Origin: Bilabrum cf. latius
Lineage: Eukaryota
DNA length: 64,000 bases
Assembly: GCA_965178125.1 (NCBI GenBank)
Contig: OZ237763.1
Span: 124,001 to 188,000 of the forward strand
Direction: 5' to 3'
Shown here: piece by piece, positions 1-64,000 of the stretch
Numbering within the stretch: the first letter of the stretch is position 1
How the letters are laid out: each line of letters opens with the position of its first letter
Program-made: the position numbers and the translations under genes
The notes under the pieces: model-generated
What the model was told of the DNA's origin: nothing
The model's database searches: none
What the model saw: the letters and a program-made list of their open reading frames with translations, nothing else

Positions 1-198
1 GCATGCACCGCGAGTGATCAGCGTGCAAGCCGACGTGATGCGCAGCACCTGCCCTCCGCCTTCTCCCTCGCTGCCGTCGACGACGACTGCGTGCGATGGT
101 GCGGTCTCAGCGGCAGCTGCACCGCCACTGGCAGTGCTGGATGGGTCCATCGCGACAGCTCTTTTCTCCATTTTGGAAGTTACACGCTCTCTTTCCAT
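1..198 (-). CDS. RTCA: RNA 3'-terminal phosphate cyclase, N-terminus only (runs off window start)
   Basis: Minus-strand frame from ATG 198 (or ATG 150) reads ...AVVVDGSEGEGGGQVLRITSAC, the DGSxGEGGGQxLR signature of RtcA. Not in the supplied ORF track. Confidence 0.8.
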   Translation of the reverse strand, partial: MERERVTSKMEKRAVAMDPSSTASGGAAAAETAPSHAVVVDGSEGEGGGQVLRITSACTLITRGAC

Positions 199-419
199 GG
201 ATCTTGTCTACGCACGAAGGGAAGCAACACATCGGCAACTCGAGCGAGCCAGACCGGAAGCGTGCACCAACCGCAAAGCACCAGCGAACGCCCAGTGCGT
301 AAATCACAGTCTCCGTTTTCGTTCAATCACCAACGCGCTTCCTCCAGGCACACACCCCGGGGCGCGCACGCAAGCCAACCGCCCACTGCCACTGGCAAGC
401 GGCACGATCCCGCCCTCCC

Positions 420-1950
420 TCATTCGTGCTTGCCTGCCCCCGCTCGGCGGTACGACTCCCCAGGGGTGAACGCCTCGATCCCAGTGATGCCCCGGCCCAG
501 GATGAGCGCGTGCACATCCGCCGTCCCCTCGTAGGTCACCACGGCCTCCAGCCCCACCGCGTGCCGGATCACGCCGTACTCGTCACTCACCCCGTTCCCG
601 CCCAGCATGTCACGGGCCTCCCTCGCGATGGCAAGGGCCTACACCGTGTTGTTCCTCTTCACCAGGCTGATCATCTCAGGGGGGCAACCCTCGGGCACAC
701 CGTTGGCCAGCCCTTGTTCCTTGACCCGGGCCACCTGCACGGCCCCCAGTAGACCGAGGGAGATGTCCGTGGCCATGTCTGCCAGCTTCTTCTGCACCAT
801 CTGGTTGGAGGCCAGCGGGGCACCGAACTGCTGCCGGTCCAGGGTGTACTGCCTTGCGGTGTCGTAGCAGTACTCGGCGGCGCCCATGGCACCAAAGGCG
901 ATCCCCAGCCGGGCCGAGTTGAGGCAGGAGAAGGGGGCCTTGAGCCCCTCCGCGAGGGGCAGTTGGTTGGCCTGGGGCACCCTGCAGTCGTCCAGGAAAA
1001 TCATGCCGGTGGGAGAGGCGCGCAGGGCCACCTTGCCCTCGATCTTCGGAGTGTCGAACCCGGGAGTCCCCCGCTCCACGATGAACCCCCTGACTTTCCC
1101 GTCGGCCGTGTCCCGCGCCCAGATGATCGCGATGTCCGCGATGGGGCTCGAGGTGATCCAGTTCTTGGCCCCGGTCAGTGACCAGCTGCCGTCCGGCTGC
1201 TTGGTGGCTCTGGTCTCCATGCCCGCGGGGTCTGAGCCGTGGTTGGGCTCGGTGAGGCCGAAGCAGCCTACAAGCTCGCCCGAGGCGAGGCGGGGCAAGT
1301 ACTGCGAGGGAGAGGTGATGACGTGTGATGTGGGGCGTGCGTTGGGAGGTGGGGGTGCGATCAGCGAGCGTTTCGGGCAATGACCTGCCGTGAGAGACTA
1401 GCAACTAATCATTGTAATTGTTCTAGTCGAGCCTTTGCCATGGTGCGAGCCACAGTGTGAGGCCACGCAGGCGACTTCACCTGGGCAGCTGGCCGCCAAG
1501 AAAACGCCTCACCTTCTCCTTTTGCTCATCAGATCCAAACTTGTAGATGGGGTGCATCACCAAAGATGATTGCACGCTCATGGCGGATCGGTACGCACTG
1601 TCCACGCGCTCAACTTCTCGGGCAATGAGGCCGTATGCCACGGTGCTCACGCCGGAACAGCCGTAGCCTTCGATCGTGGGGCCAAGGAGGCCCAGTTCCC
1701 CCATCTCGCGGAATATCTCGCGGTCAAACGTCTCATTTCGGAAATTATCGGTCACTCTCGGCATCAACTTTGCCTGAGCATATGAGCGGGCGCTATCCAT
1801 CACTAGTTTCTCTTCTTCTGTGAGCAACGATGCCATGCCAAGCGGGTCAGACGGGTCAAATCGAGCTAGAGATGCCATCGATCGACGGCCAACATGTTTT
1901 AATGCCCGACGAGAGGCATAGCCAAGCTTTTCCCCGATCGTTCGCAGCAT
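420..1950 (-). CDS. GCDH: Glutaryl-CoA dehydrogenase, mitochondrial; 2 exons (1950-1513, 1301-420); 1 in-frame TAG (639-641)
   Basis: Motifs [66 protein letters not shown]...[20 protein letters not shown]. Intron GTGAG...CGCAG, phase 0. Ends TGA. Confidence 0.95.
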
Positions 1951-2147
1951 AGTTGGGGAGATGTGCGTCTGCGCTAGGCGGAGTTTGCATCTTCATCTTT
2001 CAGGTTTTGGTTCTCGAAACGGTTGCAACCTCGAGTTGCCGGGTGCAACGCTTCGGAATGACTGCCCCGACTGCGCACTGTCGCTCAACTATGCTGCCGC
2101 AAAACCGATAAATATTCCAAGATAATCGTGTAATTAACCCGCAGGCT

Positions 2148-5100
2148 ATGTCAGGTGAGTGGCATCCTGATCATGCATGCGGGTAGACTGGCTACCGACT
2201 CGACCCCGACATTCCGTTGGTAACCACCACCAAATACGGAGATCACCGCCCAATCACCGACAGCGCATTGTCGAAGTACGTATTCTTGATGTTTCACACC
2301 CTTGCAGGCCGAGCACCTCCTCGTGGTCCGCCCCCTTCGGATTTGCCAAGGCGAGTGCCGCCAAGAGGCCCACCGCCAGGAGGCGTGGCGGGTGGGAGAC
2401 GGGCGCCTCCGTCGGGGGCTCCACCTCCAGGCGTTGCGAGACGAACGGGGCCGAACGCTGCGACCAGCGCCGACGTGCGCGCGCCGAGCATGGCGCCATC
2501 GGTGAATGCTTTAGCTCGAGCCGGCAGGAACCTGCCCCGGCCCGGCATGCCACCGCCGGGGGCATCCCGGAACATGATGCAGCCGCCCCGGGGGCCGCCC
2601 CCTGGCGCTGCCGCGTCTCCAAACAGGCGGGGCCCCCCAAGGGGACCCCCGCCGGGGGGGCTCACCCCCCAGAAACTCGCCGCTCACGAGACCCGCACCG
2701 GGGGCACCCCCATGGCATAGGGGGCACCCCCAGGACCCCCCAGGGGTCCACCCCCCGCTTCGCTGCTCGCCCGCCAGGGCCAGCAGCAGCCCAGGCCGGG
2801 AAGCAGAGCAGGAGCCCCCGGCGGATCCCCCGCCCCGCCGCGGGGACGACCCCCGGCCGCAGCCTTGCGAGCAGGCGGCCCCCGGCCAGCACCCCCTTCC
2901 GGCCCACCCCCCACCTCGGGGCCAGCGACCCCCGGGAAGGAAGGGGGCGACAGCGTGTGGGGCATCGGCACGGACGACGGCGAGGGGGCCAGGCGGGCAG
3001 CAGCGGCGGCCAAGGCGGAGCGGGAGCGCGTGGTGGTTGACCTGCCGGGCACTGCCTCGCGCGGGGGGGGTGCCCCGGGGGAAGAAGGGGACGACCTGGA
3101 GGAGCTGACCGTCCCCAGCACACCGGCCAAAGGAGTTCCAGGGAACAAAGGGGGCGCCGATTCCGAGTCCAAGTCGCCCTCCTCCTCGTCGTCGCCGCGA
3201 CGGCCACCACGGGCGTCGGCCGCGTGGCGGGAGGGCGAGGGCGAGGGCAAGGAGGACGAGGACGAAGGGAAGGGTTAGGGAGGGAAGGCGTTCGGGGCCG
3301 CCGCGGCCTCGGGGGCGGGAGCCGCCGCCGCCGTGGAAGGCGCCATATCGTCAGATTCGGAGCCGGAAACCATGAGCGGCGACCCGGGCGTGCCTCCGCC
3401 CCCCCAGCAGCTGTCCGCCGGAGACCCCCGCGGTGCCATGGCCACCGTGGCGCGCGTGGCCGCCGCCGCCGCGGACGCCTCGGGGATGCCTGGGGGGTAC
3501 CAGGGGGAGGCCCCCACACCGGGGACAAGCCCCGAGAGCCTGTGGCTGTTCGCCCGGCCCGGCCGTCTGTCCGTCACCCTTCTCCAGGGCAAGGGCATCT
3601 ACAAGCCCGGGCAGAGGGGCAGGCCCGCGAGGATAGACCCCTACGTCAAGATGGAGGTGGGCACTGGGGTGCAGCCACCCGCCCGTCCCCTGAGGGTCAA
3701 GAGCAAGACCCACGCGGGCCAGGGGGAAGACCCCGACTTGGGGTCAGAGAAGCTCCAGGTGTCCCTCCCCCACCCCAGGGAGCTCCAGTCGGAAGTCAGG
3801 CCCTCGGAGGAGGCCATGGAGCGCTTCAAGGGGCAGACCATTTCCAGGACGGACGTGGTCATACACGTGGAGGTGTGGGACCACAACATATTCGCGGACG
3901 AGCTGCTGGGGGAAGCCGACCTGAGCCTGCTGCCGATGCTTAAGTACACGAATGGAGGTGGGGAGGGCACCGTGCTGGGGAGCGAGCACTCGGGTGAGGC
4001 GGTGAGGCACACTGTTCCCCTCACGCTGGCCTCCAAGACGGGAGACCCCACCGCCGCCAGGGTCCCCGCCGGCACCTTGGAGGTGTCGATCGTGTTCCAG
4101 CCCTCCGAGCTGGGGATGCTTGTGCTGACCTGCCACGGGGGGAAGCACCTCGCCGACATGGACATGCTCGGGGAACAAGACCCATACGTGGTGGCCGAGC
4201 TGGGGGAGCAGAGGGTCCGCACCACCACCCAGGTGAACGGGGGCAAGCACCCGGATTTCAGGGACGAGGACCTGATCCTGCACGTGGAGCCGACCAGCTG
4301 GTCCCACGATGTAAGGGTCTCTTGCTACGACGAGGACACGGGGAGGGACGACCTGATCGGGTCTGCGGAAATACCGCTCATGCCGCTCATGCAGGCGGGC
4401 AGGCGAAAGGCCGAGCAGGAGGGGCGGCAGCCCGGGGGCGTGGCCCGGGCCAGGCTGGGCATCGCGCTGAAGGGGTCCTCGGGGCAGGCCGCGGGGGAGC
4501 TGGACCTCACCAGCGCGTTCTATCAGGCGGGCACGCTCACGGTGGAGGTGGCCGAGGGCAGGCACCTCCGGGATACGGACGTGCTGGGCGACATGGACCC
4601 GTACGTCAAGCTGTCCCTGGGGGGCGGGTCCAAGCCGCTCGAGGCCCAGACCGGGGTCAAGGCAGGGGCCGGCTCCGTGCCCGTGTGGAACGAGAGCCTG
4701 GTCTTCCACGTGGTGGACCAGCACGAGCTCAAGATCGAGGTCTGGGACTCGGACACCTTCTCCTCGGACGACCTCGTGGGCCAGGCCGCCATCAGCCTGC
4801 TGCCCGTGTTTAAGAAGGGCTACAGGGACGCGTGGGTGCCCGTCAAGCTCCGGAGCAACTGGGGGGCGCTGCAGGACTCGGGAGAAATCCGGCTCCGGAT
4901 CCGTTTCGAGGGCCCCCCCGGGGTGGCCTTCCCCCAGCGGCAGCCGTCCATGGACAGCTTCGACGACAGCGAGAGGGTCACGGAGAAGGGCCAGTCGGTG
5001 AGGGCCGCCCGGGCGGAGGCGGCGGAGGCCGCGGGGCTGCCCCCGAGCGCGGCGGACGCCATGGCGCTGCAGCAGGAGAGGCGTGGCCTGGACTCTGCGG

Positions 5101-6197
5101 GGGGGCCCGGGGGTGCCGCGCCTGGGTTCGGCGGGAAGGGGGGGGGTGCAGGAGGCCCCGGCGGCCAGGAGACGGACGAGTTCACGGACCAGGAGATCGA
5201 GGACGCGTTTCACTTCATCGACCTGGACAGGAACCTCTACATCGGGGCGGCCGAGGTGCGTCACGTGCTCGTGTGCATGGGCGAGATCATCACGGACCAG
5301 GAGGTGGACGAGATGATCCGGATGATCGACCAGGACGGGGACGGGCAGGTCTCCTTCGACGAGTTCTACCGGCTGGCCAAGCACCCCGACCCGGCCAGCC
5401 CGGAGTTTCAGCTCCGAGTCGCGGCGGGGGGCGGGGACGGCGGGGTCGGGCCACCGGCGGGCAGCGGGAGCCGGCGGGGCAGCGCCAGCGGCGGTGGTTC
5501 CCAGGCCCTTGTTCCCCGGGACAGGCAGGGCCGACTCCTCCCCGGACCACCCCCGGGGGGTGCCCCCGTGGCGGGCAAAGCGGCCCAGAAGGCGAGAGAG
5601 GCCCGGCTGCGTGAGGCCAAGGCAAGGTACCTGTAGGGCTTCGCCGAGGACAACCACCTGCGGATGGCCGACCTGCAGAGGGCCTACAGGCGCTTCAGGG
5701 CAGAGCAGGGCGGGGGAGGTGGGAAAGGTGGAACTGGGGGGCTCGAGGTGGGGTTCGACGGCATGTGCGGGATGTTCGACGCCGAGCCCACGGGTGAGGC
5801 GCGGCAGCTGTACAACGCCTTTGTGGATCCGGGCAGCGGGCGCGTGCCCGTGAAGCGCCTTCTCCTCGCGCTGAACAATTTCACGGGGACGGACAAGGCC
5901 CAGCGCGTTAGCTTTTGCTTCTGGCTGTTCGACGAGGACCGGAGCGGCTCTTTGGAGGAAGGGGAGCTCCTTGATATTCTGGTTGCCAACCACATGGCCA
6001 GCGGGCCGGAGGCGGTCCGCTCCAAGGCGCAGGTCATCATGAGACAGGCGGACAAGGACGGGAGCGGGACCATCGACCTGGACGAGTTCATCGTGGTCAG
6101 CCAGAAGTTTCCCAATTTGCTGTTTCCCATGCACGCGCAGGCAGGTGGAAATGGAAATGGGACTAGTGTCGGTGGTGCCGCGTCGGGTTTCGGATGA
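2148..6197 (+). CDS. Pro-rich N-terminus + three C2 domains + two EF-hand clusters (Ca2+/lipid-binding protein); exons 2148-2154 and 2308-6197; TAG at 2718, 3276, 5634
   Basis: ATGTCAG|gtgagt...ttgcag|GCCGA gives [12 protein letters not shown]. ORFs 2217, 2865, 3333 and 5664 share one frame, joined by TAGs. C2 motifs ([30 protein letters not shown]); EF loops [48 protein letters not shown]. Ends TGA. Confidence 0.85.
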
Positions 6198-6604
6198 CTC
6201 TGGCGGTTGGTTTTTCCTTGGGTTTTGTCCATCGCAATGCATGTTTGAGCTTTTTCATTATGTTGTCAGACGCCCCACAGGCTTTCGAATTGCGCTCGTG
6301 GCGACGGAATCGCGCTTGCAGTCGCTTGCCGCAAGAAGAAGCGACCGAAACCTCTCGGCGAGGATGCCCGTTGCGACCACTCTCGGGCGATTCGCAGCAA
6401 CGCCAACACAAGAAGCATCGTCAGCCACGGGGCGACTTTTTGCCGTCCGTAGGGTAGAAGTTTGTCCGCACTGAGCTTTTCTGTTGAATATTCTTTCTAT
6501 TCGGGCGCCGCAAGGTGTCCTGCTCTTCTCCAAATCACCGCAACTGGTGGGGAGTTGTTTGATCGTCCTGGCCGTCCCGAATCTCGCCCTTTTTTGCAAG
6601 ATCG

Positions 6605-9600
6605 ATGGGCTGCGGTGCGAGTCAACCGACTGCAGATCTCAGATCAAACGGCAGTAAGGAGCAGAGGGCTCAAAACGAGGGACACGGACATCGGAGGCGC
6701 AACACCGATGATCCCCTCGGAAATCGTCAAGATAATCTCGACGGATCTGGGGCAGAAAGGCAATCCAGCGCGAACCGAATAGTTCAGGGGCTATAGAAGT
6801 AGGCATAGCTTCGGTCTAGCGAAGGCAACGAGCCTGGGACCTCATCGGCGAATGCAAAGTCGAGGCCTCGTGGAGCGCTTGCAGCCGGCAACAGCGGTGA
6901 TGCAAGCAAGGACTCTGCGACTAGAGTAGAGTACGATGGTCTTCAAATCATTCCAAACAGTCAAACGGATAGAACGGGGTCTGGAAGCACCAGGGGATAG
7001 CAGAGAAGAGGCAGCCGCTTGGCCTCGTCGCTTGCCTCCGGGTCTGGCAGTCTCAGGGCAGTCCACATCGGCAGCCGCCTTAGCCAGAACGAAGAGTCCA
7101 AAGCAGATAGTTTTGTTGGTCACTCCGGGAGCTCTCACAATGGCGTTCGGCGGGGATCCCGCTCAGGATCGATGATCGACGGGGTGACTGTGACGGGGCA
7201 AGAGCAAAGGCTCAAGGATTCGGCGAGCGCAGACGTGGGAACTTCCGTTGATTTGCCGCGAGTGACGTACAATAGCTGCTCCGCGGGTGGGTTTCTAGCG
7301 CACGGGTCCGGATCAAGAGGTGGCGCGAGATTCGCGAGCGCCGACCCTGCCTTGGGGACGGGCACCGGCGCCGGCATGCACCGCGGCCATCATGGTGACC
7401 CGGCAGGAGGGCCCGGCAGCGGGAGCCTCTCGGAATACACGAGCTATTCCACCGTGGACGACGGTGAGATGGGCGGGGGCACCAGCAGCGAGGAGGGGGG
7501 AGGGGGTGAGAGGGACGATTCCATGGATGATTTCCGGATCGCGGAGGATGACGAGGACGGTGACGGTGACGGTGCTGTGGAAGGGGGGGAGGGTGGCAGC
7601 GGGAGCGGGTCTGCGAGCGGGATGCTGAGGGTCCGGGGCAGGGCGGGGCGGGGGACGCTGGGGGGGGAGCCCAGCGGGGGCAGCAGCAGCGCCGACAGCG
7701 ATTCGGAGCCGGAACTCGCCGGGGTGACGGGGCGAAGCAGAGCACCCGGTTCCATGGCGGGAGGAGGAGCCCAGGGAGGGTAGACCAACCCGGGCCAGGG
7801 GCAGAGTTAGGGACACGGCAGAGCGGGAGCAGTGGGCATCGGCGACGACAGCAGCCACTAGTAGAGGGAGGAGAGAGAGGACGGGCTGGTGGTGGGCAGG
7901 GGCACCAGGGAGAGGAGGCCCAGGGAGAGGTACTCCAGGCGGAATCGGCGCCGCGCCAACCGAGGTTCCGCAGCGCCTGGCGGCGCCGCGTTCGAAACCG
8001 GCACCTTTCCCTCGTCCAAGGAAGTGGTGGCCTCCCGGGACACGGCTTTCTATTCCGGGTCCTCCCAGCCCACGGAGTCGGACGGCGTGGAGGACACGTT
8101 CCCGCCCACCGAGGCCGAGATGGCCAAAGTGGACAGGGAGGGTTTCCTGCTGGACGTGAGGCTGCCTCCGGAGCACCCCGGCCGGCTGGTCCCGCCGGTG
8201 CACATGCGGCACCCCCCGGACCGGAAGCAGCCGGCCACGAAGCAGTCCCGGGAACTCAAGGCCGGCAAGCTCAGGAAGCTGCCCGAGACGAGGGAAGGCG
8301 AGCTGAAGGACTGGAGGCTGGGCAAGCTGCTTGGAAGAGGGTCCTTCGGGCTCGTTTTCGCAGCTAGGGAGCGGAAGACCGGCTACAGGGGTGCCATCAA
8401 GGTCATGGACAGGAGCCGGATCAAGGCGACTTCCATCAACCGGGAGTACACCGTGTTGGAGGCGCTGGGGCACCACCCCTCCGTGGTGAGGTACCTTGGC
8501 ACGTACAAGACGTGGGCCACCGTGTCATTTGCGATGGAGAGGGTGACGGGGGGGGAGCTCTTCGAGCACCTGATCCAGACGGGGGCCATGACCGAGGAAC
8601 AGGCGAGGTCCACCTTCGTGCCCGTGCTAAGGGGACTGGCATACCTGCACGGGGGGGCTGGCTCGGGCCAGGCCATCGTGCACCGGGACCTCAAGCCGGA
8701 GAACCTTCTGCTGGTGCCCATGCAGAAGGCCAAGAGGCAGCTGCACAGACACAGGCGCAAGATAAAGAGGTGGAGGAGACAGGTCCACAGGCAAAGGAGG
8801 GCCGAGCAGCAGGCCGGGCAGGGGCAGCAGGCAGTGCATCAGCCTATACAGAAGCATGCCAGCGTCGGTGGCCCCGTCACGCCCGTCGTGCTAGACGAAG
8901 GCGGCCCGCTCATCCGCAACAGGGGTGGTGTGACGAGTGGGCGCGTGACGAGTGCGGGAGCCGCCGGCATCTCGAAGCGCGGCGGAACCACGAGGCGCGG
9001 TCGGGCGGCAGCGCGGCGCCCAGGCGGCCCGGGCGTGGACCAGACCATGTCTGGCGGGTCCGGCGCCACCACTGTGGCAGCCAGGGTGCGCATGAAGGTG
9101 GCGGTCTCGGCTAAAGCGGACCAGCAGTCTCTGCCAGGGAGCACCGAGGACTCCAGCACGGCCGTGGACTCGCACTTGGGCGGGCAGGCGGACCCCGCCT
9201 CTGACGTGGTGATTGGTGGGATGTTTCCCGGCGAATCCTCCGTGGAACACAGCGAAGGGATGGGTGGGGCCATCCAGCAGACCCTTGGGCTTGGGTAGGG
9301 CGGGTCGGGTGCACGTCCGGGCCCGGGGACTGCCACACGCGGGACCAACCCTGGTGATGGGGCCGGGGCTGTGTCTCGAGCGAACGTTTACTTTGGCACC
9401 GGCACCGGTGCAGGCGAGGGTGTCGGGGACGGCATTGGGCCCATGGCCCCCGAGCTGCTGCGTGCCTCGATGGACTCGCAGGCGGGCCCATCGCCGGGGA
9501 CGGGCCAGGGAACAATGTTCCAGGGAACAACGGGTCGGAGAACAACCAGCACGGGGGGAGGCCCTGGCCGCGGGGAGTCCCACGTGGCCGTGACTGGCAG

Positions 9601-10927
9601 CAGGGAGCTGAGCCCCACGGGGACAGGGGGGGGCACTCCCACTGGCGGCATGAGGGGTGTGGGGAGGAGGAGCTTCGGCCTAGGTCGAAGTAGGGGCGGA
9701 GGCAGGAACAGCCGGTTCGCAGGCAGGGACGGCGGGCCGAGGGTGAATGACGGTTCGGCCGCTGGTACCGCCGCCGCCGCAGGACTCACACGAGTCACGG
9801 CAGAGCTGGACGCGCGGCCGGACGAGCCGAGGACGACCCGCCGGGCCAGGCGGCAGGCTCGCAGGGAACAGAGGAGGATGGCCCACTAGAGGAAGAGGCA
9901 GAGGCAGAGAGAGCGCGGGGTCGTTGTTCCCCTGCGGTCCCCCTGGCGTGTGGAAGGCGCCCTCGCCCTGAAAATCGCGGACTTTGGGCTGTCCCAGACC
10001 ATCGGCCCCAACGAGCGGCTGGTCAAGAGGGCGGGGTCCTGGGCCTACATGCCATGCGAGGCGGTGTAGGGACAGAGGAAGGGATACACGTGCAAGTTCG
10101 ACGTGTTCTCCTTCGGGGTCTGCCTGTACGTGGCCTGCGCGGCGGCGCACCCGTTCGACCCTGACGGCAACCTGCCCGTTGAAGAGATAAAGAGGAGGGC
10201 GAGACACGCCGAGTGGGGCTTCCAGGACCCCAGCTGGCCGTACCGCTCGGCGGAGCTGAAGGATTTCCTCAGGAGACTCATTACAAAGGACCCCAGGGAC
10301 AGGATGACGAGTGCCCAGGCCTTGATGCACCCGTGGGTGCTCGGTACCAAGCTCGGGGCTCCCGCCATCGTCAGGCCCGCCCTGCGGCTGAACCCGACCC
10401 ACAGCCGCTCCCAGGTCGACGAGCGAGGGAACACCGATTCCTCCGCTGATAGCACCATCAGCTCCACCCAGAGGTCCTCAGTTGGTATGACGAGTGCAGC
10501 GACGAGCACTACCGGCGCGGGCACTGACTCAGTGGTGCCGTGCATGATCCCGGGCCCTTCCAACGCTGCCAGGCAGCAGGTCATTTACCAGCAGCAGCAG
10601 CAGCAGCAGCAGCATTTGTTCCAACACCCGCAGGCCCAGATGCTGCTGGGGGGGCCCTCCCCGAGCGAGCCCGGCAGCGATCGTCACACTGCGGCCATGG
10701 CCGTGGCGGAGGTGATGCAGGGCATGTCGGGTGCGGGGGCTGGTGTGACGAGTGCGCGCGGGGGGCAGGACGCCCCGGGACCGGCAGCTGCAGGTCCCGG
10801 CGGAGTGATTGGGGGTCATCATTCCCCTGCTACCCCAAGTGGGGACATTGGGGCCCAGGGGGGAAGCGAGCACCCCGCAATGGGGTCATCGGCTCGTAGG
10901 GGGCTAAGCGCCACTCGGGTCGACTGA
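6605..10927 (+). CDS. CAMK-like Ser/Thr protein kinase, about 1440 aa, N-terminal MGCGAS acylation motif, large insertion within the kinase domain; 11 in-frame TAG
   Basis: One continuous frame (ORFs 6605, 7019, 7889, 9371, 10103) broken only by TAG at 6794, 6800, 6806, 6998, 7781, 7808, 7859, 7862, 9296, 9887, 10067. Motifs GRGSFG, AIK, GGELF, HRDLKPEN (8681), KIADFG (9971-9988), DVFSFG. Ends TGA. Confidence 0.85.
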
Positions 10928-11711
10928 ATTCTTCGGCTTTCGCTTAGTTCGCATTGGCTGGCGGTATCGTATATGCCAGCCACTGTGAGGTATGGTACTA
11001 CTGGTAGGTGGCATGAGGCAGTCCTGGTGCGCGGGACGGTTCCCCCCTCATTCATTTATTCATGTATCTAGAATGTGTCACGGCTTGCACACAGGCTCGG
11101 TGGTGTGGGAGGCTACGCCTAGATTTGATTCTAGAATAGGCCTAGATTCTACCTTGGGCGACCAAGCTGTTGAATCCGGATCCTTCTGACTTCCGGCTTG
11201 GCCGAGACAACTGCTGCATGCGCCCATCCGGGATCCAGTCTTGTGTCTCGCTTTGTTTTGCTTTGCGAAATGTGTTCTATTGCAGTAGCCTCAAGAACCA
11301 GCATAATAACCAGCGATTGTAGCAACCCAATCGCCTAACGTGGCAACCACAGCTAGCATACACTGAGCATTCAAACTCCACGCATCCCGGATACACCTTT
11401 GACGGCTGAACTGTATCTGCACCCGCACCCGAAGCCATGAGACCACAACAAAAAGAATTCAAGACGATCTGTCAGTCCTGAGCTCTTCCACCCCGAATGG
11501 AGGCGATTGACTGGAGAAATGCCAACCTCCACTCTTCGTGGCCTGCCTCTTCCGTTAATCAGATTACGATGTCTAACGCTACAATTCCTCTTCCCACCTA
11601 CGGACAAGGTGTTGCGGCGTTCTCCTTCTTCGCAGAGCCATCCTCATCGCACAGACGCTTATCATCTCATTTGACGTCAACAACGAATCAGACTCTGTCT
11701 CCTTAATACCA

Positions 11712-11836
11712 GTCGACTGAGCATTCAAACTCCACGCATCCCGGATACACCTTGTCGACTGAGCATTCAAACTCCACGCATCCCGGATACACCTTGTCGA
11801 CTGAGCATTCAAACTCCACGCATCCCGGATACACCT
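11712..11836. repeat. Tandem repeat, 42-nt unit x about 3 (gtcgactgagcattcaaactccacgcatcccggatacacctt), plus a dispersed partial copy at about 11363-11399
   Basis: Units start at 11712, 11754 and 11796 with no spacers between them. Confidence 0.95.
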
Positions 11837-11959
11837 CTCGCTGTACCGTGCATATCCAGCAGGTCAGCTCCTCACGGTTCCAAACACACCAAATACCTGA
11901 TCCTTTCTGCGCATCAGGACGCTGCTGCATCGAAAGCTGCTGCAGCGCCGTTTCTAACA

Positions 11960-13159
11960 TCACCCCGTTTGCACGGTCGTACCGACAGCCTCCAGCAGCT
12001 TCACGCAGTCTTCGTGCCCTCCCAGCCTGGCTGCTTCCGGGGGCCTCACCGCGCTGTCGCTGCCCTCATGCTTCCCCGTCACCTCGCCCTCCATCTCCAG
12101 CCCGCCCGCCAGCTTCCCCAGCCTCAGCCGCTTCTCCAGCTCCAGAGGCCTGCCGTCCCTTGCCGCCTGGAACACCATCCGCGCGTCCCTCTTGGCCTCC
12201 ACTGCCCTCCTCCACTGTAGTAGCCAGTGCCCACGCATGCGGCGTTCCTTCAAGACTTTGTGTACTTCGTGCAGGTCGCGCCAGTGGCTATGCTCCAGGC
12301 TCCGTTGTCGCTCAAGAATCCGGAAGTACTTGAGCACTTCTTCGCGATTTAGTCTGCGAGCAACTTCCAGTGGGCTCTCTGCTGTCGCAACGCCATTGAC
12401 CTACGATGAGATTGGTGTGCTACACGAGAGACAACGGACTGTGCACGAAACGTGGTCAATTGCAGTTTTGGCCATCCACAGATTCAACACCCTGACCGCC
12501 GTCTATCATCATTTCCGGTACTCACCGCCATGTCATAATCAAATACTGCTCCTGCCTCGACGAGCAGACGGCACATATCTGCATTGCCATTGTGGGCTGC
12601 CCACCAGAGCGGATCCGGCCTTATCTGTGAGGACAAAGCAAAGACCGATCCTTGAGCCTATGCCTCCAGGGAGGTACTATTTACGTTTCAAGGCTAGATA
12701 TTTTATAATATGTCTCACGCATGACGAGCCGTAGATCCTCGCACCTGTTTGCAGGAGGTACTTCGCTACATCGTTGTGATTCTCATGCACAGCCCACCAT
12801 AGAGCCGTGCGAGCTCCCTGCGTGACCAGCCACAACCAGGGCAATACAAAGTTCTACTATGATCAATCAGCAGCATAATGTTCAACGATATGATGATTAA
12901 GGTTCGGCTAAGATGGTTCGCAAGATTGGCCACGTGAAGGTGAGGGCGGCAACTTGTTGATGAGCATCATGACAATCAATAGTTTTAGACTTACCGAATC
13001 CCACTATTCGATATCGGAGACACGAGCTACATATTTCACTCCGGAGATATCCCCCATCTTCGCATAGAAGATTATGCTTCCGTACGCCCTGTGATTTTGT
13101 GGCCGCAAAATGAGTGCAGCACTACGATAGGCTCCACATCGCGACAACGATTTTGGCAT
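11960..13159 (-). CDS. Ankyrin-repeat protein, about 267 aa; exons 13159-12995, 12817-12719, 12624-12526, 12400-11960; TAG at 13004-13006
   Basis: Spliced product reads ...DIE*WDS|GARTALWWAVHENHNDVAKYLLQTGARIYGSSC|IRPDPLWWAAHNGNADMCRLLVEAGAVFDYDMA|VNGVATAESPLEVARRL... All three introns are GT..AG, phase 0. Ends TGA. Confidence 0.75.
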
Positions 13160-13561
13160 GATTATCTACAAATACCCACGTTTACCTAGCATGCACCAAC
13201 AAGTCTCGCACTCACCCCGACATTCTTGATTCTATGGTTTGGCATGGGTTGGTCTAGCTGGTTCCGGTTACCACAGATTGCGAGTCGCTGCCCAGTGAGG
13301 TGGTCCGTCCACGTTTCACCCTTCAATGAATCCTTCCTCCCCACCTCCTCGCCTTCGGTCCAGCACCCACCTGCAGAGGGCTGATCGCATTGGGCTGGTC
13401 TCATCCCCTACCCTGCTACCATTGCTAGGCTACTTGTATGTCCATGCGCCACGGCACCCTGTGGGCACACTCCTGCCTTAGCACAAGACCAAGTCGTAGT
13501 CTTGGTCGATTGCCCCCGTCTCGTAGACCACCGAGCATGCACGCTCCATCGCACACCAACA

Positions 13562-15968
13562 TCACCGCCCGCTGCACGCAGCCTCCAGCAGCTTCACGCA
13601 GTCCTCGTGCCCTCCCAGCCTGGCTGCCTCTAGTGGACTCAAAACCAGCACCGCGCTGCCCTCATGCTTCCCCGTCACCTCGCCCTCCATCTCCAGCCCG
13701 CCCGCCAGCTTCCCCAGCCTCAGCCGCTTCCCCAGCTCCAGAGGCCTACCGTCCCTCGCCGCCCGGAACACCATCCGCGCGTCCCTCTTGGCCTCCACTG
13801 CCCTCCTCCACCGCACCACTCCATCGCGACGCACAACCGAAGACGCTCGCACCAGCTCCATGCACTGCTTCACGGCCCCCACCCACTCCCCTCCCGGCTG
13901 CCCCCTCCTGCACCCCATGTGCTCCCCACTGACCCCCCATGCCCCCCCCATGCCCCCCCCCCCCGCCCCTCCTGCACCCCATGTGCTCCCCACTGACCCC
14001 CCATGCCCCCCCCATGCCCCCCCCCCCGCCCCTCCTGCACCCCATGTGCTCCCCACTGACCCCTCCTGCACCCCATGTGCTCCCCACTGACCCTCGCGGC
14101 CAGCACAAACAGCCCAGCCAGACCCACCTCACGCCCGTCGAACCACCCCTCCCGCATGCCATCCACCCTCCACCAGGGCCTGACTCACAAGGATGCAGTC
14201 GCCTGGTGACCCGGACTCGATGGCACCGCCCATGGCACGGGCAGCGTATGCCAGGACCTGTTGTGATTGCAGGCGGCTTCTCTACTTGAATATGCCTGCC
14301 AGCATGCGGATAGCGCAGGCGGCTCGGTCTGCCCTGGCGCCTGTGTCCGACGAAGTCGCACTGCTGCCATCCACCTTGCCATGGCCCTTGCTGCTTCCAT
14401 CGGATGTGTGCTGACTATTGATCCAGCGAAGCACGATATCACTGCGGTCTTCTTCGCTGGCCGTCGTCAGGGCCTTGTTGTAGCAAAGATCCTTGTCCAC
14501 CAGCAGTCCAGCATTCTGGCGAATGGCCGCGACCAGGGGTCTTGTGCCTCCATTTATCGCGTTCGTACACTCAAGTCTGGCGCTTGCCATCGTGACATGG
14601 CACTGGAAGAGGTCGTGCAGGAAATTATGGCTGCATTTGTTGTCCCTGACCTTGGCACCTAGCACCACCAGGCCCTAATTGCGAGTCATGGCTCGGGCGA
14701 CTTGCCCGGCGGTGGGGGCAAGCCGCGAGTCGATACCGCTGCGCTATATTTCATCGTGACCGGTACTATAATCGCCGTTACTGTACTCCGTCCAATACTT
14801 TTGCTGATACCCGTCGTCTATTCCGCCATACTGCAAGCACAGGTCAATGCTCAGGTGGGTGAGGGATCGGTTGGTCCGAAGAACAGCTGCGAATGCACGC
14901 AAGGACGCTTCGGACCAGATGCTTCCTTGGTAAATCCCGTAAAGCGTGAGGTGGGTCAGCGTGTCGTTCACCTGCAACGCCTCCATGAGGGCAAGACAAG
15001 CCGTCGGGACCGATGCTAGATCGATGTAGATTTAGCGTCTCGAGCGTAGAGTTCGTCTTGAGGCTCTCGGCTATTGGCTTCATATCGTCGCTATAGACCG
15101 CAAAAATCCCGACGTCCAGCTTCCTCAAGTGCTCATTAGTGGCTAGCGCCCGCCCAAGGCGGATGGATGCCTCCAATGGGAACCGCGTGCTGCTCAAGTA
15201 CAACTCTTGCAGCCGGCATCGTGGTGAGCCAAGTGCCCCGGCCAGCGCAACACCCGCGGGCCATGCAGTGCAATCTGGGTCGCCGGAAATGAAGTCGCCC
15301 TGCCAGTCGAAATGTACTTTCGAGAGCGACTTGCTCTTGGCGATCAGGCCTGACAGGAGCGTCCCCGCGCCTGCCAGTCCGCTGCTGAAGGTCAATTCCG
15401 TAAGTGCGGTGGAGCATGCAAGCTCGGACAGGATGTCGCTGGCTCGTTCCAAGTCGGCCTGTGGAAATGTCCGGTACTTTTTCTCGCCATGGCTTAGCTT
15501 GAGAACCGACAAAGCCGTGCACTGAGACATACCCTTCCTCAGCTTCAATTCCGTCTCAGTGGACATTTCCATGGCGGCGAAGAACGTTGGAAGCGCCAGT
15601 GATATCACACCTGTTTGCTCCTCAAGAATCTCTGCCAACGCAACAGAAATGTTTGGCATGTCCACACCATCATCATGATTTGCACATTGGCAGAGTATTC
15701 GGGTGATCCTTGCTCGTTTCAAAGCGATGCAAACCTGCAGCAGCCGCTCTTTTATCAGATCGGACTAGCCCACATTCTTGATCTGCAACAAATTGATAGA
15801 TGTCATCTTTCGAAGAGTGCTGCAGATCGACATCATCGTGTTGTAATCAATTCTGTTGGATGCTAGATCAATTCCGACCTGGTCAAAATCGGGGCCTTCC
15901 TCCGATCCCCTGAACTCGTGCCATTCTTTCGATCGATGCAAAGGCAACCCCTGGGCCAAGATCTACAT
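13562..15968 (-). pseudogene. RNI-like leucine-rich-repeat gene with an ankyrin-like C-terminal module; frame disrupted (possibly sequencing error)
   Basis: LRR units LQELYLSSTRF, LATNEHLRKLDV, LKTNSTLETLNL, LQVNDTLTHLTL, LRTNRSLTHLSI. Several TAGs are read in frame (15963, 15765, 14744, about 14675, 14282). A +1 frameshift lies near 14995, and a repeat expansion at 13900-14093 precedes the last coding block. Confidence 0.6.
13900..14093. repeat. C-rich minisatellite: core cctcctgcaccccatgtgctccccactgacccc x4 interleaved with ccatgccccccc runs
   Basis: Directly visible repeated units. Confidence 0.9.
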
Positions 15969-16128
15969 GCCTTCATCGCATGGGCACGAATTAATGCAAA
16001 AGTACCATCTATTTGTAGCGAACCAGACCCAGTCCTAGAACGTTCGTTTATGATTTGTAACGAGCTGATTTACGAAAAAATACGACACAACTTTACGACC
16101 GATTTCACTGAGACCTTGACCTTAGCAA

Positions 16129-17078
16129 ATGATGCGGGTAGCAGCTCGATTTGCACGGTTGTCTCGTGTTAGTTCTGCCCTGCGAGGGTCCAGTGCTTCA
16201 GTCGTGAGTCCGGATAAGTCCGTTTGGTTGCTTGTCCGAAGGCTGATGTGGTCCGAACATTGCCAGGTAAAAGCCTGCCGGTCCCCACCCGCGCACCGTT
16301 GGTTAGAATGCATAATTCATTTCGTCCGCAGCAACGCTCCTTTGGAGGCTCTGCGACTGCGTTGAGCAACTTCAAGCCGAACCCCCAGCACACACCTGAT
16401 CACACGAATACACGGGAGCATGCCTTCGACTTCACGGAGGAGAATTACGAGATTGTAGATAGGATTTTGTCAAAATACCCGACGAATTACCGACGAAGCG
16501 GCGTGATCCCGCTCTTGGACCTTGCGCAGCGGCAGTGCGGCAACTTTTTGCCCGTGGCGGCGTGTGAAAAGGTGGCCCGCATCACCGACTGCTCGCCCCA
16601 GGAGGTGTTCGAGGTAGCCAGTTTTTACACGATGTTCAACCGAACTCGCGTGGGGAAGTATTTCATCCAGCTGTGCGGCACGACTCCGTGCATGGTGTGC
16701 GGCAGCGAGGAGATCAAGAAGACGATCGAGAAGCATCTGGGCATCAAGGAGGGAGGCACCACGGAGGACGGCATGTTCACCCTGAGGGAAGTGGAGTGTC
16801 TGGGCGCGTGCGTGAACGCCCCCATGGTGCAGATCAATGACGATTTCTACGAGATGCTCACTCCCGAGACGACCATCGAGGTACTCGAGGCGTGCAAGGC
16901 GGGCAAGCCCCTCCCGCTCACCAAGTGGGGCAGCCGGCCCATGAACGGGCAGATCAGCTGCGAGGGTCCCAAGGGTAAGACCACTCTCAACGGCACTCCG
17001 CCTCCCCCCGGGTTCAAGATGAGGGAGATCCCCAAGAACGACGACCCCGCCAAAGTCAAGGAGCACATGATGTACTGA
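16129..17078 (+). CDS. NDUFV2: NADH:ubiquinone oxidoreductase 24-kDa subunit; exons 16129-16203 and 16332-17078
   Basis: Mitochondrial-type presequence MMRVAARFARLSRV; motifs EVASFYTMF, CGTTPCMVCG and VECLGACVNAP ([2Fe-2S] ligands). Ends TGA; no internal TAG. Confidence 0.97.
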
Positions 17079-17275
17079 GCGAGACTGGGATAGCACGCGG
17101 TGTTGCGGGCTGGGGTTGCAGGATGGGGTTGTTGGGTGACGTTGGTATTGGAGTTTGACTGAATCCATTCATGGTGGTTCAAGCGGTAGGCCTAGTCATG
17201 CGATACTATTGAGATTCCGAACCAGTTGATGAGCCGTAGAACCACGCACGCATCAAGTCCTTTCAACAGCTTGCG

Positions 17276-18649
17276 ATGCGCCAATCCGTAGCGCTTGTAA
17301 TTTCAGCAGCTGTATCGGCCTGCGTGTCAGCAGAAACTTTCGGTGCGTGGCAGTCGATTCTTGCTTGCGATCTTACGAAGCCTGCATTATAAGCATTTTC
17401 TAGTATAAGCTCCATGGTCAGCAGATACCGACTGCTGATTGCTACAAATAAATGCTTAAATCTATCTTGCATCTGCTTTTGCATTATGCATGAGCGCCAG
17501 CGTCTTCTGTCTCTGCGAAGTTGCACTTGAATCGACTCGCAGGCACGGTGCTTTCTGCCGCTCACATCACCGACCAGGAGCAGGAGCTGTTCAACTACAC
17601 CCTTCCTGCGGGCTCCAAGTGGGGATACACCACGCACTTCTGGATCACTGGCGGCAAGACGATCGACAACGCCATCATCCGGTACTACGTCGACGGCGAG
17701 CCGCTCGAGTTCAGCCCGCCCTTCGCCGCTGGAGTGGGCTGGGACGACCAGACCATATTCATGCACAAGTGGGCCGGCAAGGGCTCGGACCTGAGCGCGT
17801 GGAACGTGAATTTCCGGGTCCCGTTCACCCGCAACTTCCGTGTGACGTACCGGCTGCCTTCGGGCTCGAGCCCCGACACGGTGTACATGATCGTCCGCGG
17901 CATGACGGACCAGCCTCTCGAGATCGGGGGCGTGAAGGTGCCCCTGCCGCAGGGCAAGATGCTCCTGCAGGCCAAGAATGCCACCCTTCAGCCCATGGAC
18001 TTTTTGTCCATCGTGGACATCCCAGAGGGCATGGACGGGTTCGTTTTCCAGACGACTCTCTCCTTCGCTTCCCCTAACCTCAACACGCTCGAGGGGTGCT
18101 TCCACCTGTACCAGGGGGGTGACACCACCTGGCCGGGGATGCTGCTGTCCTCGGGCACAGAGGACTACTACGATTCGTGTGAGTCGGGGGATGGAGTGCG
18201 GACCTTCTGCAATGCACTGCATCCGCGTGGCAGGCCGTGGTCGTATCCGGATGTCCCGATCCAGCGTCACCCATTGAAACCTTCAATACATCTTCTCTCC
18301 ACCCCCCGCCCCCCCCGCCCCCTACCACCCCTTCACCCATGTCCTCGCAGCGTACTACTTCGATCTGGGCAGCGCCACCTGGCGCACCCCCGTGAGCGGA
18401 CTAACCCACCTGGACAGGACAGAGGGCGCGGTCAAGTTCTCCGCCTACAGGTACCACGAGATGGACCCATTGGTGTTCACCAACGGGGCAAGGATGGACT
18501 GGAGGAATGGTGACATGAACGACCCCGTGACCGGGCACAAGTGCTTCACCAAGTCCGGGGGCAAGATCGTGGGCAGCCCAGGGGTGGCCCAGGCCCAGTC
18601 CTACGGGTGGGCGTACGTCTGGCCCACCGGGAGCGGGAATTAGGTGTGA
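17276..18649 (+). CDS. Secreted DUF2961 (GH172-like) family protein; exons 17276-17342, 17543-18178, 18351-18649
   Basis: Signal peptide MRQSVALVISAAVSACVSA; motifs THFWITGG, IRYYVDGE, LEGC, SSGTEDYYDSSYYF, AYRYHEMDPLVF. The 3' end reads AAT TAG GTG TGA, so it ends at 18643 or (if UAG is sense) 18649. Family assigned from remembered motifs. Confidence 0.65.
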
Positions 18650-18999
18650 TGAGTAATGCGGGCGATGGCTTTAGACTAAGTTACATTTTGTACGTGTTGC
18701 CTTGCGCGAGCCATCGGCAGTGATTCTATTACACGGGTGGTGCCACAGTGGATCGGATCGGATGCATGCTGAGCGCTCCTCATCCAGGTAAACACTTTAC
18801 TCTTGCTACGGTCATGTTCACGTGTATGTGTGTCTGTATCATTCATTGCATGCCTGCCTCCTAGCGGGCGCACAAAGCACGCTGGCTCTGCTGGCAGTAG
18901 CAGCAACTTGCTTGTGCCGCTCTTGCCCTGCCCGGCCGCCGGGGCTCCCGCGTGTCATCCTTCTCGACGAGCTTTCTATGCTTCCACTGCTGGGATGCG

Positions 19000-19643
19000 T
19001 CACTTCAACACTCGAAACAATTTGGGCGCGACCTGCAGGGTGTGGATCGATTCGGGGGGGGCAGCCAGGCAGGGGGTGAAGGCGATTCAACCATATCGGG
19101 TATTGGGGTAATGGCTTGCGAGCAGGGATCACTGGAAGCCATGGCTACGCGACATGCGCAGCACAATATGTTCTGCACGGAACTCACGCACTTGTCCACG
19201 CATGTCCAGTAGTCCATCGCCCAGCCCTCGCACGTCCCCTTGCCCTTGTCATTGATTCGCTTCACGCAGGACTGGTACTTGGTCCACTGAGACCCGCAAG
19301 TGGTGTGGCACTCCTTTTCAAACTTGGGCTTGGGATCAACCGGGTCAGACTGAGAGGAAAGGACACAATACAGACGCAGTTGATGCGAGTGCGATGGATA
19401 GGGCCAGAACGATGAAGTACAGCGACGAACACGGCACGCAGATGGGCTCTGTCTCGACAATCGATAGTAGTAGATACAATTCGGGCAACGACACTGGGAT
19501 CTACGGACACCAGGTGCTGCCTGTGAGCGTCGCATCTGCCCCCAACATGCGGTCTCCGTGTGCAAGTGCTATATGGCGCAAACAGGCACCGCAGCACAAC
19601 GTGCTGCCGAGGACCACGCTAGATATAAGCAAATTCTCACCAT
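19000..19643 (-). CDS. QCR6: Cytochrome b-c1 complex hinge subunit; exons 19643-19641 (ATG only), 19349-19188, 19032-19000
   Basis: M|SDPVDPKPKFEKECHTTCGSQWTKYQSCVKRINDKGKGTCEGWAMDYWTCVDKC|VAPKLFRVLK-TGA, with the Cys spacing and CVAPKLF end typical of UQCRH/QCR6. Confidence 0.9.
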
Positions 19644-19971
19644 TGCAGCTATTTGTGGCTCCTGCTAGGTTCGCTTTGGGATCAGAGCGGCAACAAACAG
19701 GCTGGCTGGTATTCGCCCATAACCACACCTCACAAAATTATCCACACGTTGTCCGCGATCGGCGCCTCCAGGCAACAGGAAAGCTGCGCTTCGCTACTGT
19801 ATCGTCCTAATATCCTTGGGTTGGTATTTTGGACCAGGCAGAGCTGCTGCTATATCCCAGTAGAGCTTATTTCACAAGGTGTGCGAGCTCGAAAACTGCC
19901 GGTCACTCTCTCCTCAGTGTCGGCCCCACATACAACCCAAAGTGACGAACGCGAGCGTTACATCAAAAACC

Positions 19972-22082
19972 ATGCGTGCACTATCAGTACTGTTGAGTGC
20001 TGCATGCTTGCTAGCAGTCCCACGGCGCGTGCTCGCGAACGAGGACGACCATGAGGTGAGCCAGCCTGCTGGCCCGTCGTCCGTGAAACCATTGAAGTCC
20101 CACCCCACTCTCTAGCTACCTATCGCTCGTGGTTCATCAGAAGATAATGCAGCACTTCTGATGCCCCCCCCTTTCCCCTGTTTGCATGCTTACCGCAGTA
20201 TCGCCCCGGAGATCCAGTGACACTGTGGCTCACCAAGGTAGGACCGTACCACAACCCGCAGGAAACATACAGCTACTACACGCTCCCTTTCTGCGCCCCT
20301 GAAACTCCCTTGGAACCCCAGCGCAAGGCTGCGGACCTCGCGGACGTGCTGGAGGGCCACGAGTGGGTGAACTCCGATTTGACGGTGCACTTCGGACTCG
20401 ACGTGGCCAGGACCCCCTACTGCTCCATGGAGCTGGACCAGGACAGCGCCAAGTTTCTGGACTTTGCCATCGCGAATCACTTCTGGTACCAGCTGAACGT
20501 GGACACGCTCCCTGTGTGGGGCATGGTGGGCGAGGTGGTGACCTCGAAGGACATGCTGGAGCACCTGCAGCAGCACGGCGAGACCTTCCAGGAGGAGGTG
20601 AACCGCATGGGGCACAACACGGAGGCCGTCATGGCCGTGAGCATGAAGCAGGCGCAGGGGATGCAGGACAAGGCCTTTTTGTTCACCCACAAGCACTTCA
20701 CGTTCGGGTACAGCGGCGACCGGATCGTCGAGGTCAACCTCACATCCGACCACCCCGTGCACATCGAGCCTGGCAAGCTGTTCGACCTCTCGTACTCGGT
20801 GGAGTGGGTCGAGGTGGACCGTTCCTTCGAGTCCAGGTACCACCGCTACTTGGACCATGCCTTCTTCGAGCACCACGTCCACTGGTTCTCGCTGGCGAAC
20901 AGCTTCCTGCTCGTGCTGTTCCTCGTGGGCTTCGTCATGGTCATCCTGGCGAGGACGGTGTGGAGGGACATCGCCAGGTTCTTGCAGGCGGGTGACCCGG
21001 AGCTGGGGGAGGCGGGAGGGGCCGGGGTGCGGGGCGGGAGGGGCGCGGGAGGCAAGGGGAAGGGGGGTGAGAACGGGTCGGCGCTGGCAGCCGCGGGGGC
21101 CCTGCACGACTCGGGCGGCTGGAAGCAGGTGCGGGGGGACGTCTTCAGGCCAGCCAAGCAGTCTGAGCTCATGGCCGCCATGCTGGGCACGGGCACTCAG
21201 CTGCTGGTCATGACCCTCGGCAGCATATTCGGCGCGCTGGCCAGCTCGCTGTACGTGGACAAGGGCGCGCTGACCACCTCTGGTCTGGGCCTCTACGCGG
21301 TGACAAGCATACTCGCGGGAACCGTGTCGGGCGCGTACTACAGATCCGCCCATTTCCCGAAGGAGGGCAAGAAGTGGAAGTACTCGATGTTTCTCACGGC
21401 CTCGCTGATGCCCTCCTTGGCCGGCACGGTGGTCATGGCCATGTCGGTCGTGGCAGCCTACCACCGGACCCTCAACGCAGTCCCCGTGGGCACCATGGCG
21501 TCGGTGTTCCTGGCGTGGCTCGCGGTGAGCCTACCGCTCGTGGTGGTGGGCACGTACCTGGGGCGGTCCATCTGCGGAAGGTTTAGGGCGCCCATCCGCG
21601 TCAACCCGGACCCGCGGCCCGTGTCGGAGCGGCCGTTCTACGCACACCCGGCGGTGCTTTCCATCGCCGCCGGGCTGCTTCCCTTCGCGTCCATCGTGAT
21701 CGAGCTGTACTTTGTGTTCACTTCGTTCTGGGGGTACAGGTTTTACTTCGTGTACGGGTTCATGCTGGCGGTTTTCTTCATCCTGCTGCTAGTCACGGCC
21801 TGCGTCTCGATCGTGGTGACGTACGCCATTTTGAACGGAGAGGACCACCGGTGGCACTGGGCCTCGTTCGGGGCAGGGGCATCCAGCGCGATCTACGTGC
21901 TGCTGTACGCGGCGTACTACTTTGTGTTCCGGACGAACATGCACGGGATGCTGCAGACGAGCGTGTACTTTGGGTACACCATCTTGGGGTGCGCGGCGCT
22001 TGCCATGATGACAGGTACGGTGGGGTACGCAAGCGCTTCTTTGTTTGTTAGGGGCATCTACGGGCAGCTGAGAGCGGACTGA
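19972..22082 (+). CDS. Transmembrane 9 superfamily (nonaspanin/EMP70, TM9SF3-like); exons 19972-20055 and 20199-22082
   Basis: Signal peptide; KVGPYHNPQETYSYYTLPFC, HHVHWFSLANS, GWKQVRGDVFRP, GEDHRWHW, C-terminal IYGQLRAD. Ends TGA; no TAG. Confidence 0.95.
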
Positions 22083-22341
22083 GGCAAGAGAGAGAAGGGA
22101 ATGCGAAGAAGGGAGGGGAGAGGAGCAGTAGGCGTGGGAACGGGAGAGGATGGGCTTCTGGGGTATGGATCGTGTGTCTCTGACGGGGGTCTCTCTCGGT
22201 GCGCGGAGTGACCCGCGTATATATCGGCTAGAATTGATGATTGAGCAGGCATGATCAGAATGATGTGTCGTAAATGTCCAGCTAGCTGCTACCATGGATC
22301 AGATCCATCGACCAAGACCACATCAGAGTAGGCCTACACGA

Positions 22342-23451
22342 TCACGTGCCCACAAGGTCCACGGCCGCTGGCACATCTTCGCTGCCTCCACCTCGTCTCA
22401 ACGAACTACCGCCACCACCACTAGACGAGAGTGGTAACGATGATGATGACTTGGTCTCGTCAAGGGCCCCCTCACTCATCACACCGCTCGCACGTTCCAA
22501 GCCCGGGTGCTCCTCTGCCCCTCGCCTCGCATGGGACATCGCCGCCGCGAATTCCCTCGGATAGTGTCCCGCCGCCGCCCAGGGCGCCCCCACCAAGTCC
22601 ATGTCCACTCGCCCGGCACCAGCGGCACCAGCGCCACCAGCGGCACCAGCAGCCCATGTTCCATGCTGCAGCAAACCGGAAGCACCACCCGAGGCACTTC
22701 CCCCAGACCCGGCCGCCTGCCTCCACCCCTCCACCTGCAGCAGCGCCTTGTTCCCTGACCCCTCGGCCTCCTCTCGCCTCGCTTTGGCGCGCGCCTCAGT
22801 CACGTCCCCCATCACCTTGAACCCCACCTCCCTCAGCTCGCCGTACAGCACGGGCGGGCCCCCGGGGTCTGCCACGCTGCCGTAGCCGGGATACCAGTGC
22901 GCCGGGTGGTTGTAACCTCCATGAATCCAAGGGCTTGGGTAGTACCCGTTCGACCCCATGGCGCCGGGTGGCCCCCAAGGGACGCAGTGGGCGTGCCATG
23001 CCTAGAGCTGGACTGGCGATAGAACCTCCGGGTTCCAGCAGCAAGGGCACTTGCTGTCCATAATCGCGGCCACGCTAGGAACGATGGGAGTTGGCACCAT
23101 GGCCGGGCCATAAAAATGTCCCGGGTGTGGCAGTGTGCCCGGGATACGACCCGCGAACGGCGGTGCTCCATAGTCAGCGGTAGCTGGCTTCCAGTTGCGT
23201 CCCTAAAGCTCCGGCAAATTCGCTGCCTCCAAATATTCCGACGGCAATGGTAGGAAGAAAGGAGGTACAGGCTTGTCGTCTTCCTTATTCGTGTCTTTGG
23301 TGTGCTGCACACCTTGAAATCGATGTGAACTGCTTGCTGCAAGAGGGACGTTTACCATTGGGTCCATGCTAGCATGCTTTCGCCCAGATTTCGGTCTCAT
23401 CGCAAGACTACTATGCATTATACTAAAAGCCATGATAAAAGCGGCAATCAT
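22342..23451 (-). CDS. Hypothetical, probably secreted Pro/Gly-rich protein; TAG at 23203 and 23002
   Basis: ORFs 23203-23475 and 22342-22959 are in frame and joined across two TAGs. Hydrophobic N-terminus MIAAFIMAFSIMHSSLA. Ends TGA. Confidence 0.55.
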
Positions 23452-23589
23452 AGCGCAAAAATGGGGTGCAATCACCCGATTTTCGAATAGCCAGCGTCGG
23501 CAGCCGCTCGCTCGTCATACCCCATAGCGAGGTTGCAACCGGAAGATGCCCGTTGTGGCGAGCAGAAATCTTGCCCTGCTGCTACAAGC

Positions 23590-24525
23590 ATGGCATCTTC
23601 TGGCGCCGGCGGGCTTTTAGGCCCCAAGGCAGATCCGCCACCGTCGCTGATGGGCTTCGACGACGCCCTCCCCATGGAGCCGAACGCAGCAACGGCCCCG
23701 CCTCCCGCAAAGGTGCGAACAGGCAAGGAAGCACAGGTGGATGAGATCTTGAATTCTATTTTGCCACCCAGGTGAGTTGGTTTGTCTATCCAGAATACGA
23801 TCGGCCCGTGGTAGCTGGCGCTAGCTTTTGGAACCGGGCAGAACGCTAGCAATGTAGTCGACAACGGATAAGGCGATTGAAATCTCCTGCAGCCACGTAC
23901 CTTGTGACAATCTATGCCTCTTAAACAAGTAAGTCTTATCTCCGTTTCCTTTGTTTCTTCAAGCCGTCGCAGGATGTGGGAGCAAACCGACGGTTCGGCT
24001 TGGGTGCAGTACGTTTCGAAGGCCCCCGCCGAGCGCGTGGACGTCGACACGCTCGAGGCTGCTTTGGAGCAGAGGCTGATGGAGAGATAGGCGCGAGAAG
24101 GTGGCATTTGCTCCGTGCGAGAAGACCTGTTCCGGCAAGCCTTCGACGAGCTGATTCGGCAGGTGACGCTCAACAGCCCGGAGCGGGGCCTGCTCCTCAT
24201 GCGGGTGAGGGACGAGAGGAGGATGGCGCTCGACGCCTACAAGGCCCTGTTCGAGAGCTCGATCGTGTTCGGGGTGCGCAAGCAGCTTCAAAGCGAGGAG
24301 GGTATGGACAGGATGTCGCTGACGGTGAGGGAGCTGGAGGAGGACAAGAGGCGCCTCGAGGCCAGGGTGCTCCGGCTGAGGCACCAGAAGGACGCGATGG
24401 ACAAGAGGAGGAGGGAGAGGAGGGCACTGGATGCGTCGGCCAGGAAGGAGGAAGTTGACCTGCTGAGGCACGAGAACTAGCAGCTGGAGCAGTTCCTCAG
24501 GTCGCTGCCGGGTGGCAACAAGTGA
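23590..24525 (+). CDS. DNALI1: Axonemal inner-arm dynein light chain p28; exons 23590-23771 and 23973-24525; TAG at 24088 and 24478
   Basis: ILNSILPPR|MW...WVQYVSKAPAERVDV...RLMER*AREGGICSVREDLFRQAFDELIRQVTLNSPERGLLLMRVRDE...LLRHEN*QLEQFL. Ends TGA. Confidence 0.93.
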
Positions 24526-24771
24526 GGGCAGGGCATCGGGAGGCAGGCAGATTGCGTTCTTGCTGTGTCCTTCGGTGCGCTGCAGTGCTGTGCTTGCCCA
24601 TACATGTGTGTTTCAATAGTGCCATGGATCGCATCCGCTCATCGACCAACTCAGCTCAACATCAGTTTTAGGTTTGCTACTCACTAATCAGGACGCTCGC
24701 TGGCCTGTCGAGCTGGTCAGGTCAAGTGCTACTGGTTCGTGGCACTCTGGCCCGGCTCAGGGGCAGCTAGC

Positions 24772-27690
24772 TCACTGCTTGTCCCTGGGACGGACTGGGG
24801 GTGCGCCCTCTGGCCCCGCGAGCTTTCTCGTCGATATGGCTGACATGAGACTCCTCTTGCCCTTGCCTTTTCTCTTCTTGCCCTTGTTGCCACTGCCACC
24901 GCCCTCGCTCTTGCTCTTGTTCTTGCTCTTGTTCTCTCGTTCACCTTCCGCCTTCCCTGTCTTGCCCCCCCCGATTCCCGAGTCTCCTGCCTCCTTCTCC
25001 TTCTCCTTCTCGCTGTCGCTGCCTGCTGGAGACTCCTCTGACCCTGACTCAGAGTCAGACTCGGAGTCAGAATCAAACGAGGACTCCGAGCTCGACCCGC
25101 TGCCTCCCTCCTCTGCCCCTACCTCTTCCTCCGTTGGGGGCCCCGCCCCCTTGCCGCCCGCCCCACCCTCGGAGCCTCCGACCCCTTCCTGCCCCCTATC
25201 CTGCCCCTTCCCATCGTCACCGCCACTGTCGTCGCTTTCTCCCGCGGGCCCTCCGTCCTCCAGCTGCAGGTCTGCCAGCCCAAGCCGAGCCAGCACGGCC
25301 TGCCGAGTGCGATCCTTGCCTGCCGCCGTCGTCCCTCCCTTTCGCTTCTCCTTCTCCTTCTCCTTTTCCTTTCGCTTCTTCTGCCTCCTTGCGCTTGCGC
25401 TTCCCTTGCTGCCCCTGCCCCAGCCCCAGCTCAGCGCCTCTTTCCTCTTCCTCTCCGCCTCTGTTCCCTCGTCCTCCTCCTCCTCGCTCTCGTCCTCATA
25501 CACGTCCACACCCACACCCGTGTCCCCTGCAGTCACGCTCCCGCTCCCCCTCCCGCTCCCCCTGTGCTCCCAGACCCCTGCCTCTTCCGCCTCATGGGCA
25601 CCGCCTGCAGCATATCTGCTCCCCGACGCAGGACCCACCCGAATCGCAGCAGCCCCCGCTGCTGCACCACCATGCGATGCACCTTCGACCCCCCCGCCCC
25701 TAGTTTTCCTCCTCGTTCTCCTGCCGCCCGATGACCCGGCCGGGCCGCCAGCGCCCCCCCCCATCCTGGAACCCCCCCCTTCCTTATCCCCCCGCTCCAG
25801 CTCTTTCGAGACGTCCACGGGCACGCAGTGGTTGCACAGCACGTACCCGCCGCAGCAGGGGTCGCTCCTGTACCTCTCGCACCCGCACTGGGGGAACCAG
25901 CACCAGAGAACAACGCAGGGGACGGGCTCCGGATCCTCGGGGTCCCGCCGGTACTCGATGATCTATGCCACGAGGAGCGCCAGCAGCAGCGGGGCGTATA
26001 GCAAGAACAGGATCGATAGCACCGCGGTCAGTGTGGCCAGCCCTGCCTCGGCGGCCCCGCACCCATCGTCCTCCTCCTCCTGCTCCTGCTCCCCCTTGTC
26101 CACACCGAGCACCAGAGAGAACGCCAGAGCCACCCCGTATATGCTCCACCCGAACTTGCCCGCGCCAGCTGCTCCGGCCAGGTACGCCACCCACGTCCCC
26201 CCGTGCAGAGCCCAGTGAGCAAAGGCACCTGCGGCCAAGGACCAAGCCAGTAGCCCGATCAGCCCAGAGGTGAACACCCAGACGGATGCAGGGCATTGCG
26301 GCGAATCGTCCAGGGGAGTCGCAACGGACACGCTGTCTGACGTGCCGTTGTTCCCTAAGATATCTCCCTGCCCTTGCTCCCCCACACCCGCCGCGCCGCT
26401 CTCATCCCCATCCCCATCCTCGCCCCCACTGCTGCCGCCCAGCAGCAGCCCCGCCTGTGAGAGGGAAGCCGCCCCCAGCACCACCATCGTGATGTTGAGG
26501 AGGGAACACAGCAGCCCAGACGCCGCGCCCCCGTACAGCAGCAACCCCCCGTCGCTGCACATCGGTTGCAACCACGACTCGAGGCACGAGGGGGCGTCCT
26601 CCTGCACCGCGGGCGCCTCGCAGCAACGCACCCCGCAGCACTCGCACTCGTCACACCACCCGAGACAGTCCAGGCACCCGCACGTCGCCCGGCAGACCCG
26701 ACACGGAGCCAGCCAGCAGGAGCCCTCATCGCACTCGTCACACTCGAAATCGCCGCAGCAGCCGCACCCTGCGTCCGGTGTGGCGTACTTGACACCAGGA
26801 TCCGGAAGGGGGCGTCGATGGGGCGTGTTGTTACCCATATCGTGCATAAAACGCCGCGAGCGCGCGGGGGCAAGCCCGTGGGGCATTGTAGCGTGCACAT
26901 TGGCAGCCCTGCTCCCTGCGGATCCCTCCCGCCCCTGCCTTCCCACCCCAGTTGCGGGGCGCTGCCGTTGAAACCGCAAGGTCGCCGAACGTTCGCTGTC
27001 CCGACGGAACCCGCTAGCCCACGTGGAGTCTCTGGCACTTGGTGTGGGCGCGATGGCACGGCTCGAGGCCGCCGCGAGCGAAGCAATTGCTCCCGAGTTG
27101 GTAGCAATCGGTCCCGGTGCCATGGGCTACAGCATGCTCGACATACCCCGCACTAACGGGGGCCGTCCCCTGGGATTTCCCCTGGCTCTGCCATGGGAGG
27201 AGGAGGAGGAGGCCTCCGGCAGGTTTGGTCCAGCGACAGGCAAACCGAGCGGACCGGGCTTTCCGGCGCGTCGGATGCTCCTCTGCCCCAGTGGAACTCG
27301 CTGATTCAACATCGTGGGTACACCTGCGCGGCGATGCGGCGGGTTTCCTTTGGACGGTCCTTCGGGGTTACCGGGCTTTGCTTCGTCTAGCCCTTCAGCC
27401 GTTCCGGGTTGCTTCTGGTCCTGAGGGGAGAAATGGGCTGGCTGGCTTGCGGATACGGCGGAACCATCGCTTTGTATACTGGCCACTGATGTGCTGCGGC
27501 TTCGAATGCGAGGCGGCGCCGGCTTAGTGGGAGGCTTTTTCAATGCCACCTTGACGCTGGTCGGCTAGCCGTTCGGGCCCGGGGACACTTGACGACCTTT
27601 CCCCGAGGGCTCCAGTGCCGGAGGATCCGTTTCATCGTCTTCAAATACAATAATATCGTCTGGTTCAGTCGCTAGCTCCTTGCTTGCCAT
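24772..27690 (-). CDS. Hypothetical membrane protein, about 970 aa, Cys-rich segments flanking about 4 TM helices, low-complexity acidic/basic tail; TAG at 27565, 27127, 25963
   Basis: ORFs 27127-27549, 25963-27123 and 24772-25842 are all in frame with ATG 27690 and joined by TAGs. Ends TGA. Confidence 0.65.
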
Positions 27691-27965
27691 TGCTTTGAAA
27701 CTACGCGTCTTGCTTGCAGGCCCTTGCAGTTACCCTTGGCTGCCGTTCACCAGCAGGTTTGCGCTCCTCTTAGTGCAAATCACCAGTAATGTGATATAGA
27801 TGTTTAGTACAAGTAGATGCCCAGCTTGCTGTCCAGGTAGCTGTCTCGAGATGTGTTCGGATGGGAGCGCGCGAGGAGTCCGAAGACGATCGGGCGTGCG
27901 ACCTCCTGGTGCGAAACCGCACGCAACCAAGCGCCAGGTGCTCCTTTCTGCAATCAAACTGAGAC

Positions 27966-30002
27966 ATGAGTGGATTACCGCCTGGATATGAGTAGTTTGC
28001 TGGTAATTATCCCGCGTATGGACAATACCACTCCAGCGCTGCTGGGGCTGGTTCGTTTGGGTTGCCATCGCAGGCCAGCACCCAGCAAGCACGCCTCGCT
28101 GCTGCAACTGGTAATTTGCCCGGCCTTTCCATCGTTCCAGGCGGAATGTGGAGCTCTGGCTTAGGGAATCAATTTCAGGCAAGATCAGGGCTCAAGCGAC
28201 CCCATCCGGGTTGGGGAATGCAGGCAACTGGGCCGCAAATGCTGAATAGAGCACAGTTCGGAGCATCCTCAGGCGGACCCCAAGCCAGGGCATATCAGCA
28301 GTAGTATCCCCAGTCTGCTGCGCCGCAACTTCCACCCGGAGTATAGCCACCTTTGCATAAGCGCACCCGAGCCGGTGCTTGGAGCTCTGGCGGATCTGGG
28401 CTGCCCCCGGGCGTCCAGCCTGGCCCGCGACATGCGATGGCTGGGGGCGGCAGGGGCTCCCACGCGCCCGCGTTTGCGCATCATGGAACGCGCCAATTTA
28501 ACAATGATCTAGGGCGCGGGGGTGGGCGGGGCAGAGGCAGAGGCAGGGGCAGAGGCAGAGGCAGAGGCAGGGGCAGGGGCGGGATGTGCCAAGGCGAGCG
28601 CGATGGCGGGCGGACACAGGTCTCCAGGCCTACTGTAGGTGCAGCTCACGGTGCAGGTGCACTGCATGGTAGTTCGCTCACGGGTAGTCTGATTAGAGGT
28701 ACCAAATTTAGCAGCAGCAGCAGTGCCAGTGCCAGTGCCAGTGCCAGTGCCAGTGCCAGTGCCAGTGCCAGTGCCAGTGCCAGTGCCAGTGCCACAGGTG
28801 GTCCCCCCCTCACATCCAAGCACCAAACGGTTGCAACCGCTCCCAGCACCTCCACCTCCACCTCCACCTCCGCCTCGTCTTCCCAATCCTTCGAGCTGCC
28901 CCGCTCGCTCAAGGACATCATACCTGCCAAGTACAGGGAAGCACACGCGCTGGCGGGAGACTCGCCCGACGCGATCAACAAGTGGATCCAGGAGAGGAGG
29001 AAGAGACACCCCGCGGGTGCGAGCGGGAAGAAGCGGGCCGAGGAGGCGCAGAGGATGGAGGCCAGGGGGGAGGGCAAGGCAGCGGAGAACAGGCACGGAG
29101 CCAGGCGCATCCCGGGGCCTCCGGCGCTGAGGGGGTCCGGGGCAGAGGCCGGGAGTGGCGGTTCGCGGGGTCGCGGCGGGGGCAGGGGGCGTGAAGGACG
29201 GGGCAGAGGCAGAGGCAGAGGCAGGGGCAAGGGCAGAGGGGGGGGGCGGGGCAGGGGGGCAGCCAGGCCGGGATAGGGGGCTCCGCTGCGAGCCGCGGGG
29301 GGTCTGCTTGCCCGTTTGCTTCGGCGTGAGAGGGAGCGGGAGACGAGCGCTCTGCTGCAGATCGTGCGAAGGTTCGTGAAGGAGGGGTTCTACTGCGGGG
29401 TGGACACGGGGGTCTCGGAGGACGAAGACGAGGACGAGGGCGAGGACGAGGGCGGGACTGGCGACAGCGATTCCAGCTCCGCTTCGGGCAGTAACAGCGA
29501 GACGGATACCTCTGACAGCGATTCCGATTCCGATTCCGATTCCGATTCCGATTCCGATTCCGACAGCGATACTGACAGTAACAGTGAAAGTGGTGAGGCT
29601 GCTGGGAGTGGAGACTCTGGCAAGATCACGCCAGGTGGTGCACCGCCAGGCAAGACCGAGACTTCCACTAGTAGCCGTGTCCCGGGAGAGTCGGGGGTGC
29701 AATCCGCGTCCGACAAGACACACGGAAGCGACAAATAGGACGGTCTAGATGCCAAGGAGGCGGCGGCGAGGCTAGGTCAAGCCATGAGTGTCCTTGGGTT
29801 TTAGTACGTGTCGTCAGGAGACGAAGATGACGAGGATGACGAGGGAAAAGCAAGCAATGGGGACGGCGAGGAGCCGACGGGCACAGCATCTGAGGCTCAC
29901 CAAGCGGTGGGGATGGCTGCAGGGCCAGAAGAAGCCAGCGCCGTTGGCTTGCCCGGTGCTGATGCGGCATCGGGAGGATCGGAGCAGCTGCCGCCCAACT
30001 GA
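27966..30002 (+). CDS. NUFIP1: NUFIP1/Rsa1-like box C/D snoRNP assembly factor; 6 in-frame TAG (27993, 28302, 28344, 29274, 29736, 29802)
   Basis: DSPDAINKWIQERRKRHP resembles the NUFIP1 PEP motif, and LLARLLRRERERETSALLQIVRRFVKEGFY resembles its C-terminal motif. RG repeats. One frame from ATG 27966 to TGA 30000-30002. Confidence 0.7.
28722..28793 (+). repeat. (AGTGCC)n coding microsatellite (Ser-Ala repeat); a similar (GATTCC)n Asp-Ser run lies at about 29520-29561
   Basis: Directly visible. Confidence 0.9.
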
Positions 30003-30113
30003 GCTGTGAAGCAGTATCAACTCACCAGAATCGAGTGCCATCGCTCAATTGAGCTAAGCGAAGCAGTATTTACTCACCAGAATCGAGTGCCATCGACCGC
30101 GCCCTGTGCCGTA

Positions 30114-31790
30114 TCACAGACCGGCCCTCAGTCCCTGCCGGCCCTGCGGCGCAGTGCAATGCACCTTCCTGCCCCCGGCATCCCCCGCCGGTGCCTTCCT
30201 CGCCCGGGGCGCCACGCGGGTCACCTCCAGGGGCCGCCTGCCGCCGCAGTGCGATGCACCTCGCCCAGGGGAGCGAGCCCTCCCCACGCTCCCTTCTTTG
30301 CCCCTCCTGGCCGGAGACACCCCCTCTCGCCCTTCCCCCCCTCCTCTTGTTCCTCGTTCTCCCACTCCCATGTCGCTGGCTTCTTTCCACATGTCTTCGA
30401 ACTCCCGAAGGAACCTGCCAGCCGCGTGTCCGCCGCCGCCCGTCAGCACCACGGCGTTCTCCCTGTTCCGCTTCCAGCCCTGGCGCGTGAAGTTCAGCGA
30501 TCCAGTCAGCACGCCCGCGTCCCCGTCAATGACGATGAACTTGTTGTGCATCAGGTACTGTCCCACGCTGCCCTCCTCCACGGCCCGCGATTCTGCGCAC
30601 GGTGTCACGGGTCGCACTCGCCCCCGCACTGGGGACGGAGAGCGGCCTCTTGCGGTCCCACGCCCCCGGGATCGAGACCGGGAGACGCTCCTCGCCCGCC
30701 CTAGCCGGGTCGTGTACCCCAGCTCCCGCACCTGAAGCCCGCCGCTCCTCTCACTCGTCACACCGCCTCCACTCCCGAATCCGCCCTCTCTCCCGATCCG
30801 CAGCATCCGCGCAGCCTCGGAGCTCTTGGTCTGCTCCCCGTTCTCGCAGTGCACCACCACGCGGACCAGGACCCCGCGCCCTGCCGCGTCCATGAGTGCG
30901 TCGGCGATGCGCCGCTCCGTGAAGGAGAAGGCAGCCACATCCACACTCCTCCTCGCCCCTCGGATCAGCCCCAGCACCTGCTCGAAGGCCTCCTCCGACG
31001 GGAAAAAGAGGCAGCTGGCCCGGAGCGGCCCCGCCGCGCCCAGCGCGATGGGCTCCTCGGAGGCACCGCAGTGCGCTGCATCATAGCTGTCCAGCGTGCT
31101 CCGCTGCGGACTAGGCACTTTCTTGCTGCCTATTGCTTTCGAAGCTTCCTTCTTTCGTTCCCTGACCCTCTTCGCGTGGCCCTCCGTGATGCCCTTCCCG
31201 CTGCCCTTGGTGCACGCGGCGATGGCGACAGTCGCGGCTCCTCGGCCCAGTACGGAGCAGCACCTCCCTGCCAGTACCAGCGAGCTGGCGCCTGCTGATA
31301 AACATACCTTTGTCGCGCTGCCAGACGCTCCTGCGGCGCCGGCAGTGACAGTGGTGCTGCCACTGCCAGTGCCTGCAGCCGCCCGGAAGCAGGAAGACCA
31401 CGAAGAGCAGGCAGACGGCTGCTGAGCCTCGCCTCCCCATTCTGCGGGCTATTTGGTGTGGTTATTCTCGCTTGTATAATACTGTTTATGGCCTGACGAA
31501 TCAATCGCCTTTGCCCCTCCGGACTCGTGAGGAGGTCCCCACCGTGACTGGGACTGCGGCTGGACGGCGCTTTCTCGATAGTGCCCATACCCAGCACTGC
31601 CTGACCCGGTATATTTTGCACCAAAGCCCTGCTCAGATCGCATCAAGCATGGGGCCGCTGCTGGGCTAGTAGCTCTATTCCTGTGCTTGGATCTGCTCTT
31701 CGACCGGCTTGCTCTCCCTCTACTCTGCGACCGCGCAGATGCTTGTGCATCGCGCCTTCGTCGACGCGCAGACTTACTTCTAGATCCCAT
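30114..31790 (-). CDS. Single-HKD phospholipase D/nuclease (MitoPLD/Zucchini/Nuc-like); 5' end uncertain; TAG at 31449
   Basis: ARRSVDVAAFSFTERRIADALMDAAGRGVLVRVV...MHNKFIVIDGDAGVLTGSLNFTRQGWKRNREN. ORF 31449-31790 is in frame across a TAG. Ends TGA. Confidence 0.75.
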
Positions 31791-32094
31791 ATTTATTTTG
31801 ACAGGGCACTTCTTGGGAAGATCTGCAACTATGTGCAGATTATTTGGTCTTCACGATTGGCGCGCCAACGAACTGCAACTGCAGATTGGTGTGATGAGTG
31901 CGATTGACCATCGTCGGCGCTGCGGCGCAACACACCCGGAAATGTTCGTGCGTTGTACGTTGTGCTTAAGAACTATTGGTGAGCCTGTGTAGCTTCCATT
32001 CCGACTATGCTTTCCTTTCTTTTCAGTTGGGAGCACCCGCACGCACGCGCCTCGAGGGAGGCAGGTGCAAGACGACCCCAGGACCGGCCCCGTG

Positions 32095-34508
32095 TTACCT
32101 AGACCCAGCGCCAGCCCCTTTGCCAACGCCCGCACCCGCACCCGCACCCGCACCCGCGCTCTCCTCCCCTCCTTGCCCCTCCCCCCCCTGTGGCCCTTCG
32201 TCCCCGTACACCTTCATGTCCGTGATGCCCAGGTCATCGTCCTCCTGCTGCGTCCTGTCATACCTCACCTGCACCAGCCGAGGATCCGCCCACCCGGGTC
32301 CCTCCTCCCCGTGCCCCTCCATCTCCATGTCCTTGCCCCCCTTCGGCGCTCCACTCGCCGGACCCTCCTCCCCACTGGCGCGAGCCGCGGCGATCCGCCG
32401 AGCCGCCGCCTCTTCCTAATAGGGCGAGTGCACCCACGAGTTGGCCATGGGGTCGATCACGCGCAGCTCGAAGGGCTCCTTGCCCTGGGCGAGGCCCTTC
32501 AGGCGACCCAGGAACCGCATCAGGTTGCTGCTCTTGGCGCGGTCAGCGGAATCGAAGCTGGCAGACTGGAAGGGGTTGCTGCTGTCGAGCTGCTCTGCGA
32601 TCTTCTCTAGCAACCCCTCCACGGTGGTGTACAGCCCGCCCAAAGTGCCGTGCTGCATCACGAGCCCAACGTCTGGCACCTCCACCAGCGCGGTGTCGCT
32701 CTTGATGACGTCCCTGCCCAGGTCAAGCTTGACGGCCTCGCCCACACTCATGGGCGTGCCGTCGGGGGCCAGTGGGGATCCAACCCGGGAGTCCAGGAGC
32801 TCAGCCAGACCCGCTACCGCGTCCGCTGCGGAACCGGCCGCCATGGCTGCCGCGGCGCCGAGCGGAGCCTCCGCCCCCGCGCCCCCCGAGGCCGCCTTGG
32901 CTGCCTCCTCCCGCGCCTTGGCCGCCGCCTCCGTCACCGCCCTGGCCCTGCGGACAGCCTCCTCCCCGCCCACGTACAGCACCTGCCTCGTGCCCTAGGC
33001 AGGGATGGCCCCGCCTCCCTTCACCTCCACCTCCCGGAACCCGCACTCGTCACACAGCATGGCCATGAGGATGACCTCCTTGAAGTGCGGCACGTCGGTC
33101 ACGCACATCTTGACGCGCACGTCCACGCCGCAGCTGGGGCAGGCGGACGGAAACGCCATGAGCTCCTTGGCCTCGGTCGTGCGGGAGCTGTCGAACACGA
33201 GGGCCTCCCAGCCGCTACCCTTGTTCCCTGAGGCCGTGGCGCGCGCGCGGTCCGTCTCCCCCCGGATGTTTCCTCCCGTCTTGTACCCCGACCCGGAGCC
33301 GCCCTCCCCGGTTGTAACCGCCTAGCTCCCCCGCATCAGCCGGGTGTCCCCCTCGATGTCGTCCTCGCCGCCATCGCCATCGCCCTCTCCCTCCCCGTGT
33401 TCCCCCGCGCCCCCGGCCCCGCCCGATGGTCTCTCCTGCGCCGCGCCTCCCTCCGGATTCAGCCCCGCACGCAGCATTTGTTCCCTGGACCTCCGATAGA
33501 AGGCCGCCTTGAGCCCCGGGTCGGGCGCGGGTGCCCCCGGGTTCTCCACGAAGCTGTTCCCCGTGATGTCGTCCAGCTGCAGCTTGGTGGGGAGGGCCCC
33601 TTCCTCGGCGGTGGCGATGGCCCTGAGGCGGTCGATCATCGACCCCACGGTGTCTGCGAGCGCAGGGTCCATGGCCCGGCGGACCGGCTGCTGTTCCTCG
33701 AGAGTCGAGGCGGCCGTGGTCAGGAGCCCCTCCACGGTGGTGAAGACGCCCTTCTGGGTGTTGGCTGGGATCTCGAAGGAGAGGGAGGGGATGGTGACCA
33801 CTGCCTTGTCGCCCTTGATAATCTGGCGGTCCAGGTCCTGCGGAGAGCGGCGGGCGGGATCGATGGAAAAGCGTGGAATGGAAGATAGCACGAAGTGCAG
33901 CGGCGCTCGGAAACAATCAAAAACCGGCGGCTTGGTTTCTCTTGGGTTGCTCAAGAGGGGCGGGATAGTTCCGCGCCTACCCTCCCATGATAGCTTGAAC
34001 GAATTCGCGCAGCTTTGTGGTGCTTGGATGCTGGTAAGCGACACGGCATAGGAGAGCAGCGCGAACAACCGTCGCGATGCAAATATTCTTGCCTTACATC
34101 CTTCGTGCGAATGGTCAGCTCGTACCGACACCCTTTCTCTTGGACTTCAGCGCTTTGAACCTCAGACGATCTGAATCCACACTCCTCGCACTTGAATGCC
34201 ATGAGAATTACGTCGCGAAAAAATGGAATCCGAGTGGGCATCACGCTTGTGATCCCATCGTCGCCACATTGCTGGCACAAAGACTTAAGCCGCATCACTC
34301 CATCCTCATTCGGATCGAATTCGAGTACGCCAGGCGAAGCTCCGGCACCCTCAGGTGCCTCCTCGTTACTGCCGGCAGCTGCAGATGAAGGGGCCGTGGA
34401 GTCGCCAGCGGACCCGGCAGAAGCACCGGCCTCAGATGACACTCGCGATGTTGCCAATTCTCCAATATCTCTAAACACTTCTTCCTGCCCATCGCCACTA
34501 GAAGCCAT
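32095..34508 (-). CDS. ZPR1: Zinc finger protein ZPR1; exons 34508-34098 and 33837-32095; TAG at 33322, 32995, 32416
   Basis: Two C4 zinc fingers (CQQC..IPFFRDVILMAFKCEECG; CPSC..VPHFKEVILMAMLCDECG), each with an A/B domain (TTVEGLL). The conserved C-terminal DPRLVQVRYDRTQQEDDDLGITDMK lies after the third TAG. First non-TAG stop is TAA at 32095-32097. Confidence 0.93.
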
Positions 34509-34647
34509 CGTTTCGCTGGCAGACACTGAAAAAGGTCTCACCAAGGTGTTCCTCTTCGGTGTGACGACTACATACGGTTGCAACCGGCTCCCGCCACCAG
34601 GGATCTCCTCGTGTGTGCCATTCGGTCCAACAGCCAGTCTACAGGGG

Positions 34648-37642
34648 ATGTTTGTGTTTGTCGAGGTAAGAATAATTGAAGTTTGAGTATATTTTTGTTC
34701 ATTTGGATTGGTTTGGTCTAGATTTCGGCTGAGTGAAGGCCGCAGAATCCATCGAACGCTGCGCTTTCCGTGACAAGTGAAGGAACATGTGGCAGGCTTA
34801 GACCTTGAAGGGAACCTGTGAAACGGCAAAGATGCAAAACTGGATTTGTTTTCGATGGCATTTTGACGGGAGATTGGCTCGCACCATCTGCCCCATGCCC
34901 GCAAGATGGTGCATCCGAGTTGATGTTGCTGTTGGCCCGCACAGCGTCATGCCCATTGGGCATCCCCCGCCGCCTTCCTTTACGTCTGCAGCAAGTGGCA
35001 TAGTAATCACGCCATAAATTTTATTCACAAATAATGCATCTTTTGATTCGTCGCAGGGTCTCGGCGAATCGCTGTCCCAGCTGCAGCTGCCATCCACGGC
35101 ATCTGTCAGCGAGCTGCGGTGCGCGGTCGCGTGCGCTGCCGGTGCCCCCCGCGCCGGAGACGTGATCGTGTCCGCCGGCGGAAGGCCCATCGTGGGCTCT
35201 TCCCTGGCATCTGCCGGCGTGCGAGCCGGCGATTTCATCCAGGCGCGCCTACGGATCTGCGGCGGCGCGCAGACGGCCGTACCCGGCATGGCGGTCAGCG
35301 CGCAGCCCCCCGCTGCGTTCGGTGGGCCCGCGGGAGGCGCTTCCCAGGGTGCCAGCGGTGTCACGGGCGCCCCTTCCGCTGGACCCGCGGGCTCCGCCGC
35401 CCTGACGGGCGGTGCCCCCACTGCCCCCCAGCGCGTGGCGCTGTACGTGGGCGACCTTGCCCCCGCCGTCAACGAGCGCACGCTGCACCAGCTCTTCTCC
35501 CAGGTGGCCCCCGTGCAGAACGTGCGCGTGATCAGGCACCACATCACCCGGCAGTCCCTGGGGTACGCCTACGTGAACCTGCACTCGACCGCGGACGCCG
35601 AGCGCTGCATCGACATGCTCAACTACTCGTCCCTGGAGGGGCGCCCCATCCGCATCATGTTCAGCAATCGGGACCCATCCAAGCGCAGGAGCGGCAAGGG
35701 CAACCTCTTCATCAAGGGGCTGCCCCCGTCCTTCAACTCCAAGGACCTCCACGACTTCTTCCAGGGGTACGGCTTCGGCGAGGTCGTCTCGTGCAAGGTG
35801 GCCCTGGATGAGCAGGGCAGGTCAAAGTGCTACGGCTTCGTGCAGTTCGCCAACGACTCGGACGCCACGCAGGCCATCGACAAGGCCAACGGGATCCGCC
35901 TGGAGGACCACGTGATCACCGTGGAGAGGTACCGCTCCAAGGCGGAGAGGGGCGCGGCCACGGCCTGGAACAACGTGTACGTGAAGGACATCCCCAAGAA
36001 CATGGGCGCAGAGGCGCTCAAGGGCATGTTCTCGCCCTACGGCGAAGTCAACAACGCGGTCGTCATGACGGACGCCGAGCAGAAGTCCAAGGGCTTCGGG
36101 TTCGTGTGCTTCAGGGACGGCAAGGGGGCCCGCAAGGCGGTCATGGCCCTGCACGGGAAGCTCCTCCGTGACCCGGAGGTGCCCGACGCCGAGGTGGCAG
36201 GGCAGGAGAGCGTGGAGCAGTACGAGAAGGAGCTGGAGGGTGCCCTCAAGGGATTCAGGAGGGAGCTGCAGGCCGTGGATGACCCCGAGCTGGCGGCGCA
36301 GATCATCGAGGAGAAGAGGGCGAGGGCGGCTGGAAAGCCCACCCCGGCGGCCAAGGAAGGGCCCGAGGAGGACGAGGAGGAGCAGAAGAAGGCGTCTCCG
36401 GCCGCGGGCGCCGCAGGAGGGTCTGGGGCGGCCGGGCCCAGGAAGAGCAGGCGGACGGCCAGGACCGTGACCACCGCTGCTGCCGCGGCCACCATCGGCG
36501 TGCCGCCGGAGGAGACCACGGTGATCCGGCCCCCCCGCGGGTACAAGAGGCTGTACGTGGGCCGCGCCCTCAAGAACGCCGATCGGCAGAGGCAGAAGCA
36601 GGCGCGCAAGGAGAGGGAGAGGGAGATGAGGGTCAAGCAGCTGGCCGGCCACAGCGTGTACGTGCGCAACCTGGACGAGTCCGTGGACGAGGACACTCTG
36701 CGGGCCGAGTTCCGTAGGTTCGGTACCCTGACCTCTGTCAAGGTCATGCGCGACAAGACGGGGCGCTCCAGGCTCTTCGGGTACGTGGGGTTCACCTCGG
36801 CGGAGGACGCGATGGAGGCCATCCGCAACATGGCGGGCCGGCTGCTCTACGGCAAGCCGCTCTACGTGAGCCTGTGGCAGCCCAGGGAGCAGCGGAGGGC
36901 GCAGATCGAGCGCGCGAGGAGCGTGCAGATGGCGCAGGCGGAGTTCATGCGCCAGGCGCAGATGATGGGGGCGGACCTGTCCTCCCCCGAGGTGCTGCAG
37001 GCGGCCGTGAATTTCTCCAGGATCGCCATGGGCGGCATGCCGGGCATGGGCATGGGCATGATGCCCGGCTTCGGGATGGGCATGGGCATGGGCGGCATGG
37101 GCATGGGCGGCGGGTTCGGCATGATGGGTGGCATGCGGGGAGGACAGGGCTTCACGCAGGAGCAGATGGCGATGATGCAGCAGCAGCAGCAGGCGCAGGC
37201 GGCTGCGGCGCAGCAGGCCCAGGCCCAGGCCCAGGCCGCTGCCCAGCAGCAGGCGCAGGCGCAGCAGCAGGGCGGCCAGGGGCAGCAGCAGGGCGTGGGT
37301 TTCTCCGGCCAGGGGCAGCAGCAGGGCGGCATGGTGGGCGGCCCCGTGGTTCCCCAGGCCCCTGGGATCCAGGCCTCGGAGCTGGCCAAGCTCAAGCCGG
37401 AGGAGCAGCGGCAGCAGATCGGCGAGAGGCTGTACCACATGCTGGAGCCCTCGCAGGGCCCACGCACGGGCAAGATCGTGGGCATGCTGCTGGGCATGGA
37501 GGTCACCGAGCTCATCAACCTCCTCGAGTCTCCCGATGTGCTGGCCGAGCAGGTGCAGCAGGCCAACGTCGCCATCGACCAGCAGTCGGACGGCGGGAGC
37601 GCGGCGGCCAAGGCCGACCCCGCCAAGGCCGGGCCCCAGTGA
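34648..37642 (+). CDS. PABPC: Cytoplasmic poly(A)-binding protein (4 RRM + MLLE) with N-terminal ubiquitin-like domain; exons 34648-34665 and 35057-37642
   Basis: LYVGDL...SLGYAYVN, GNLFIKGL, NVYVKD..SKGFGFVCF, VYVRNL; MLLE motif QRQQIGERLY...GKIVGMLLGM. Proposed first exon ATGTTTGTGTTTGTCGAG|gtaag. Ends TGA; no TAG. Confidence 0.9.
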
Positions 37643-38247
37643 GCGAGCAGGCGCACTCTGCATGGGCCCAAAGATGGGGCTGGCGCTGTGACTAAGTCGG
37701 GGCTGGATCGCTGTGCATGCGGGGGCGGGGATGTGGCGCGGGCCGCCCCCTCGTGTATGTCCCGTGTGTGATAGGAGAAGCAAGGATCGGAGGATGATCA
37801 TAGATAGAAAAGAACAGCACCATGCTGGACCGAATGCCGCGGCGGTGGTGATGCCACTGCTTGAGGTGGGAAGTAGGAGGGAGAAAAGGGGGGCGAGGAG
37901 CGACTTTGCCTCTTCAAGTTGCTGCTAGTATTGCAAGGTGAGTGCGTGTCTACGGGAAGTTTCCGCGACACGGGTCTCTCGCTGCATGCATGCCGCATCG
38001 GATGCTTCTTCCTTGCTGCGGGCAGGGCTCTCCGCCTCATGCTGCGGATGCCAGATTGTAAAATGAATTGATGGGTGCAACAAAATCGTTCGAATTATGC
38101 TAGACTGCAGCCCGCGCCCGTTGGTGGGCCGGTGCACGTCGCCAGCGGTGCGCGCAGTGAAGTTTCAGTGCAAGTGCATCCGGATTCTACTGATCTGTGC
38201 GAATGACATCGTACTCGTTCAACCGATGAAAGAAAGAGAAGATAGAA

Positions 38248-39343
38248 TCAGTTCGTCCACAGGAGGTAGCTCGCATACCCGCCCACGCCGATGGACCCGA
38301 GCCATGCCAGGGACTCGACTATGCTCATGGCTGTCCAGAACTGGCCCCCGCCCGAGCTCTCGTCGCGGGCGTCCGACAGCCTCGAGGCTCCGAGATTCGC
38401 CAGGCCGTTCACGTTTCCAAAGTCCCCGAGGGCCTGCACAAGCGAGAGGATGAGCAGGACGATCATGACGATCTTGGACCAGAACAGTCCGCTCGTCTCG
38501 GCGTCTGCCAAGCCTCTGTATACCCCGTACCAAGCATACGTTCCGCCCACCGTGGCAATCACAATGTTGAAAAATGAGTAGATAGGGTTCACGTTGCTGT
38601 AGCTGTCAGGCACCGTGGCCGCGAGCACGATGCACGACACCACTGCGACGTGGGGGGCGGGGAATAGCTTGGCGTCAGAGTCGAAAGGCTAGACATGCAG
38701 TGTTGTCATAGTATTGTTCACGAGCCCGAGATTGAGATGGAGCTGCCAGGGCCATTCCCGCAAATCGGTTCAGTAGATGGGGGCATCGGGTACCAAGCTG
38801 CACAGGACTCACAGTTCAGAAGTGTCGTGAAGAACACAATCTACCACCATCGGTATACTATGGTTACAATATATGCGACCCTCTCCCCTCTCTTTTCATG
38901 CAGCTCGTCGAGATCCAAGTGCAAGACGTTGAACGGGCCGCACGATGTCGGCCAATTGTATGAATCCCAAAGAATCGCATTAGTCCTTGCCTGCGTGCCC
39001 GCAACTGCTCGCTAGGTCAAATCTTTCGCGGCTGTGTTTGCAGCATAGCTGGCTGCAGCCTACATACCTGTCGAGTTGAGGAATCTATACAGGGGCCAAG
39101 TCGGACAAGCTCGATGGGCTTGCCTTGGTCGTACCCCAATTACTCTCGAATAACTTCAGACTGCGAGATCTGAGAGCGAGAATTCTCTCTCCGCAACAAG
39201 TATAAGCAACCTTTGCTCGATTTCCCGGATCCATCCATCGCTGCCCAGAAAACTGTGGTAACGTGTACTTTTCTAGCCGATCGAGTTAGCCTGCAGTTCG
39301 AGCCATATTTACGTGCCATGAGGAGCTTGACGTAGCTGGCCAT
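38248..39343 (-). CDS. SCAMP-family 4-TM membrane protein; exons 39343-39313, 39067-38813, 38642-38248; TAG at 39060, 39012, 38841
   Basis: NWP...LHLDLDEL...YRWW*IVFFTTLLN followed by hydrophobic helices and WYGVYRGL, a SCAMP-like pattern. GT..AG junctions keep the frame. Ends TGA. First exon is tentative. Confidence 0.65.
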
Positions 39344-40352
39344 GGTTTGCTCCCTTTTGTGTGGAGTCTTTGGTGGCTGTCCTTCGATTCTTGCTGCTTT
39401 GCGGGAAGGGGATCGCATGAAGTCACGGGACCAACCTGTTGTAGTGGCCATGCTCGAAGCAGGCGTTTCTGTCGCCAAGTTGATGGCAATGGAAGGATTA
39501 TTTTCAGGAGACTAGTCAACATCAACACTCGGTAACCTAGTCAGACAAGAGAAGGTTGAGTTGTGCAACCTGGGCGGTCCCTTGCAGGCTTCCGAAAACG
39601 TTGCCATTCGCGACGGGCCAGGAATTCGCGTCGTTTCTATCTCAGAGGGGAACATCAAAGACGATATGGATGCCCTTTCGTCGATATCTGCGGCCCTCGC
39701 TGCTTCCGGTGGCAAGACAAGAGTTGCCTTCGTATCGAGCACTCACGATGGCGAATCGACGTCTCGCAGCCGCCGGTAGTTGGCTTCTTCTTCCACGGAT
39801 CAGGTGCAGTACATCAAAACTACACCACAGATCCTAGTGGGCGTGCTTTTGATCGCAATCATGTCGCTAGTAGTCGTCTTGGGAGTGTGCTGCGTGTCGA
39901 GCATCGGATCGCCTGGCAAGTTCGCGACTGTGGGGCTCCCGCCGAGCAAGGTGCACTGAATGACGCATCGTTTTAGTGCGATCAAGTTATTACATATGAC
40001 CTGACTGCACCCCGCAGTATCTCAGGCCCGCCCCTCTCTCACTGCCCGCTCCCTCCGTGATGGAAGAACCCTGACACTGCCACGGCGTGTTGGCCCGTCC
40101 ATCATGCGGGTGGTGCCCGTGAGGAAGGCGCACGACTAGTTCCAGTAGAGAGCGAACCGCGTGGTGCACCTCTTCAAAGCCATGCACCACGTGGTAAATG
40201 ATCCTTGCGGCGGCTTGGCAGGTGGGCAGGAGGGGCACATCTACAGCTCTTGTGTCCCCCTCGTTGCGTGATATTTGATCGGCCAGCCGGATTTAGTGTT
40301 GGCCTGGGCGCAAGCGAGTTCATATTGTGGTATCCTGTTCTGGGTCTAGTGC

Positions 40353-43300
40353 TTGGTTGACCGGACAGCACAGATCGTCCTGAAAGTCAGCAGGGGCCCC
40401 AGCGGTGCATCTGCTGAGGGGCACGGAGGACGAGAGGCTGACACGGTAGATCACCCACAGCACTACATTGAAGCTCTTGATTTCCTGTCGCAGACACACT
40501 GGTACTGGACACTCGCTAATTTAGATCTATCCAGATTGCGGGGCTTCGCTGGCGAAGGTTCCCTGCACCAGTCTCGACAAAACTCCCTTGTCTGCAAGTT
40601 TGAGATTGAAAATCGAATTTCGTGTTTAGTTGCTACTCATTCCCTTATTACTAGAATGCATAGCCACAAGACCGCGTCACGGTTGCAGGTGTAGCGCACT
40701 GAGAGCCGCCACGAGTTTCTAGACCGTGACTTGCCCCGAACTTGGGCTGATGTGCTGTCCCCGGGGAAGACACCCATTATAGAGGCTACAAATGGCGACA
40801 CGCGGCTGCATGCACTCGTATCATACGCGTATGTCAGCGACGAAGCTGTCGCCGAAGCAGCAGCATCCTCGGCAAGCACAATCAACGCTCAGAACAGCCG
40901 TGGCTGGACCGCCCTGCATAGCGCCTCGGCCAGCTGTTACTACGAAGGAGTGCGTTGTCTGATACAAGCTGGTGCTGACATGCTCGCCAAGACGGGTGAC
41001 GAATCGAAGCAAACACCAGCACATTTGGCAGTACGGAGCGGAGCCGGCAGCCCCGACATTCTTCAGCTACTGCTCAGCCACGGGGACACCGCCGGTGCTG
41101 CCCAAGCAATTAAAGCCTCGATTGTACATGATTCACACATATCTGACAGCCCGTTGGCAACAGAACCAGACGCCCGAGGGGCCAGCCCACTCCTGCTCGC
41201 AGCCAGCCGGTGCCAGCTTCCGGGCCAGGACGGAGATGACGCGGTGAGCTGTCTACGAATCCTCCTCCGATCCGTCGAAGGGATGCTGGATTTAATTGAG
41301 ATTGATTCGAATGAGGGAGTTCAAATGGTACTGCAAGCTCTCGTGGGTGCTGCATGGCACCATGGGAAGGACTCGGCTGGTGGCCTCGCTGACACTCAGC
41401 CGTCGGGGCGAGATGGCACTGCCAGTGGCAGTGCGAGTGCGGTGGGGTCTGCCTCTGGCGGTGGTGCGTGCGTGATGAGTGCACTGCATCTTGTGGCACT
41501 AGCCGGCAGAACAGACGCGGTGGAATCAATTCTAGGTGCCATGGACAGAGTGGTCCTCGCGGGCCGCGGCGATACGAAGGCAAGGGCGCGAATTGCGGCC
41601 GGCGTCCTGGGGCTGAAAGGTGCATTACACGGTGGGGCCAGCCCCATCGAGCTAGCGCAGGGCATGAACAAGACCCACGGCGCGTCTCGTGTCGACAGCA
41701 CCGATGGCGATGGCGCTTCATCCCCATCCTCGGCTGCAGGGGCAGGGGATCTGCTGCGGAGGTGGTCGCAGCGGTGGCGGCACTTGGCACGGGCGGACTC
41801 AGGGGCACAGCACGACGTCGCACTCGCAGCGTAGCCCACGGCTAGTGGGGCAGCCAGCGTCAATGAGTCGACCACTCTCGCCTTGGCCCTTGCTAGGTGC
41901 ACCGCACTGCAGCGCCAACTGGACGACGCAGAGCGACGCGCGGCAGCCGCCGAGGCGCGAGCTGCTGAAGCCGAGGCCCGATTGCAGCGGGTGCAGGCCG
42001 TGACCGGCACTGCTGCACACAGCTCGATAGTAGCACAGCACGATTCCTCTGCGAGTCCGCCTGGGCAGGATTCCAGCGCATTGCATTCGGCTCTGCTTCC
42101 CTCCCAGCCAGCGGTGCCGATGCTGTCAGCGGAGGAGGAGCCGAGCCCGAGAATGTGGGTGCGTTGCCTCGCCCCTGTGTCTGCAGACAGCATCGACACT
42201 CGTGCTGCTTCTGGTGGAGAGCATGCCCCTGGTGAATAGACCCACCCGTATTTCTGGTGTCCTGAGACGAACGAATCCTCATGGGAGCCCCCCGTCGGTG
42301 CAGCTGTTGTGGGGTAGCACGAGTGGGCCTTGATGGAGCAGCAGGGCGAAGATGAAGAGGAACACTAGAAGGACCTGGTTGGCAAGTATGCATCTGTAGA
42401 CGGGAAGGGCAGAGTAGAGAGCCGTGGGGAGCTCACAGCCTCCCATCCTTCAAGGGGGCGGGCGAGGCACCAATAGGAACAACAACTAGAGCCTGGACAT
42501 GCTGCCACCGCCGAGAGCAAACCCCAATTCGAACCCTTGATTGCAAACGATGCCGTCAGAGGTGGCATCTCGGCAGCAGAGACACCTGCAGCTCCAGCCC
42601 CAGGCCCTCTGGCCCCGAAGGAGACCCCGGTAGGGATGCCCAAGCGGCACGCCGAGATCTGGAGCAGATTTTTCCAGAATGCCCTGTCGGGTGCCACGGC
42701 CGGCGGGCTAGCCTCACAACGAGGGTCACGCAGCGGTGCCCGTAGTGCAGCTGTAGTGGTGGAGCAGGCTGCCGCAGAGGCGAGGCGAGCTCTCTCCGCT
42801 GGGGATACGCAAGCTCTGCGGCGGGTCTTTGCCGAGGGCCACCTGCCAGCAGCCAGCAGCGTCACGGCCAAGCCAGGCAATGGCTCTGCTGCTGGTGCCA
42901 GTTCACGAGGGGGCGCCAAGCGTTAGGCGACGCTGCTGCATGCCGCTGCGTGGAAGGGCAGCCTGCACTGCCTTGCGGTGCTACTGGAGGACCTAACTGG
43001 TGAGCTTGACCTGGACACACGGGATGCCAAGGGCAACTCGCCGCTCATCGTCGCGTGTGCCGGTGCGGCGCGGTTTGGGACTGGCAGCAGCAGCAGCAGC
43101 AGCATGCCTGGAAAGCCAGAGTCGAGCGGCACCGGCGGTGAGACACCCACAGAGAGGTAGCACCTGGAGTGCGTCAGGCTGCTGCTGCAAACCGCTGCAG
43201 ATCCACTGCACACGAACTCAGTTGGAGACACGGCGCTGCACGTGGCTGCGGCTGGTGGCGCGGTCGAGGCGTGTCACCTTCTGCTAGAATACGGCGGGGA

Positions 43301-44708
43301 GCAGGCCCGCCTCGCCCGGGGGGAGCTTGGCGATACGCCCAGGGAGCGAGCGCTGGCGTGGATCCCAAGCATGGCGCCCCACACCGCTGAGAGATGCGCC
43401 GCGGCGGCTCGCCTCATCCAGCGCTGGCAGCCTCTTGTGAGACCGAAGCAGCGGAGCACTGCTCACTCTTCCTCCCCTGCTGCTGATACAAATGGTAGGC
43501 CTCGGGCCGCAGCGGGAGGAACGCGTGGTCCCACGGCAAAGGCGGCAGTACCGCCGCAGAGCACCTCCCTGCGAGGGGTAAGAGCACCTGCTGGTGAGGT
43601 GCAACCCCCAAGCCTGCCCAGTCCGTCACATCGCCAGGGTAGGGAATCGAAGCGACGGGGCCAGGGGCAAGGGCAGAGGGGTGCAGGCGACGGCCAGGCT
43701 CTCGACACCCCGGCGCGGGGGCGCGGCGCATCCGCTTCGGACTGGAGCGGCTCCCCTGCACCTCCCAACGGTGACGTCCGGGATCGGATCAGCTCAGACT
43801 CTGATGACGCCTCAGACACCGCAATGCAGCCAAGCGTCATGGGCAGCAGGCGGCCACCCCATCTGTCGCAGTTGGGAGGTAATCCGGCTGAGCTACACAC
43901 GCAGCAGGCCCTGCAGCCGCTGATAAATCCGCAGAACCAGCAAGCATCCGAGGTAGCCGCTTTGAGTCAGTCCACTACAGCCGGTACCGCTGCACGCCAG
44001 CGGGAGCCGCAGAGTACCGGCACCATCAAGGCCTTGGAGGGAGAACCAGCTCCGGAGGCCTCCGTTCCCTAGGCGGCCGGGTTCACAGCGCCGAGGATCC
44101 ACACGGCACGTGACTTGGCGCAAGGCGACGCGCCAGGTGAACAAGACGGCACCGGCCCACCCACGGCCTCTTCGATCTCGCCAGGGGACGTGCTGGGTGA
44201 CACTGTGGGTGGTGTAGAGCCAGGATCAATCCTGTTCCCCACAGGAGATGGCACGAATGCGAATGCGGGTGTGCAATTTGGCGGGTCTCAATCAGGGATG
44301 CTAGCTCGAGATTTGCTGCCGATCGGAGCAACTCAAGCGGAAGCGCGAAGGGCCGGCGAACAGCACGGTGGCGGGTTGTTCGCTGGGGGGGATAAGCTGG
44401 CATTCGGCTCTCCGGCTGAGAGTTTGCGATTCGCTGGCGGCAACGGGGCCGCAGTACCGACGGAGGCACTCGAGACGCCTGCTCGAGGTCTGCGTGCCAG
44501 CGATAGACCTGCAGGATCGCCCACTGGTCTCGGGGCTGCTTCAGGTGGAAAGCGAAGCGGAGGGCCGTTCAAGTCGCCAGCAAGAATGAGTCCGACAGGG
44601 GGCCGAGCCACACAGGTGGACATGTTTGCTATGTAGTCTCCCCAGCGGGAACATGTGGCTGGGTACGGAAAAGGGGGGACCAGCCTGGAGCTTAGCCACA
44701 AGCCCTGA
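40353..44708 (+). CDS. Ankyrin-repeat / coiled-coil / WW-like protein; 10 in-frame TAG; 5' structure (possibly from about 39500) unresolved
   Basis: ORFs 40353, 40731, 41883, 42537, 42978, 43242 and 44115 share one frame, joined by TAGs (40692, 41832, 42237, 42315, 42366, 42474, 42924, 43158, 44070, 44634). Ankyrin motifs GWTALHSA, QTPAHLA, TLLHAAAWKG, GNSPLIVA, GDTALHVAA; WW-like PYFWCPETNESSWEPP. Ends TGA. Confidence 0.7.
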
Positions 44709-45645
44709 CCGTTGCGTAGACCTCGAGATCGTTGGCGTGCACGCTTCTCTAGATCCTGACCAGGCTTGGCCAGTGTTTCGTATCTATTTTTAAGTCGAAC
44801 TGAATGAATTCAACTAGAGCAAATCTAGAGGCTGGGCGAGGGGAGGGGGCCAGACCGTGCCAAGGGATCTCTCCCTCCCACGGACGGACGCACCCGGGGC
44901 CGCTCCCCGCCAACCCGAACTAAGACCACAAAGCAAATCAAGTCAAGAGTAAAGCTACAAAAAAATGTACGGCGCGTCTGACTCCAATCGAGTCAAAGGA
45001 TCCGGGAGAGAATGCAGGCAGCTCGCCGAGCCGCCGCACAGTCAGTCCCCCGACCAACGAACGCGCCAAACAGCGCCACGAGACATCGACCAGAGCACAA
45101 TGCCCTGATCAATACCCCTCGCGCTCCGCCGCTGACGCCTACAAGTCGACAGCCCCATCAGCTGTGACCTGCCCACGCCAGCTTGCACACCACGTGCCGT
45201 ACAACTTCCGCAGCAACCACCACCTCCCTTCACACTTCCGAATCCGTGGGCTTTAGGCACTTGGCCAGAGCTTCAGCTGCCAGGGCCGCAATGCGGTGCG
45301 CCCCCTCTTGCACACGGTCTGCTGCTATTCGCAGCAGGCCTCAGCACAGGAGAAGGCAAAATCACTCGCAAAGCAAGCCGTAGTCTGGAGCCGAGCTCGT
45401 CAAGCCAAGCAGCCAACGGTTATATCGAACAGAAGAGGACGCAGCAGCAACTGCACAAAAAAAAGAGGCTGCACAACCAACAGTGCACAAAGAGTTGTTG
45501 TCCTTTGGGTTGGACGCCAGCCCGCGCCCGACCCCTTCATCGCGCGGCAGTTGCTCTGCACGCGCCGTGATCCACCACCACCCCAAACACCACGCAACCA
45601 CCATCACTAAACGCCACTCACCGCTATCGCGCATACGCTACACTC

Positions 45646-48600
45646 TCAGTCACCACTGCCAGCAGAACCGCTGGAGAGGCGCGACCTCGAGTTGCGGCGC
45701 ATGCCCTTGAGCCCCTTGAGAGACGAGGGGCGGGCAGCGGCAGCGGCGGCCATCAGAGAGGCGCTCTCGGATCCAGCGGGGGCACCTGACCCGCCCGTGC
45801 CCGTGCCCGTGGCTGTCGTTGGATTGAAAACGCTCTTCCGCTGGCGGGAACCACGGGCGGCCTGGCGCGCTCTGCCGGCCCCGCTTCCGCCGGATGCCAC
45901 GGATGAGGCACGCATTGCGCCGGCACCCACAGTCTCAGCACCGGCGGCGTCCTTCTTCAGACCCGAGTTTTCGGCGCGCAGCTGCTCCACATGCTGCAGG
46001 AGATCGCCGTACGCGTTCCTGAACAGCTGCCAGGACGCCTGGTCGGGGGCCTGTTCCAGCCCGAGGATGCCCTCCGCCGTGGCGTCCAGCTGGGCGTTGG
46101 ACATGGCCTTCTTGGAGTCGGCGCCACCCGGGCGCTTCATCATCATCGGGTTGTTCTCAGTGGTGATCTTGTCGGTGCCGCCTGCCTCAGGGTCCGTTGC
46201 GGCAATCTGCGCGCGAGAATCCCCCCTGCCGCCGCCCTTGGTCTTGCCGACTGCCAGCTTCTTCTGCTTGTCGTCGTCGGCAGAGTTCTTGCACATCTCC
46301 ACAATGTCCAGGATTATGACGGTGCCGAAGTAGAGGAGCGTGCTCACCACGATGAGGATCACCAGGATGGTCAGCGTGTCGCGCTGGCTCTGGTAGAAGT
46401 CGCTGTCCAGACGGCCCGACTCAAACATGATGCCGGCCAGCACCACCATGATGGCGCTGAACAGCAGCACGGCCTCCACCGTGTTGTAGTCGAACAGGGC
46501 AGACCCGAACACCACGGAAGACAGACTCACGAACAGTGCGCGTGCGTTCGTCACATCCAGACCCTTGCTGAACGTGGCCCGCTTGCGACCCCGAGACTCG
46601 ATGCGCTGGATGTCGGTCCAGATCTGGTGGTGCAGTGAGGACGGATCCACGCGGCGGGTGATGTGGTCACGCACCACGGCGTCGCGGTCGCCAGGAGACA
46701 TGTACGGGTTGTTGTGCACGTGAGCCGAGTACGACAGGAACAGCACCAGCAGAGCCATGGACAGCTGGAACGCGGCGTTCTGCACGAACATGAGAGCCGT
46801 CAGGGCGAGGCCCAGCTTGCGGGCCAGGATCACCAGCACCCACGCGACGTAGTTGGGCGTGAACTGCATGTACAGCCTTGAGTACCTCTTGCGCATGAGC
46901 AAAGAGCCCTCAGTGGCGCTCGACTTGGTGTCACCGGTGCCCTTGGCACGCAGCAGCTGATCCGCCACGATGTCCTTGCGGTACATGAACAGGATGTACG
47001 TGGCCCAGGCGGGGAAGCCGATCACGTACACGGCCAGGGTCAGGATCGTGAACGGAAGCAGCGTGCGGTAGACGCCGCCCGGCTTGTTGCACGGCTCGAA
47101 CACGGCCTGGAAGTAGCGGATCACGTTCCCGTCCTCGTCGTACTCTGGCGGGTCAGTGGGCGTGCAGTTGAGAGCGTCGGCAGTGAGGCGCGCCAGGTTG
47201 AGATACAGCACGTAGAACATCACGCAGACCGCCTTGATGAGCATGTCCAGGTGGTCGGCAGAGTTCTTGAAGCCGTGACCCTTCACGCACCACGTGTACA
47301 GGAAGTAGACCACGAAGAACACGCCGAACAGCACCATCACAGCAGCAGGCACCAGCATGAGGAAGGCCCACTTGGTGATGTACCCCAGGTCAGGCACGAT
47401 GCACTCGGGGGCAGTGATCTCGAGGTTGAGGTTGAAGGCAGACAGCACGTGAAGCATCTCCCGGATCATGGGGGGCCATGACACGCGCGCCGATGCGAAG
47501 ATGGCCAGTGACTGCAGGTAGTCGATACCCGACGCAGCCAGCGCTACGTTGATGTCACGCTTGTTGATCCAGTACGCACCGAACGCACCTGCGATCACCA
47601 GAATCGCGAATGCGGCCATGAGGATCCACGGGTTGTCCGGGCACTCAACACACTGGCCCGCCTGCCTGTAGTAGCCGTCTGCGCAACTGCCGCATCGGAA
47701 CGACGGTGCTTCGGACTTGTAGGCAGCAGCGCACTGGTTGTCACCGATGCACGCGAAGTCAGGCTCGCACTTGACGATGCACACGTCACGGCCAGGCACT
47801 CGGTTGGATGCAGGGCACGCATCGGCCATGCCACTCGTGACAGAATCGGAAGAGTTGAGGTTGTACCACCCGGCCTGCGGCACAGGCATGGTGTGCACCC
47901 GCCTCGAGTCGTCGTAGCCCTGGCAGTCGGCACCCAGCGGGCACGGCACGCAATGCTCGCCTTCCACGCCGAATGCGCCATCATCACACGCGAAGAACAC
48001 GCCATCGAGCGGAGGTGCAGCCGGCACGAAGCCACTCTGCCCCGCTACCTGCAGCGACACGTTCTTGAAGCCCACGGTCATGTGAGGCACCGTGCAGTCG
48101 ATCTGCCGGGTGGTCTCTCCCAGCGGGTCCCCACTGCGGGGGAAAGCCCCAGGCACGCGAGAGACCTACACGCACTGGACACCGGCCACGGCGCCCACAA
48201 CCAGCCGCTCCTGCGCGGTCCATCCCTGCCTGTCAGCCAGCTCGGGGTCACCGTAGTTGTACCCATACAGGGCCACGGTGCGCCTAGGGGCGGATTCGGG
48301 CAGCCAGTAGGTGGCGTTTGTAGCTGCCTGCTGGCTCCGCCTCTCCTCCATGCTAGAGCCCCAGTTGTGGAGCAGGTCGGTCAGTGGCCGCTGCGTCTGC
48401 TCGTTGATGATGATTGCATTGCCGATCACGCCCTCGCCGTCAGCTGCGGCTGATAGATCGCGCGCATCCCGGAGCGCATTCCAGTAGTTGCCGAGCTCGC
48501 CAGGAGGAGACATGCGCAGCTGCTGGGGCACGACCCGGTCGATCCGCGGCGGGCGGTAGGCGAAGCGAAGCGTGTTGGACTCGGCATGCAGACCGCCCAC

Positions 48601-51600
48601 ATCGGGGAATGTCGTGGCACCGCCCTCTCCGCCCTCGACCACGCGGCCCTCGCTCAGGGCAGCGTCCTCCAGCACCACAGACACGGGCCGGTTGACGCCG
48701 ATGCCGCCAGGGGCACGCAGCACGATTTCGTTCTCGGTGCGCTGCTCGATCGTGTATTGGCAAGCCGTCTCGTACACGCCCAGGGGCCTGCCGCCCACCA
48801 GGGTTCGAGCGTCCGAGAGGCATGACCGGAAGAAGGTCACGCGCAGGTAGGCCGTCGGGACCGAGGCCGCCTCATCGATGGAGATGCCGGGGCTGAAGTA
48901 GCCCAGAGAGAGCTGCTGGGAGGTGCGGGTGGTGTTCCTGGGGGTGGGGCCGAAGAGGTGGCCCCGGATGGTCACCTCAAAGCCGCCCTCGGTGCCGCCT
49001 GTCTGCGGGGCCAGCGACTCGAGGATGGGTGCAGCGTACCGCAGACGGGGATGGTTGTCGGCGTCAATGTCGATGTTCAGCAAGCGCCCGCCAACAGAGA
49101 GCTCAATGTCTCTCTGCAGCACGGCCGGCGGCACTTGGAACGTGATGGCCTCGTGCTCGTGCACGAACACCATGTGCTGCGCCACCTCGCCCTCGCCCTG
49201 GAACGACTCGAGGCCGTCACAGCGCAGCTCCTGCGCACGACGCCGGTAGGTCCAAGCAGTGAACACGCACAGCTCGTATGTCTGGCTGGAACCACCGGAT
49301 GGGAGCAGCCCACGGCGCCCGAAGTTCCTGCCCAGGATCGTCACGTTGTACCCACCCCCTGACGGCAGGTTGGCCAGCACGATGCCCCCGGTGGACGTCA
49401 CCTCCACAACGGGCCCGCCCACCATCATCGCACCGGTGTCAACCAGCGGCGACGGCAAAGCTGCAATGGGCATCGCATCGCGCTGCAACACACCGGTGGG
49501 ATCTAGCTGATTAAGTACTTCCGGGTTGCTGAAGGCGGGGTCCATGACAGGATCCACACCATGCAGAGCCAGTCCAGTGACCTCGGGTCCGTCGTACGAC
49601 AAGGCCGCAGCCATGGGATCACCTACCTGTCCGGCCACCGTCACGCGCACAGGCAGGTTCTCGCCGAAGCCCTCAGGCAGCGTGCAGCGCACCTGGTCCT
49701 GACTCAGACGCGTGGCTCCGGAGCACTCCACGTAGGCGTACTGCGCCCCCTGCAGCCTGCGAGAGCTGGAGGACAGCCCCGTGGGCAGGCCGATCTCGAC
49801 CTTGACCAGAGGCTCGGCAGTGGATCCGTTTACAGAAGACGGCACCTCACGACCAGGGATAGTGGTGCCGAAGTTGGTTCCAGACACGGTCAGCGTGGAG
49901 CCGCCCTTGGTAGGCACGGTGCCGGAGGGCTGCGCCGACACGCCCAGCACCTCGGGGGACTGGTACCTCAGAGGCACGTCCCGGCTGACCAGCTGCGCGT
50001 TGCCGCGCATGGCAGTCACGAGCGCGTTTGTGTCCCTCGAGTTCTCCAGCGCGTTGGCCTGGGAGGCAGCCTGCTGGTCCAGGCTGGTGATCGTGGTGCC
50101 GAGGGCCTGTGCCACGTCAGCGGCTCGCTGCGCCAGGTGAAGCGACTGGTCGCCCACCATCACACGGAGGGAGTAGGGCTGGGCATCGCCGTAGTAGAGA
50201 CCATCGCCCTCGCCCATGGGCACGGCCGTGATGAAGCAGTCATGCAGCGAGTCCTGCAGCCCATTGGAGTCCGACTCGAGCACGCCCTAGGGGGCGCAAT
50301 TGTGCCTCGCACTCGCGTCGATCACGCTGCCCGATGGGTGGCCATACGTTAGAATTCCGTCTGCGCCGCACGTGTACCCGCCGATCAGGCCGCCGTCCTG
50401 TGCCTCAGCTGCCTCGACATACGCGCACTCTCCCAAGTTGGCGCCACGCACGCGGACGTACCCTCCCAGCGTGGGGATCTCGAGCCAGCGGCCCTCGGAG
50501 GCCTGGTCTGCGCCAGTCACCACCGTGCGCCAGTTGGACGCATCTCGACGAGCGTTGTAGTTGGTGATCTGTGCAGGGTCAGCCGCCCACACGTCCACCA
50601 TCACAGCGACAGGCGGGGCATACGAGTACTTGGAATCACCAGCGGAGAAAGTCCCGTCCCTGTCGATCCAGATGGACTGGTCGCTGCCCTCCCCAGGAGG
50701 CGCCAGGAAGCTCACCACGTAGGCCTCCCCGGGACCAACACCGGTCTGCGAGTCAACAACACGCTGCTTGATCGTCGCTGGGCTCTCACTTGCAGACATC
50801 CACACGCTGTTGACGGGGTCCCACACACGGCAAGGCGTGGCCTCAGCCGCGGTGGCACCCTTCGCCAGCACCCTCAGGTTGGTGACGAACTGCAGCCCAC
50901 TCACCCGCATGGTGATGCCGTTCTGGCCAGGGCCCATAGAGTTGTCCACTGGGTGCCCACGGGTAGGCACGTTGTCGATGTTGCCCTCCAGCCCAGACAC
51001 GTAGGGGGCCAGGTCAAGGTACTCGATGTTGTCTGTCTGCACCGACTGCCCCGAGGGCCACGCCTGTGACTCGATGGACAGGATCACGCGGGCCGACTGC
51101 TCGCTCGTGTACATCAGCAGCCTGTCGTGGTGCCAGTCTCGCATGTACACGGGCTTGCCTAGCAGAGCTGGCTCCAAAGCCACAGACAAACGCACAAACC
51201 GACCAGAGCTCACCGCTCGGTTGGCCTGTGGGTGTCCCAGGTTGGTGCCGAACACCTTCACCTGTACCACGTCCTGCTGGTCGCACGTGAACGGGTCACC
51301 GGCGCTGAAGGGGCAGATGCGCTCCTGCTCCGAGTCGACCTCGCCAGTGCTTGAGGAGTTCACACTGGGCGCCACGTAGCCTGGCTCCAGCCACGCAGGC
51401 CTGGTCACCACAGCCCGGTCCAGGGTAGGGTCCTAGTAAGAGAAGATCGAGTTGAGCGTGATTTCGGACAGCGAGTCGGGGTTGATGGTGGCGCTGGCCT
51501 GCGTGTCGGACTGCCCCGTCTCGGACTGCGACACGGGGGCGAGGCCCACCTGCACTGGGATGGCGCGGCCGGCTCCATGCACGGGCAAGGGGAAGCGCAC

Positions 51601-54600
51601 GCGCTGCTGCCTCGAGTTGCCGCTGTCGATCTCCACGGAGGACGGCGCGATGCGGTCCGAGCCGAAGTTCACCATCACGCGATTGAGCGGGTCTGCCAGA
51701 GGCACGTTCCTGGTCAGCAGCTCGATCTGCGTGGGGTTGTCTATTGGCGAGTAGGTGTCGGCCGTGGCAGGCGTGACCTGAAGCACCTCAGCCGATGCGA
51801 AATCAAAGAAGGCGTCGTCCTCGGTTGGTTGAGGAGAGGCCTGGTCTGCCACCATGATGCGGAACCAGTGCCTCTTGCCAGAGGCAGGGGGCAGCGTCAC
51901 CTGAAGATGCGTGTGGTTCACGTGCGTGAAGAGAGTCCGGCGCACCTCGTACTGGCCACCTTGCTGGCCAAACGTCACACCCTGCAGCAGAGTCAGCGAG
52001 TTTTCGCCGAACGTCAGCTCCGGGGGCCCAAACTGCTCACCCACAATCCACAGCCGCTCGCCACCGTTCGGGTCTGCATCGACCACCGGAGACCACTCCT
52101 CGCCAACCCTCCACACTGCGTGCACCTCCGGCATGGCGTAGGCAGTCGTGGGGTTTGTGGACCGCTGTCCGTCCAGCAGGATGCTCCAGCGGAGGGCGCG
52201 ACCCGCACCAGGGGCGGTGTCGCACATTATGGCCTCGTGCGCAGTCACCAGCCTGCACCCGCTGGCCTCGAAGGTGACCTCGTCCTCGGGTCCGTTGTCC
52301 AGAGACACAGTGTACTCCACCAGTATGCGAGAGGCAAACACAGACTCAGGCACGGTCGGCCCAAAGTTGCGGCCGTAGACCGTCACCGGCTCCCCACCCG
52401 GGGTGTCGGCATCAGCAGCACCGGGGCCCTCGAATCGAGAGATCGTGGGTGCAGCGTATGAAGCATTGCTCTCATGCAAGTTGGAACCGAGGTTGGCCAT
52501 GACCACGCGGAACTCGAGCATGGTGCCAGTGCCCGGCACCATCACGCACTGCATCCTCGAGTCACTGTCCACGCGGCAATCCGATGCCACATACCGCAGA
52601 GACGAGTTGGGTGGGCCATACCTCACCTCAGTGATGGAGCCCAGAGTGGCCAAGAAGGCGGGCCCGAAGCCAGACCCCTCCAGCTGCACCTGCCGCCCGC
52701 CACGGGTGTCCACATCCTCGCCGTTCCGCACGGCGGTCAGCATGGGCGGGGCGTACGACATGAGGCGGTTGTCAGCCGGGATCTGAGACACGCCTTCCGG
52801 TCCCTGGTAGTCAGTCACATCGTTGCTGCGAACACCGTCCACCTCCACGATGATCTCGTGGCCCGCACCCACGCCAGGTGCCACTTCGCAGTCGATCACG
52901 GTGTGAGCCTGCTGGGACGTGGCGAACGGCTTGGAGCAGGACTCCATTGTGTGCTCGTACTCATCCATCCCATCCGTGGTGGTGCCCAGCGAGGGAGACA
53001 CCGATGACAGCCGGTACATGACGGTGACAGCAGCCGAGGCGGGGCCCAGGTTGGCTCCAGTGATGCGCACGGTCTGTCCTCCTGCTCCAGACAGCATGTC
53101 CTTGTTGACGCCCTGCAGTCCCTGCACGCTCGTGACGTACGGGGTATCATAACTGAAGGGCTGTGAGCTCACTTGGTCAGCAGGCTGCTGGGATGCTATG
53201 ACGGGCTCTGGAGGCGTGTCGCCCACGAACGGTCCCGACAGCGAGGAGTAGCCCATCTCGCCGTTGATCACCAGCGCCCAGTGCAGGTTGGCGCCAGAGC
53301 CCTCCACGCTCGCGCAAGTGAAGTTGTGCTGCGGCTCGGCACCTGCAGGGAGCGTGGTCGTCTGGCACTCGAACCGGGCCTGTCCATCGGCCGACCCAGA
53401 CGGCCGCTGGTAGAACAGCCTGCGCTTGCCCACGGGCCCTAGGTTAGTGCCAGAGATACTGATCACAGTTCCACCATCAGTGGCCAGCTGGAATGCGCTG
53501 GGGTATACCATGGAGATTTCAGGGTCGGCGTAATCGAATGACTGCGAAGTGGCGATAATGGCCACATCGGAGTCCACGATGGCGAAGGGGGCAAATCCGC
53601 GACCGTATCCCATGCCGTCACCTGGGGTGGTGCATGTGAAGTACTCATCGGGCATGTGACCGGGCCTGCAGTTCTACATCTCCACCTTCTGCTCCATGCC
53701 AGTGGCTGGGTCAGTGCGGTTGAAGTGCACCCTGTACGTGGAGCTCACGCTGCCGAGGTACTGGCCCGTGAAGTTGCAGTCCACGGCCTGGGTGGCGATC
53801 ACGGGCAGCTGCTCGCAAGTGAACGAGTCGATGATGGGTGTGTCGGTCAGGTTGGCCCTCACCACCAGAGCTACTGGCTTAGTGTCCGTCAGGTTGCCGT
53901 CCGTCACGGACAGGTGAGCGTGATACACAGCTCGCACCAGGGCTCCTCCCGGCACCACGTCGGACAGGAAGGGCCTGAACTCGCCCGAGTTGCTCCAGTC
54001 CCGAGGCGTGGGCTTGTTCTCCACCGTGATCTTGCCCGTGGCCGAGTCGATCGCGAACAGGTTCAAGGAGCCGTCCGTCAGCGGCCCGGCCGTCATGCCG
54101 GTGGCTGTCGTGATGTTGCCAGAGGTGGCCAGGCTGTACGTGAGAGCCACCCGCCACATGCCGTTGTCCTCGTCCTGCACCTCGGGGTCGGGAGAGAAGG
54201 TGTTGAACTGGGTGCCTGCACCCGTACGCAGCACAGCACCGAACTCGTCCACGATGAGAACCTGGTCCATTGCGATCACGGGGGCATCGTTCACATCCCG
54301 CACCTCCACACGGAGCAGCTCCTCCACACGGTTGTCCGCGATGTCCCTGATCTCAATGATAGCCAGGAACTCGGGGGCGCTCAGCCCGCCGTCCTTGGCC
54401 TCGAAGTTGAAGGGCATGTCGTTGCTGTCCAGCTTCATGTACATCTGGCCAGCTGCCGTGATGCCTAGCCGCTGGGACTCGTCGAATGCGATGCGGAAGG
54501 TCAGGGGGTCGTTCTCGGGGTCAGTGGCGATGGTGGCCAGCGACACACCCACGGAGCTGCCGTTGCCCAGGTTCTCGTCGGTGAAGATGCGCGACCCTGG

Positions 54601-57600
54601 AGGCAGGCTCGGGGGCTCGTTCACATCCAAGATGTCCACAGTCACGCCCACATCGATGTGCGAGCCGGGGAAGCCGTTCACGCCCACCCGCACAACCAGG
54701 TCGAACACCTGCCTGCTCTCGTAGTCCAGCAGCGTTGGGTCCCTCACACTCAGCTGCCCGTCGCACAGCCCAATCTTGAACGTGTCGCCGTCGTTGCCGC
54801 CCACGATCGAGTACTCCAGCTGCTCGTCGGTTGCGTCCAGCTCCGCCGTGAGCGGATCACCGATGGGCGTGTTACGGGGCGAGTTCTCGTCGATGGAGCG
54901 GGTCTGGTTGTCCAGGCGGGGCGGGCGGATGAGGCACGTGGGGGCAGTGGACAGCGTCCATGTGCCGTTCAGGCGGCACGTGTCAACGGCCAGCGCGCTG
55001 TCGCCAGTGCCCTCAATACCGCCAGCGGGCGACACCAGGTCGAATCCGGTCCTGCAGTTAAGTTTGCACGTGTCCTGGTGGGTGGTGCCGCGGCATCCCG
55101 AGACAGTGTCCCCTCCCGTGACAGCGCACGACTTCTCCACCTCAAAATCGTCGAACAGAGCCTGGGCCTCGCCAGGGGACACGAACACGCCCACATCGCC
55201 CGAAGGGATGGTGGAGTCCTCCACCTCCACCACCACGGCCCCGTTGATCTCCAGCGAGAACTTCCGCCCGTCCAGCTTCACCACCACCTCGTGCCACTCG
55301 CCAGAAGCCAGAGTCAGCGCGCCCTCCCCCAGCACCACACCGGTGCCGCTGCGCTGCAGCACGATGCGCTGCGGGCTGCCGCTGGATTCGGTGTTGCCGG
55401 TCACAGCAGCTCCACCCAGCTGCGTGGCTGGCACTGTAGACACCATGGCCTGGTAGTACGTGGATGAATCAGCCGACCGGAACACGATGCCGGCCTGGCC
55501 CCGGGCCTCCTTGGGCTCCATCCTCAGTCGAGTGCGGATCTGGTGGAAGCCGTCGCTGATGGAGCGCGGGTCTGGGTCTGTGACCATGGCCACAACGCCC
55601 TGCGTCTCTCCGTAGAAGGCGCCGATGAGGTCTGCGTTCCCCTGGCACCCCTGCCTGCTGGGCGCAAGCACCAGCATGCTGTCGATGGCGAAGATGTGCT
55701 TGTCGCTGGGGGACGTGTCCTCAGCGATGCTCATGAAGCGGGGCTGGGCCCTGTCCGAGATCGAGAAGTCCTCCTTGATCACCGTCTGCAGGCACGTCGC
55801 GGCACCGGCAGGGGCAGGCCGGGCGGGGCACTGCTGCGAGCAGACCAGGTCAGGGGCGGACCATGCACCCTTGCGGCACACAGCAGACGAGGCACCGGCA
55901 GCTGCCGAGTACCCAGCATCGCAGGATAGCGTGCACTGGTCACCTGTACGTGCACCACTACACACAGATCCAGCTGTCTCGGTAGCATCGTCTGTCTCCC
56001 TTGTGTCGCAGCCGTCGAGGGCGAAGATGCGCGTGTCGCATATAGTAAGGTAGGTCCAGTCCTGTCTGGTAATAAACACATACCGGCCAGGCAGGTTGCA
56101 GTTGACAGGCACGTAGGTCATTATTTGAGGCGCATTCCAGGGATAATCCACCTCGCACTGCGTGTTCTGGGTGGGGCTGCCTGAGCTGTCGCCGATGTAC
56201 ACGCGGAAGCCGTTCAGGCGGTTCCTGCTGCCATCAAGCCGTCCAGCCACGTCAACACGGGTTACGAACTCCTGCTTCTGCAAGTCGATGCGGATCCACG
56301 GGCCCCATCGCCAGTTCGAATGCGTACAGCGCCAGCCATCATGGCGCAGGTTGTAGTTCGTGTCGGTTGCGCGAGGTGGCCACCCACCGTGAGCCTGTCC
56401 GTTGCTGGCCACCGGCTTGAGCCTGCCGACCTGGACGTCGTTCACAGCCTGGGCGGTCACCCGCACAGCCCTCGAAGGGTCCGCCTCGGGGCCGAAGCCC
56501 GCCTAGGATCCTGCCGCCACATCGAACCGGTAGGAAGTGTCCGGGGACAGCCCGGGGATCAGCGCCTCGTAGTTGCCAGCCGTGGACGTCATGGCATCGG
56601 CTGCAGAGATGAATCGAGCGGGACCCGGCGTGGTGCAGTCCCTGATCTTGAGAGTGAAGTCGTCGAAGCGGAAGCGGGTCTGGCCGTTGATCCAGGACTT
56701 GATGAAGAGACCCACACGCACGTTCTGCATGCCCCCGTTCCTGAGCCAGCCCTCGGGGAACTGGGTCCAGAACTGCCTCCAGCCGCGGTTCTCGTAGCAC
56801 TCCCTGCGGGTCTCGCCCTGGGAGCACGTCTTGTAGGTGAAGTCAATCAGACGCCGAGCACCCGTCCGCTCGGCACGCAGCCAGGCACCATACTAGCTGT
56901 TCCAGTGAGACCTGTAGTTCGTGCCGTCCTTCTCCAAATTGATCTGGAATCCGTTGTTTACCCGCCGAACCCCGTAGTACAGCTTGTGCATGTCATCGTT
57001 GAGCTCGTAGAACATGATGCCACCGATGCGGTTGTTGCCGATGTACCCAGCCTCCATGTTGACCCACACCTCGATGGCCCAGTCGTTCTCTTCCATCCAC
57101 CCGTTCGTGCCCTCCTCGTCGGTCAGCCCAAGCGGGAAGTGCTCCCGGTACAGAATGGGACAGTCGCGCTCATTGGCAGTCCAGCAGTTGATGTTGTTGC
57201 CGCCCCGCATCACCAGCACGCCATTCCCGTCCGGCTCGGTCACCTGCTGAAAGGCAGAATCAGACCTCCCGTTCGTCACGAAGGTCCATCCGTTGGCCAG
57301 AGAGGGGTTGTCGAACGTCTCCACGAAGGCCTGCGGCAAGGACCGCACCTTGAACCCAGTCAGACTGGAGTAGTACCCCGTGTCTGCACCGGCGGGGAAC
57401 TGCCAGCGCACCGTGGCCTGCTCCCGCCCCGTCACAGCCGTCACAGTCCTGGGCGCCTCCGGGGGCTCTGCCTGGCACACCGGGGTGCGGCCCTGCAGCT
57501 GGCCCTCGGGGGAACACACCACGGGGTCGCCCTGCACCGGGTTGCGCTCCGTGAACTCTTGCGCCGAGTCGCACGTGTAGTACTTAGCCCCGCGGAAATC

Positions 57601-59682
57601 GTTCACAGAAGACACGCCCGTGGTGTCCACATTCCTGCACTCATCCATCTCGATCAAGCGAAGGTCGGCCATGACATCCGAGCCAGAAGCCGCCCCTGCC
57701 CTGCCACCGAACAGCACCAGCTGGTTGCCGCCCGCCAGCTGCTGCAGACGGGCTCCCACGCGTGCCTGAGGCGCATCGCCTACCAGCTTGAGGGTGCTCT
57801 TGAAGCCGAGAGCCACGGTGTCGAACACGTGCACATCGCTCAGGGCGGTGCCAGCGTCGTTCACACCGCCGAACAGGAACATGCTGCCGCGCGTGGTGAC
57901 GGCCGTGTGGGCGTACCTGGCAGAAGGGCTGTCCAGCATCTTGTTGGCGAACACCTTCACCTCGCACAAGGTCAGGGTCCCTGACCTGATGGCTACAAAG
58001 ACGAATCGCCCCCGCAGGTTGCAGTCAATGTCAGCGGACGTTCCCACGTTGTTGGGCACATCGGGGCACGATGGGTTGGCGGACCAATCGTCCCGGATGT
58101 TGCCTACTGTCACGAAGAAGTTCCGCAGGCGGTTGTTGCAGCACGAGTCCGTCCGGTCCCACAGCTGGATCATAGACACGTCCACGGTGCGGCCCAGGTC
58201 CACGCGCCACCAGCGGTCACCCGATTGAGATCCAGTATGCGTGCACGATTCGGAGGAGTAACGGCCGTCGGTGCGACCGTCCACAGCGCGGGAGGGTACA
58301 CCACTATGGTCGATTGACGATTGCGCAGTGGGCATGCCCCTTGCAACCTCCTCCACGCCCCCGCCCAGCTGCAGCCACGTGTACGGCTCAGGCCCAAACA
58401 CCTCCAGCTCGCACACCTGCAGCATCCTGCCGGTGCCTGGGATGTACACGATCACGTACTGACCCACCTGCCCGTCGCACTGGAAGTCGATGTGGGAGCC
58501 GCGCGGCTGATCAGTCGCCGAGTACTGCGAGGTGCACTCCCGGAGGTCATCGTCCCAGTTGCTGGCGCCCACCTGGTCCGAGAGGGCGACCTTGATGCCG
58601 CGGTTGCGCTCCGTGCAACAATCAGTCCTCATCCACACGCGCGCTCGCTGCACCTTTGCAGTGCGCTGCAGGTTGACCCACATGCGCGGGTTGGTGGAGC
58701 CGGATCCACCCGTCGAGTGGTAGCACGAGCCGCTGGCCATGTTACCGTTGGTGTTGCCGTCCACGGCCCTACTTGCCGCGTATACAGTGTGTTGGTTTAG
58801 CCTCCCAGTGGGCCTGCCCCTCGCGATGTTGGTGAGGCCGTCCTCGGTCAGGAACCCCTCCGAGGAGATCATCCACATGTCGCCCAGCACGCGGTCGCTG
58901 TCGGTCATGCCCCCGAACAGGATGGCACGAGAACCGGCCGCATCTGGAACGAAGGATGCGAGCTCCCTGCGGGCTGGCGCGTCGGTCTGGGCCCCAGAGG
59001 GCCTCAGCCACGATCGAGAGTTGTCGGTGTTGAGCGCAGTGACCGCGTAGGTGTCGCCGAGGAGGGCGCCACCCGCCGTCTTGCCACCGAACACGACCAG
59101 GCAGTTCCTGCCGAGTCGACCGTCGCATTTACGAAGTTGTGCCATGTGCGCGTTCAGCCGGGCAGCCGGGGCTGTCCCTCCGCTAGGAGTTGAGGGAGTG
59201 ACGTCCCGCCACTGCATGCGGTCCATTCGGAACTCGAACAGCTTGTTCGTGGCGGCAGATCCCTTGACTGCCTTGCCGCCGAATACCCACATGCGGCCCT
59301 CGTTCGACGCGATTACAGAGCCTTCGTAGCTCGCTGGCCGTGCGCTGCTGGCGCCTTGCATCATCGAAGAAATGTCATTGCTCCAGTGTCCATCTGCGAG
59401 AGTGCAACACGTGGTTCAATACTGCTATATTCGTGCACAATTCAGCGACGCCCGATGGGCTGAATTGGATTAATATTAAACCTTACCAGGACTGAAGATC
59501 CTTGCATCGTCAAATTCGTCGCCGTTCTCATCGACTCCCCCGAGCACCAGCGCATGCGATTTGTTCGACGCGAACAAGAAGTCCGATCGACCGTCTGGTG
59601 CGTTCTGGAGTCCCCTCTCTTTCCAAGTAAGCTCTGCAGCAAACGCAAGCGCCATCATTACAGCCACAATGATGACTGACAT
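45646..59682 (-). CDS. Giant (about 4650 aa) surface receptor/adhesin: signal peptide, Kelch, F-type lectin x3, sushi, FN3, ConA-like, cadherin, many IPT/TIG, Cys-rich, multi-pass TM, cytoplasmic tail; exons 59682-59487 and 59393-45646; 6 TAG
   Basis: Seven supplied ORFs share one frame, separated only by TAG at 56893, 56503, 53674, 51433, 50287 and 48166. Fucolectin-type motifs (SRAVDG...CTHT...RTDSCCNNRL), cadherin motifs (LDYE, DVNEPP, DVNDAP), IPT motifs (GGxxVTIxGxNFG). Ends TGA. An alternative ATG lies at 59718. Confidence 0.85.
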
Positions 59683-62600
59683 GCCTTCACGGCTCTGCGA
59701 ACAATATTGATCAACCATGACAACTTGAAAACTTGCTGTAGGCTGTCTTATCTTGCTAAAATAGTGGACAGAATAATAGATGAAGGGGTTTGATGGCCTT
59801 ACATGCAGATATTTACTCGCGTCTGAAGCGCAAGACTACTACCTGCCGCACGCGCTCGCTTTTGGTATGGCTTGGAACGGCCTGAGACAAACTTTGGACA
59901 CAGTGTCGACGCGTTACACGCAAACCAACTGCAACTGTCGCATTGGTGGATGTCTTTCATGACGATGATCCGAAAATGGCGTATATGGCTCAATTTAATA
60001 CTTCAAGATGTGCATTTTTTCTAATATATTGCCTATTGGATATTTATTCATACCATGGCACCGTAAACCCGCAATCCTTCTGGAGCGACAAAAAATCGGT
60101 GAATTTGGTCGCAAGTCTCGCTCGCGAACATACGCCACCTGATGACAAAGTTGTGGTTCATTTAGCGTACAATTCGTTGACATCTTTGTGAGGCACAGAA
60201 ACTATCTGATCGATTGTGTATTTAATCAACATCCGTGGTATCGTGTTGCAATAGTTAGTATGCGCATCATTCAAGCGATTCCAAGTGCCCTTTCCACGTC
60301 GCGCGCAGGACGTTCCCACCTAGGATTTCCAAGGATCATGCAGGGCAACCTGCAAGTGTTTTTAGTTTTAACGATTGTCTCGTACGCGGTTGCATAGTCG
60401 CCTTCCCAGCAACTGACCTGGTAGGTGCGAGGCCTCCAGAACGCTCCTGGCGGTCGGTCGAACCATGTCTTCACATCAAATGCGACCCATGCGTTTGTCA
60501 TGGGAGGCATTGATGCTGACGGAGATGAACTTGATGGTGTCTTCAGCTTCAGTTCCGGTAAGTGGACATCATTTTCGCACAATTAGCGAGTTTCTGTGGA
60601 GGTAATCAAAGCGACGTCATCACTCGAATCAGATTGTACACACCGCAGAAGGCGCTTGGTCCAATGATTTATCGAATACAGTATTTGGAACTGCTGCAAA
60701 CCGCCCGAACAGCCTCGTGGGTACTGCCGTTGCGGAAGATCGACGAAACGTGTTTATTTTCGGCGGTGCTTCTGTGTCGGGTTCCTCAGCCTCAAACAAG
60801 GTCTTCAGGCTGCGAACCGACACACTGGAATGGACAGATCTAAGCATCGGCGCGGCCAGCACTGCAGACAGAGCGACTGCTCGCATCAATCCTCACATGG
60901 CTCACTTGCGCAAGTGCGACGGCGTTCTAGACCGAAACTGCCTGGTCGTGTTCGGCGGCAAGACGGCGGGTGGCGCCCTCCTCGGCGACACCTACGCGGT
61001 CACTGCGCTCAACACCGATGCCAGTCGGGCTTGGATCAAGCCTTCCGGTGCCCAGACCGACGCGCCAGCCCGCAGGGAGCTCGCATCCTTCGTTCCTGAC
61101 GCAGCTGGTTCCCGCGCCATCCTGTTCGGGGGCATGACCGACAGCGACCGCGTGCTGGGCGACATGTGGATGATCTCCTCGGAGGGGTTCCTGACAGAGG
61201 ACGGCCTTACCAACATCGCGAGGGGCAGGCCCACGGGCAGGCTGAACCAGCACACTGTGTACGCGGCAAGTAGGGCCGTGGACGGCAACACCAACGGTAA
61301 CATGGCCAGCGGCTCGTGCTACCATTCGGTAGGTGGATCCGGCTCCACCAACCCGCGCATGTGGGTCAACCTGCAGCGCACTGCAAAGGTGCAGCGAGCG
61401 CGCGTGTGGATGAGGACTGATTGCTGCACGGAGCGCAACCGCGGCATCAAGGTCGCCCTCTCGGACCAGGTGGGCGCCAGCAACTGGGACGATGACCTCC
61501 GGGAGTGCACCTCGCAGTACTCGGCGACTGATCAGCCGCGCGGCTCCCACATCGACTTCCAGTGCGACGGGCAGGTGGGTCAGTACGTGATCGTGTACAT
61601 TCCAGGCACCGGTAAGATGCTGCAGGTGTGCGAGCTGGAGGTGTTCGGGCCTGAGCCGTACACGTGGCTGCAGCTGGGCGGGGGCGTGGAGGAGGTTGCG
61701 AGAGGCATGCCCACAGAGCAGTCAACTACCGACTACGATGGTGTGCCCTCCCGCGCTGTGGACGGTCGCACCGACGGCCGTTACTCCTCGAACTCGTGCA
61801 CGCACACTGGATCTCAATCTGGTGACCGCTGGTGGCGCGTGGACCTGGGCCGCACCGTGGACGTGTCTATGATCCAGCTGTGGGACCGGACGGACTCGTG
61901 CTGCAACAACCGCCTGCGGAACTTCTTTGTGACGGTGGGCAACATCCGGGATGATTGGTCCGCCAACCCGTCGTGCCCCGATGTGCCCAACAACGTGGGA
62001 ACGTCCGCTGACATCGACTGCAACCTGCGGGGACGATTTGTCTTTGTAGCCATGAGGTCAGCGTCTATCACCTTGTGCGAAGTGAAGGTGTTCGCGAACA
62101 AGATGCTGGACAGCCCTTCGGCCAGGTACGCCCACACGGCCGTCACCACGCGCGGCAGCATGTTCCTGTTCGGCGGTGTGAACGACGCTGGCACCGCCCT
62201 GAGCGATGTGCACGTGTTCGACACCGTGGCTCTCGGCTTCAAGAGCACCCTCGAGCTGGTGGGCGATGCGCCTCAGGCACGCGTGGGGGCCCGTCTGCAG
62301 CAGCTGGCGGGTGGCAACCAGCTGGTGCTGTTCGGTGGTAGGGCAGGGGCGGCTTCTGGCTCGGATGTCATGGCCGACCTTCGCTTGATCGAGATGGATG
62401 AGTGCAGGAACGTGGACACCACGGGCGTGTCTTCTGTGAACGACTTCCGCGGGGCCAAGTACTACACGTGCGACTCGGCGCAAGAGTTCACGGAGCGCAA
62501 CCCGGTGCAGGGTGACCCTGTGGTGTGTTCCCCCGAGGGCCAGCTGCAGGGCCGCACCCCGGTGTGCCAGGCAGAGCCCCCTGAGGCGCCCAGGACCGTG

Positions 62601-64000
62601 ACGGCTGTGACGGGGCGGGAGCAGGCCACGGTGCGCTGGCAGTTCCCCGCCGGTGCAGACACGGGGTACTACTCTAGTCTGACTGGGTTCAAGGTGCGGT
62701 CCTTGCCGCAGGCCTTCGTGGAGACGTTCGACAACCCCTCTCTGGCCAACGGATGGACCTTTGTGACGAACGGGAGGTCTGATTCTGCCTTCCAGCAGGT
62801 GATCGAGCCGGACGGGAATGGCGTGCTGGTGATGCGGGGTGGCAACCAGATCAACTGCTGGACCTCTGCCCAACGCGACTGTCCCATTCTGTACCGGGAG
62901 CACTTCCCGCTTGGGCTGACCGACGAGGAGGGCACGAACGGGTGGATGGAAGAGAACGACTGGGCCATCGAGGTGTGGGTCAACATGGAGGCTGGGTACA
63001 TCGGCGATGCTCGTATTGGTGGCATCATGTTCTACGAGCTCAACGATGACATGCACAAGCTTTACTACGGGGTTAGGCGCATCGATGGAGGATTCCAAAT
63101 CAATCTGGAGAAGGACGGCGAAGGGTATAGGTCTCACTGGAACAGCTAGTATGGTGCCTGGCTGCGTGCCGAGCGGACGGGCTCTAGTCGTGTGATCGAC
63201 TTCACCTACAAGACGTGCTCCCAGGGCGAGACCCGCAGGGAGTGCTACGAGAACCGCGGCTGGAGGCAGTTCTGGACCCAGTTCCCAGAGGGCTGGCTCA
63301 GGAACGGGGCCATGCAGAACGTGCGCGTGGGTCTCTTCATCAAGTCGTGGACAAACGGCGAGACCCGCTTCCGCTTCGACGACTTCACTCTCAAGATCAG
63401 GGACTGCACCACGCCGGGTCCCACTCGATTCATCTCTGCAGCCGACGCCACGACGTCCACAGCTGGCAATTACGAGGCGCTGATCCCCGGGCTGTCCCCG
63501 GACACTTCCTACCGGTTCGATGTGGCGGCAGGATCCTAGGCGGGCTTCGGCCCCGAAGCGGACCCCTCGAGGGCTGTGCGGGTGACCGCCCAGGCTGTGA
63601 ACGACGTCCAGGTCGGCAGGCTCAAGCCGGTGGCCAGCAACGGACAGGCGCACGGTGGGTGGCCACCTCGCGCAACCGACACGAACTACAACCTGTACCA
63701 CGACGGCTGGCGCTGCACGCATTCTGACTGGCGCTGGGGCCCGTGGATCCGCATCGATCTGCAGAAGCAGGAGTTTGTTACCCGTGTGGACGTGGCTGGA
63801 CGGCTTGATGGTAGCAGGGACCGCCTGAACGGATTCCGGGTGTACATCGGCGACAGCGCAGGCAGCCCCACCCAGAACACCCAGTGCGAGGTGGACTATC
63901 CCTGGAACGCGCCTCAAATAATGACCTACGTGCCTGTCAACTGCAACCTGCCTGGCCGGTATGTGTTTATTACTAGACAGGACTGGACCTACCTTACTAT
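56041..64000. repeat. Large inverted duplication: about 56041-59140 (minus) versus about 60900-64000 (plus)
   Basis: The reverse complement of the left arm matches the right arm over about 3.1 kb with scattered substitutions, and the match continues to the window end. Confidence 0.93.
60338..64000 (+). CDS. Second, divergently transcribed paralogue of the giant receptor (5' part, runs off window); exons 60338-60557 and 60649->64000; TAG at 60395, 60422, 63147, 63537
   Basis: MQGNLQVFLVLTIVSYAVA*SPSQQLTW*VRGLQNAP aligns with AELTWKERGLQNAP of copy 1. Same phase-1 first intron. Near-identical to copy 1 from about 60930 onward. Confidence 0.85.

Follow-up and report, generated by a model that had tools for sequence, protein, structure and literature searches.

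The 64 kb of DNA analysed here (64,000 nucleotides; the window) used UAG as a sense codon in its nuclear genes, most likely for glutamine, with UGA as the main terminator and UAA as a further one; we put the probability of this reading of the nuclear code at about 0.8. The sense meaning of UAG, proposed in an initial annotation of the same DNA that assigned the codon no amino acid, was borne out by gapless homology across TAG sites, by contigs that lack introns, by an identical assembly from a second sample and by breaks in the open reading frames (ORFs) of relatives. The claim covers the 64 kb and these relatives, and the word "genome-wide" in that annotation is an extrapolation. The genes of the window were as follows, with the evidence for each, its in-frame TAGs and its stop codon.

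423..1992, minus strand: glutaryl-CoA dehydrogenase (GCDH); two exon ORFs, one for the N domain (1480-1992) and one for the middle and C domains (423-1307); Pfam PF02771, PF02770 and PF00441; one TAG (639-641), inside the C-terminal domain; stop TGA.
2151..6194, plus strand: C2/EF-hand protein; Pfam C2 and EF-hand; four TAGs (2184, 2718, 3276, 5634); stop TGA.
6605..10924, plus strand: protein kinase carrying long inserts of low complexity; Pkinase match split into two stretches (E 5e-52); 11 TAGs; stop TGA.
16308-17075, plus strand: NDUFV2; Pfam; no TAG.
17494-18200, plus strand: DUF2961 protein; Pfam; no TAG.
About 19180-19340, minus strand: QCR6 hinge protein; Pfam.
20148-22079, plus strand: EMP70; Pfam; no TAG.
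23968..24522, plus strand: axonemal inner-arm dynein light chain p28; PF10211 E 7e-60; two TAGs (24088-24090, 24478-24480); stop TGA.
24775..27690, minus strand: Cys-rich membrane protein, no Pfam family; ORF and codon pattern; three TAGs (27565, 27127, 25963); stop TGA.
27966..29999, plus strand: NUFIP1-like low-complexity protein; PF10453 E 1.4e-5; six TAGs; stop TGA.
30117..31790, minus strand: PLD-like domain protein; PF13091 E 5e-20; one TAG (31449-31451); stop TGA.
32098..34514, minus strand: ZPR1 zinc-finger protein; PF22794 and PF03367; intron near 33837-34096; three TAGs (33322, 32995, 32416); stop TAA.
35399-37639: PABP; Pfam; no TAG.
38224..39206, minus strand: spliced gene whose four-transmembrane (4-TM) product belongs to no recognised family; intron 38643-38812; exon 1 holds three TAGs (39060, 39012, 38841).
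40701..44705, plus strand: ankyrin-repeat protein; Ank families; nine TAGs in the trimmed ORF, two of them at the edges of repeat matches; stop TGA.
45649..59415, minus strand: giant surface protein of 4589 aa; Pfam kelch, F5/8-C, fn3, cadherin and TIG, with transmembrane parts; six TAGs (56893, 56503, 53674, 51433, 50287, 48166); stop TGA.
60606..63998, plus strand: paralogue, in inverted orientation, of the 5' portion of the giant gene, continuing past the window edge; two TAGs (63147, 63537).

No Pfam match was obtained for the 4-TM gene, and its assignment as a SCAMP was dropped because Pfam gave no support.

When 15 trimmed coding segments (14,992 codons) were read in frame 0, TAG occurred 48 times and TAA and TGA were both absent. 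The off frames +1 and +2 of the same segments contained 59 and 55 TAG, 21 and 34 TAA, and 312 and 209 TGA, respectively. At least one TAG was present in 11 of the 15 segments, and the longest stop-to-stop ORF grew from 942 to 4589 aa once TAG was treated as sense. The share of TAG among TAG, CAG and CAA together was 7.1% (48/680); TAG is a minor Gln codon and is missing from four genes that resemble housekeeping or highly expressed ones (NDUFV2, DUF2961, EMP70 and PABP). About 60 in-frame TAGs in 16 genes had been counted earlier. The in-frame TAGs themselves were confirmed, and each of the five examples quoted was found as written, but the supportable number is 48-54; beyond the 48 there were three TAGs in exon 1 of the spliced 4-TM gene and three in an Ac45/VOA1-like ORF, the latter a weak case. 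The two TAGs that the giant gene was said to share with its paralogue did occupy the same positions, namely those of the first two TAGs of the giant gene. However, they are not independent evidence, because the copies are an inverted duplication with 94.3% DNA identity (to 59148-56042) over 3119 bases.

Contigs of a run from a different sample (X4) contained all 28 TAG sites of the region 23900-43899 with no differing letter, including all six of the NUFIP1-like gene, which contradicts an assembly error. Contigs of runs X5, X6 and X7, which came from two other studies, held 20, 12 and 13 of the same 28 sites in their listed pieces, and no differing letter was reported for them anywhere in 23900-43899. 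Three GT..AG introns present in X4 were missing from X5, X6 and X7; these are assembled contigs, and the missing introns are what suggests that they represent RNA, as we presume. The joint 38642>38813 of the 4-TM gene (CT..AC, which is GT..AG on the minus strand) was found in X5, X6 and X7, and the same contigs showed both the intron removed and all three TAGs in place. The ZPR1 splice joint was also present in X5, X6 and X7 and absent from X4. Both p28 TAGs were within one X5 contig and seven TAGs of the ankyrin gene were within another, of 5561 bases, with 0 differences in either; two of the three TAGs of the Cys-rich membrane protein were within X5 and X6 contigs. The predicted retention of TAGs after splicing was thus seen in contigs that had lost their introns and kept their TAGs.

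Homologous proteins aligned across the TAGs. PDB alignments to p28 passed both of its TAGs without a gap, the alignment with human GCDH (E 5e-109) was gap-free across the GCDH TAG, and that with mouse ZPR1 was gapless across the TAGs of the window's ZPR1. The ZPR1 N-terminus read through after splicing, and the motif Y.R....N..LGL.DM, which at least 30-50% of 120 homologues share, was located downstream of the third TAG. One kinase TAG (10067-10069) fell in the activation-segment/P+1 region; when the C-lobe was searched alone, the Pkinase match (aa 46-170) included the TAG, which is codon 80 of that stretch, and the rest of the domain lay downstream of it. In the C2/EF-hand protein an EF-hand_9 match (aa 1270-1329, an EF-hand pair) followed the last TAG (aa 1175), and the fn3 match at aa 914-989 of the inverted paralogue contained a TAG at aa 978. 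An origin of the TAGs as artefacts, whether consensus errors, pseudogenes or short in-frame introns, can be practically discounted given the identical letters in the other sample's contigs, the persistence of TAGs in intron-less contigs of three runs, the single residue opposite each TAG in gap-free alignments, the interruption of frames by TAG alone and never by TAA or TGA, and the three TAG positions common to relatives. Recoding of UAG of the pyrrolysine type does not look likely, because TAG occurs in 11 of 15 unrelated genes and matches Gln codons in relatives.

The amino acid was approached through the ORF ends of relatives, which were compared as proteins, the stop at each end being taken as TAG. 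Relatives at 76-98% protein identity had ORF breaks at the same places as window TAGs or at equivalent ones. The giant-gene relatives (76-82% identical) were strings of predicted ORF fragments; for six of these the longest contig reported was 11,176 bases long in each case, and the fragments apparently sit on single contigs. All six distinct internal ends (after aa 1884, 2416, 2883, 2970, 3630 and 3729) lay just before a CAG of the window, which would happen by chance with a probability of about 4e-9 (184 CAG among the 4589 codons of the giant gene). The window codon that followed was AAG, TTG, TCG or GAG in 0/6 cases each, and at positions 2884 and 3631 the frame stayed open in other sequences of the same 90% clusters, which carried Q. 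Three more relative ends fell exactly before window TAGs, at giant aa 1914, ZPR1 aa 577 and p28 site 2. The ZPR1 relative P0121 stopped just before the third TAG, and the p28 relatives P0241 and P0412 carried Q at site 1 and then ended just before site 2, where P0413 (98% identical) carried Q. At p28 site 1 the homologue column had Q in 101 of 150 sequences and K in 9.

Several observations pointed to Lys. The column opposite the GCDH TAG was K in 101, R in 14 and Q in 1 of 120 homologues (K or R in 115/120), and a relative 97% identical to the window's GCDH (P0001) had K there. At ZPR1 aa 384, K was the commonest residue among 120 homologues (K 41, F 17, H 13, R 10, L 9, Q 8), and the paralogous position of the first zinc finger was also K. 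The neighbouring-residue context placed K first and Q ninth, with a small spread (4.3 nats over 270 neighbours) that does not discriminate. Taken alone, the well-aligned columns fitted Lys slightly better than Gln in a hand calculation, and among the five window TAG sites with a residue in a relative Gln agreed at one (p28 site 1), p28 site 2 adding a second through P0413. A change of UAA to Lys is described for one ciliate in the accessible text of PMC11687900. A meaning of Lys or another residue, or an ambiguous one, is nevertheless very improbable for UAG, given that the six ORF ends of relatives matched CAG every time and AAG never, with Q in read-through sisters at two of them, and that Q occupied both p28 sites in close relatives and dominated the column at the first. 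At the conserved columns of p28 and GCDH, L, S and E were seldom or never found. The Pfam score of the kinase C-lobe was 79.2-79.4 bits whether TAG was entered as Q, K, E, L, S, Y, W, R, M or X. Weighed together, the results clearly favour Gln as the most likely meaning of UAG, on a small sample of conserved sites. The Lys-conserved GCDH site and the Met or Arg counterparts of other TAGs (R opposite ZPR1 aa 275 and M opposite aa 384 in P0121; M opposite giant aa 2661 in P0393 and P0407-P0409) count against Gln and hint that TAGs may arise or be tolerated at positions that were never Gln codons.

The gene ends gave the terminators. TGA closed 12 of 13 genes and TAA closed one, ZPR1, about 35 codons past the conserved C-terminal motif. 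UAA and UGA thus appear still to be terminators, and the UAA part is the weaker because just one gene ends in TAA. If UAA and UAG both encoded Gln, TAA would merely be too rare in GC-rich DNA to be seen as sense. This is unlikely, even though the two codons usually change together according to the accessible text of PMC11687900 and PMC5304391 and TAA was scarce throughout the window (TAA 313, TAG 727 and TGA 1599 on both strands). Were TAA a Gln codon used relative to TAG as CAA is to CAG (0.141), some 6.8 would be expected in frame against 0 observed (Poisson P about 0.001), a deficit that is partly circular since the ORFs were delimited by TAA. When TAA was read as sense, no long ORF became longer anywhere in the 64-kb window, and ZPR1 does terminate at TAA beyond its conserved motif; the test sampled 64 kb of GC-rich DNA, in which rare use of UAA could escape.

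A double meaning of UAG set by context, with the codon translated within genes but terminating at certain gene ends, would be compatible with ORFs that were here defined with TAG as sense. The last TAG of the ankyrin gene (aa 1455 of the long ORF) is 23 codons before TGA and could be a true terminator, and codes of this kind exist (10.1101/2022.04.12.488043), for other codons, as in Condylostoma, karyorelicts and Blastocrithidia. However, such a dual use seems quite unlikely, as no gene of the window needs a TAG terminator, TGA ends nearly all of them, and the p28 TAG that lies 14 codons from the end is followed by sequence to which homologues still align and is matched by Q in the 98% identical relative. 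With UAG as a Gln codon and UGA and UAA as stops, decoding would require, by analogy with other such codes, a tRNA that has CUA as its anticodon, would probably have arisen from tRNA-Gln(CUG) and would be charged by GlnRS, together with an eRF1 that would have lost recognition of UAG and kept that of UAA and UGA. ARAGORN found no tRNA in the 64-kb window, and Rfam gave no match in it.

The earlier description of the host as a GC-rich, aerobic flagellate agreed with the gene content, which includes NDUFV2 of complex I, the hinge protein QCR6, GCDH and the axonemal light chain p28, and with a GC content of 62.6%. Its affinity was not consistent across genes. A FastTree of ZPR1, one gene analysed by one fast method in which a 69% identical relative was placed and the window's own ZPR1 was not included, put this relative among environmental sequences adjoining ochrophyte stramenopiles and outside the group of Fungi and Metazoa (local support 98). 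The neighbours of the query in a GCDH FastTree showed no affinity to a named group, and EMP70 fell in broad eukaryotic clusters only in the ESM Atlas. The top-scoring PDB chains were, as we take them to be, mammalian and fungal for NDUFV2 and from Chlamydomonas for p28. An aphelid or ulvophyte identity is neither supported nor contradicted. The stretch was present in runs under several organism labels, with small shares in an "algae metagenome"; none of the runs listed was labelled as RNA.

We lean slightly towards a wider reading, in which the window comes from an undescribed, aerobic, GC-rich clade of non-ciliates where UAG means Gln uncoupled from UAA and UGA is almost the sole terminator, and in which this code arose independently outside ciliates and fornicates. 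The clade would consist of the window organism, near-identical strains and the environmental relatives (76-82% identical) that several metagenome assemblies contain. Nuclear stop reassignments are rare, those of UAG without UAA are rarer, and they are used to test eRF1 discrimination and the evolution of the code. If the wider reading is true, a GC-rich, aerobic and intron-poor lineage whose environmental relatives have the same trait would be an added independent case, and TAG/CAG polymorphism within the clade would let the gain of TAG codons be traced. Gene calling with the standard code fragments the proteins of this clade, as seen from the database entries of relatives in pieces, so its genes are mis-annotated in public metagenome catalogues.

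Reassignment of UAG to Gln while UAA goes on ending translation is uncommon but has been described before. In the mostly open-access literature searched, no UAG reassignment was found for a GC-rich, aerobic, non-ciliate flagellate beyond the systems compared here. UAG also means Gln in organisms that read both UAA and UAG in this way, namely many ciliates, Hexamita, oxymonads, ulvophycean green algae and the aphelid Amoeboaphelidium protococcarum; these users include non-ciliates, and Amoeboaphelidium is an aerobic parasite of algae. Unlike them, the window had no in-frame TAA in its 14,992 codons and one gene that ends in TAA. Changes of UAG without UAA are reported in the accessible text of PMC11687900 for the rhizarian exLh (Leu), for Scotinosphaera (Ser) and for a ciliate with UAG as Glu and UAA as Lys. 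The likeness is that UAG shifts its meaning and UAA does not follow; however, Leu, Ser and Glu are unsupported here, their codons TTG, TCG and GAG being those never matched at the relatives' ends.

The closest systems are those with UAG alone changed to Gln and UAA kept, which the accessible text of PMC11687900 and PMC5304391 reports for Iotanema spirale, Protocruzia tuzeti and two phyllopharyngean ciliate lineages; in that of PMC9523058 the UAG-only Gln code is named genetic code 15. As in these organisms, UAG in the window has changed without UAA, most likely to the same amino acid. They are ciliates or an anaerobic fornicate, whereas the window carries genes for complex I, bc1, GCDH and axonemal dynein at 62.6% GC, and it consists of long genes with few GT..AG introns in a 64-kb contig stretch. 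Because of these respiratory and axonemal genes, this GC content and the long, intron-poor genes, the organism resembles neither a ciliate macronucleus nor a fornicate.

Ordinary eukaryotic nuclear genes were found on both strands of the window, which had a G+C content of 62.6%:

423-1992: glutaryl-CoA dehydrogenase (GCDH), two exon ORFs
C2/EF-hand protein gene
kinase gene with long inserts
complex I subunit NDUFV2 gene
DUF2961 protein gene
bc1 hinge protein gene
EMP70/TM9SF gene
axonemal inner-arm dynein light chain p28 gene
NUFIP1-like protein gene
PLD-like protein gene
ZPR1 gene
poly(A)-binding protein (PABP) gene
ankyrin-repeat protein gene
45649-59415 (-): giant membrane protein gene, 4589 aa, with kelch, F5-8C, fn3, cadherin and TIG domains
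60606-63998 (+): inverted partial copy of the giant gene

The aerobic flagellate proposed in the initial annotation is consistent with the presence of respiratory-chain subunits and an axonemal dynein chain. No tRNA genes and no Rfam matches were detected within the 64-kb window. At 12-20 kb the G+C content was lower (57%) and recognisable genes were sparse; this part contained a perfect 42-base tandem repeat (three copies) and C-rich 31/63-base repeats, located at 11712-11836 and 13891-14093. The LRR-like ORFs at 14132-16121 (-) had no Pfam match.

When TAG was treated as a sense codon, the longest stop-to-stop ORF increased from 942 to 4589 aa; treating TAA as sense left it unchanged. Fifteen trimmed coding segments comprised 14,992 codons, with 48 TAG, no TAA and no TGA in frame; the two off frames contained 59 and 55 TAG, 21 and 34 TAA, and 312 and 209 TGA, respectively, showing that TAG was equally frequent in and out of the coding frame and that TAA and TGA were kept out of it. 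At least one TAG was present in 11 of the 15 segments. A spliced 4-TM gene and a weak Ac45/VOA1-like ORF each added three TAGs, for a firm total of 48-54, near to but somewhat below the earlier hand count of about 60; the examples quoted with that count were all found. Alignments of p28, GCDH and ZPR1 with solved structures and 120-150 homologues crossed the TAGs with exactly one residue opposite each. Downstream of the TAGs lay the conserved C-terminal motif of ZPR1, the remainder of the kinase domain and the EF-hand pair of the C2/EF-hand protein. The 5' part of the giant surface-protein gene was duplicated head to head in inverted orientation (56042-59148 (-) and 60894-64000 (+)), with 94.3% identity over 3119 bases (154 mismatches) and a promoter-side spacer of about 1.2-1.7 kb common to both copies. 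Both copies retained the two TAGs that the initial annotation had cited as shared; however, these are not independent evidence because the copies are a 94.3% identical duplication.

The TAGs might also be consensus errors, or be spliced or edited out of the mRNA. Contigs from four public sequencing runs were compared with positions 23900-43899; X4, from a different sample, carried the organism label of the best-matching runs, and X5, X6 and X7 belonged to two further studies with two further labels. X4 contigs spanned all 28 TAG sites in this region, with no differing letters reported. Three segments were skipped in the X5-X7 contigs, at 33837-34096 (ZPR1), about 34664-35054 (5' of PABP) and 38643-38812 (4-TM gene). 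All three had GT..AG ends on the strand of the gene and none was skipped in X4, so the X5-X7 contigs look like processed transcripts, although the RNA nature of the runs is itself only a guess. With that reservation, the retention of TAGs in spliced mRNA, a check named in the initial annotation, was observed: the listed pieces of X5, X6 and X7 covered 20, 12 and 13 of the 28 sites, and in the 4-TM gene the intron was removed and the three TAGs were retained together. The identical letters in X4 and the TAGs in intron-less contigs thus contradict consensus error, splicing-out and editing for 23900-43899. In-frame occurrence, continuous homology and retention in intron-less contigs uphold the original claim of a sense codon; translation of many unrelated genes continues through UAG as sense.

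A 3-base (GGC) indel was seen among contigs of all four runs in the Gly/Met-rich region of PABP (37090-37099), a repetitive coding stretch. Positions 23900-33899 were present at 0.29-0.69 of sampled words in runs under two other organism labels, and at a small share (0.05) in "algae metagenome" and "protist metagenome". The organism may live in the company, or in cultures, of other organisms.

At p28 site 1 (TAG 24088-24090), 101 of 150 homologues had Gln, as did a 93% identical relative; at site 2 (TAG 24478-24480), Gln was found in a 98% identical p28. The GCDH TAG at 639-641 (-) was matched by Lys in a 97% identical relative and, among 120 homologues, by Lys (101), Arg (14) and Gln (1). K or R occupied this column in 115 of the 120 homologues, and reading TAG as Gln would imply that Lys had been replaced by Gln at a conserved site. 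At two ZPR1 TAG sites a 69% identical relative had Arg and Met, and the commoner residues at the conserved site were K 41, F 17, H 13, R 10, L 9 and Q 8 of 120. Met stood opposite TAG in 69-79% identical relatives at ZPR1 32995-32997 and giant gene 51433-51435 (aa 2661). Met is an uncommon residue, and its codon differs from TAG at two bases. These non-Gln counterparts (Lys, Arg and twice Met) could indicate that this genome often has its TAG codons at substituted positions. Neither a Pfam-score test nor a neighbour-composition test discriminated among amino acids.

The residues opposite the TAGs thus gave conflicting answers, and the decisive evidence was the reverse comparison, in which the relatives' database proteins, predicted under the standard code and therefore cut at their own in-frame stops, were set against the window. 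Giant-gene fragments from 76-82% identical relatives tiled aa 1352-3729. For six of these fragments the longest contig was in each case 11,176 bases, so the breaks are internal rather than contig ends. The six distinct ends fell after aa 1884, 2416, 2883, 2970, 3630 and 3729, and the adjacent window codon was CAG in 6 of 6 (chance 4e-9, with 184 CAG among 4589 codons). Two of these ends (2884 and 3631) were read through in further members of the corresponding 90% identity clusters, which had Gln there. Three more ends lay directly before window TAGs, at giant-gene aa 1914 (96% identical relative), ZPR1 aa 577 and p28 site 2. From these ends and read-through members, a stop codon and CAG interchange freely across the clade, the pattern expected of synonymous TAG/CAG change if TAG is Gln. 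We infer that the relatives' stop codon at these ORF ends is TAG; UAG would then correspond to Gln codons in the relatives.

Genes ended in TGA in 12 of 13 cases and in TAA in one (ZPR1). None of the window's genes needed TAG to end translation; the ankyrin gene had one terminal TAG of ambiguous status. From the CAA/CAG ratio (0.141), about 6.8 in-frame TAA were expected if TAA were also Gln and none was observed, which speaks for reassignment of UAG alone rather than the joint UAR change that is usual, although this test is partly circular and the sample small. The best reading is that UAG is Gln and that UAA and UGA are stops, a code common to the clade of relatives. By analogy with established cases, the predicted machinery is a tRNA(CUA), for which tRNA-Gln(CUG) would be the simplest source, and an eRF1 that has lost UAG recognition. 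TAG made up 7.1% of TAG+CAG+CAA. It was absent from NDUFV2, DUF2961, EMP70 (16308-22079) and PABP (35399-37639), where about 9 were expected among 103 Gln codons at the other genes' rate, suggesting that TAG is a rare codon avoided by well-expressed genes.

In the ZPR1 tree the 69% identical relative fell within a set of environmental sequences that neighboured ochrophyte stramenopiles and was separate from Fungi and Metazoa. The GCDH tree carried no information on placement, and PDB similarities pointed in conflicting directions. The organism clearly falls outside the ciliates, diplomonads, oxymonads and fornicates; it might be an aphelid or ulvophyte. In public protein catalogues the clade's genes (P0391-P0411, including the giant gene; P0121, ZPR1; P0241 and P0412, p28) were represented by series of short ORFs that break off at in-frame stops, and several of these seem to lie end to end along a single 11,176-base contig. 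Gene calling with the standard code thus leads to systematic mis-annotation of the clade. No report of a matching UAG reassignment was found in the part of the literature that was searched, and the weight of the finding depends on the organism's position in the eukaryote tree. The code itself is of a known kind, since comparable changes are described in other eukaryotes. In PMC11687900, PMC5304391 and PMC6299283, UAG-only reassignment is given for an uncultured rhizarian (Leu), Iotanema spirale (Gln), Scotinosphaera (Ser), and Protocruzia and phyllopharyngean ciliates (Gln, Leu), and UAR-to-Gln reassignment for many ciliates, Hexamita, an oxymonad, ulvophytes and the aphelid Amoeboaphelidium.

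What the first reader, a model, noticed from the sequence alone, without database searches (positions are those of the whole stretch)
24088..24480. UAG most likely encodes glutamine
Seen: p28/DNALI1 reads RLMER*AREGGIC and RHEN*QLEQFL. From memory of the family, the consensus is LQQRQARETGIC and RTNQQLKAQL, so both TAGs fall on conserved Gln. Context agrees: CAG CAG TAG TAT CCC CAG (28296-28313, QQ*YPQ), GQGQS*G (7808), RHQ*EQQL (42474), and a TAG at the probable first mature residue after a signal peptide (AVA|*SPSQQ, 60395). Caveat: the TAG in GCDH (639) and one in the giant paralogue (60422) align with Lys in homologues, but these look like polar, more tolerant sites.
Basis: partly seen in the sequence, partly recalled or inferred. 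Interest (0 to 1): 0.8.

Follow-up and report, generated by a model that had tools for sequence, protein, structure and literature searches.

The report
UAG read as glutamine here
In this GC-rich protist genome the usual stop codon TAG sits inside many working genes and is almost certainly read as glutamine, a known kind of genetic-code change possibly in a lineage where it has not been reported.

Summary
TAG is a sense codon: 26 in-frame TAG against 0 TAA and 0 TGA in 11,337 codons of homology- or transcript-supported coding sequence. A 4589-codon frame opens only if TAG is read through. Spliced transcript contigs keep the TAGs unchanged.

Glutamine is the best reading. Among 120 p28 homologues the two TAG columns hold Q in 113 and 77. 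Three close relatives have CAG or Q where this genome has TAG, amid almost purely synonymous divergence. Three ORF ends in relatives fall just before CAG-Gln codons here or Q in their own kin.

Against it: the GCDH column favours Lys (K 64, Q 4 of 150). A paralogue has Lys at one site. A fast-evolving neighbour gene shows TAG against TGG twice. Gln is not enriched beside TAG.

TAA is probably still a stop, which resembles NCBI table 15. The tRNA and eRF1 could not be tested.

The parts
23590..24525 (+). p28/DNALI1 gene model: exon 1 23590-23771, intron 23772-23972 (GT..AG), exon 2 23973-24525, stop TGA; 244 codons with 2 TAG
   Evidence: Pfam PF10211 at E = 3e-59. PDB matches. Exon model. Transcript contig X5 record 1 lies on 23970-24623 with 0 differences, and the rest of that record lies elsewhere.
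24088..24090 (+). In-frame TAG, p28 site 1
   Evidence: The column holds Q in 113 and K in 7 of 120 homologues. The relative L001 has CAG here. P0002 and P0288 read Q.
24478..24480 (+). In-frame TAG, p28 site 2
   Evidence: The column holds Q 77, A 12, K 8, E 6, D 5, R 3 and others, of 120. The relative in run X9 reads C for T at 24478, giving CAG. P0289 reads Q. L001 keeps TAG.
639..641 (-). In-frame TAG in glutaryl-CoA dehydrogenase (exon frame 423-1295)
   Evidence: PDB GCDH match at E = 4e-107, with K at this place in the human and Burkholderia chains. The column over 150 representatives holds K 64, gap 19, M 14, A 8 ... Q 4.
40701..44708 (+). Ankyrin/WW protein gene with 9 in-frame TAG (41832, 42237, 42315, 42366, 42474, 42924, 43158, 44070, 44634), stop TGA
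   Evidence: Pfam Ank families. One unspliced transcript contig, X5 record 7, covers 40607-43899 with 0 differences. P0287 (86% identical) reads Q at 42924, and its ORF ends just before 43158.
45646..59415 (-). Giant 4589-codon gene (Kelch, F5/8 type C, cadherin, IPT/TIG, C-terminal membrane part) with 6 in-frame TAG (56893, 56503, 53674, 51433, 50287, 48166), stop TGA
   Evidence: The ORFs of relatives end before this gene's TAG at 53674 (P0128), before CAG-Gln codons 559 and 3730 here, and before a Q of their own kin that is also CAG-Gln 3631 here.
60290..63998 (+). Head-to-head paralogue of the giant gene (runs off the window). It shares two TAGs (63147, 63537) and has further TAGs at 60395 and 60422 in its N-terminal exon. 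The start at 60290 is approximate.
   Evidence: The TAG at 60422 aligns with K of the giant gene.
32098..34146 (-). ZPR1 gene with 3 in-frame TAG (33322, 32995, 32416). Its frame ends in TAA at 32095-32097.
   Evidence: Pfam jr-ZPR1 and Zn_ribbon_ZPR1. PDB 2qkd. Intron 33837-34096 is removed in transcript contigs. TAA end.
22345..23514 (-). Neighbour gene of no known family with 2 in-frame TAG (23203-23205 and about 23005)
   Evidence: It is conserved in L001. The TAG at 23203 aligns with TGG in L001, and a TAG of L001 aligns with a TGG here. No Pfam match.
5634..5636 (+). In-frame TAG in the C2/EF-hand protein gene (frame 2112-6197)
10067..10069 (+). In-frame TAG in the C-lobe of a CaMK-like protein kinase (frame 6563-10927); another at 9887
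   Evidence: It aligns with A or R in the PDB CaMK chains shown, a variable place.

Best explanation
This is nuclear DNA of a GC-rich flagellate protist, probably a stramenopile. In it UAG is an ordinary but rare sense codon for glutamine, at about 5% of Gln codons. UGA ends genes, and UAA has probably stayed a stop, so the code matches NCBI table 15. Shown here: TAG lies in frame in most genes of the window. It is kept in spliced transcripts. It is shared with, or exchanged for CAG in, related organisms. It sits in columns where homologues have Gln. Inferred, not shown: a tRNA-Gln with anticodon CUA reads it, and the release factor eRF1 no longer recognises UAG.
For: 1) TAG is a sense codon. 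There are 26 in-frame TAG, 0 TAA and 0 TGA in 11,337 supported codons, and 8 of 12 genes hold at least one TAG. The longest frame is 4589 aa with TAG read through, against 942 aa without.

2) The TAGs are not in introns and are not edited. Contigs of runs X5 and X7 lack introns with GT..AG ends (38643-38812, 33837-34096, 34664-35054), so they come from spliced RNA. They cover the p28 exon and 40607-43899 with 0 differences.

3) Deep alignment columns. p28 site 1 holds Q 113 and K 7 of 120. Site 2 holds Q 77, A 12, K 8 and E 6 of 120. The Pfam PF10211 score is best with Q (204.5 bits), then K 202.4, S 202.0, R 201.5, E 201.3, A 201.2, Y 199.6, W 199.3 and L 198.0.

4) Close relatives. In L001, 100 of 184 p28 codons differ: 86 synonymous, 13 not, and 1 is TAG to CAG at 24088. 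L001 keeps TAG at 24478 and ends in TGA. In the X9 relative, of 25 listed changed codons 23 are synonymous, 1 is D to E and 1 is TAG to CAG at 24478. P0289 reads Q there. P0287 reads Q at TAG 42924.

5) The reverse direction. ORFs of relatives stop just before CAG-Gln codons 559 and 3730 here. P0312 stops just before a Q of its own kin, which is also CAG-Gln 3631 here. Gln makes up about 4% of that protein.

6) UAA. Given the per-gene CAA:CAG ratios, about 6.9 in-frame TAA would be expected if TAA were used as CAA is (my arithmetic). None is seen. The ankyrin gene alone has TAG 9 and TAA 0 with CAA 21 and CAG 40.
Against: The GCDH TAG column favours Lys: K 64, Q 4 of 150 rows, 19 of them gaps. 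Human and Burkholderia GCDH have K there.

The paralogue's TAG at 60422 aligns with K in the giant gene.

In the fast-evolving neighbour gene, the TAG at 23203 aligns with TGG (Trp) in L001, a TAG of L001 aligns with a TGG here, and the TAG near 23005 aligns with CTG or nothing clear.

The ORFs of the P0122 family (3 members) end before a Val codon here.

Q is not enriched beside TAG: 7 seen, 7.0 expected.

The ACAD and ZPR1 Pfam scores do not discriminate between residues. The ZPR1, kinase and giant-gene sites fall in variable columns.

The ORF-end evidence is indirect, because the relatives' DNA was not seen. Only 40 of 1,239 differences between the laid contigs and the window were shown.

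No tRNA gene is in the window or in L001, and no whole genome is held. The decoding machinery is therefore untested.
Confidence: 0.88

Rival explanations
1. UAG encodes lysine.
For: The GCDH column holds K 64 against Q 4 of 150. Human and Burkholderia GCDH have K there. The paralogue site 60422 aligns with K. p28 site 2 is K in Chlamydomonas and in the three next-closest relatives P0003-P0005. TAG and AAG differ by one base.
Against: p28 site 1 holds K in only 7 of 120 and site 2 in 8 of 120. By my arithmetic the product of the three column frequencies favours Q over K about 10 to 1. Relatives have CAG or Q, never AAG or K, at the three TAG sites they span in conserved genes. The Pfam score for p28 is 2.1 bits lower with K.
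Confidence: 0.04
2. UAG encodes tryptophan, or is read ambiguously as Gln and a second residue.
For: There are two TAG against TGG correspondences, one in each direction, between the window and L001 in the neighbour gene 22345-23514.
Against: W occurs in 0 of 120 rows at both p28 columns and in 0 of 150 at the GCDH column. W gives one of the lowest p28 Pfam scores, 199.3 against 204.5 for Q. The neighbour gene evolves fast, with many replacements around both sites. If UAG is Gln, TGG to TAG is a single transition that is merely missense.
Confidence: 0.03
3. UAG encodes another residue known from other reassignments: Glu, Leu, Ser or Tyr.
For: All four are one base from TAG. Passages of PMC11687900 report UAG as Leu, Ser and Glu in other eukaryotes.
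Against: At p28 site 1 these four residues are absent: 0 of 120. At site 2 there are E 6 and S 2 of 120. Their p28 Pfam scores are below Q: S 202.0, E 201.3, Y 199.6, L 198.0. Relatives show CAG or Q.
Confidence: 0.03
4. UAG is still a stop, and the TAGs reflect pseudogenes, unrecognised introns, RNA editing, assembly error or low-level readthrough.
For: None was found. Nobody has shown the proteins.
Against: In-frame TGA and TAA are both 0 in the same 11,337 codons. Divergence from relatives is overwhelmingly synonymous: 86 of 100 and 23 of 25 changed codons. TAGs are conserved in relatives, as in L001 at 24478 and in the ORF ends of P0128, P0002 and P0287. Spliced transcript contigs from two runs of two studies carry the TAGs unchanged. 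Nine TAGs in one gene would make readthrough product negligible.
Confidence: 0.01

Closest known systems
NCBI table 15 type code (UAG = Gln; UAA and UGA stops). Passages of PMC11687900 report it for Iotanema spirale, Protocruzia tuzeti and some phyllopharyngean ciliates.
   Same: UAG alone is a sense codon and matches Gln. UGA ends genes. No in-frame UAA was found. The tool's table 15 reads both p28 TAGs as Q.
   Different: The nearest organism-named p28 homologues are stramenopiles, 13 of 15 named hits, not ciliates or fornicates. My searches found no nuclear UAG reassignment described for that group. UAA as a stop rests on absence and on one candidate terminator. The tRNA and eRF1 have not been seen.
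NCBI table 6 type code (UAA and UAG = Gln). The same passages report it for many ciliates, some Ulvophyceae, Hexamita, Streblomastix and Amoeboaphelidium.
   Same: UAG is Gln and UGA is the working stop.
   Different: There are 0 in-frame TAA in 11,337 codons, where about 6.9 would be expected if TAA were used as CAA is (my arithmetic).
UAG-only reassignments to other residues: Leu in an uncultured rhizarian and some ciliates, Ser in Scotinosphaera, Glu in a ciliate (passages of PMC11687900).
   Same: The meanings of UAG and UAA are uncoupled.
   Different: The residue here is Gln, by alignment columns and by relatives.

Membership tests
UAG = Gln nuclear code with UAA and UGA as stops (NCBI table 15 type) | UAG occurs in frame within conserved, expressed genes | tested here: met
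   26 TAG in 11,337 supported codons, in 8 of 12 genes. The TAGs are kept in spliced transcript contigs.
UAG = Gln nuclear code with UAA and UGA as stops (NCBI table 15 type) | UAG positions correspond to Gln in homologues | tested here: met
   The p28 columns hold Q in 113 and 77 of 120. Relatives have CAG or Q at 3 TAG sites. Exceptions: the GCDH column has K 64 and Q 4 of 150, one paralogue site has K, and two sites pair TAG with TGG.
UAG = Gln nuclear code with UAA and UGA as stops (NCBI table 15 type) | UGA terminates genes | tested here: met
   There are 0 in-frame TGA, against 423 in the off-frames. The long frames of p28, TM9SF, NDUFV2, PABP, GCDH, the giant gene and others end in TGA (12 of 13). 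The p28 of L001 also ends in TGA.
UAG = Gln nuclear code with UAA and UGA as stops (NCBI table 15 type) | UAA remains a stop | tested here: inconclusive
   There are 0 in-frame TAA, against about 6.9 expected if TAA were used like CAA. The only candidate TAA terminator is in ZPR1 at 32095-32097. It overlaps an AG|GTAA that could be a splice donor, and the next TGA lies 24 codons further on.
UAG = Gln nuclear code with UAA and UGA as stops (NCBI table 15 type) | A tRNA-Gln with anticodon CUA | not testable with these tools
   No tRNA gene is in the window or in L001, and no whole genome is held.
UAG = Gln nuclear code with UAA and UGA as stops (NCBI table 15 type) | eRF1 altered so that UAG is not recognised | not testable with these tools
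   eRF1 is not in the window, and no genome is held.
UAR = Gln nuclear code (NCBI table 6 type) | UAA occurs in frame as a sense codon | tested here: not met
   There are 0 of 11,337 codons. The ankyrin gene has TAG 9 and TAA 0 although CAA 21 and CAG 40. The sample is one window, so this is not final.

The most novel reading that the evidence does not exclude
This is an independent, so far undescribed origin of a UAG-only to Gln nuclear code, with UAA kept as a stop, in a GC-rich flagellate lineage that is probably stramenopile. At least three related environmental lineages share it and still exchange TAG and CAG freely.
Probability: 0.45. Interest if true: 0.7.

Novelty: new member of a known kind. 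Interest (0 to 1): 0.62.

Why it matters
Nuclear code changes are rare outside ciliates. Cases where UAG and UAA have different meanings are rarer still (passages of PMC11687900; the title and start of the abstract of PMC5304391). A further lineage, apparently in a supergroup branch with no reported nuclear reassignment, would add an independent data point on how UAG is captured while UAA stays a stop.

There is also a practical side. Any annotation of this genome and its relatives with the standard code truncates most genes. Proteins called on relatives' contigs already break at TAG: P0002, P0128, P0287 and P0312.

Tried and rejected
- Whole genome: none is held, so no genome-wide tRNA, eRF1 or codon tally was possible.
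- tRNA scans of the window and L001 found none. An Rfam scan of the window found none.
- Earlier findings of this scan: nothing.
- Pfam score by residue for the ACAD C-terminal domain ranged from W 73.0 to Q and E 70.2. For ZPR1 it ranged from A 96.2 and Q 95.7 to W 93.9. Both columns are uninformative.
- PDB alignments gave variable columns for ZPR1 (L or Q; A) and for the kinase (A or R).
- Homologues of the giant gene at 30-37% identity align its TAGs with D, P, R or gaps, in variable columns.
- Scans of genome contigs and viral contigs with the giant protein found no relative.
- The Atlas look-up of TM9SF gave no useful taxonomy.
- No listed run is on record as RNA. X5 and X7 were judged RNA-derived only from their spliced joints.
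- The count '12 of 13 long frames end in TGA' is weak for frames whose true end is unknown, because TGA is the commonest stop triplet in this GC-rich DNA.

Full report
**What is in the window.** The window is 63% G+C eukaryotic nuclear DNA with spliceosomal introns. Pfam and PDB matches identify these genes:
- glutaryl-CoA dehydrogenase (GCDH)
- a C2/EF-hand protein
- a CaMK-like kinase
- NDUFV2
- a DUF2961 protein
- TM9SF
- p28/DNALI1
- a NUFIP1-like protein
- a PLD-like protein
- ZPR1
- PABP
- an ankyrin/WW protein
- a 4589-codon Kelch/discoidin/cadherin/TIG membrane protein, together with the start of a head-to-head paralogue of it

No whole genome is held. No tRNA or Rfam family is in the window.

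**The observation.** The last exon of p28 (23973-24525) has TAG at 24088-24090 and 24478-24480 and ends in TGA.

**Is TAG a sense codon?** Several lines say yes.
- Reading TAG through raises the longest frame from 942 to 4589 aa. Reading TAA through does not (946 aa).
- In 13 supported coding segments (11,337 codons) there are 26 TAG, 0 TAA and 0 TGA in frame. The off-frames of the same DNA hold 73, 36 and 423 in 22,648 codons.
- 8 of 12 genes carry TAG. PABP, TM9SF, NDUFV2 and DUF2961 carry none.
- Contigs of runs X5 and X7 skip 38643-38812, 33837-34096 and 34664-35054 with GT..AG ends, so they derive from spliced RNA. They lie on the p28 exon and on 40607-43899 (seven TAGs) with 0 differences. 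The TAGs are therefore neither intronic nor edited.
- Relatives share TAGs. L001 keeps TAG at 24478. The called ORFs of P0002/P0288, P0128 and P0287 end exactly before TAGs of this genome.

**Which residue? Deep alignment columns.** Among 120 p28 homologues, site 1 holds Q 113 and K 7. Site 2 holds Q 77, A 12, K 8, E 6, D 5, R 3, H 2, T 2, S 2, V 1, M 1 and 1 gap. Scoring the exon against Pfam PF10211 with TAG set to each of nine residues puts Q first: 204.5 bits, against K 202.4 and L last at 198.0.

The GCDH site argues the other way. Over 150 representatives the column holds K 64, gap 19, M 14, A 8, V 6, E 6, S 6, T 5, R 5, Q 4 and others. Multiplying the three column frequencies still favours Q over K about 10 to 1 (my arithmetic). 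Sites in ZPR1, the kinase, the broad ACAD model and the giant gene fall in variable columns and say nothing.

**Which residue? Close relatives.** This is the stronger evidence.
- L001 is a metagenome contig whose p28 exon is 79% identical in DNA and 92% in protein. It differs in 100 of 184 codons: 86 synonymous, 13 not, and one is TAG to CAG at 24088.
- A second relative, in run X9, differs at 31 bases in 563. Of the 25 changed codons that were listed, 23 are synonymous, one is D to E and one is TAG to CAG at 24478. The protein P0289 was called on a contig of the same length as that X9 record (1671 bases) and reads Q there.
- P0287 is 86% identical to the ankyrin protein and reads Q at TAG 42924.
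- In the other direction, ORFs of relatives of the giant gene stop just before this genome's CAG-Gln codons 559 (P0123) and 3730 (P0124 and three cluster members). P0312 stops before a residue that is Q in its own cluster mates and CAG-Gln 3631 here. I could not see those relatives' DNA, so this last line is indirect.

**Evidence against, in full.**
- The GCDH column favours K, as above.
- The paralogue's TAG at 60422 faces K of the giant gene.
- In the neighbour gene 22345-23514, which has many replacements, the TAG at 23203 faces TGG in L001. A TAG of L001 faces TGG here. The TAG near 23005 faces CTG in a poorly aligned stretch.
- The P0122 family's ORFs end before a Val codon here.
- Q is not enriched near TAG: 7 seen against 7.0 expected.

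If UAG is Gln, then TGG to TAG and AAG to TAG are single-base missense steps. These cases therefore fit the Gln reading, but they do not support it.

**UAA.** No in-frame TAA occurs. If TAA were used relative to TAG as CAA is to CAG in each gene, about 6.9 would be expected. The ankyrin gene alone has CAA 21, CAG 40, TAG 9 and TAA 0. The only candidate TAA terminator, in ZPR1, is ambiguous. UAA is probably still a stop, so the code resembles NCBI table 15 rather than table 6.

**Mechanism.** The sense reading and the Gln identity are shown as far as sequence comparison can show them. A tRNA-Gln(CUA) and an eRF1 blind to UAG are inferred from how such codes work elsewhere. That inference is my own knowledge and was not tested here.

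**Organism and novelty.** Of 15 organism-named p28 hits, 13 are stramenopiles (Bicosoecida sp., Triparma, Tribonema, Hondaea, Phaeothamnion and oomycetes), one is Chromera and one is Diacronema. Named GCDH hits include a diatom and a fungus. The placement is tentative.

Five full-text searches found no nuclear UAG reassignment in stramenopiles. A sixth, for an accession prefix, found nothing. Of PMC11687900 I read passages listing the known cases. Of PMC12152300 I read one passage of the reference list. Of PMC5304391 I saw only the listing and the start of the abstract. Supplements were not consulted. The runs that hold this DNA date from 2024-2025, so a description may exist outside the library.

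**Verdict.** This is a new member of a known kind of variant code.

Noticed in passing
window 22345-23514 (-) and L001 1-1000 (-): A conserved gene of no known family shows TAG facing TGG (Trp) twice, once in each direction, between this genome and the relative L001. This is an unusual Gln/Trp exchange that a UAG = Gln code makes a single-base step.
   Followed up: partly
window 45646-59415 (-) and 60290-63998 (+): Two giant paralogous genes lie head to head. They are nearly identical over more than 1100 codons, share two TAG codons, and have diverged N-terminal signal-peptide exons.
   Followed up: partly
window 35018-37642, 20148-22082, 16218-17078: PABP, TM9SF and NDUFV2 have no TAG and a GC3 of 0.83-0.93. 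The ankyrin/WW gene (40701-44708) has a GC3 of 0.63, many CAA codons and 9 TAG. TAG seems to be avoided in genes with strong codon bias.
   Followed up: no
window 32095-32097 (-): The ZPR1 frame ends in TAA, the only long frame in the window that does. The triplet overlaps AG|GTAA, a possible splice donor, and the next TGA is 24 codons on.
   Followed up: partly
window 12000-16200: This stretch has lower G+C (0.57). It has long frames without Pfam matches, several with in-frame TAG, and coding scores near zero or negative on the giant-gene codon model.
   Followed up: no
window 38248-39145: A small membrane-protein gene on the minus strand has a 170-base intron (38643-38812) that is removed in contigs of runs X5 and X7. 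No Pfam family matched.
   Followed up: no
window 6794-6806 and 7859-7864: Clusters of TAG (three within five codons, and two adjacent) lie in the low-complexity N-terminal part of the kinase frame, where the coding score is weak. I could not tell whether they are coding.
   Followed up: no

What the first reader, a model, noticed from the sequence alone, without database searches (positions are those of the whole stretch)
32095..32097. UAG and UAA appear decoupled: no internal TAA, TGA is the dominant stop, TAA probably ends ZPR1
Seen: I found no TAA inside any reconstructed coding region, even in AT-richer exons that use CAA and TAG freely. All but one of the complete genes end in TGA; ZPR1 first meets TAA, shortly after its conserved C-terminal motif. 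Established: UAA and UAG almost always change meaning together, and UAG-only reassignments (equivalent to translation table 15) have been reported in only a few eukaryotes, such as the fornicate Iotanema and some ciliates. Inference: UAG=Gln with UAA/UGA=stop, which would need an eRF1 that rejects UAG but accepts UAA.
Basis: partly seen in the sequence, partly recalled or inferred. Interest (0 to 1): 0.8.

Follow-up and report, generated by a model that had tools for sequence, protein, structure and literature searches.

The report
UAG read as glutamine, UAA not
This GC-rich protist reads the stop codon UAG as glutamine but never uses UAA inside genes, a rare split of the two codons; whether UAA still ends genes rests on one ambiguous case.

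Summary
In 22 gene models (16,523 codons) there are 55 in-frame TAG in 14 genes, 0 TAA and 0 TGA. Of 21 complete genes, 20 end at TGA. Only ZPR1 first meets TAA, at 32095-32097 on the minus strand.

TAG = Gln is well supported:
- One TAG in the dynein light chain gene aligns to Gln in 113 of 120 homologs.
- A related species, found in three metagenome contigs (about 70-75% protein identity), keeps one ZPR1 TAG.
- That species has TAG at four aligned PABP sites where the window has CAG.
- Listed run contigs, some with spliced joints, pass through 5 of the TAGs with no base differences.

TAA is clearly not a normal sense codon. If TAA:TAG followed CAA:CAG, 14-19 TAA would be expected. P(0) is 4e-4 pooled and 2e-7 to 4e-6 per gene.

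TAA as a working stop rests on ZPR1 alone and is only moderately supported:
- The candidate splice donor there has C at +5, against G in 7 of 7 defined introns.
- The 23 codons after TAA score more like GC-rich non-coding DNA than coding DNA, about 3:1.
- The relative's ZPR1 ends AGG-TGA-C, against AGG-TAA-C here.

tRNA genes, eRF1 and the rest of the genome could not be examined. Verdict: probably a table-15-like code in a new, unplaced non-ciliate lineage.

The parts
32095..32097 (-). TAA, first TAA/TGA in the ZPR1 frame (codon 718); the candidate UAA terminator
32026..32094 (-). 23 open codons after the TAA. GC 0.77, basic and hydrophobic translation unlike the acidic Gly/Ala tail before it. 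Either 3' UTR or a C-terminal extension if UAA is read through
32023..32025 (-). Next in-frame TGA (codon 742). AT-richer sequence follows it
32098..33837 (-). ZPR1 exon 2, with in-frame TAG at 33322-33324, 32995-32997 and 32416-32418
   Evidence: Pfam jr-ZPR1 and Zn_ribbon_ZPR1; PDB 2qkd alignment; run contigs colinear over 32204-33385 with 0 other letters; TAG coordinates
33838..34097 (-). ZPR1 intron (GTAAGG...CGCAG)
   Evidence: joint in runs X5, X7, X8; ends read
34098..34508 (-). ZPR1 exon 1, from the ATG at 34508-34506
23974..24522 (+). Last exon of the axonemal inner-arm dynein light chain p28/DNALI1, ending at TGA 24523-24525. TAG at 24088-24090 aligns to Gln in 113 of 120 homologs; TAG at 24478-24480 aligns to Gln in 77 of 120
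35057..37639 (+). Poly(A)-binding protein, 861 codons: 0 TAG, 74 CAG, 0 CAA, ends TGA. The relative has TAG at 4 aligned sites where this gene has CAG
40701..44705 (+). Ankyrin-repeat gene with weak codon bias: 9 TAG, 21 CAA, 40 CAG, 0 TAA, ends TGA
6605..10924 (+). Protein kinase gene: 11 TAG, 0 TAA, ends TGA
45649..59340 (-). Single 4,564-codon exon of a giant membrane protein: 6 TAG, 0 TAA, ends TGA at 45646-45648
18989..19349 (-). Cytochrome bc1 hinge-like (QCR6-like) gene. When the exons are spliced as in the run contigs it ends ...KLFRVLK followed by TGA, an example of a conserved-looking C-terminus at TGA

Best explanation
The organism is an intron-poor, GC-rich flagellated protist of uncertain placement. 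Together with at least one related species it uses a nuclear code in which UAG is glutamine, UGA is the usual terminator, and UAA has not followed UAG into sense use. UAA remains a rarely used terminator, here at the end of ZPR1.

The most likely mechanism is inferred, not shown. A tRNA-Gln with anticodon CUA would read UAG only. No UUA-anticodon tRNA would exist, so UAA is still left to eRF1. UAG behaves as a minor Gln codon: 7.5% of Gln codons, and absent from the most codon-biased genes.
For: UAG = Gln
- The first DNALI1 TAG aligns to Gln in 113 of 120 homologs (Lys in 7), including the closest relative. The second aligns to Gln in 77 of 120.
- Four PDB p28/DNALI1 chains show Gln at the first site.
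- The relative (contigs L001-L003) has TAG at the same ZPR1 site (...SPY-TAG-EEAAA).
- The relative has TAG at 4 aligned PABP codons where the window has CAG, 2 of them in near-identical contexts.
- Listed contigs of runs that show GT..AG joints are colinear with the window, with 0 other letters, across 3 ZPR1 TAG and 2 TAG of the 22-kb gene. Editing or hidden introns at those 5 sites are therefore unlikely.

UAA not sense
- 0 TAA against 55 TAG in 16,523 codons. P = 3.8e-4 pooled, and 2e-7 or 4e-6 per gene.
- There is no TAA opposite any window CAG or CAA in the relative.
- Every TAA inside a long TGA-bounded sense frame lies near its 5' end (introns or upstream sequence) or at the ZPR1 end.

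UAA as a stop at ZPR1
- The candidate donor AG|GTAACA has C at +5. All 7 defined introns have GT[AG]AG with G at +5 (6 from run joints read from sequence).
- No joint at 32097 is among those listed.
- The 23-codon tail scores 4.36. GC-matched stop-free non-coding windows score 3.2 +/- 4.7 and GC-matched coding windows 12.2 +/- 5.1. Density near the tail's score favours non-coding about 3:1.
- The relative's ZPR1 ends ...AGG-TGA-C, against ...AGG-TAA-C here.
Against: - UAA termination rests on 1 gene of 21.
- The TAA is followed by 23 open, GC-rich (0.77) codons ending at TGA. With them, the tail after the conserved motif is 54 residues, against 52 in the relative. Read-through to the TGA therefore fits about as well by length.
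- My first, non-GC-matched score made the tail look coding-like: 3.36, above all 19 post-TGA windows.
- The tails are low complexity and not alignable, so homology of the two stop sites is not established.
- If TAA were an ordinary stop used at 20-30% of genes, 1 or fewer in 21 has P = 0.06 to 0.006. It must be rare.
- No tRNA gene, eRF1 or other part of the genome could be examined.
- The listed RNA-run pieces end at 32204 or 32328, so the mRNA 3' end was not seen.
Confidence: 0.62

Rival explanations
1. Both UAA and UAG are glutamine (table-6-like, TGA the only stop). UAA is just extremely rare, because of GC bias or a scarce decoding tRNA. ZPR1 then runs through the TAA to the TGA at 32023-32025.
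For: - UAA and UAG nearly always change together (Discussion of PMC11687900).
- 20 of 21 genes end at TGA.
- The frame stays open for 23 GC-rich codons after the TAA and the GC drop comes after the TGA.
- With read-through the tail is 54 residues, against 52 in the relative.
Against: - Even counting ZPR1 as sense, 1 or fewer TAA in 56 draws has P = 0.003 pooled, and much less per gene.
- Genes with smoothed CAA shares of 31-48% and 19 TAG have no TAA.
- The GC-matched codon score of the tail favours non-coding about 3:1.
- The tail's basic and hydrophobic translation is unlike the acidic tails of the 12 aligned homologs.
Confidence: 0.18
2. UAA is effectively unused, neither a sense codon nor a regular terminator. 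The ZPR1 TAA is not the working end of the ORF: either it is removed by splicing at AG|GTAACA, or it is a recent CAA-to-TAA change in a dispensable disordered tail.
For: - Only 1 TAA among 21 stops.
- The relative has a GT at the same place (AG|GTGACG).
- The listed RNA-run pieces do not reach the site.
- The tail has not decayed into AT-rich sequence.
Against: - Both candidate donors have C at +5, against G in 7 of 7 defined donors.
- No such joint is listed (20 joints were not shown).
- ZPR1 homologs end shortly after the conserved motif, so no further exon is expected.
- A recent truncating TAA would still mean that UAA terminates.
Confidence: 0.15
3. The code is standard. The in-frame TAG are pseudogene lesions, unrecognised introns, RNA-edited sites or programmed read-through.
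For: None specific. It is the default for any eukaryote.
Against: - 55 TAG in 14 of 22 genes, with 0 TGA and 0 TAA in the same frames.
- TAG at a site where 113 of 120 homologs have Gln.
- A TAG conserved between two species, and exchanged with CAG.
- Run contigs unchanged and colinear across TAG.
Confidence: 0.02

Closest known systems
Iotanema spirale (fornicate): UAG = Gln with UAA kept as stop; NCBI table 15 type
   Same: UAG alone reads as Gln, and it is a non-ciliate (reported in the Discussion passage of PMC11687900). The window shows the same pattern of in-frame TAG without in-frame TAA.
   Different: The window encodes a respiratory complex I subunit (NDUFV2-type) and a bc1 hinge-like protein. 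From recall, not checked here, Iotanema is an anaerobe, so this would be a different lineage. The window's DNA is 63% GC. Here UAA termination is seen at most once.
Protocruzia tuzeti and two phyllopharyngean ciliate lineages: UAG = Gln, UAA not reassigned
   Same: The same codon split, explained there by a CUA-anticodon tRNA that does not read UAA (PMC11687900 Discussion).
   Different: I judge this is not a ciliate, from recall of ciliate genome features: the window is a 64-kb contig at 63% GC with long exons. The best named protein matches are stramenopiles and a haptophyte.
UAR = Gln codes (table 6: many ciliates, ulvophycean green algae, Hexamita, Streblomastix, Amoeboaphelidium)
   Same: A stop codon captured by Gln, with TGA carrying nearly all termination (20 of 21 genes).
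   Different: In those codes UAA is a sense codon too. Here there are 0 TAA against 55 TAG in 16,523 codons.
Other UAG-only reassignments: uncultured rhizarian (UAG = Leu), Scotinosphaera (UAG = Ser), ciliate PL0344 (UAA = Lys, UAG = Glu)
   Same: UAG and UAA have different meanings (PMC11687900 Discussion; abstract of PMC10553269 in the listing).
   Different: The amino acid differs. At the best-conserved TAG site, 113 of 120 homologs have Gln and none has Ser or Leu. One ZPR1 TAG does align mostly with Ser (6 of 11 homologs with a residue there), but in a variable stretch.

Membership tests
Table-15-type nuclear code (UAG = Gln; UAA and UGA = stop) | In-frame UAG at positions where homologs have Gln | tested here: met
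   DNALI1: 113 of 120 and 77 of 120 homologs have Gln. The relative has TAG opposite window CAG at 4 aligned PABP sites. Mixed at variable ZPR1 sites: Gln or Leu, Ala, and mostly Ser. Lys in human GCDH.
Table-15-type nuclear code (UAG = Gln; UAA and UGA = stop) | UAA absent from coding frames | tested here: met
   0 TAA in 16,523 codons of 22 models, against 55 TAG. P = 3.8e-4 pooled; 2e-7 to 4e-6 per gene. This covers the window only, not the genome.
Table-15-type nuclear code (UAG = Gln; UAA and UGA = stop) | UAA used as a terminator at the expected ends of genes | tested here: inconclusive
   1 candidate of 21 genes (ZPR1). Indirect support. The 3' end was not seen in RNA-run pieces, and 23 open codons follow.
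Table-15-type nuclear code (UAG = Gln; UAA and UGA = stop) | UGA used as a terminator | tested here: met
   20 of 21 genes end at TGA. Endings resemble those of homologs in DNALI1; for TM9SF and the QCR6-like gene the resemblance is from recall. 0 in-frame TGA.
Table-15-type nuclear code (UAG = Gln; UAA and UGA = stop) | A tRNA-Gln with anticodon CUA, and no tRNA with anticodon UUA | not testable with these tools
   No tRNA gene in the window or in L001-L003. No Rfam match. No genome is held.
Table-15-type nuclear code (UAG = Gln; UAA and UGA = stop) | An eRF1 that spares UAG, or is outcompeted there, while releasing at UAA and UGA | not testable with these tools
   eRF1 is not in the window and no genome is held.
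Table-6-type code (UAA and UAG = Gln, UGA the only stop) | In-frame UAA at Gln positions alongside UAG | tested here: not met
   0 TAA against an expectation of 14-19. No TAA opposite CAG or CAA in the relative.
Ambiguous stop/sense codes (Condylostoma, karyorelicts, Blastocrithidia type) | The reassigned codon also terminates at gene ends | tested here: inconclusive
   No gene needs TAG as its stop. DUF2961 has TAG two codons before TGA-TGA (18641-18652), which cannot be resolved without protein or ribosome data.

The most novel reading that the evidence does not exclude
This would be an independent, previously undescribed origin of a UAG-only to Gln reassignment. It sits in an aerobic, flagellated, GC-rich, non-ciliate protist lineage with no close named relative, possibly a deep stramenopile. 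At least two species share it; TM9SF hits at 85% and 75% identity hint at more.

UAA would be held out of sense use and TGA would carry about 95% of termination. That is a living example of the first step that stepwise models place before UAR = Gln codes. RNA-type sequencing runs already exist for the organism, so the step could be studied directly.
Probability: 0.5. Interest if true: 0.75.

Novelty: new member of a known kind. Interest (0 to 1): 0.66.

Why it matters
UAA and UAG almost always share a meaning, and only a handful of nuclear lineages split them (PMC11687900 Discussion). A new, non-ciliate lineage with genomic and RNA-type sequencing runs and at least one sequenced relative would add an independent origin.

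It would let three questions be tested directly:
- Does a single CUA-anticodon tRNA-Gln suffice?
- How does eRF1 treat UAG against UAA?
- Does high GC content, with few TAA or TAG stops to begin with, ease the capture of UAG?

There is also a practical point. Standard-code gene callers cut this lineage's proteins at every TAG. The relative's database entries for ZPR1 and DNALI1 both end exactly at TAG sites, so annotation of this genome needs the right table.

Tried and rejected
- Whole genome: none is held.
- tRNA and RNA families: ARAGORN found none in the window, with or without introns allowed, and none in L001-L003. Rfam found none.
- Earlier findings of this scan: nothing by place, words or sequence.
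- Run search: no RNA holder is listed on record. Runs X5, X7 and X8 are only guessed to be RNA, and X5 is flagged 'probably DNA'. I treat their contigs as transcript-derived because all three show GT..AG joints at five places, and X7 and X8 at a sixth.
- ZPR1 3' end in runs: the listed pieces end at 32204 (X5) and 32328 (X7). No joint at 32097 is listed, but 20 joints and 1,211 pieces were not shown. Neither the splice alternative nor the poly(A) site is settled. The runs showed no base differences from the window, so they gave no evolutionary signal.
- DNA alignment of the ZPR1 3' ends with the relative: good up to ...GGGGA[CT]GAAGG[GC]CC, not alignable after that. Homology of the TAA and TGA sites is not shown.
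- First coding-potential score of the post-TAA tail: it looked coding-like. I rejected it because its background was the AT-richer UTRs, and replaced it with GC-matched windows, which reversed the reading.
- More DNA from the lineage: two scans of genome contigs (TM9SF trio, giant-gene pair) and one of viral contigs found nothing.
- Taxonomy: the Atlas gave only broad eukaryote clusters. In the quick ZPR1 tree the careful search did not finish. That clade is sister to three named ochrophytes at SH-aLRT 85. Best named DNALI1 hits are stramenopiles at 49-57% identity. Best named TM9SF hits are a haptophyte at 42% and transcriptome 'GECG01' at 46%. A search for 'GECG01' in papers found nothing. 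Placement stays open.
- UAG = Ser (as in Scotinosphaera) or Leu: rejected on the DNALI1 site and the CAG/TAG exchanges.
- Literature: searches found no paper in the held library describing a nuclear UAG = Gln code in a stramenopile or in a GC-rich non-ciliate protist. Subscription journals and supplements were not searched.
Full report
WHAT THE WINDOW IS

The window is 64 kb of nuclear DNA from a eukaryote, 63% G+C, with long exons and few introns. No whole genome is held for it. It contains no tRNA gene and no Rfam match.

I built 22 gene models using three sources:
- frames bounded by TGA only;
- Pfam;
- contigs of three runs (X5, X7, X8) that are identical to the window and skip GT..AG introns. 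The kind of these runs is only guessed; I treat the contigs as transcript-derived.

The models include glutaryl-CoA dehydrogenase, a C2/EF-hand protein, a kinase, NDUFV2, a DUF2961 protein, a bc1 hinge-like protein, TM9SF, the inner-arm dynein light chain p28/DNALI1, a PLD-like protein, ZPR1, PABP, an ankyrin protein, and a 4,564-codon Kelch / F5-F8-C / cadherin / TIG membrane protein with a paralog. The organism therefore has flagella and a respiratory chain.

The ZPR1 CDS is 34508..34098 plus 33837..32098 on the minus strand. Its intron, 33838-34097, is seen in X5, X7 and X8. The frame first meets a TAA or TGA at codon 718, which is the TAA at 32095-32097. The next stop is TGA at codon 742, 32023-32025. 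The TAA lies 30 codons after the conserved C-terminal motif shared with mouse ZPR1 (PDB 2qkd) and 12 other homologs.

Across the 22 models (16,523 codons) there are 55 in-frame TAG in 14 models, 0 TAA and 0 TGA, with 584 CAG and 90 CAA. TAA is not missing from the DNA. The other two frames of the same segments hold 66 TAA and 132 TAG, and the unmasked 14.4 kb holds 172 TAA and 285 TAG.

If TAA:TAG followed CAA:CAG, 14-19 TAA would be expected. The chance of none is 3.8e-4 pooled, and 2e-7 or 4e-6 with per-gene ratios. GC bias alone therefore does not explain the absence.

Twenty of the 21 complete genes end at TGA. ZPR1 is the only TAA in the window that directly follows strongly coding-like sequence and is not an antisense shadow or intronic.

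UAG IS GLUTAMINE

- In DNALI1 the TAG at 24088-24090 sits where 113 of 120 homologs have Gln and 7 have Lys. The closest relative, at 93% identity, has Gln there.
- The TAG at 24478-24480 aligns to Gln in 77 of 120. The relative's database protein ends exactly there, as expected if it too has a standard-code stop. PDB p28/DNALI1 chains agree at the first site.
- A scan of metagenome contigs with ZPR1 found three contigs (L001-L003) of a related species, at 70-75% protein identity and with the PABP-ZPR1-PLD gene order conserved.
- In that species the ZPR1 TAG after ...NSWVHSPY is conserved as TAG.
- Four aligned PABP codons are TAG there and CAG here, two of them in near-identical contexts.
- At less conserved sites the picture is mixed: Arg and Met in the relative, mostly Ser in other ZPR1 homologs at one site, and Lys in human GCDH.
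- Run contigs cover three ZPR1 TAG and two TAG of the 22-kb gene with no differing letter, so editing and hidden introns are unlikely.
- TAG makes up 7.5% of Gln codons. It is absent from the most biased genes (PABP, TM9SF, NDUFV2) and common in weakly biased ones, as expected for a minor codon.

IS UAA A TERMINATOR?

This is the weak point, because it rests on ZPR1 alone.

For a true stop at ZPR1:
All 7 defined donors read GT[AG]AG with G at +5, and no joint at 32097 is listed.
(ii) The 23 codons after the TAA score 4.36 on a codon log-odds scale. Stop-free non-coding windows with GC of at least 0.7 score 3.2 +/- 4.7 (n = 369), and GC-matched coding windows 12.2 +/- 5.1 (n = 3,269). Density near the tail's score is about 3:1 for non-coding.
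(iii) The translation of the tail (HGAGPGVVLHLPPSRRVRAGAPN) is unlike the acidic Gly/Ala/Glu tails of ZPR1 homologs.
(iv) The relative's ZPR1 ends ...AGG-TGA-C where the window has ...AGG-TAA-C.
(v) With no sense TAA in 16.5 thousand codons, the prior that this particular TAA is sense is low.

Against:
- The tail is open and GC-rich (0.77) up to a TGA, and the drop in GC comes after that TGA.
- With read-through, the post-motif tail is 54 residues against 52 in the relative.
- The tails cannot be aligned.
- A first, non-GC-matched score made the tail look coding-like.
- The listed run pieces stop at 32204 and 32328, probably at the GCGGGT-type repeat, so the mRNA end was not seen.
- If TAA terminates, it is rare. 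One or fewer of 21 has P = 0.36, 0.06 and 0.006 for true shares of 10, 20 and 30%.

MECHANISM (INFERRED)

A tRNA-Gln whose anticodon changed to CUA would read UAG but not UAA. This is the argument given for ciliates in the Discussion of PMC11687900. UAA would stay with eRF1. UAG would be either no longer released or outcompeted by the tRNA. None of the tRNA or eRF1 steps could be tested here.

COMPARISON WITH WHAT IS KNOWN

UAG-only reassignments named in the passages I read (PMC11687900):
- Iotanema spirale, Protocruzia tuzeti and two phyllopharyngean lineages (Gln);
- an uncultured rhizarian and a phyllopharyngean (Leu);
- Scotinosphaera (Ser).
PL0344, with UAA = Lys and UAG = Glu, is in the same passages; its abstract is in the listing.

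The window fits the Gln type.

I judge the organism is not a ciliate, from recall of ciliate genome features. Because it has a respiratory chain it also differs from Iotanema, which I recall (unchecked) to be an anaerobe.

Its placement is open:
- the best named matches are stramenopiles for DNALI1 and ZPR1, and a haptophyte for TM9SF;
- the drop to the next homologs is steep, from 75-85% to 49% in TM9SF;
- window + relative sit on a long branch in a quick ZPR1 tree.
The sister ZPR1 sequences are unbroken under the standard code, which suggests the change is confined to this branch.

Five literature searches found no description of such a code in a stramenopile or in a GC-rich non-ciliate protist. 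Subscription journals and supplements were not covered.

VERDICT

| Statement | My estimate |
|---|---|
| UAG = Gln | near certain |
| UAA excluded from sense use (in the window) | very likely |
| UAA still terminates | about 0.6 |

The finding is a new member of a known, rare kind of code, pending the genome-wide census, the tRNA set and the ZPR1 3' end.

Noticed in passing
45649-59913 (-) and 60417-63998 (+): Two head-to-head copies of a giant gene. One is a 4,564-codon single exon with Kelch, F5/8-type-C, cadherin, fn3 and TIG domains and a C-terminal multi-pass membrane part. The copies are 93% identical over the roughly 1,065 N-terminal residues that align, and both carry TAG at the same two codons. 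A short first exon and a GTAAGG...CGCAG intron (59403-59487) precede the long exon.
   Followed up: partly
35057-35470 (+); relative L003 minus strand: PABP carries an N-terminal extension of about 100 residues ending ...RLRICGG (relative: ...RLRLCGG). From recall, this resembles the end of a ubiquitin-like domain. Pfam gives only sub-threshold hints (PDZ_6 E = 0.005; YukD E = 0.09).
   Followed up: partly
37090-37099 (+): GGC insertions and a 3-base deletion differ among run contigs inside the Gly/Met-rich repeat of PABP. They are either length alleles or assembly slippage.
   Followed up: no
11963-12505 (-) and 13565-14128 (-): Two copies of a small gene share a C-terminal part of about 70 residues (...RRAVEAKRDARMVF.AARDGRPLEL...). 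The second follows a Gly-rich repeat. No family was assigned.
   Followed up: no
18641-18652 (+): The DUF2961 gene ends ...AAT-TAG-GTG-TGA-TGA: a TAG two codons before a double TGA. This cannot be told apart from a residual TAG stop without protein data.
   Followed up: no
32700-32990 (-); alignment A1 columns 533-607: The window's ZPR1 and its relative share an Ala/Glu/Gly-rich insert of about 75 residues just after the second zinc ribbon. It is absent from the 11 other aligned homologs.
   Followed up: no
L001-L003 (related species): The gene order PABP <- -> ZPR1 -> PLD-like is conserved between the window and the relative. The relative has an in-frame TAA one codon upstream of the ZPR1 ATG, in the 5' UTR.
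   Followed up: partly
27966-29999 (+): A low-complexity protein with RG, SA and SD repeats and a weak NUFIP1 match (E = 1.4e-5). It has the highest CAA share in the window (13 of 27 CAR codons) and 6 TAG.
   Followed up: no

What the first reader, a model, noticed from the sequence alone, without database searches (positions are those of the whole stretch)
34648..35266. Poly(A)-binding protein fused behind a 76-residue ubiquitin-like domain ending in Gly-Gly
Seen: joining the 18-nt exon 34648-34665 (GAG|gtaag) to the acceptor at 35056 gives MFVFVE|GLGESLSQLQLPSTASVSELRCAVACAAGAPRAGDVIVSAGGRPIVGSSLASAGVRAGDFIQARLRICGG. This is exactly 76 aa with GG at 75-76, followed in frame by a linker and canonical PABP. 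Established: ubiquitin is 76 aa, begins MQIFVK and ends LRLRGG; cleavable Ub/Ubl leaders occur on eS31, eL40, eS30 (FUBI) and Sde2. I do not know of one on PABP. Inference: a protease-cleaved Ubl leader could control PABP folding, dose or N-terminus. PABP binds eRF3 through MLLE, so a link to the altered termination system is conceivable but speculative.
Basis: partly seen in the sequence, partly recalled or inferred. Interest (0 to 1): 0.72.

Follow-up and report, generated by a model that had tools for sequence, protein, structure and literature searches.

The report
Diverged ubiquitin leader fused to PABP
A protist gene makes its poly(A)-binding protein behind a 76-residue, strongly diverged ubiquitin-derived leader that still ends in Gly-Gly, much as the ribosomal protein eS30 is made behind FUBI.

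Summary
Transcript-like contigs of three runs (two studies) join 34665 to 35057 across a 391-nt GT..AG intron. They start 9-16 nt before the ATG at 34648. The first AUG therefore opens one 867-codon frame: a 76-residue leader ending in GG, a 58-residue linker, four RRMs and an MLLE domain.

The leader is a ubiquitin derivative, but a far-diverged one.
- It aligns end to end with ubiquitin without gaps: 17 of 76 identical, and no shuffle reached either its ungapped BLOSUM62 sum or its hhalign score.
- It has no lysine.
- Pfam's ubiquitin model does not detect it.
- An alignment-guided model is a beta-grasp.

The strongest evidence is ancestry. Three PABPs group with it in the tree, two of them its best search hits. 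Two carry canonical ubiquitin ending LRLRGG directly before Met. The third carries a Ubl without GG at the canonical place.

I read the gene as a FUBI-like descendant of a ubiquitin-PABP fusion. Cleavage after Gly76 is likely but untested, at about 0.55. The proposed link to altered termination is not supported, because a relative with canonical Ub-PABP ends its frame in TAG.

I found no description of a Ub-PABP fusion in four text searches. This is a new variant of a known kind, of moderate interest.

The parts
34632..34647 (+). Minimal 5' leader of the mRNA, 16 nt with no ATG
   Evidence: Transcript-like contigs end at 34632 (X1), 34639 (X2) and 34634 (X3) with no loose ends. ATG scan. Contigs cannot fix the true start.
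34648..34665 (+). Exon 1 coding part: Met plus 5 codons (MFVFVE), matching strand beta-1 of ubiquitin (MQIFVK)
   Evidence: Joint. The hhalign alignment starts at residue 1 of both.
34666..35056 (+). Intron, 391 nt, GTAAGA...CAG, phase 0, 48% G+C against 72% in the next exon
35057..35266 (+). Ubl residues 7-76; the Gly-Gly codons are at 35261-35266
35267..35440 (+). Ala/Gly/Pro-rich linker (residues 77-134). It holds the second in-frame ATG at 35288-35290 (Met84, context CCCGGCATGG)
35441..36200 (+). RRM1-RRM3. RNP2 motifs start at 35441, 35705 and 35975. Pfam's best stretch, 35705-35917, is RRM2. The end coordinate is approximate
   Evidence: RRM_1, 4 stretches, E 7.1e-76. Motif positions.
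36182..36646 (+). Charged insert of about 155 residues between RRM3 and RRM4, largely absent from P0002 and P0003
36656..36880 (+). RRM4 (RNP2 at 36656, RNP1 at 36776). The end coordinate is approximate
37382..37567 (+). MLLE (PABC) domain
   Evidence: PF00658, E 4.6e-18, residues 776-837 of the exon-2 protein.
37642..37644 (+). Stop codon TGA
34097..34508 (-). First exon of the divergent neighbour, a ZPR1 zinc-finger protein. Its ATG at 34508 lies 139 nt from the PABP ATG
   Evidence: PF03367, E 5.4e-21. Contigs end at 34507-34514, and the intron 33837-34096 is joined in X1-X3.

Best explanation
The gene encodes one 867-residue precursor. Its parts are a 76-residue ubiquitin-derived Ubl ending in Gly-Gly, a disordered linker, and a complete cytoplasmic-type PABP with four RRMs and MLLE.

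It descends from a canonical ubiquitin-PABP fusion gene that still exists in related PABPs. In this lineage the ubiquitin part no longer had to serve as ubiquitin and drifted to 22% identity. It lost every lysine but kept the exact length, the core pattern, Leu71-Arg72 and Gly75-Gly76.

Shown: the splice, the single frame from the first AUG, the homology to ubiquitin, and the shared fusion in relatives.

Inferred: a ubiquitin/Ubl-specific protease cuts after Gly76 during or soon after translation. This would release PABP starting at Ala77 and a free, lysine-less Ubl, as happens for Ub-eL40, Ub-eS31 and FUBI-eS30. On this reading the leader acts in cis, helping folding, solubility and yield of the precursor and setting the N-terminus. 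It is not a source of ubiquitin.
For: (1) Gene model. Searches give the frame. One search gives the 34665|35057 joint in contigs of 3 runs from 2 studies, with none in the DNA-like X7. The first ATG of the contigs is 34648.

(2) Ubl identity.
- phmmer against PDB finds only polyubiquitin chains at E<=0.001 (3 of the 20 rows at E<=10). The register is query 10-73 = Ub 16-79, which is exactly the 6 residues of exon 1.
- In 1.84 billion representatives there were 5 hits at E<=0.001. Three are Ub-family: a poly-Ubl at 1.8e-6, a di-Ubl ending RMRGG at 4.8e-5, and polyubiquitin at 5.9e-5. The other 2 are bacterial repeat proteins.
- The ungapped score against ubiquitin was reached by 0 of 20000 shuffles.
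- hhalign against 166 Ub-family units aligns 1-76 to 1-76 without a gap, score 26.9, P 1e-4. Two hundred shuffles gave mean 9.4 and maximum 17.6.
- The language-model neighbours at 0.91 are ubiquitin/Rad60-SLD clusters.
- AlphaFold2 with a 6-row alignment gave pLDDT 73.8, with blocks 11-60 at 82-84.
- All 50 listed Foldseek rows and all 50 VIA rows are ubiquitin or Ubl folds. The best are TMq 0.72 and Z 9.7. FUBI (8bs3_B) ranks 10 and 14.

(3) Ancestry.
- P0002 and P0003 are the two best hits of the PABP search, and P0194 is the protein of metagenome contig L013.
- P0194 has a complete ubiquitin ending LRLRGG followed by Met.
- P0002 starts inside ubiquitin and reads ...LRLRGG followed by Met.
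- P0003 has a PF00240 Ubl.
- These three and the window lie with P0129 on one side of a branch with 98% SH-aLRT support. A tree holding the four together is not rejected (p-AU 0.262).

(4) Signs of retained constraint. There is no indel against ubiquitin over 76 residues. Identical residues include M1, F4, V5, L8, G35, P37, A46, G47, L56, L71, R72, G75 and G76. The residue after GG is Ala, not Pro.

(5) Precedent. A review passage states that FUBI has limited identity to ubiquitin, keeps the di-glycine, lacks the chain-forming lysines and is removed from eS30 (PMC8122580, passage seen).
Against: - Cleavage was not tested by anything here.
- Pfam PF00240 gives no hit at E<=1 on the exon-2 part. 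The weak hits there are PDZ_6 at 0.0013 and YukD at 0.028, both under their cut-offs.
- tblastn of the window Ubl found nothing in the 80 loci at E<=1, not even the ubiquitin of L013.
- The single-sequence fold was uninformative, at pLDDT 44.
- The good model rests on an alignment that contains ubiquitin, so it passes partly by likeness.
- Positions that, as I recall, deubiquitinases contact are changed: I36A, H68Q, V70R and R74C. The usual ubiquitin-processing enzymes may therefore not accept this leader.
- P0003 has no GG at the canonical place; its GG lies at 80-81. This shows that an uncleaved leader may be viable in this group.
- P0129, in the same tree group, has no ubiquitin in its model.
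- GC3 is 0.79 in the Ubl against 0.91 or more in the body. However, the certainly translated linker after Met84 has 0.78.
- Contigs cannot exclude further transcripts that start downstream.
- The runs' RNA nature is a guess of the tool, and only 1 of the 3 bridging contigs has 31 letters on both sides.
Confidence: 0.55

Rival explanations
1. The Ubl is not cut off. It stays on PABP as an integral N-terminal UBL domain, as in Rad23, Dsk2 or parkin, and tethers PABP to proteasome, UBA/UIM partners or to itself.
For: P0003, a clade member, has a Ubl without GG at the canonical position, so an uncleaved leader seems tolerated. Several positions that I recall as deubiquitinase contacts are changed. 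The absence of lysine (0 of 76 against 37 of 791 in the rest) would spare an uncleaved leader from chain building on it (ubiquitin-fusion-degradation pathway; recalled). The VIA list is headed by integral UBL domains: 1wx8 at Z 9.7 and Rad23 UBL at Z 8.9. A Ubl-like N-domain before RRMs exists in TDP-43: the cluster with TDP-43_N and RRM_1 appears, and that its fold is ubiquitin-like is recalled.
Against: Exact retention of GG at 75-76 with Leu71-Arg72 and no indel has no obvious use in a domain that is never cut. The two canonical Ub-PABP relatives are expected to be cut like any Ub-X fusion (recalled general knowledge). Integral UBL domains as a rule lack the terminal GG.
Confidence: 0.27
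2. The leader is a decaying relic. Most ribosomes or transcripts bypass it and PABP is made from Met84 (ATG 35288), so the Ubl frame is translated little or not at all.
For: The known leader is only 16 nt, and short leaders favour leaky scanning (recalled). ATG 35288 has G at -3 and +4, whereas 34648 has G at -3 and T at +4. The sequence is extremely diverged and Pfam misses it. GC3 is 0.79 against 0.91 or more in the body.
Against: All three contigs include exon 1, and the first AUG is 34648. The frame has stayed open with no indel, and the ubiquitin core pattern is far above shuffles. The linker after Met84 has the same low GC3, 0.78, so that signal does not single out the leader.
Confidence: 0.13
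3. A chance open frame or an assembly artefact: there is no real Ubl.
For: G+C-rich DNA gives long open frames. Pfam gives no hit.
Against: The splice was seen in three runs. Relatives carry ubiquitin at the same place in independent data sets.
Confidence: 0.02

Closest known systems
FUBI-eS30 (FAU) precursor
   Same: A ubiquitin relative of low identity that keeps the C-terminal Gly-Gly, lacks ubiquitin's chain-forming lysines and sits N-terminally on a protein of the translation apparatus. FUBI is removed before eS30 is used (review passage, PMC8122580). FUBI bound to USP36 (8bs3_B) is among the structural matches, at rank 10 and rank 14.
   Different: The partner is PABP, not a ribosomal protein. 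The origin is independent, from a ubiquitin-PABP fusion in a protist group. Cleavage and the protease are unknown here.
Ub-eL40 and Ub-eS31 fusion genes
   Same: A single N-terminal ubiquitin unit ending GG, directly followed by the partner. The leader is proposed to act as a cis chaperone (passages of PMC8122580). The relatives P0194/L013 and P0002 are of exactly this form, with PABP as partner.
   Different: In the window the leader is no longer ubiquitin: 17 of 76 identical and no lysine. It cannot feed the ubiquitin pool.
[quoted passage not shown]
   Same: N-terminal ubiquitin fused in frame to an unrelated protein. Such fusions are easily missed by gene prediction because the ubiquitin part is small or lies on its own exon (PMC6332867: abstract and section 4 read).
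   Different: PABP is not among the partners in Tables 1 and 2 or anywhere in the main text (0 occurrences of PABP, polyadenylate, RNA-binding or RRM). Those leaders are near-canonical ubiquitin.
Integral UBL-domain proteins (Rad23, Dsk2, parkin, Ddi1/2)
   Same: A beta-grasp domain at the N-terminus of a larger protein. These are the top structural matches.
   Different: As recalled, they lack the terminal GG and are not processed. The window's leader has GG at the ubiquitin positions.
Diverged ubiquitin moiety of a ribosomal fusion (Catic et al. [quoted passage not shown]
   Same: A precedent that the ubiquitin part of a fusion gene can drift far in sequence.
   Different: Only the reference title was seen. 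The details are not checked. The partner there is a ribosomal protein.

Membership tests
Ubiquitin-like beta-grasp superfamily (ubiquitin-derived) | Significant sequence similarity to ubiquitin, in register over the whole domain | tested here: met
   Polyubiquitin and Ubl proteins score at E 1.8e-6 to 5.9e-5 in 1.84 billion sequences. hhalign aligns 1-76 to 1-76 ungapped with P 1e-4, above all 200 shuffles. The ungapped score was reached by 0 of 20000 shuffles.
Ubiquitin-like beta-grasp superfamily (ubiquitin-derived) | Beta-grasp fold | tested here: met
   The alignment-guided model has pLDDT 73.8. All 50 Foldseek rows and all 50 VIA rows are Ub/Ubl, best Z 9.7. Caveats: the model lacks strand beta-1, its alignment contains ubiquitin, and the single-sequence model failed at pLDDT 44.
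Ubiquitin-like beta-grasp superfamily (ubiquitin-derived) | Match to the Pfam model PF00240 (a detection threshold, not a structural definition) | tested here: not met
   no PF00240 hit at E<=1 on residues 7-83. The relative P0003 does carry PF00240.
Ubiquitin proper | Near-invariant sequence with Lys6/11/27/29/33/48/63 | tested here: not met
   17 of 76 residues identical and no lysine at all.
Cleaved N-terminal Ub/Ubl fusion precursors (Ub-eL40, Ub-eS31, FUBI-eS30) | Ubl starts at Met1 of the precursor and ends in Gly-Gly at the junction, with the next residue not Pro | tested here: met
   GG lies at 75-76 and the next residue is Ala77.
Cleaved N-terminal Ub/Ubl fusion precursors (Ub-eL40, Ub-eS31, FUBI-eS30) | Endoproteolytic release of the Ubl after GG in the cell | not testable with these tools
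No proteomic data are available.
Cleaved N-terminal Ub/Ubl fusion precursors (Ub-eL40, Ub-eS31, FUBI-eS30) | Partner is a ribosomal protein | tested here: not met
   The partner is PABP. I therefore file this as a new variant, not as a member of those three families.
Cytoplasmic poly(A)-binding protein (PABPC/Pab1 type) | Four RRMs followed by a linker and a C-terminal MLLE domain | tested here: met
   RRM_1 with 4 stretches, E 7.1e-76; MLLE at E 4.6e-18.
Cytoplasmic poly(A)-binding protein (PABPC/Pab1 type) | Groups with PABPs of other eukaryotes | tested here: met
   The best named hits are polyadenylate-binding proteins. The window's end branch is long, at 2.05.
Cytoplasmic poly(A)-binding protein (PABPC/Pab1 type) | Binds poly(A), and eRF3/PAM2 partners through MLLE | not testable with these tools
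   Not tested.
Integral, unprocessed UBL domains (Rad23/Dsk2/parkin type) | No C-terminal Gly-Gly processing site (as recalled) | tested here: not met
   GG is present at 75-76. Their folds are the best VIA matches, so the fold alone does not decide.

The most novel reading that the evidence does not exclude
The leader is a new, lineage-specific ubiquitin-like modifier or a regulated switch. It would be released from PABP by a dedicated protease, as FUBI is by USP36. The free lysine-less Ubl would then be conjugated to targets, or the cleavage step would gate how much active PABP is made. This would tie a Ubl pathway directly to poly(A)-dependent translation and termination in an organism that appears to read TAG as sense.
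Probability: 0.1. Interest if true: 0.8.

Novelty: new variant of a known kind. Interest (0 to 1): 0.55.

Why it matters
Ubiquitin fusion genes are almost universally restricted to eL40 and eS31. A review notes that fusion to other ribosomal proteins or to translation factors could in principle serve the same link between protein synthesis and degradation, but that such fusions have not been fixed (PMC8122580, passage).

Here a general translation factor, PABP, carries the leader in a small group of protists. Three states occur side by side: true ubiquitin, a diverged Ubl that keeps GG, and a Ubl without GG at the canonical place. That series is a natural experiment on two questions:
- What the leader does in cis once it no longer has to be ubiquitin.
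- How FUBI-like leaders arise.

It also gives annotators a concrete case of a 6-codon first exon that hides a whole domain.

Tried and rejected
- Run search: no RNA holder is listed on record. Kinds are guesses.
- No whole genome is held for this window. I could not look for a second PABP gene, for ubiquitin genes or for candidate proteases.
- Pfam on the Ubl. PDZ_6 (E 0.0013, 18.9 bits against a cut-off of 27, 25 residues) and YukD (E 0.028) were considered. I set them aside as sub-threshold. YukD is itself, as I recall, a ubiquitin-like fold.
- Single-sequence AlphaFold2: pLDDT 44, uninformative.
- Third homologue search, with the L013 protein. It was swamped by polyubiquitins. Among the 120 rows listed, only P0194, the L013 protein itself, combines PF00240 with PF00076 and PF00658. 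It therefore says nothing on how widespread Ub-PABP is.
- Metagenome scan. The patterns chosen were generic PABP motifs. One of the 80 loci kept (L013) has ubiquitin, and 484 further confirmed stretches were not kept.
- Atlas search with P0194 residues 1-260: best score 0.76, no Ub-RRM cluster.
- Literature. Searches found no paper on a ubiquitin or Ubl fusion to PABP. PMC6332867 (main text) and PMC8122580 (main text) do not mention one. Table S2 of PMC8122580 and the additional file of PMC6332867 list domain architectures and may bear on this, but supplements are closed.
- Link to altered termination: considered and not supported.
- The joined 76-residue sequence could not be given to the fold, Pfam or database tools. 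Those tests used residues 7-83 only.
Full report
**The observation**

The window has ATG TTT GTG TTT GTC GAG at 34648-34665, followed by GTAAGA. The intron ends in CAG at 35056. From 35057 a frame runs open to TGA at 37642-37644. That frame is closed upstream by TAA at 35015-35017 and has no ATG before 35288. The G+C-rich coding sequence from 35057 to 35287 can therefore be translated only if an upstream exon supplies the start.

Laying public contigs on 33800-36300 gave that evidence.
- One contig in each of X1, X2 and X3 (studies P1 and P2) joins 34663 to 35055, 'skips 391, GT..AG, cut +2'. That equals 34665|35057. None has a differing letter.
- The PABP intron bins have depth 0 in these runs.
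- X7, with flat depth 16.8, holds the stretch unspliced in one piece.
- The short side of the joint is 32, 25 and 30 letters. By the tool's 31-letter rule only X1 strictly bridges. The other two are short because the contigs end at 34639 and 34634.
- The tool calls the runs' kind a guess and flags X2 as 'probably DNA'. The same contig sets also splice the neighbour's intron 33837-34096, which fits RNA.
- From 34632 the mRNA has just two ATGs before 35400, at 34648 and 35288, both in frame.

The spliced frame has 867 codons.

**What the body is**

The exon-2 protein has four RRM_1 stretches (E 7.1e-76) and an MLLE domain (E 4.6e-18). Its database hits are polyadenylate-binding proteins. It is a fast-evolving one: the end branch is 2.05 against a median of 0.29. 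It also carries an insert of about 155 residues between RRM3 and RRM4 that P0002 and P0003 largely lack.

**What the leader is**

Sequence evidence is real but weak for standard tools.
- Pfam's PF00240 does not hit residues 7-83 at E<=1.
- tblastn with the window's Ubl found nothing among the 80 related loci.
- phmmer against PDB found only polyubiquitin chains at E<=0.001. The register is offset by exactly the six residues of exon 1.
- A full HMMER scan of 1.84 billion representatives gave 5 hits at E<=0.001. Two are bacterial repeat proteins, which I take as compositional. The other three are a poly-Ubl (1.8e-6), a di-Ubl ending RMRGG (4.8e-5) and polyubiquitin (5.9e-5).
- The spliced 76 residues, joined by coordinates inside a script, align to ubiquitin without any gap. 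There are 17 of 76 identities, among them M1, F4, V5, L8, G35, P37, A46, G47, L56, L71, R72, G75 and G76. The BLOSUM62 sum is +57 against -72.6 +/- 17.2 for shuffles, and 0 of 20000 reached it.
- hhalign against an alignment of 166 ubiquitin-family units aligned 1-76 to 1-76, score 26.9, P 1e-4. Two hundred shuffles gave mean 9.4 and maximum 17.6.
- Language-model neighbours at 0.91 are ubiquitin/Rad60-SLD clusters.

Fold evidence is as follows.
- Residues 7-83 folded alone gave pLDDT 44, which is uninformative.
- With a six-row alignment they gave pLDDT 73.8, with blocks 11-60 at 82-84.
- That model matches only ubiquitin and Ubl structures in Foldseek (50 of 50 rows, best TMq 0.72, best E 6.3e-3) and in the Foldseek-independent VIA scan (50 of 50 rows, Z 9.7 to 7.1). 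FUBI bound to USP36 is among the matches.
- The model leans on an alignment that contains ubiquitin, and it lacks strand beta-1.

**Where it comes from**

This is the strongest evidence.
- The two best hits of the PABP search are unnamed metagenome proteins. P0002 begins inside ubiquitin and reads ...LRLRGG followed by Met and a PABP. P0003 begins with a PF00240 Ubl.
- A metagenome scan added L013, whose protein is P0194. It has a complete ubiquitin, 93% identical to a standard unit, ending LRLRGG and directly followed by Met and a PABP.
- Of the 164 proteins held (the window's own ORF, 5 hits of the Ubl search and 158 PABP hits), 13 have 70 or more residues before the first RRM motif. By eye, only P0002 and P0003 among the non-window ones are ubiquitin-like.
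- One of the 80 loci has ubiquitin.
- The window's PABP, P0002 and P0003 share motifs in the alignment: R-H-x-I-T-R-Q-S-L-G-Y-A-Y and L/M-W-Q-P-K/R-E. L013 has R-H-T-I-T-R-Q-S-L-G-Y-A-Y and L-W-Q-P-R-D. That most PABPs differ at these places is recalled.
- In a 44-row tree of the PABP parts alone, the four lie with P0129 on one side of a 98% SH-aLRT branch.
- A tree that holds the four together is not rejected: delta lnL 3.35, p-AU 0.262.
- P0129 has no ubiquitin in its model. That may be a loss, a missed exon or long-branch attraction.

The simplest reading is one ancestral ubiquitin-PABP fusion with three descendant states: ubiquitin kept, a diverged Ubl with GG (this window), and a Ubl without GG at the canonical place (P0003, whose GG lies at 80-81).

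**How it most likely works**

Established knowledge, recalled: linear ubiquitin-X fusions are cut after Gly76 by deubiquitinases unless X is Pro. Seen in passages of PMC8122580: FUBI is a low-identity relative that keeps GG, lacks the chain lysines and is removed from eS30.

The window's leader has the same profile.
- Its length is exactly 76 with no indel.
- Leu71-Arg72 and Gly75-Gly76 are kept, and Ala follows.
- It has no lysine: 0 of 76 against 37 of 791 in the rest.

I therefore think the precursor is cut after Gly76, releasing PABP from Ala77. I also think the leader's remaining role is in cis, namely folding, yield or definition of the N-terminus. This step is an inference, with probability about 0.55.

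Against it:
- I36A, H68Q, V70R and R74C change positions that I recall as enzyme contacts.
- P0003 suggests that an uncleaved leader can be lived with.

Rivals:
- An integral UBL domain that stays attached (0.27).
- A relic bypassed by initiation at Met84 (0.13). The short leader and the better context of the second ATG speak for this one. The low GC3 of the leader (0.79) does not, because the linker after Met84 has 0.78.

**The termination idea**

The window does contain a 3618-codon frame on the minus strand (56502 to 45649). It has four in-frame TAG, no other stop until TGA, and TIG, cadherin and F5/8-C domains. TAG is therefore probably read as sense here. However, L013, with canonical Ub-PABP, ends its frame in TAG. 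The fusion is not tied to that code change, and nothing here links the leader to eRF3 or to termination.

**Comparison and novelty**

The kind, an N-terminal Ub/Ubl leader on another protein, is known. Examples are eL40, eS31, FUBI-eS30, and in protists actin, P1/P2, NiSOD and others (PMC6332867: abstract and section 4 read). PABP as partner was not found in four text searches. It was also absent from the main texts of PMC6332867 and PMC8122580.

I rate this a new variant of a known kind. Interest is 0.55: a neat, testable parallel to FUBI on a general translation factor, with a natural three-state series. It has no demonstrated new mechanism.

Noticed in passing
window 45649-56502, minus strand: One 3618-codon frame has four in-frame TAG codons (at 53676, 51435, 50289 and 48168) and no TAA or TGA until the terminal TGA at 45648. 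It encodes F5/8-type-C, cadherin and IPT/TIG domains and, by eye, a hydrophobic C-terminal stretch that may span the membrane. TAG is probably a sense codon in this organism. The amino acid was not determined.
   Followed up: partly
window 34097-34648: PABP lies head to head with a ZPR1 zinc-finger gene (PF03367, E 5.4e-21). The two ATGs are 139 nt apart, and the transcript-like contigs end 117 nt apart (34514 and 34632). Both known 5' leaders are therefore very short, about 6 nt and 16 nt at least. Both neighbours are translation-related (ZPR1's eEF1A link is recalled).
   Followed up: partly
window 36182-36646: The PABP has an insert of about 155 residues, charged and Ala-rich, between RRM3 and RRM4. 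P0002 and P0003 largely lack it. The whole protein sits on a very long branch (2.05 against a median of 0.29).
   Followed up: no
window 35057-35440: The first 135 or so codons (Ubl and linker) have GC3 of 0.78-0.79. The rest of the gene has 0.91-0.97.
   Followed up: partly
window 36081-36114: In X2 and X3 a separate 634-nt contig of high depth (94 and 117) matches 34 nt of the RRM3 RNP1 region with 2 differences and then runs on unlike. It is probably another RRM gene of the same organism, possibly a second PABP-like gene.
   Followed up: no
P0124 (unnamed ENA protein, 1662 aa): A protein made of many tandem Ala/Gly/Ser-rich Ubl units, one of which is 33% identical to the window's leader. 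It is another diverged ubiquitin-like repeat protein, apparently eukaryotic and Ala/Gly-rich.
   Followed up: no
L013 76-2214: The ubiquitin of this Ub-PABP relative carries the substitutions N25A and A28T (EAVKTKIQ). The Ubl of P0003 has a similar stretch (ASVKTKIS), which hints that the two leaders share descent.
   Followed up: no
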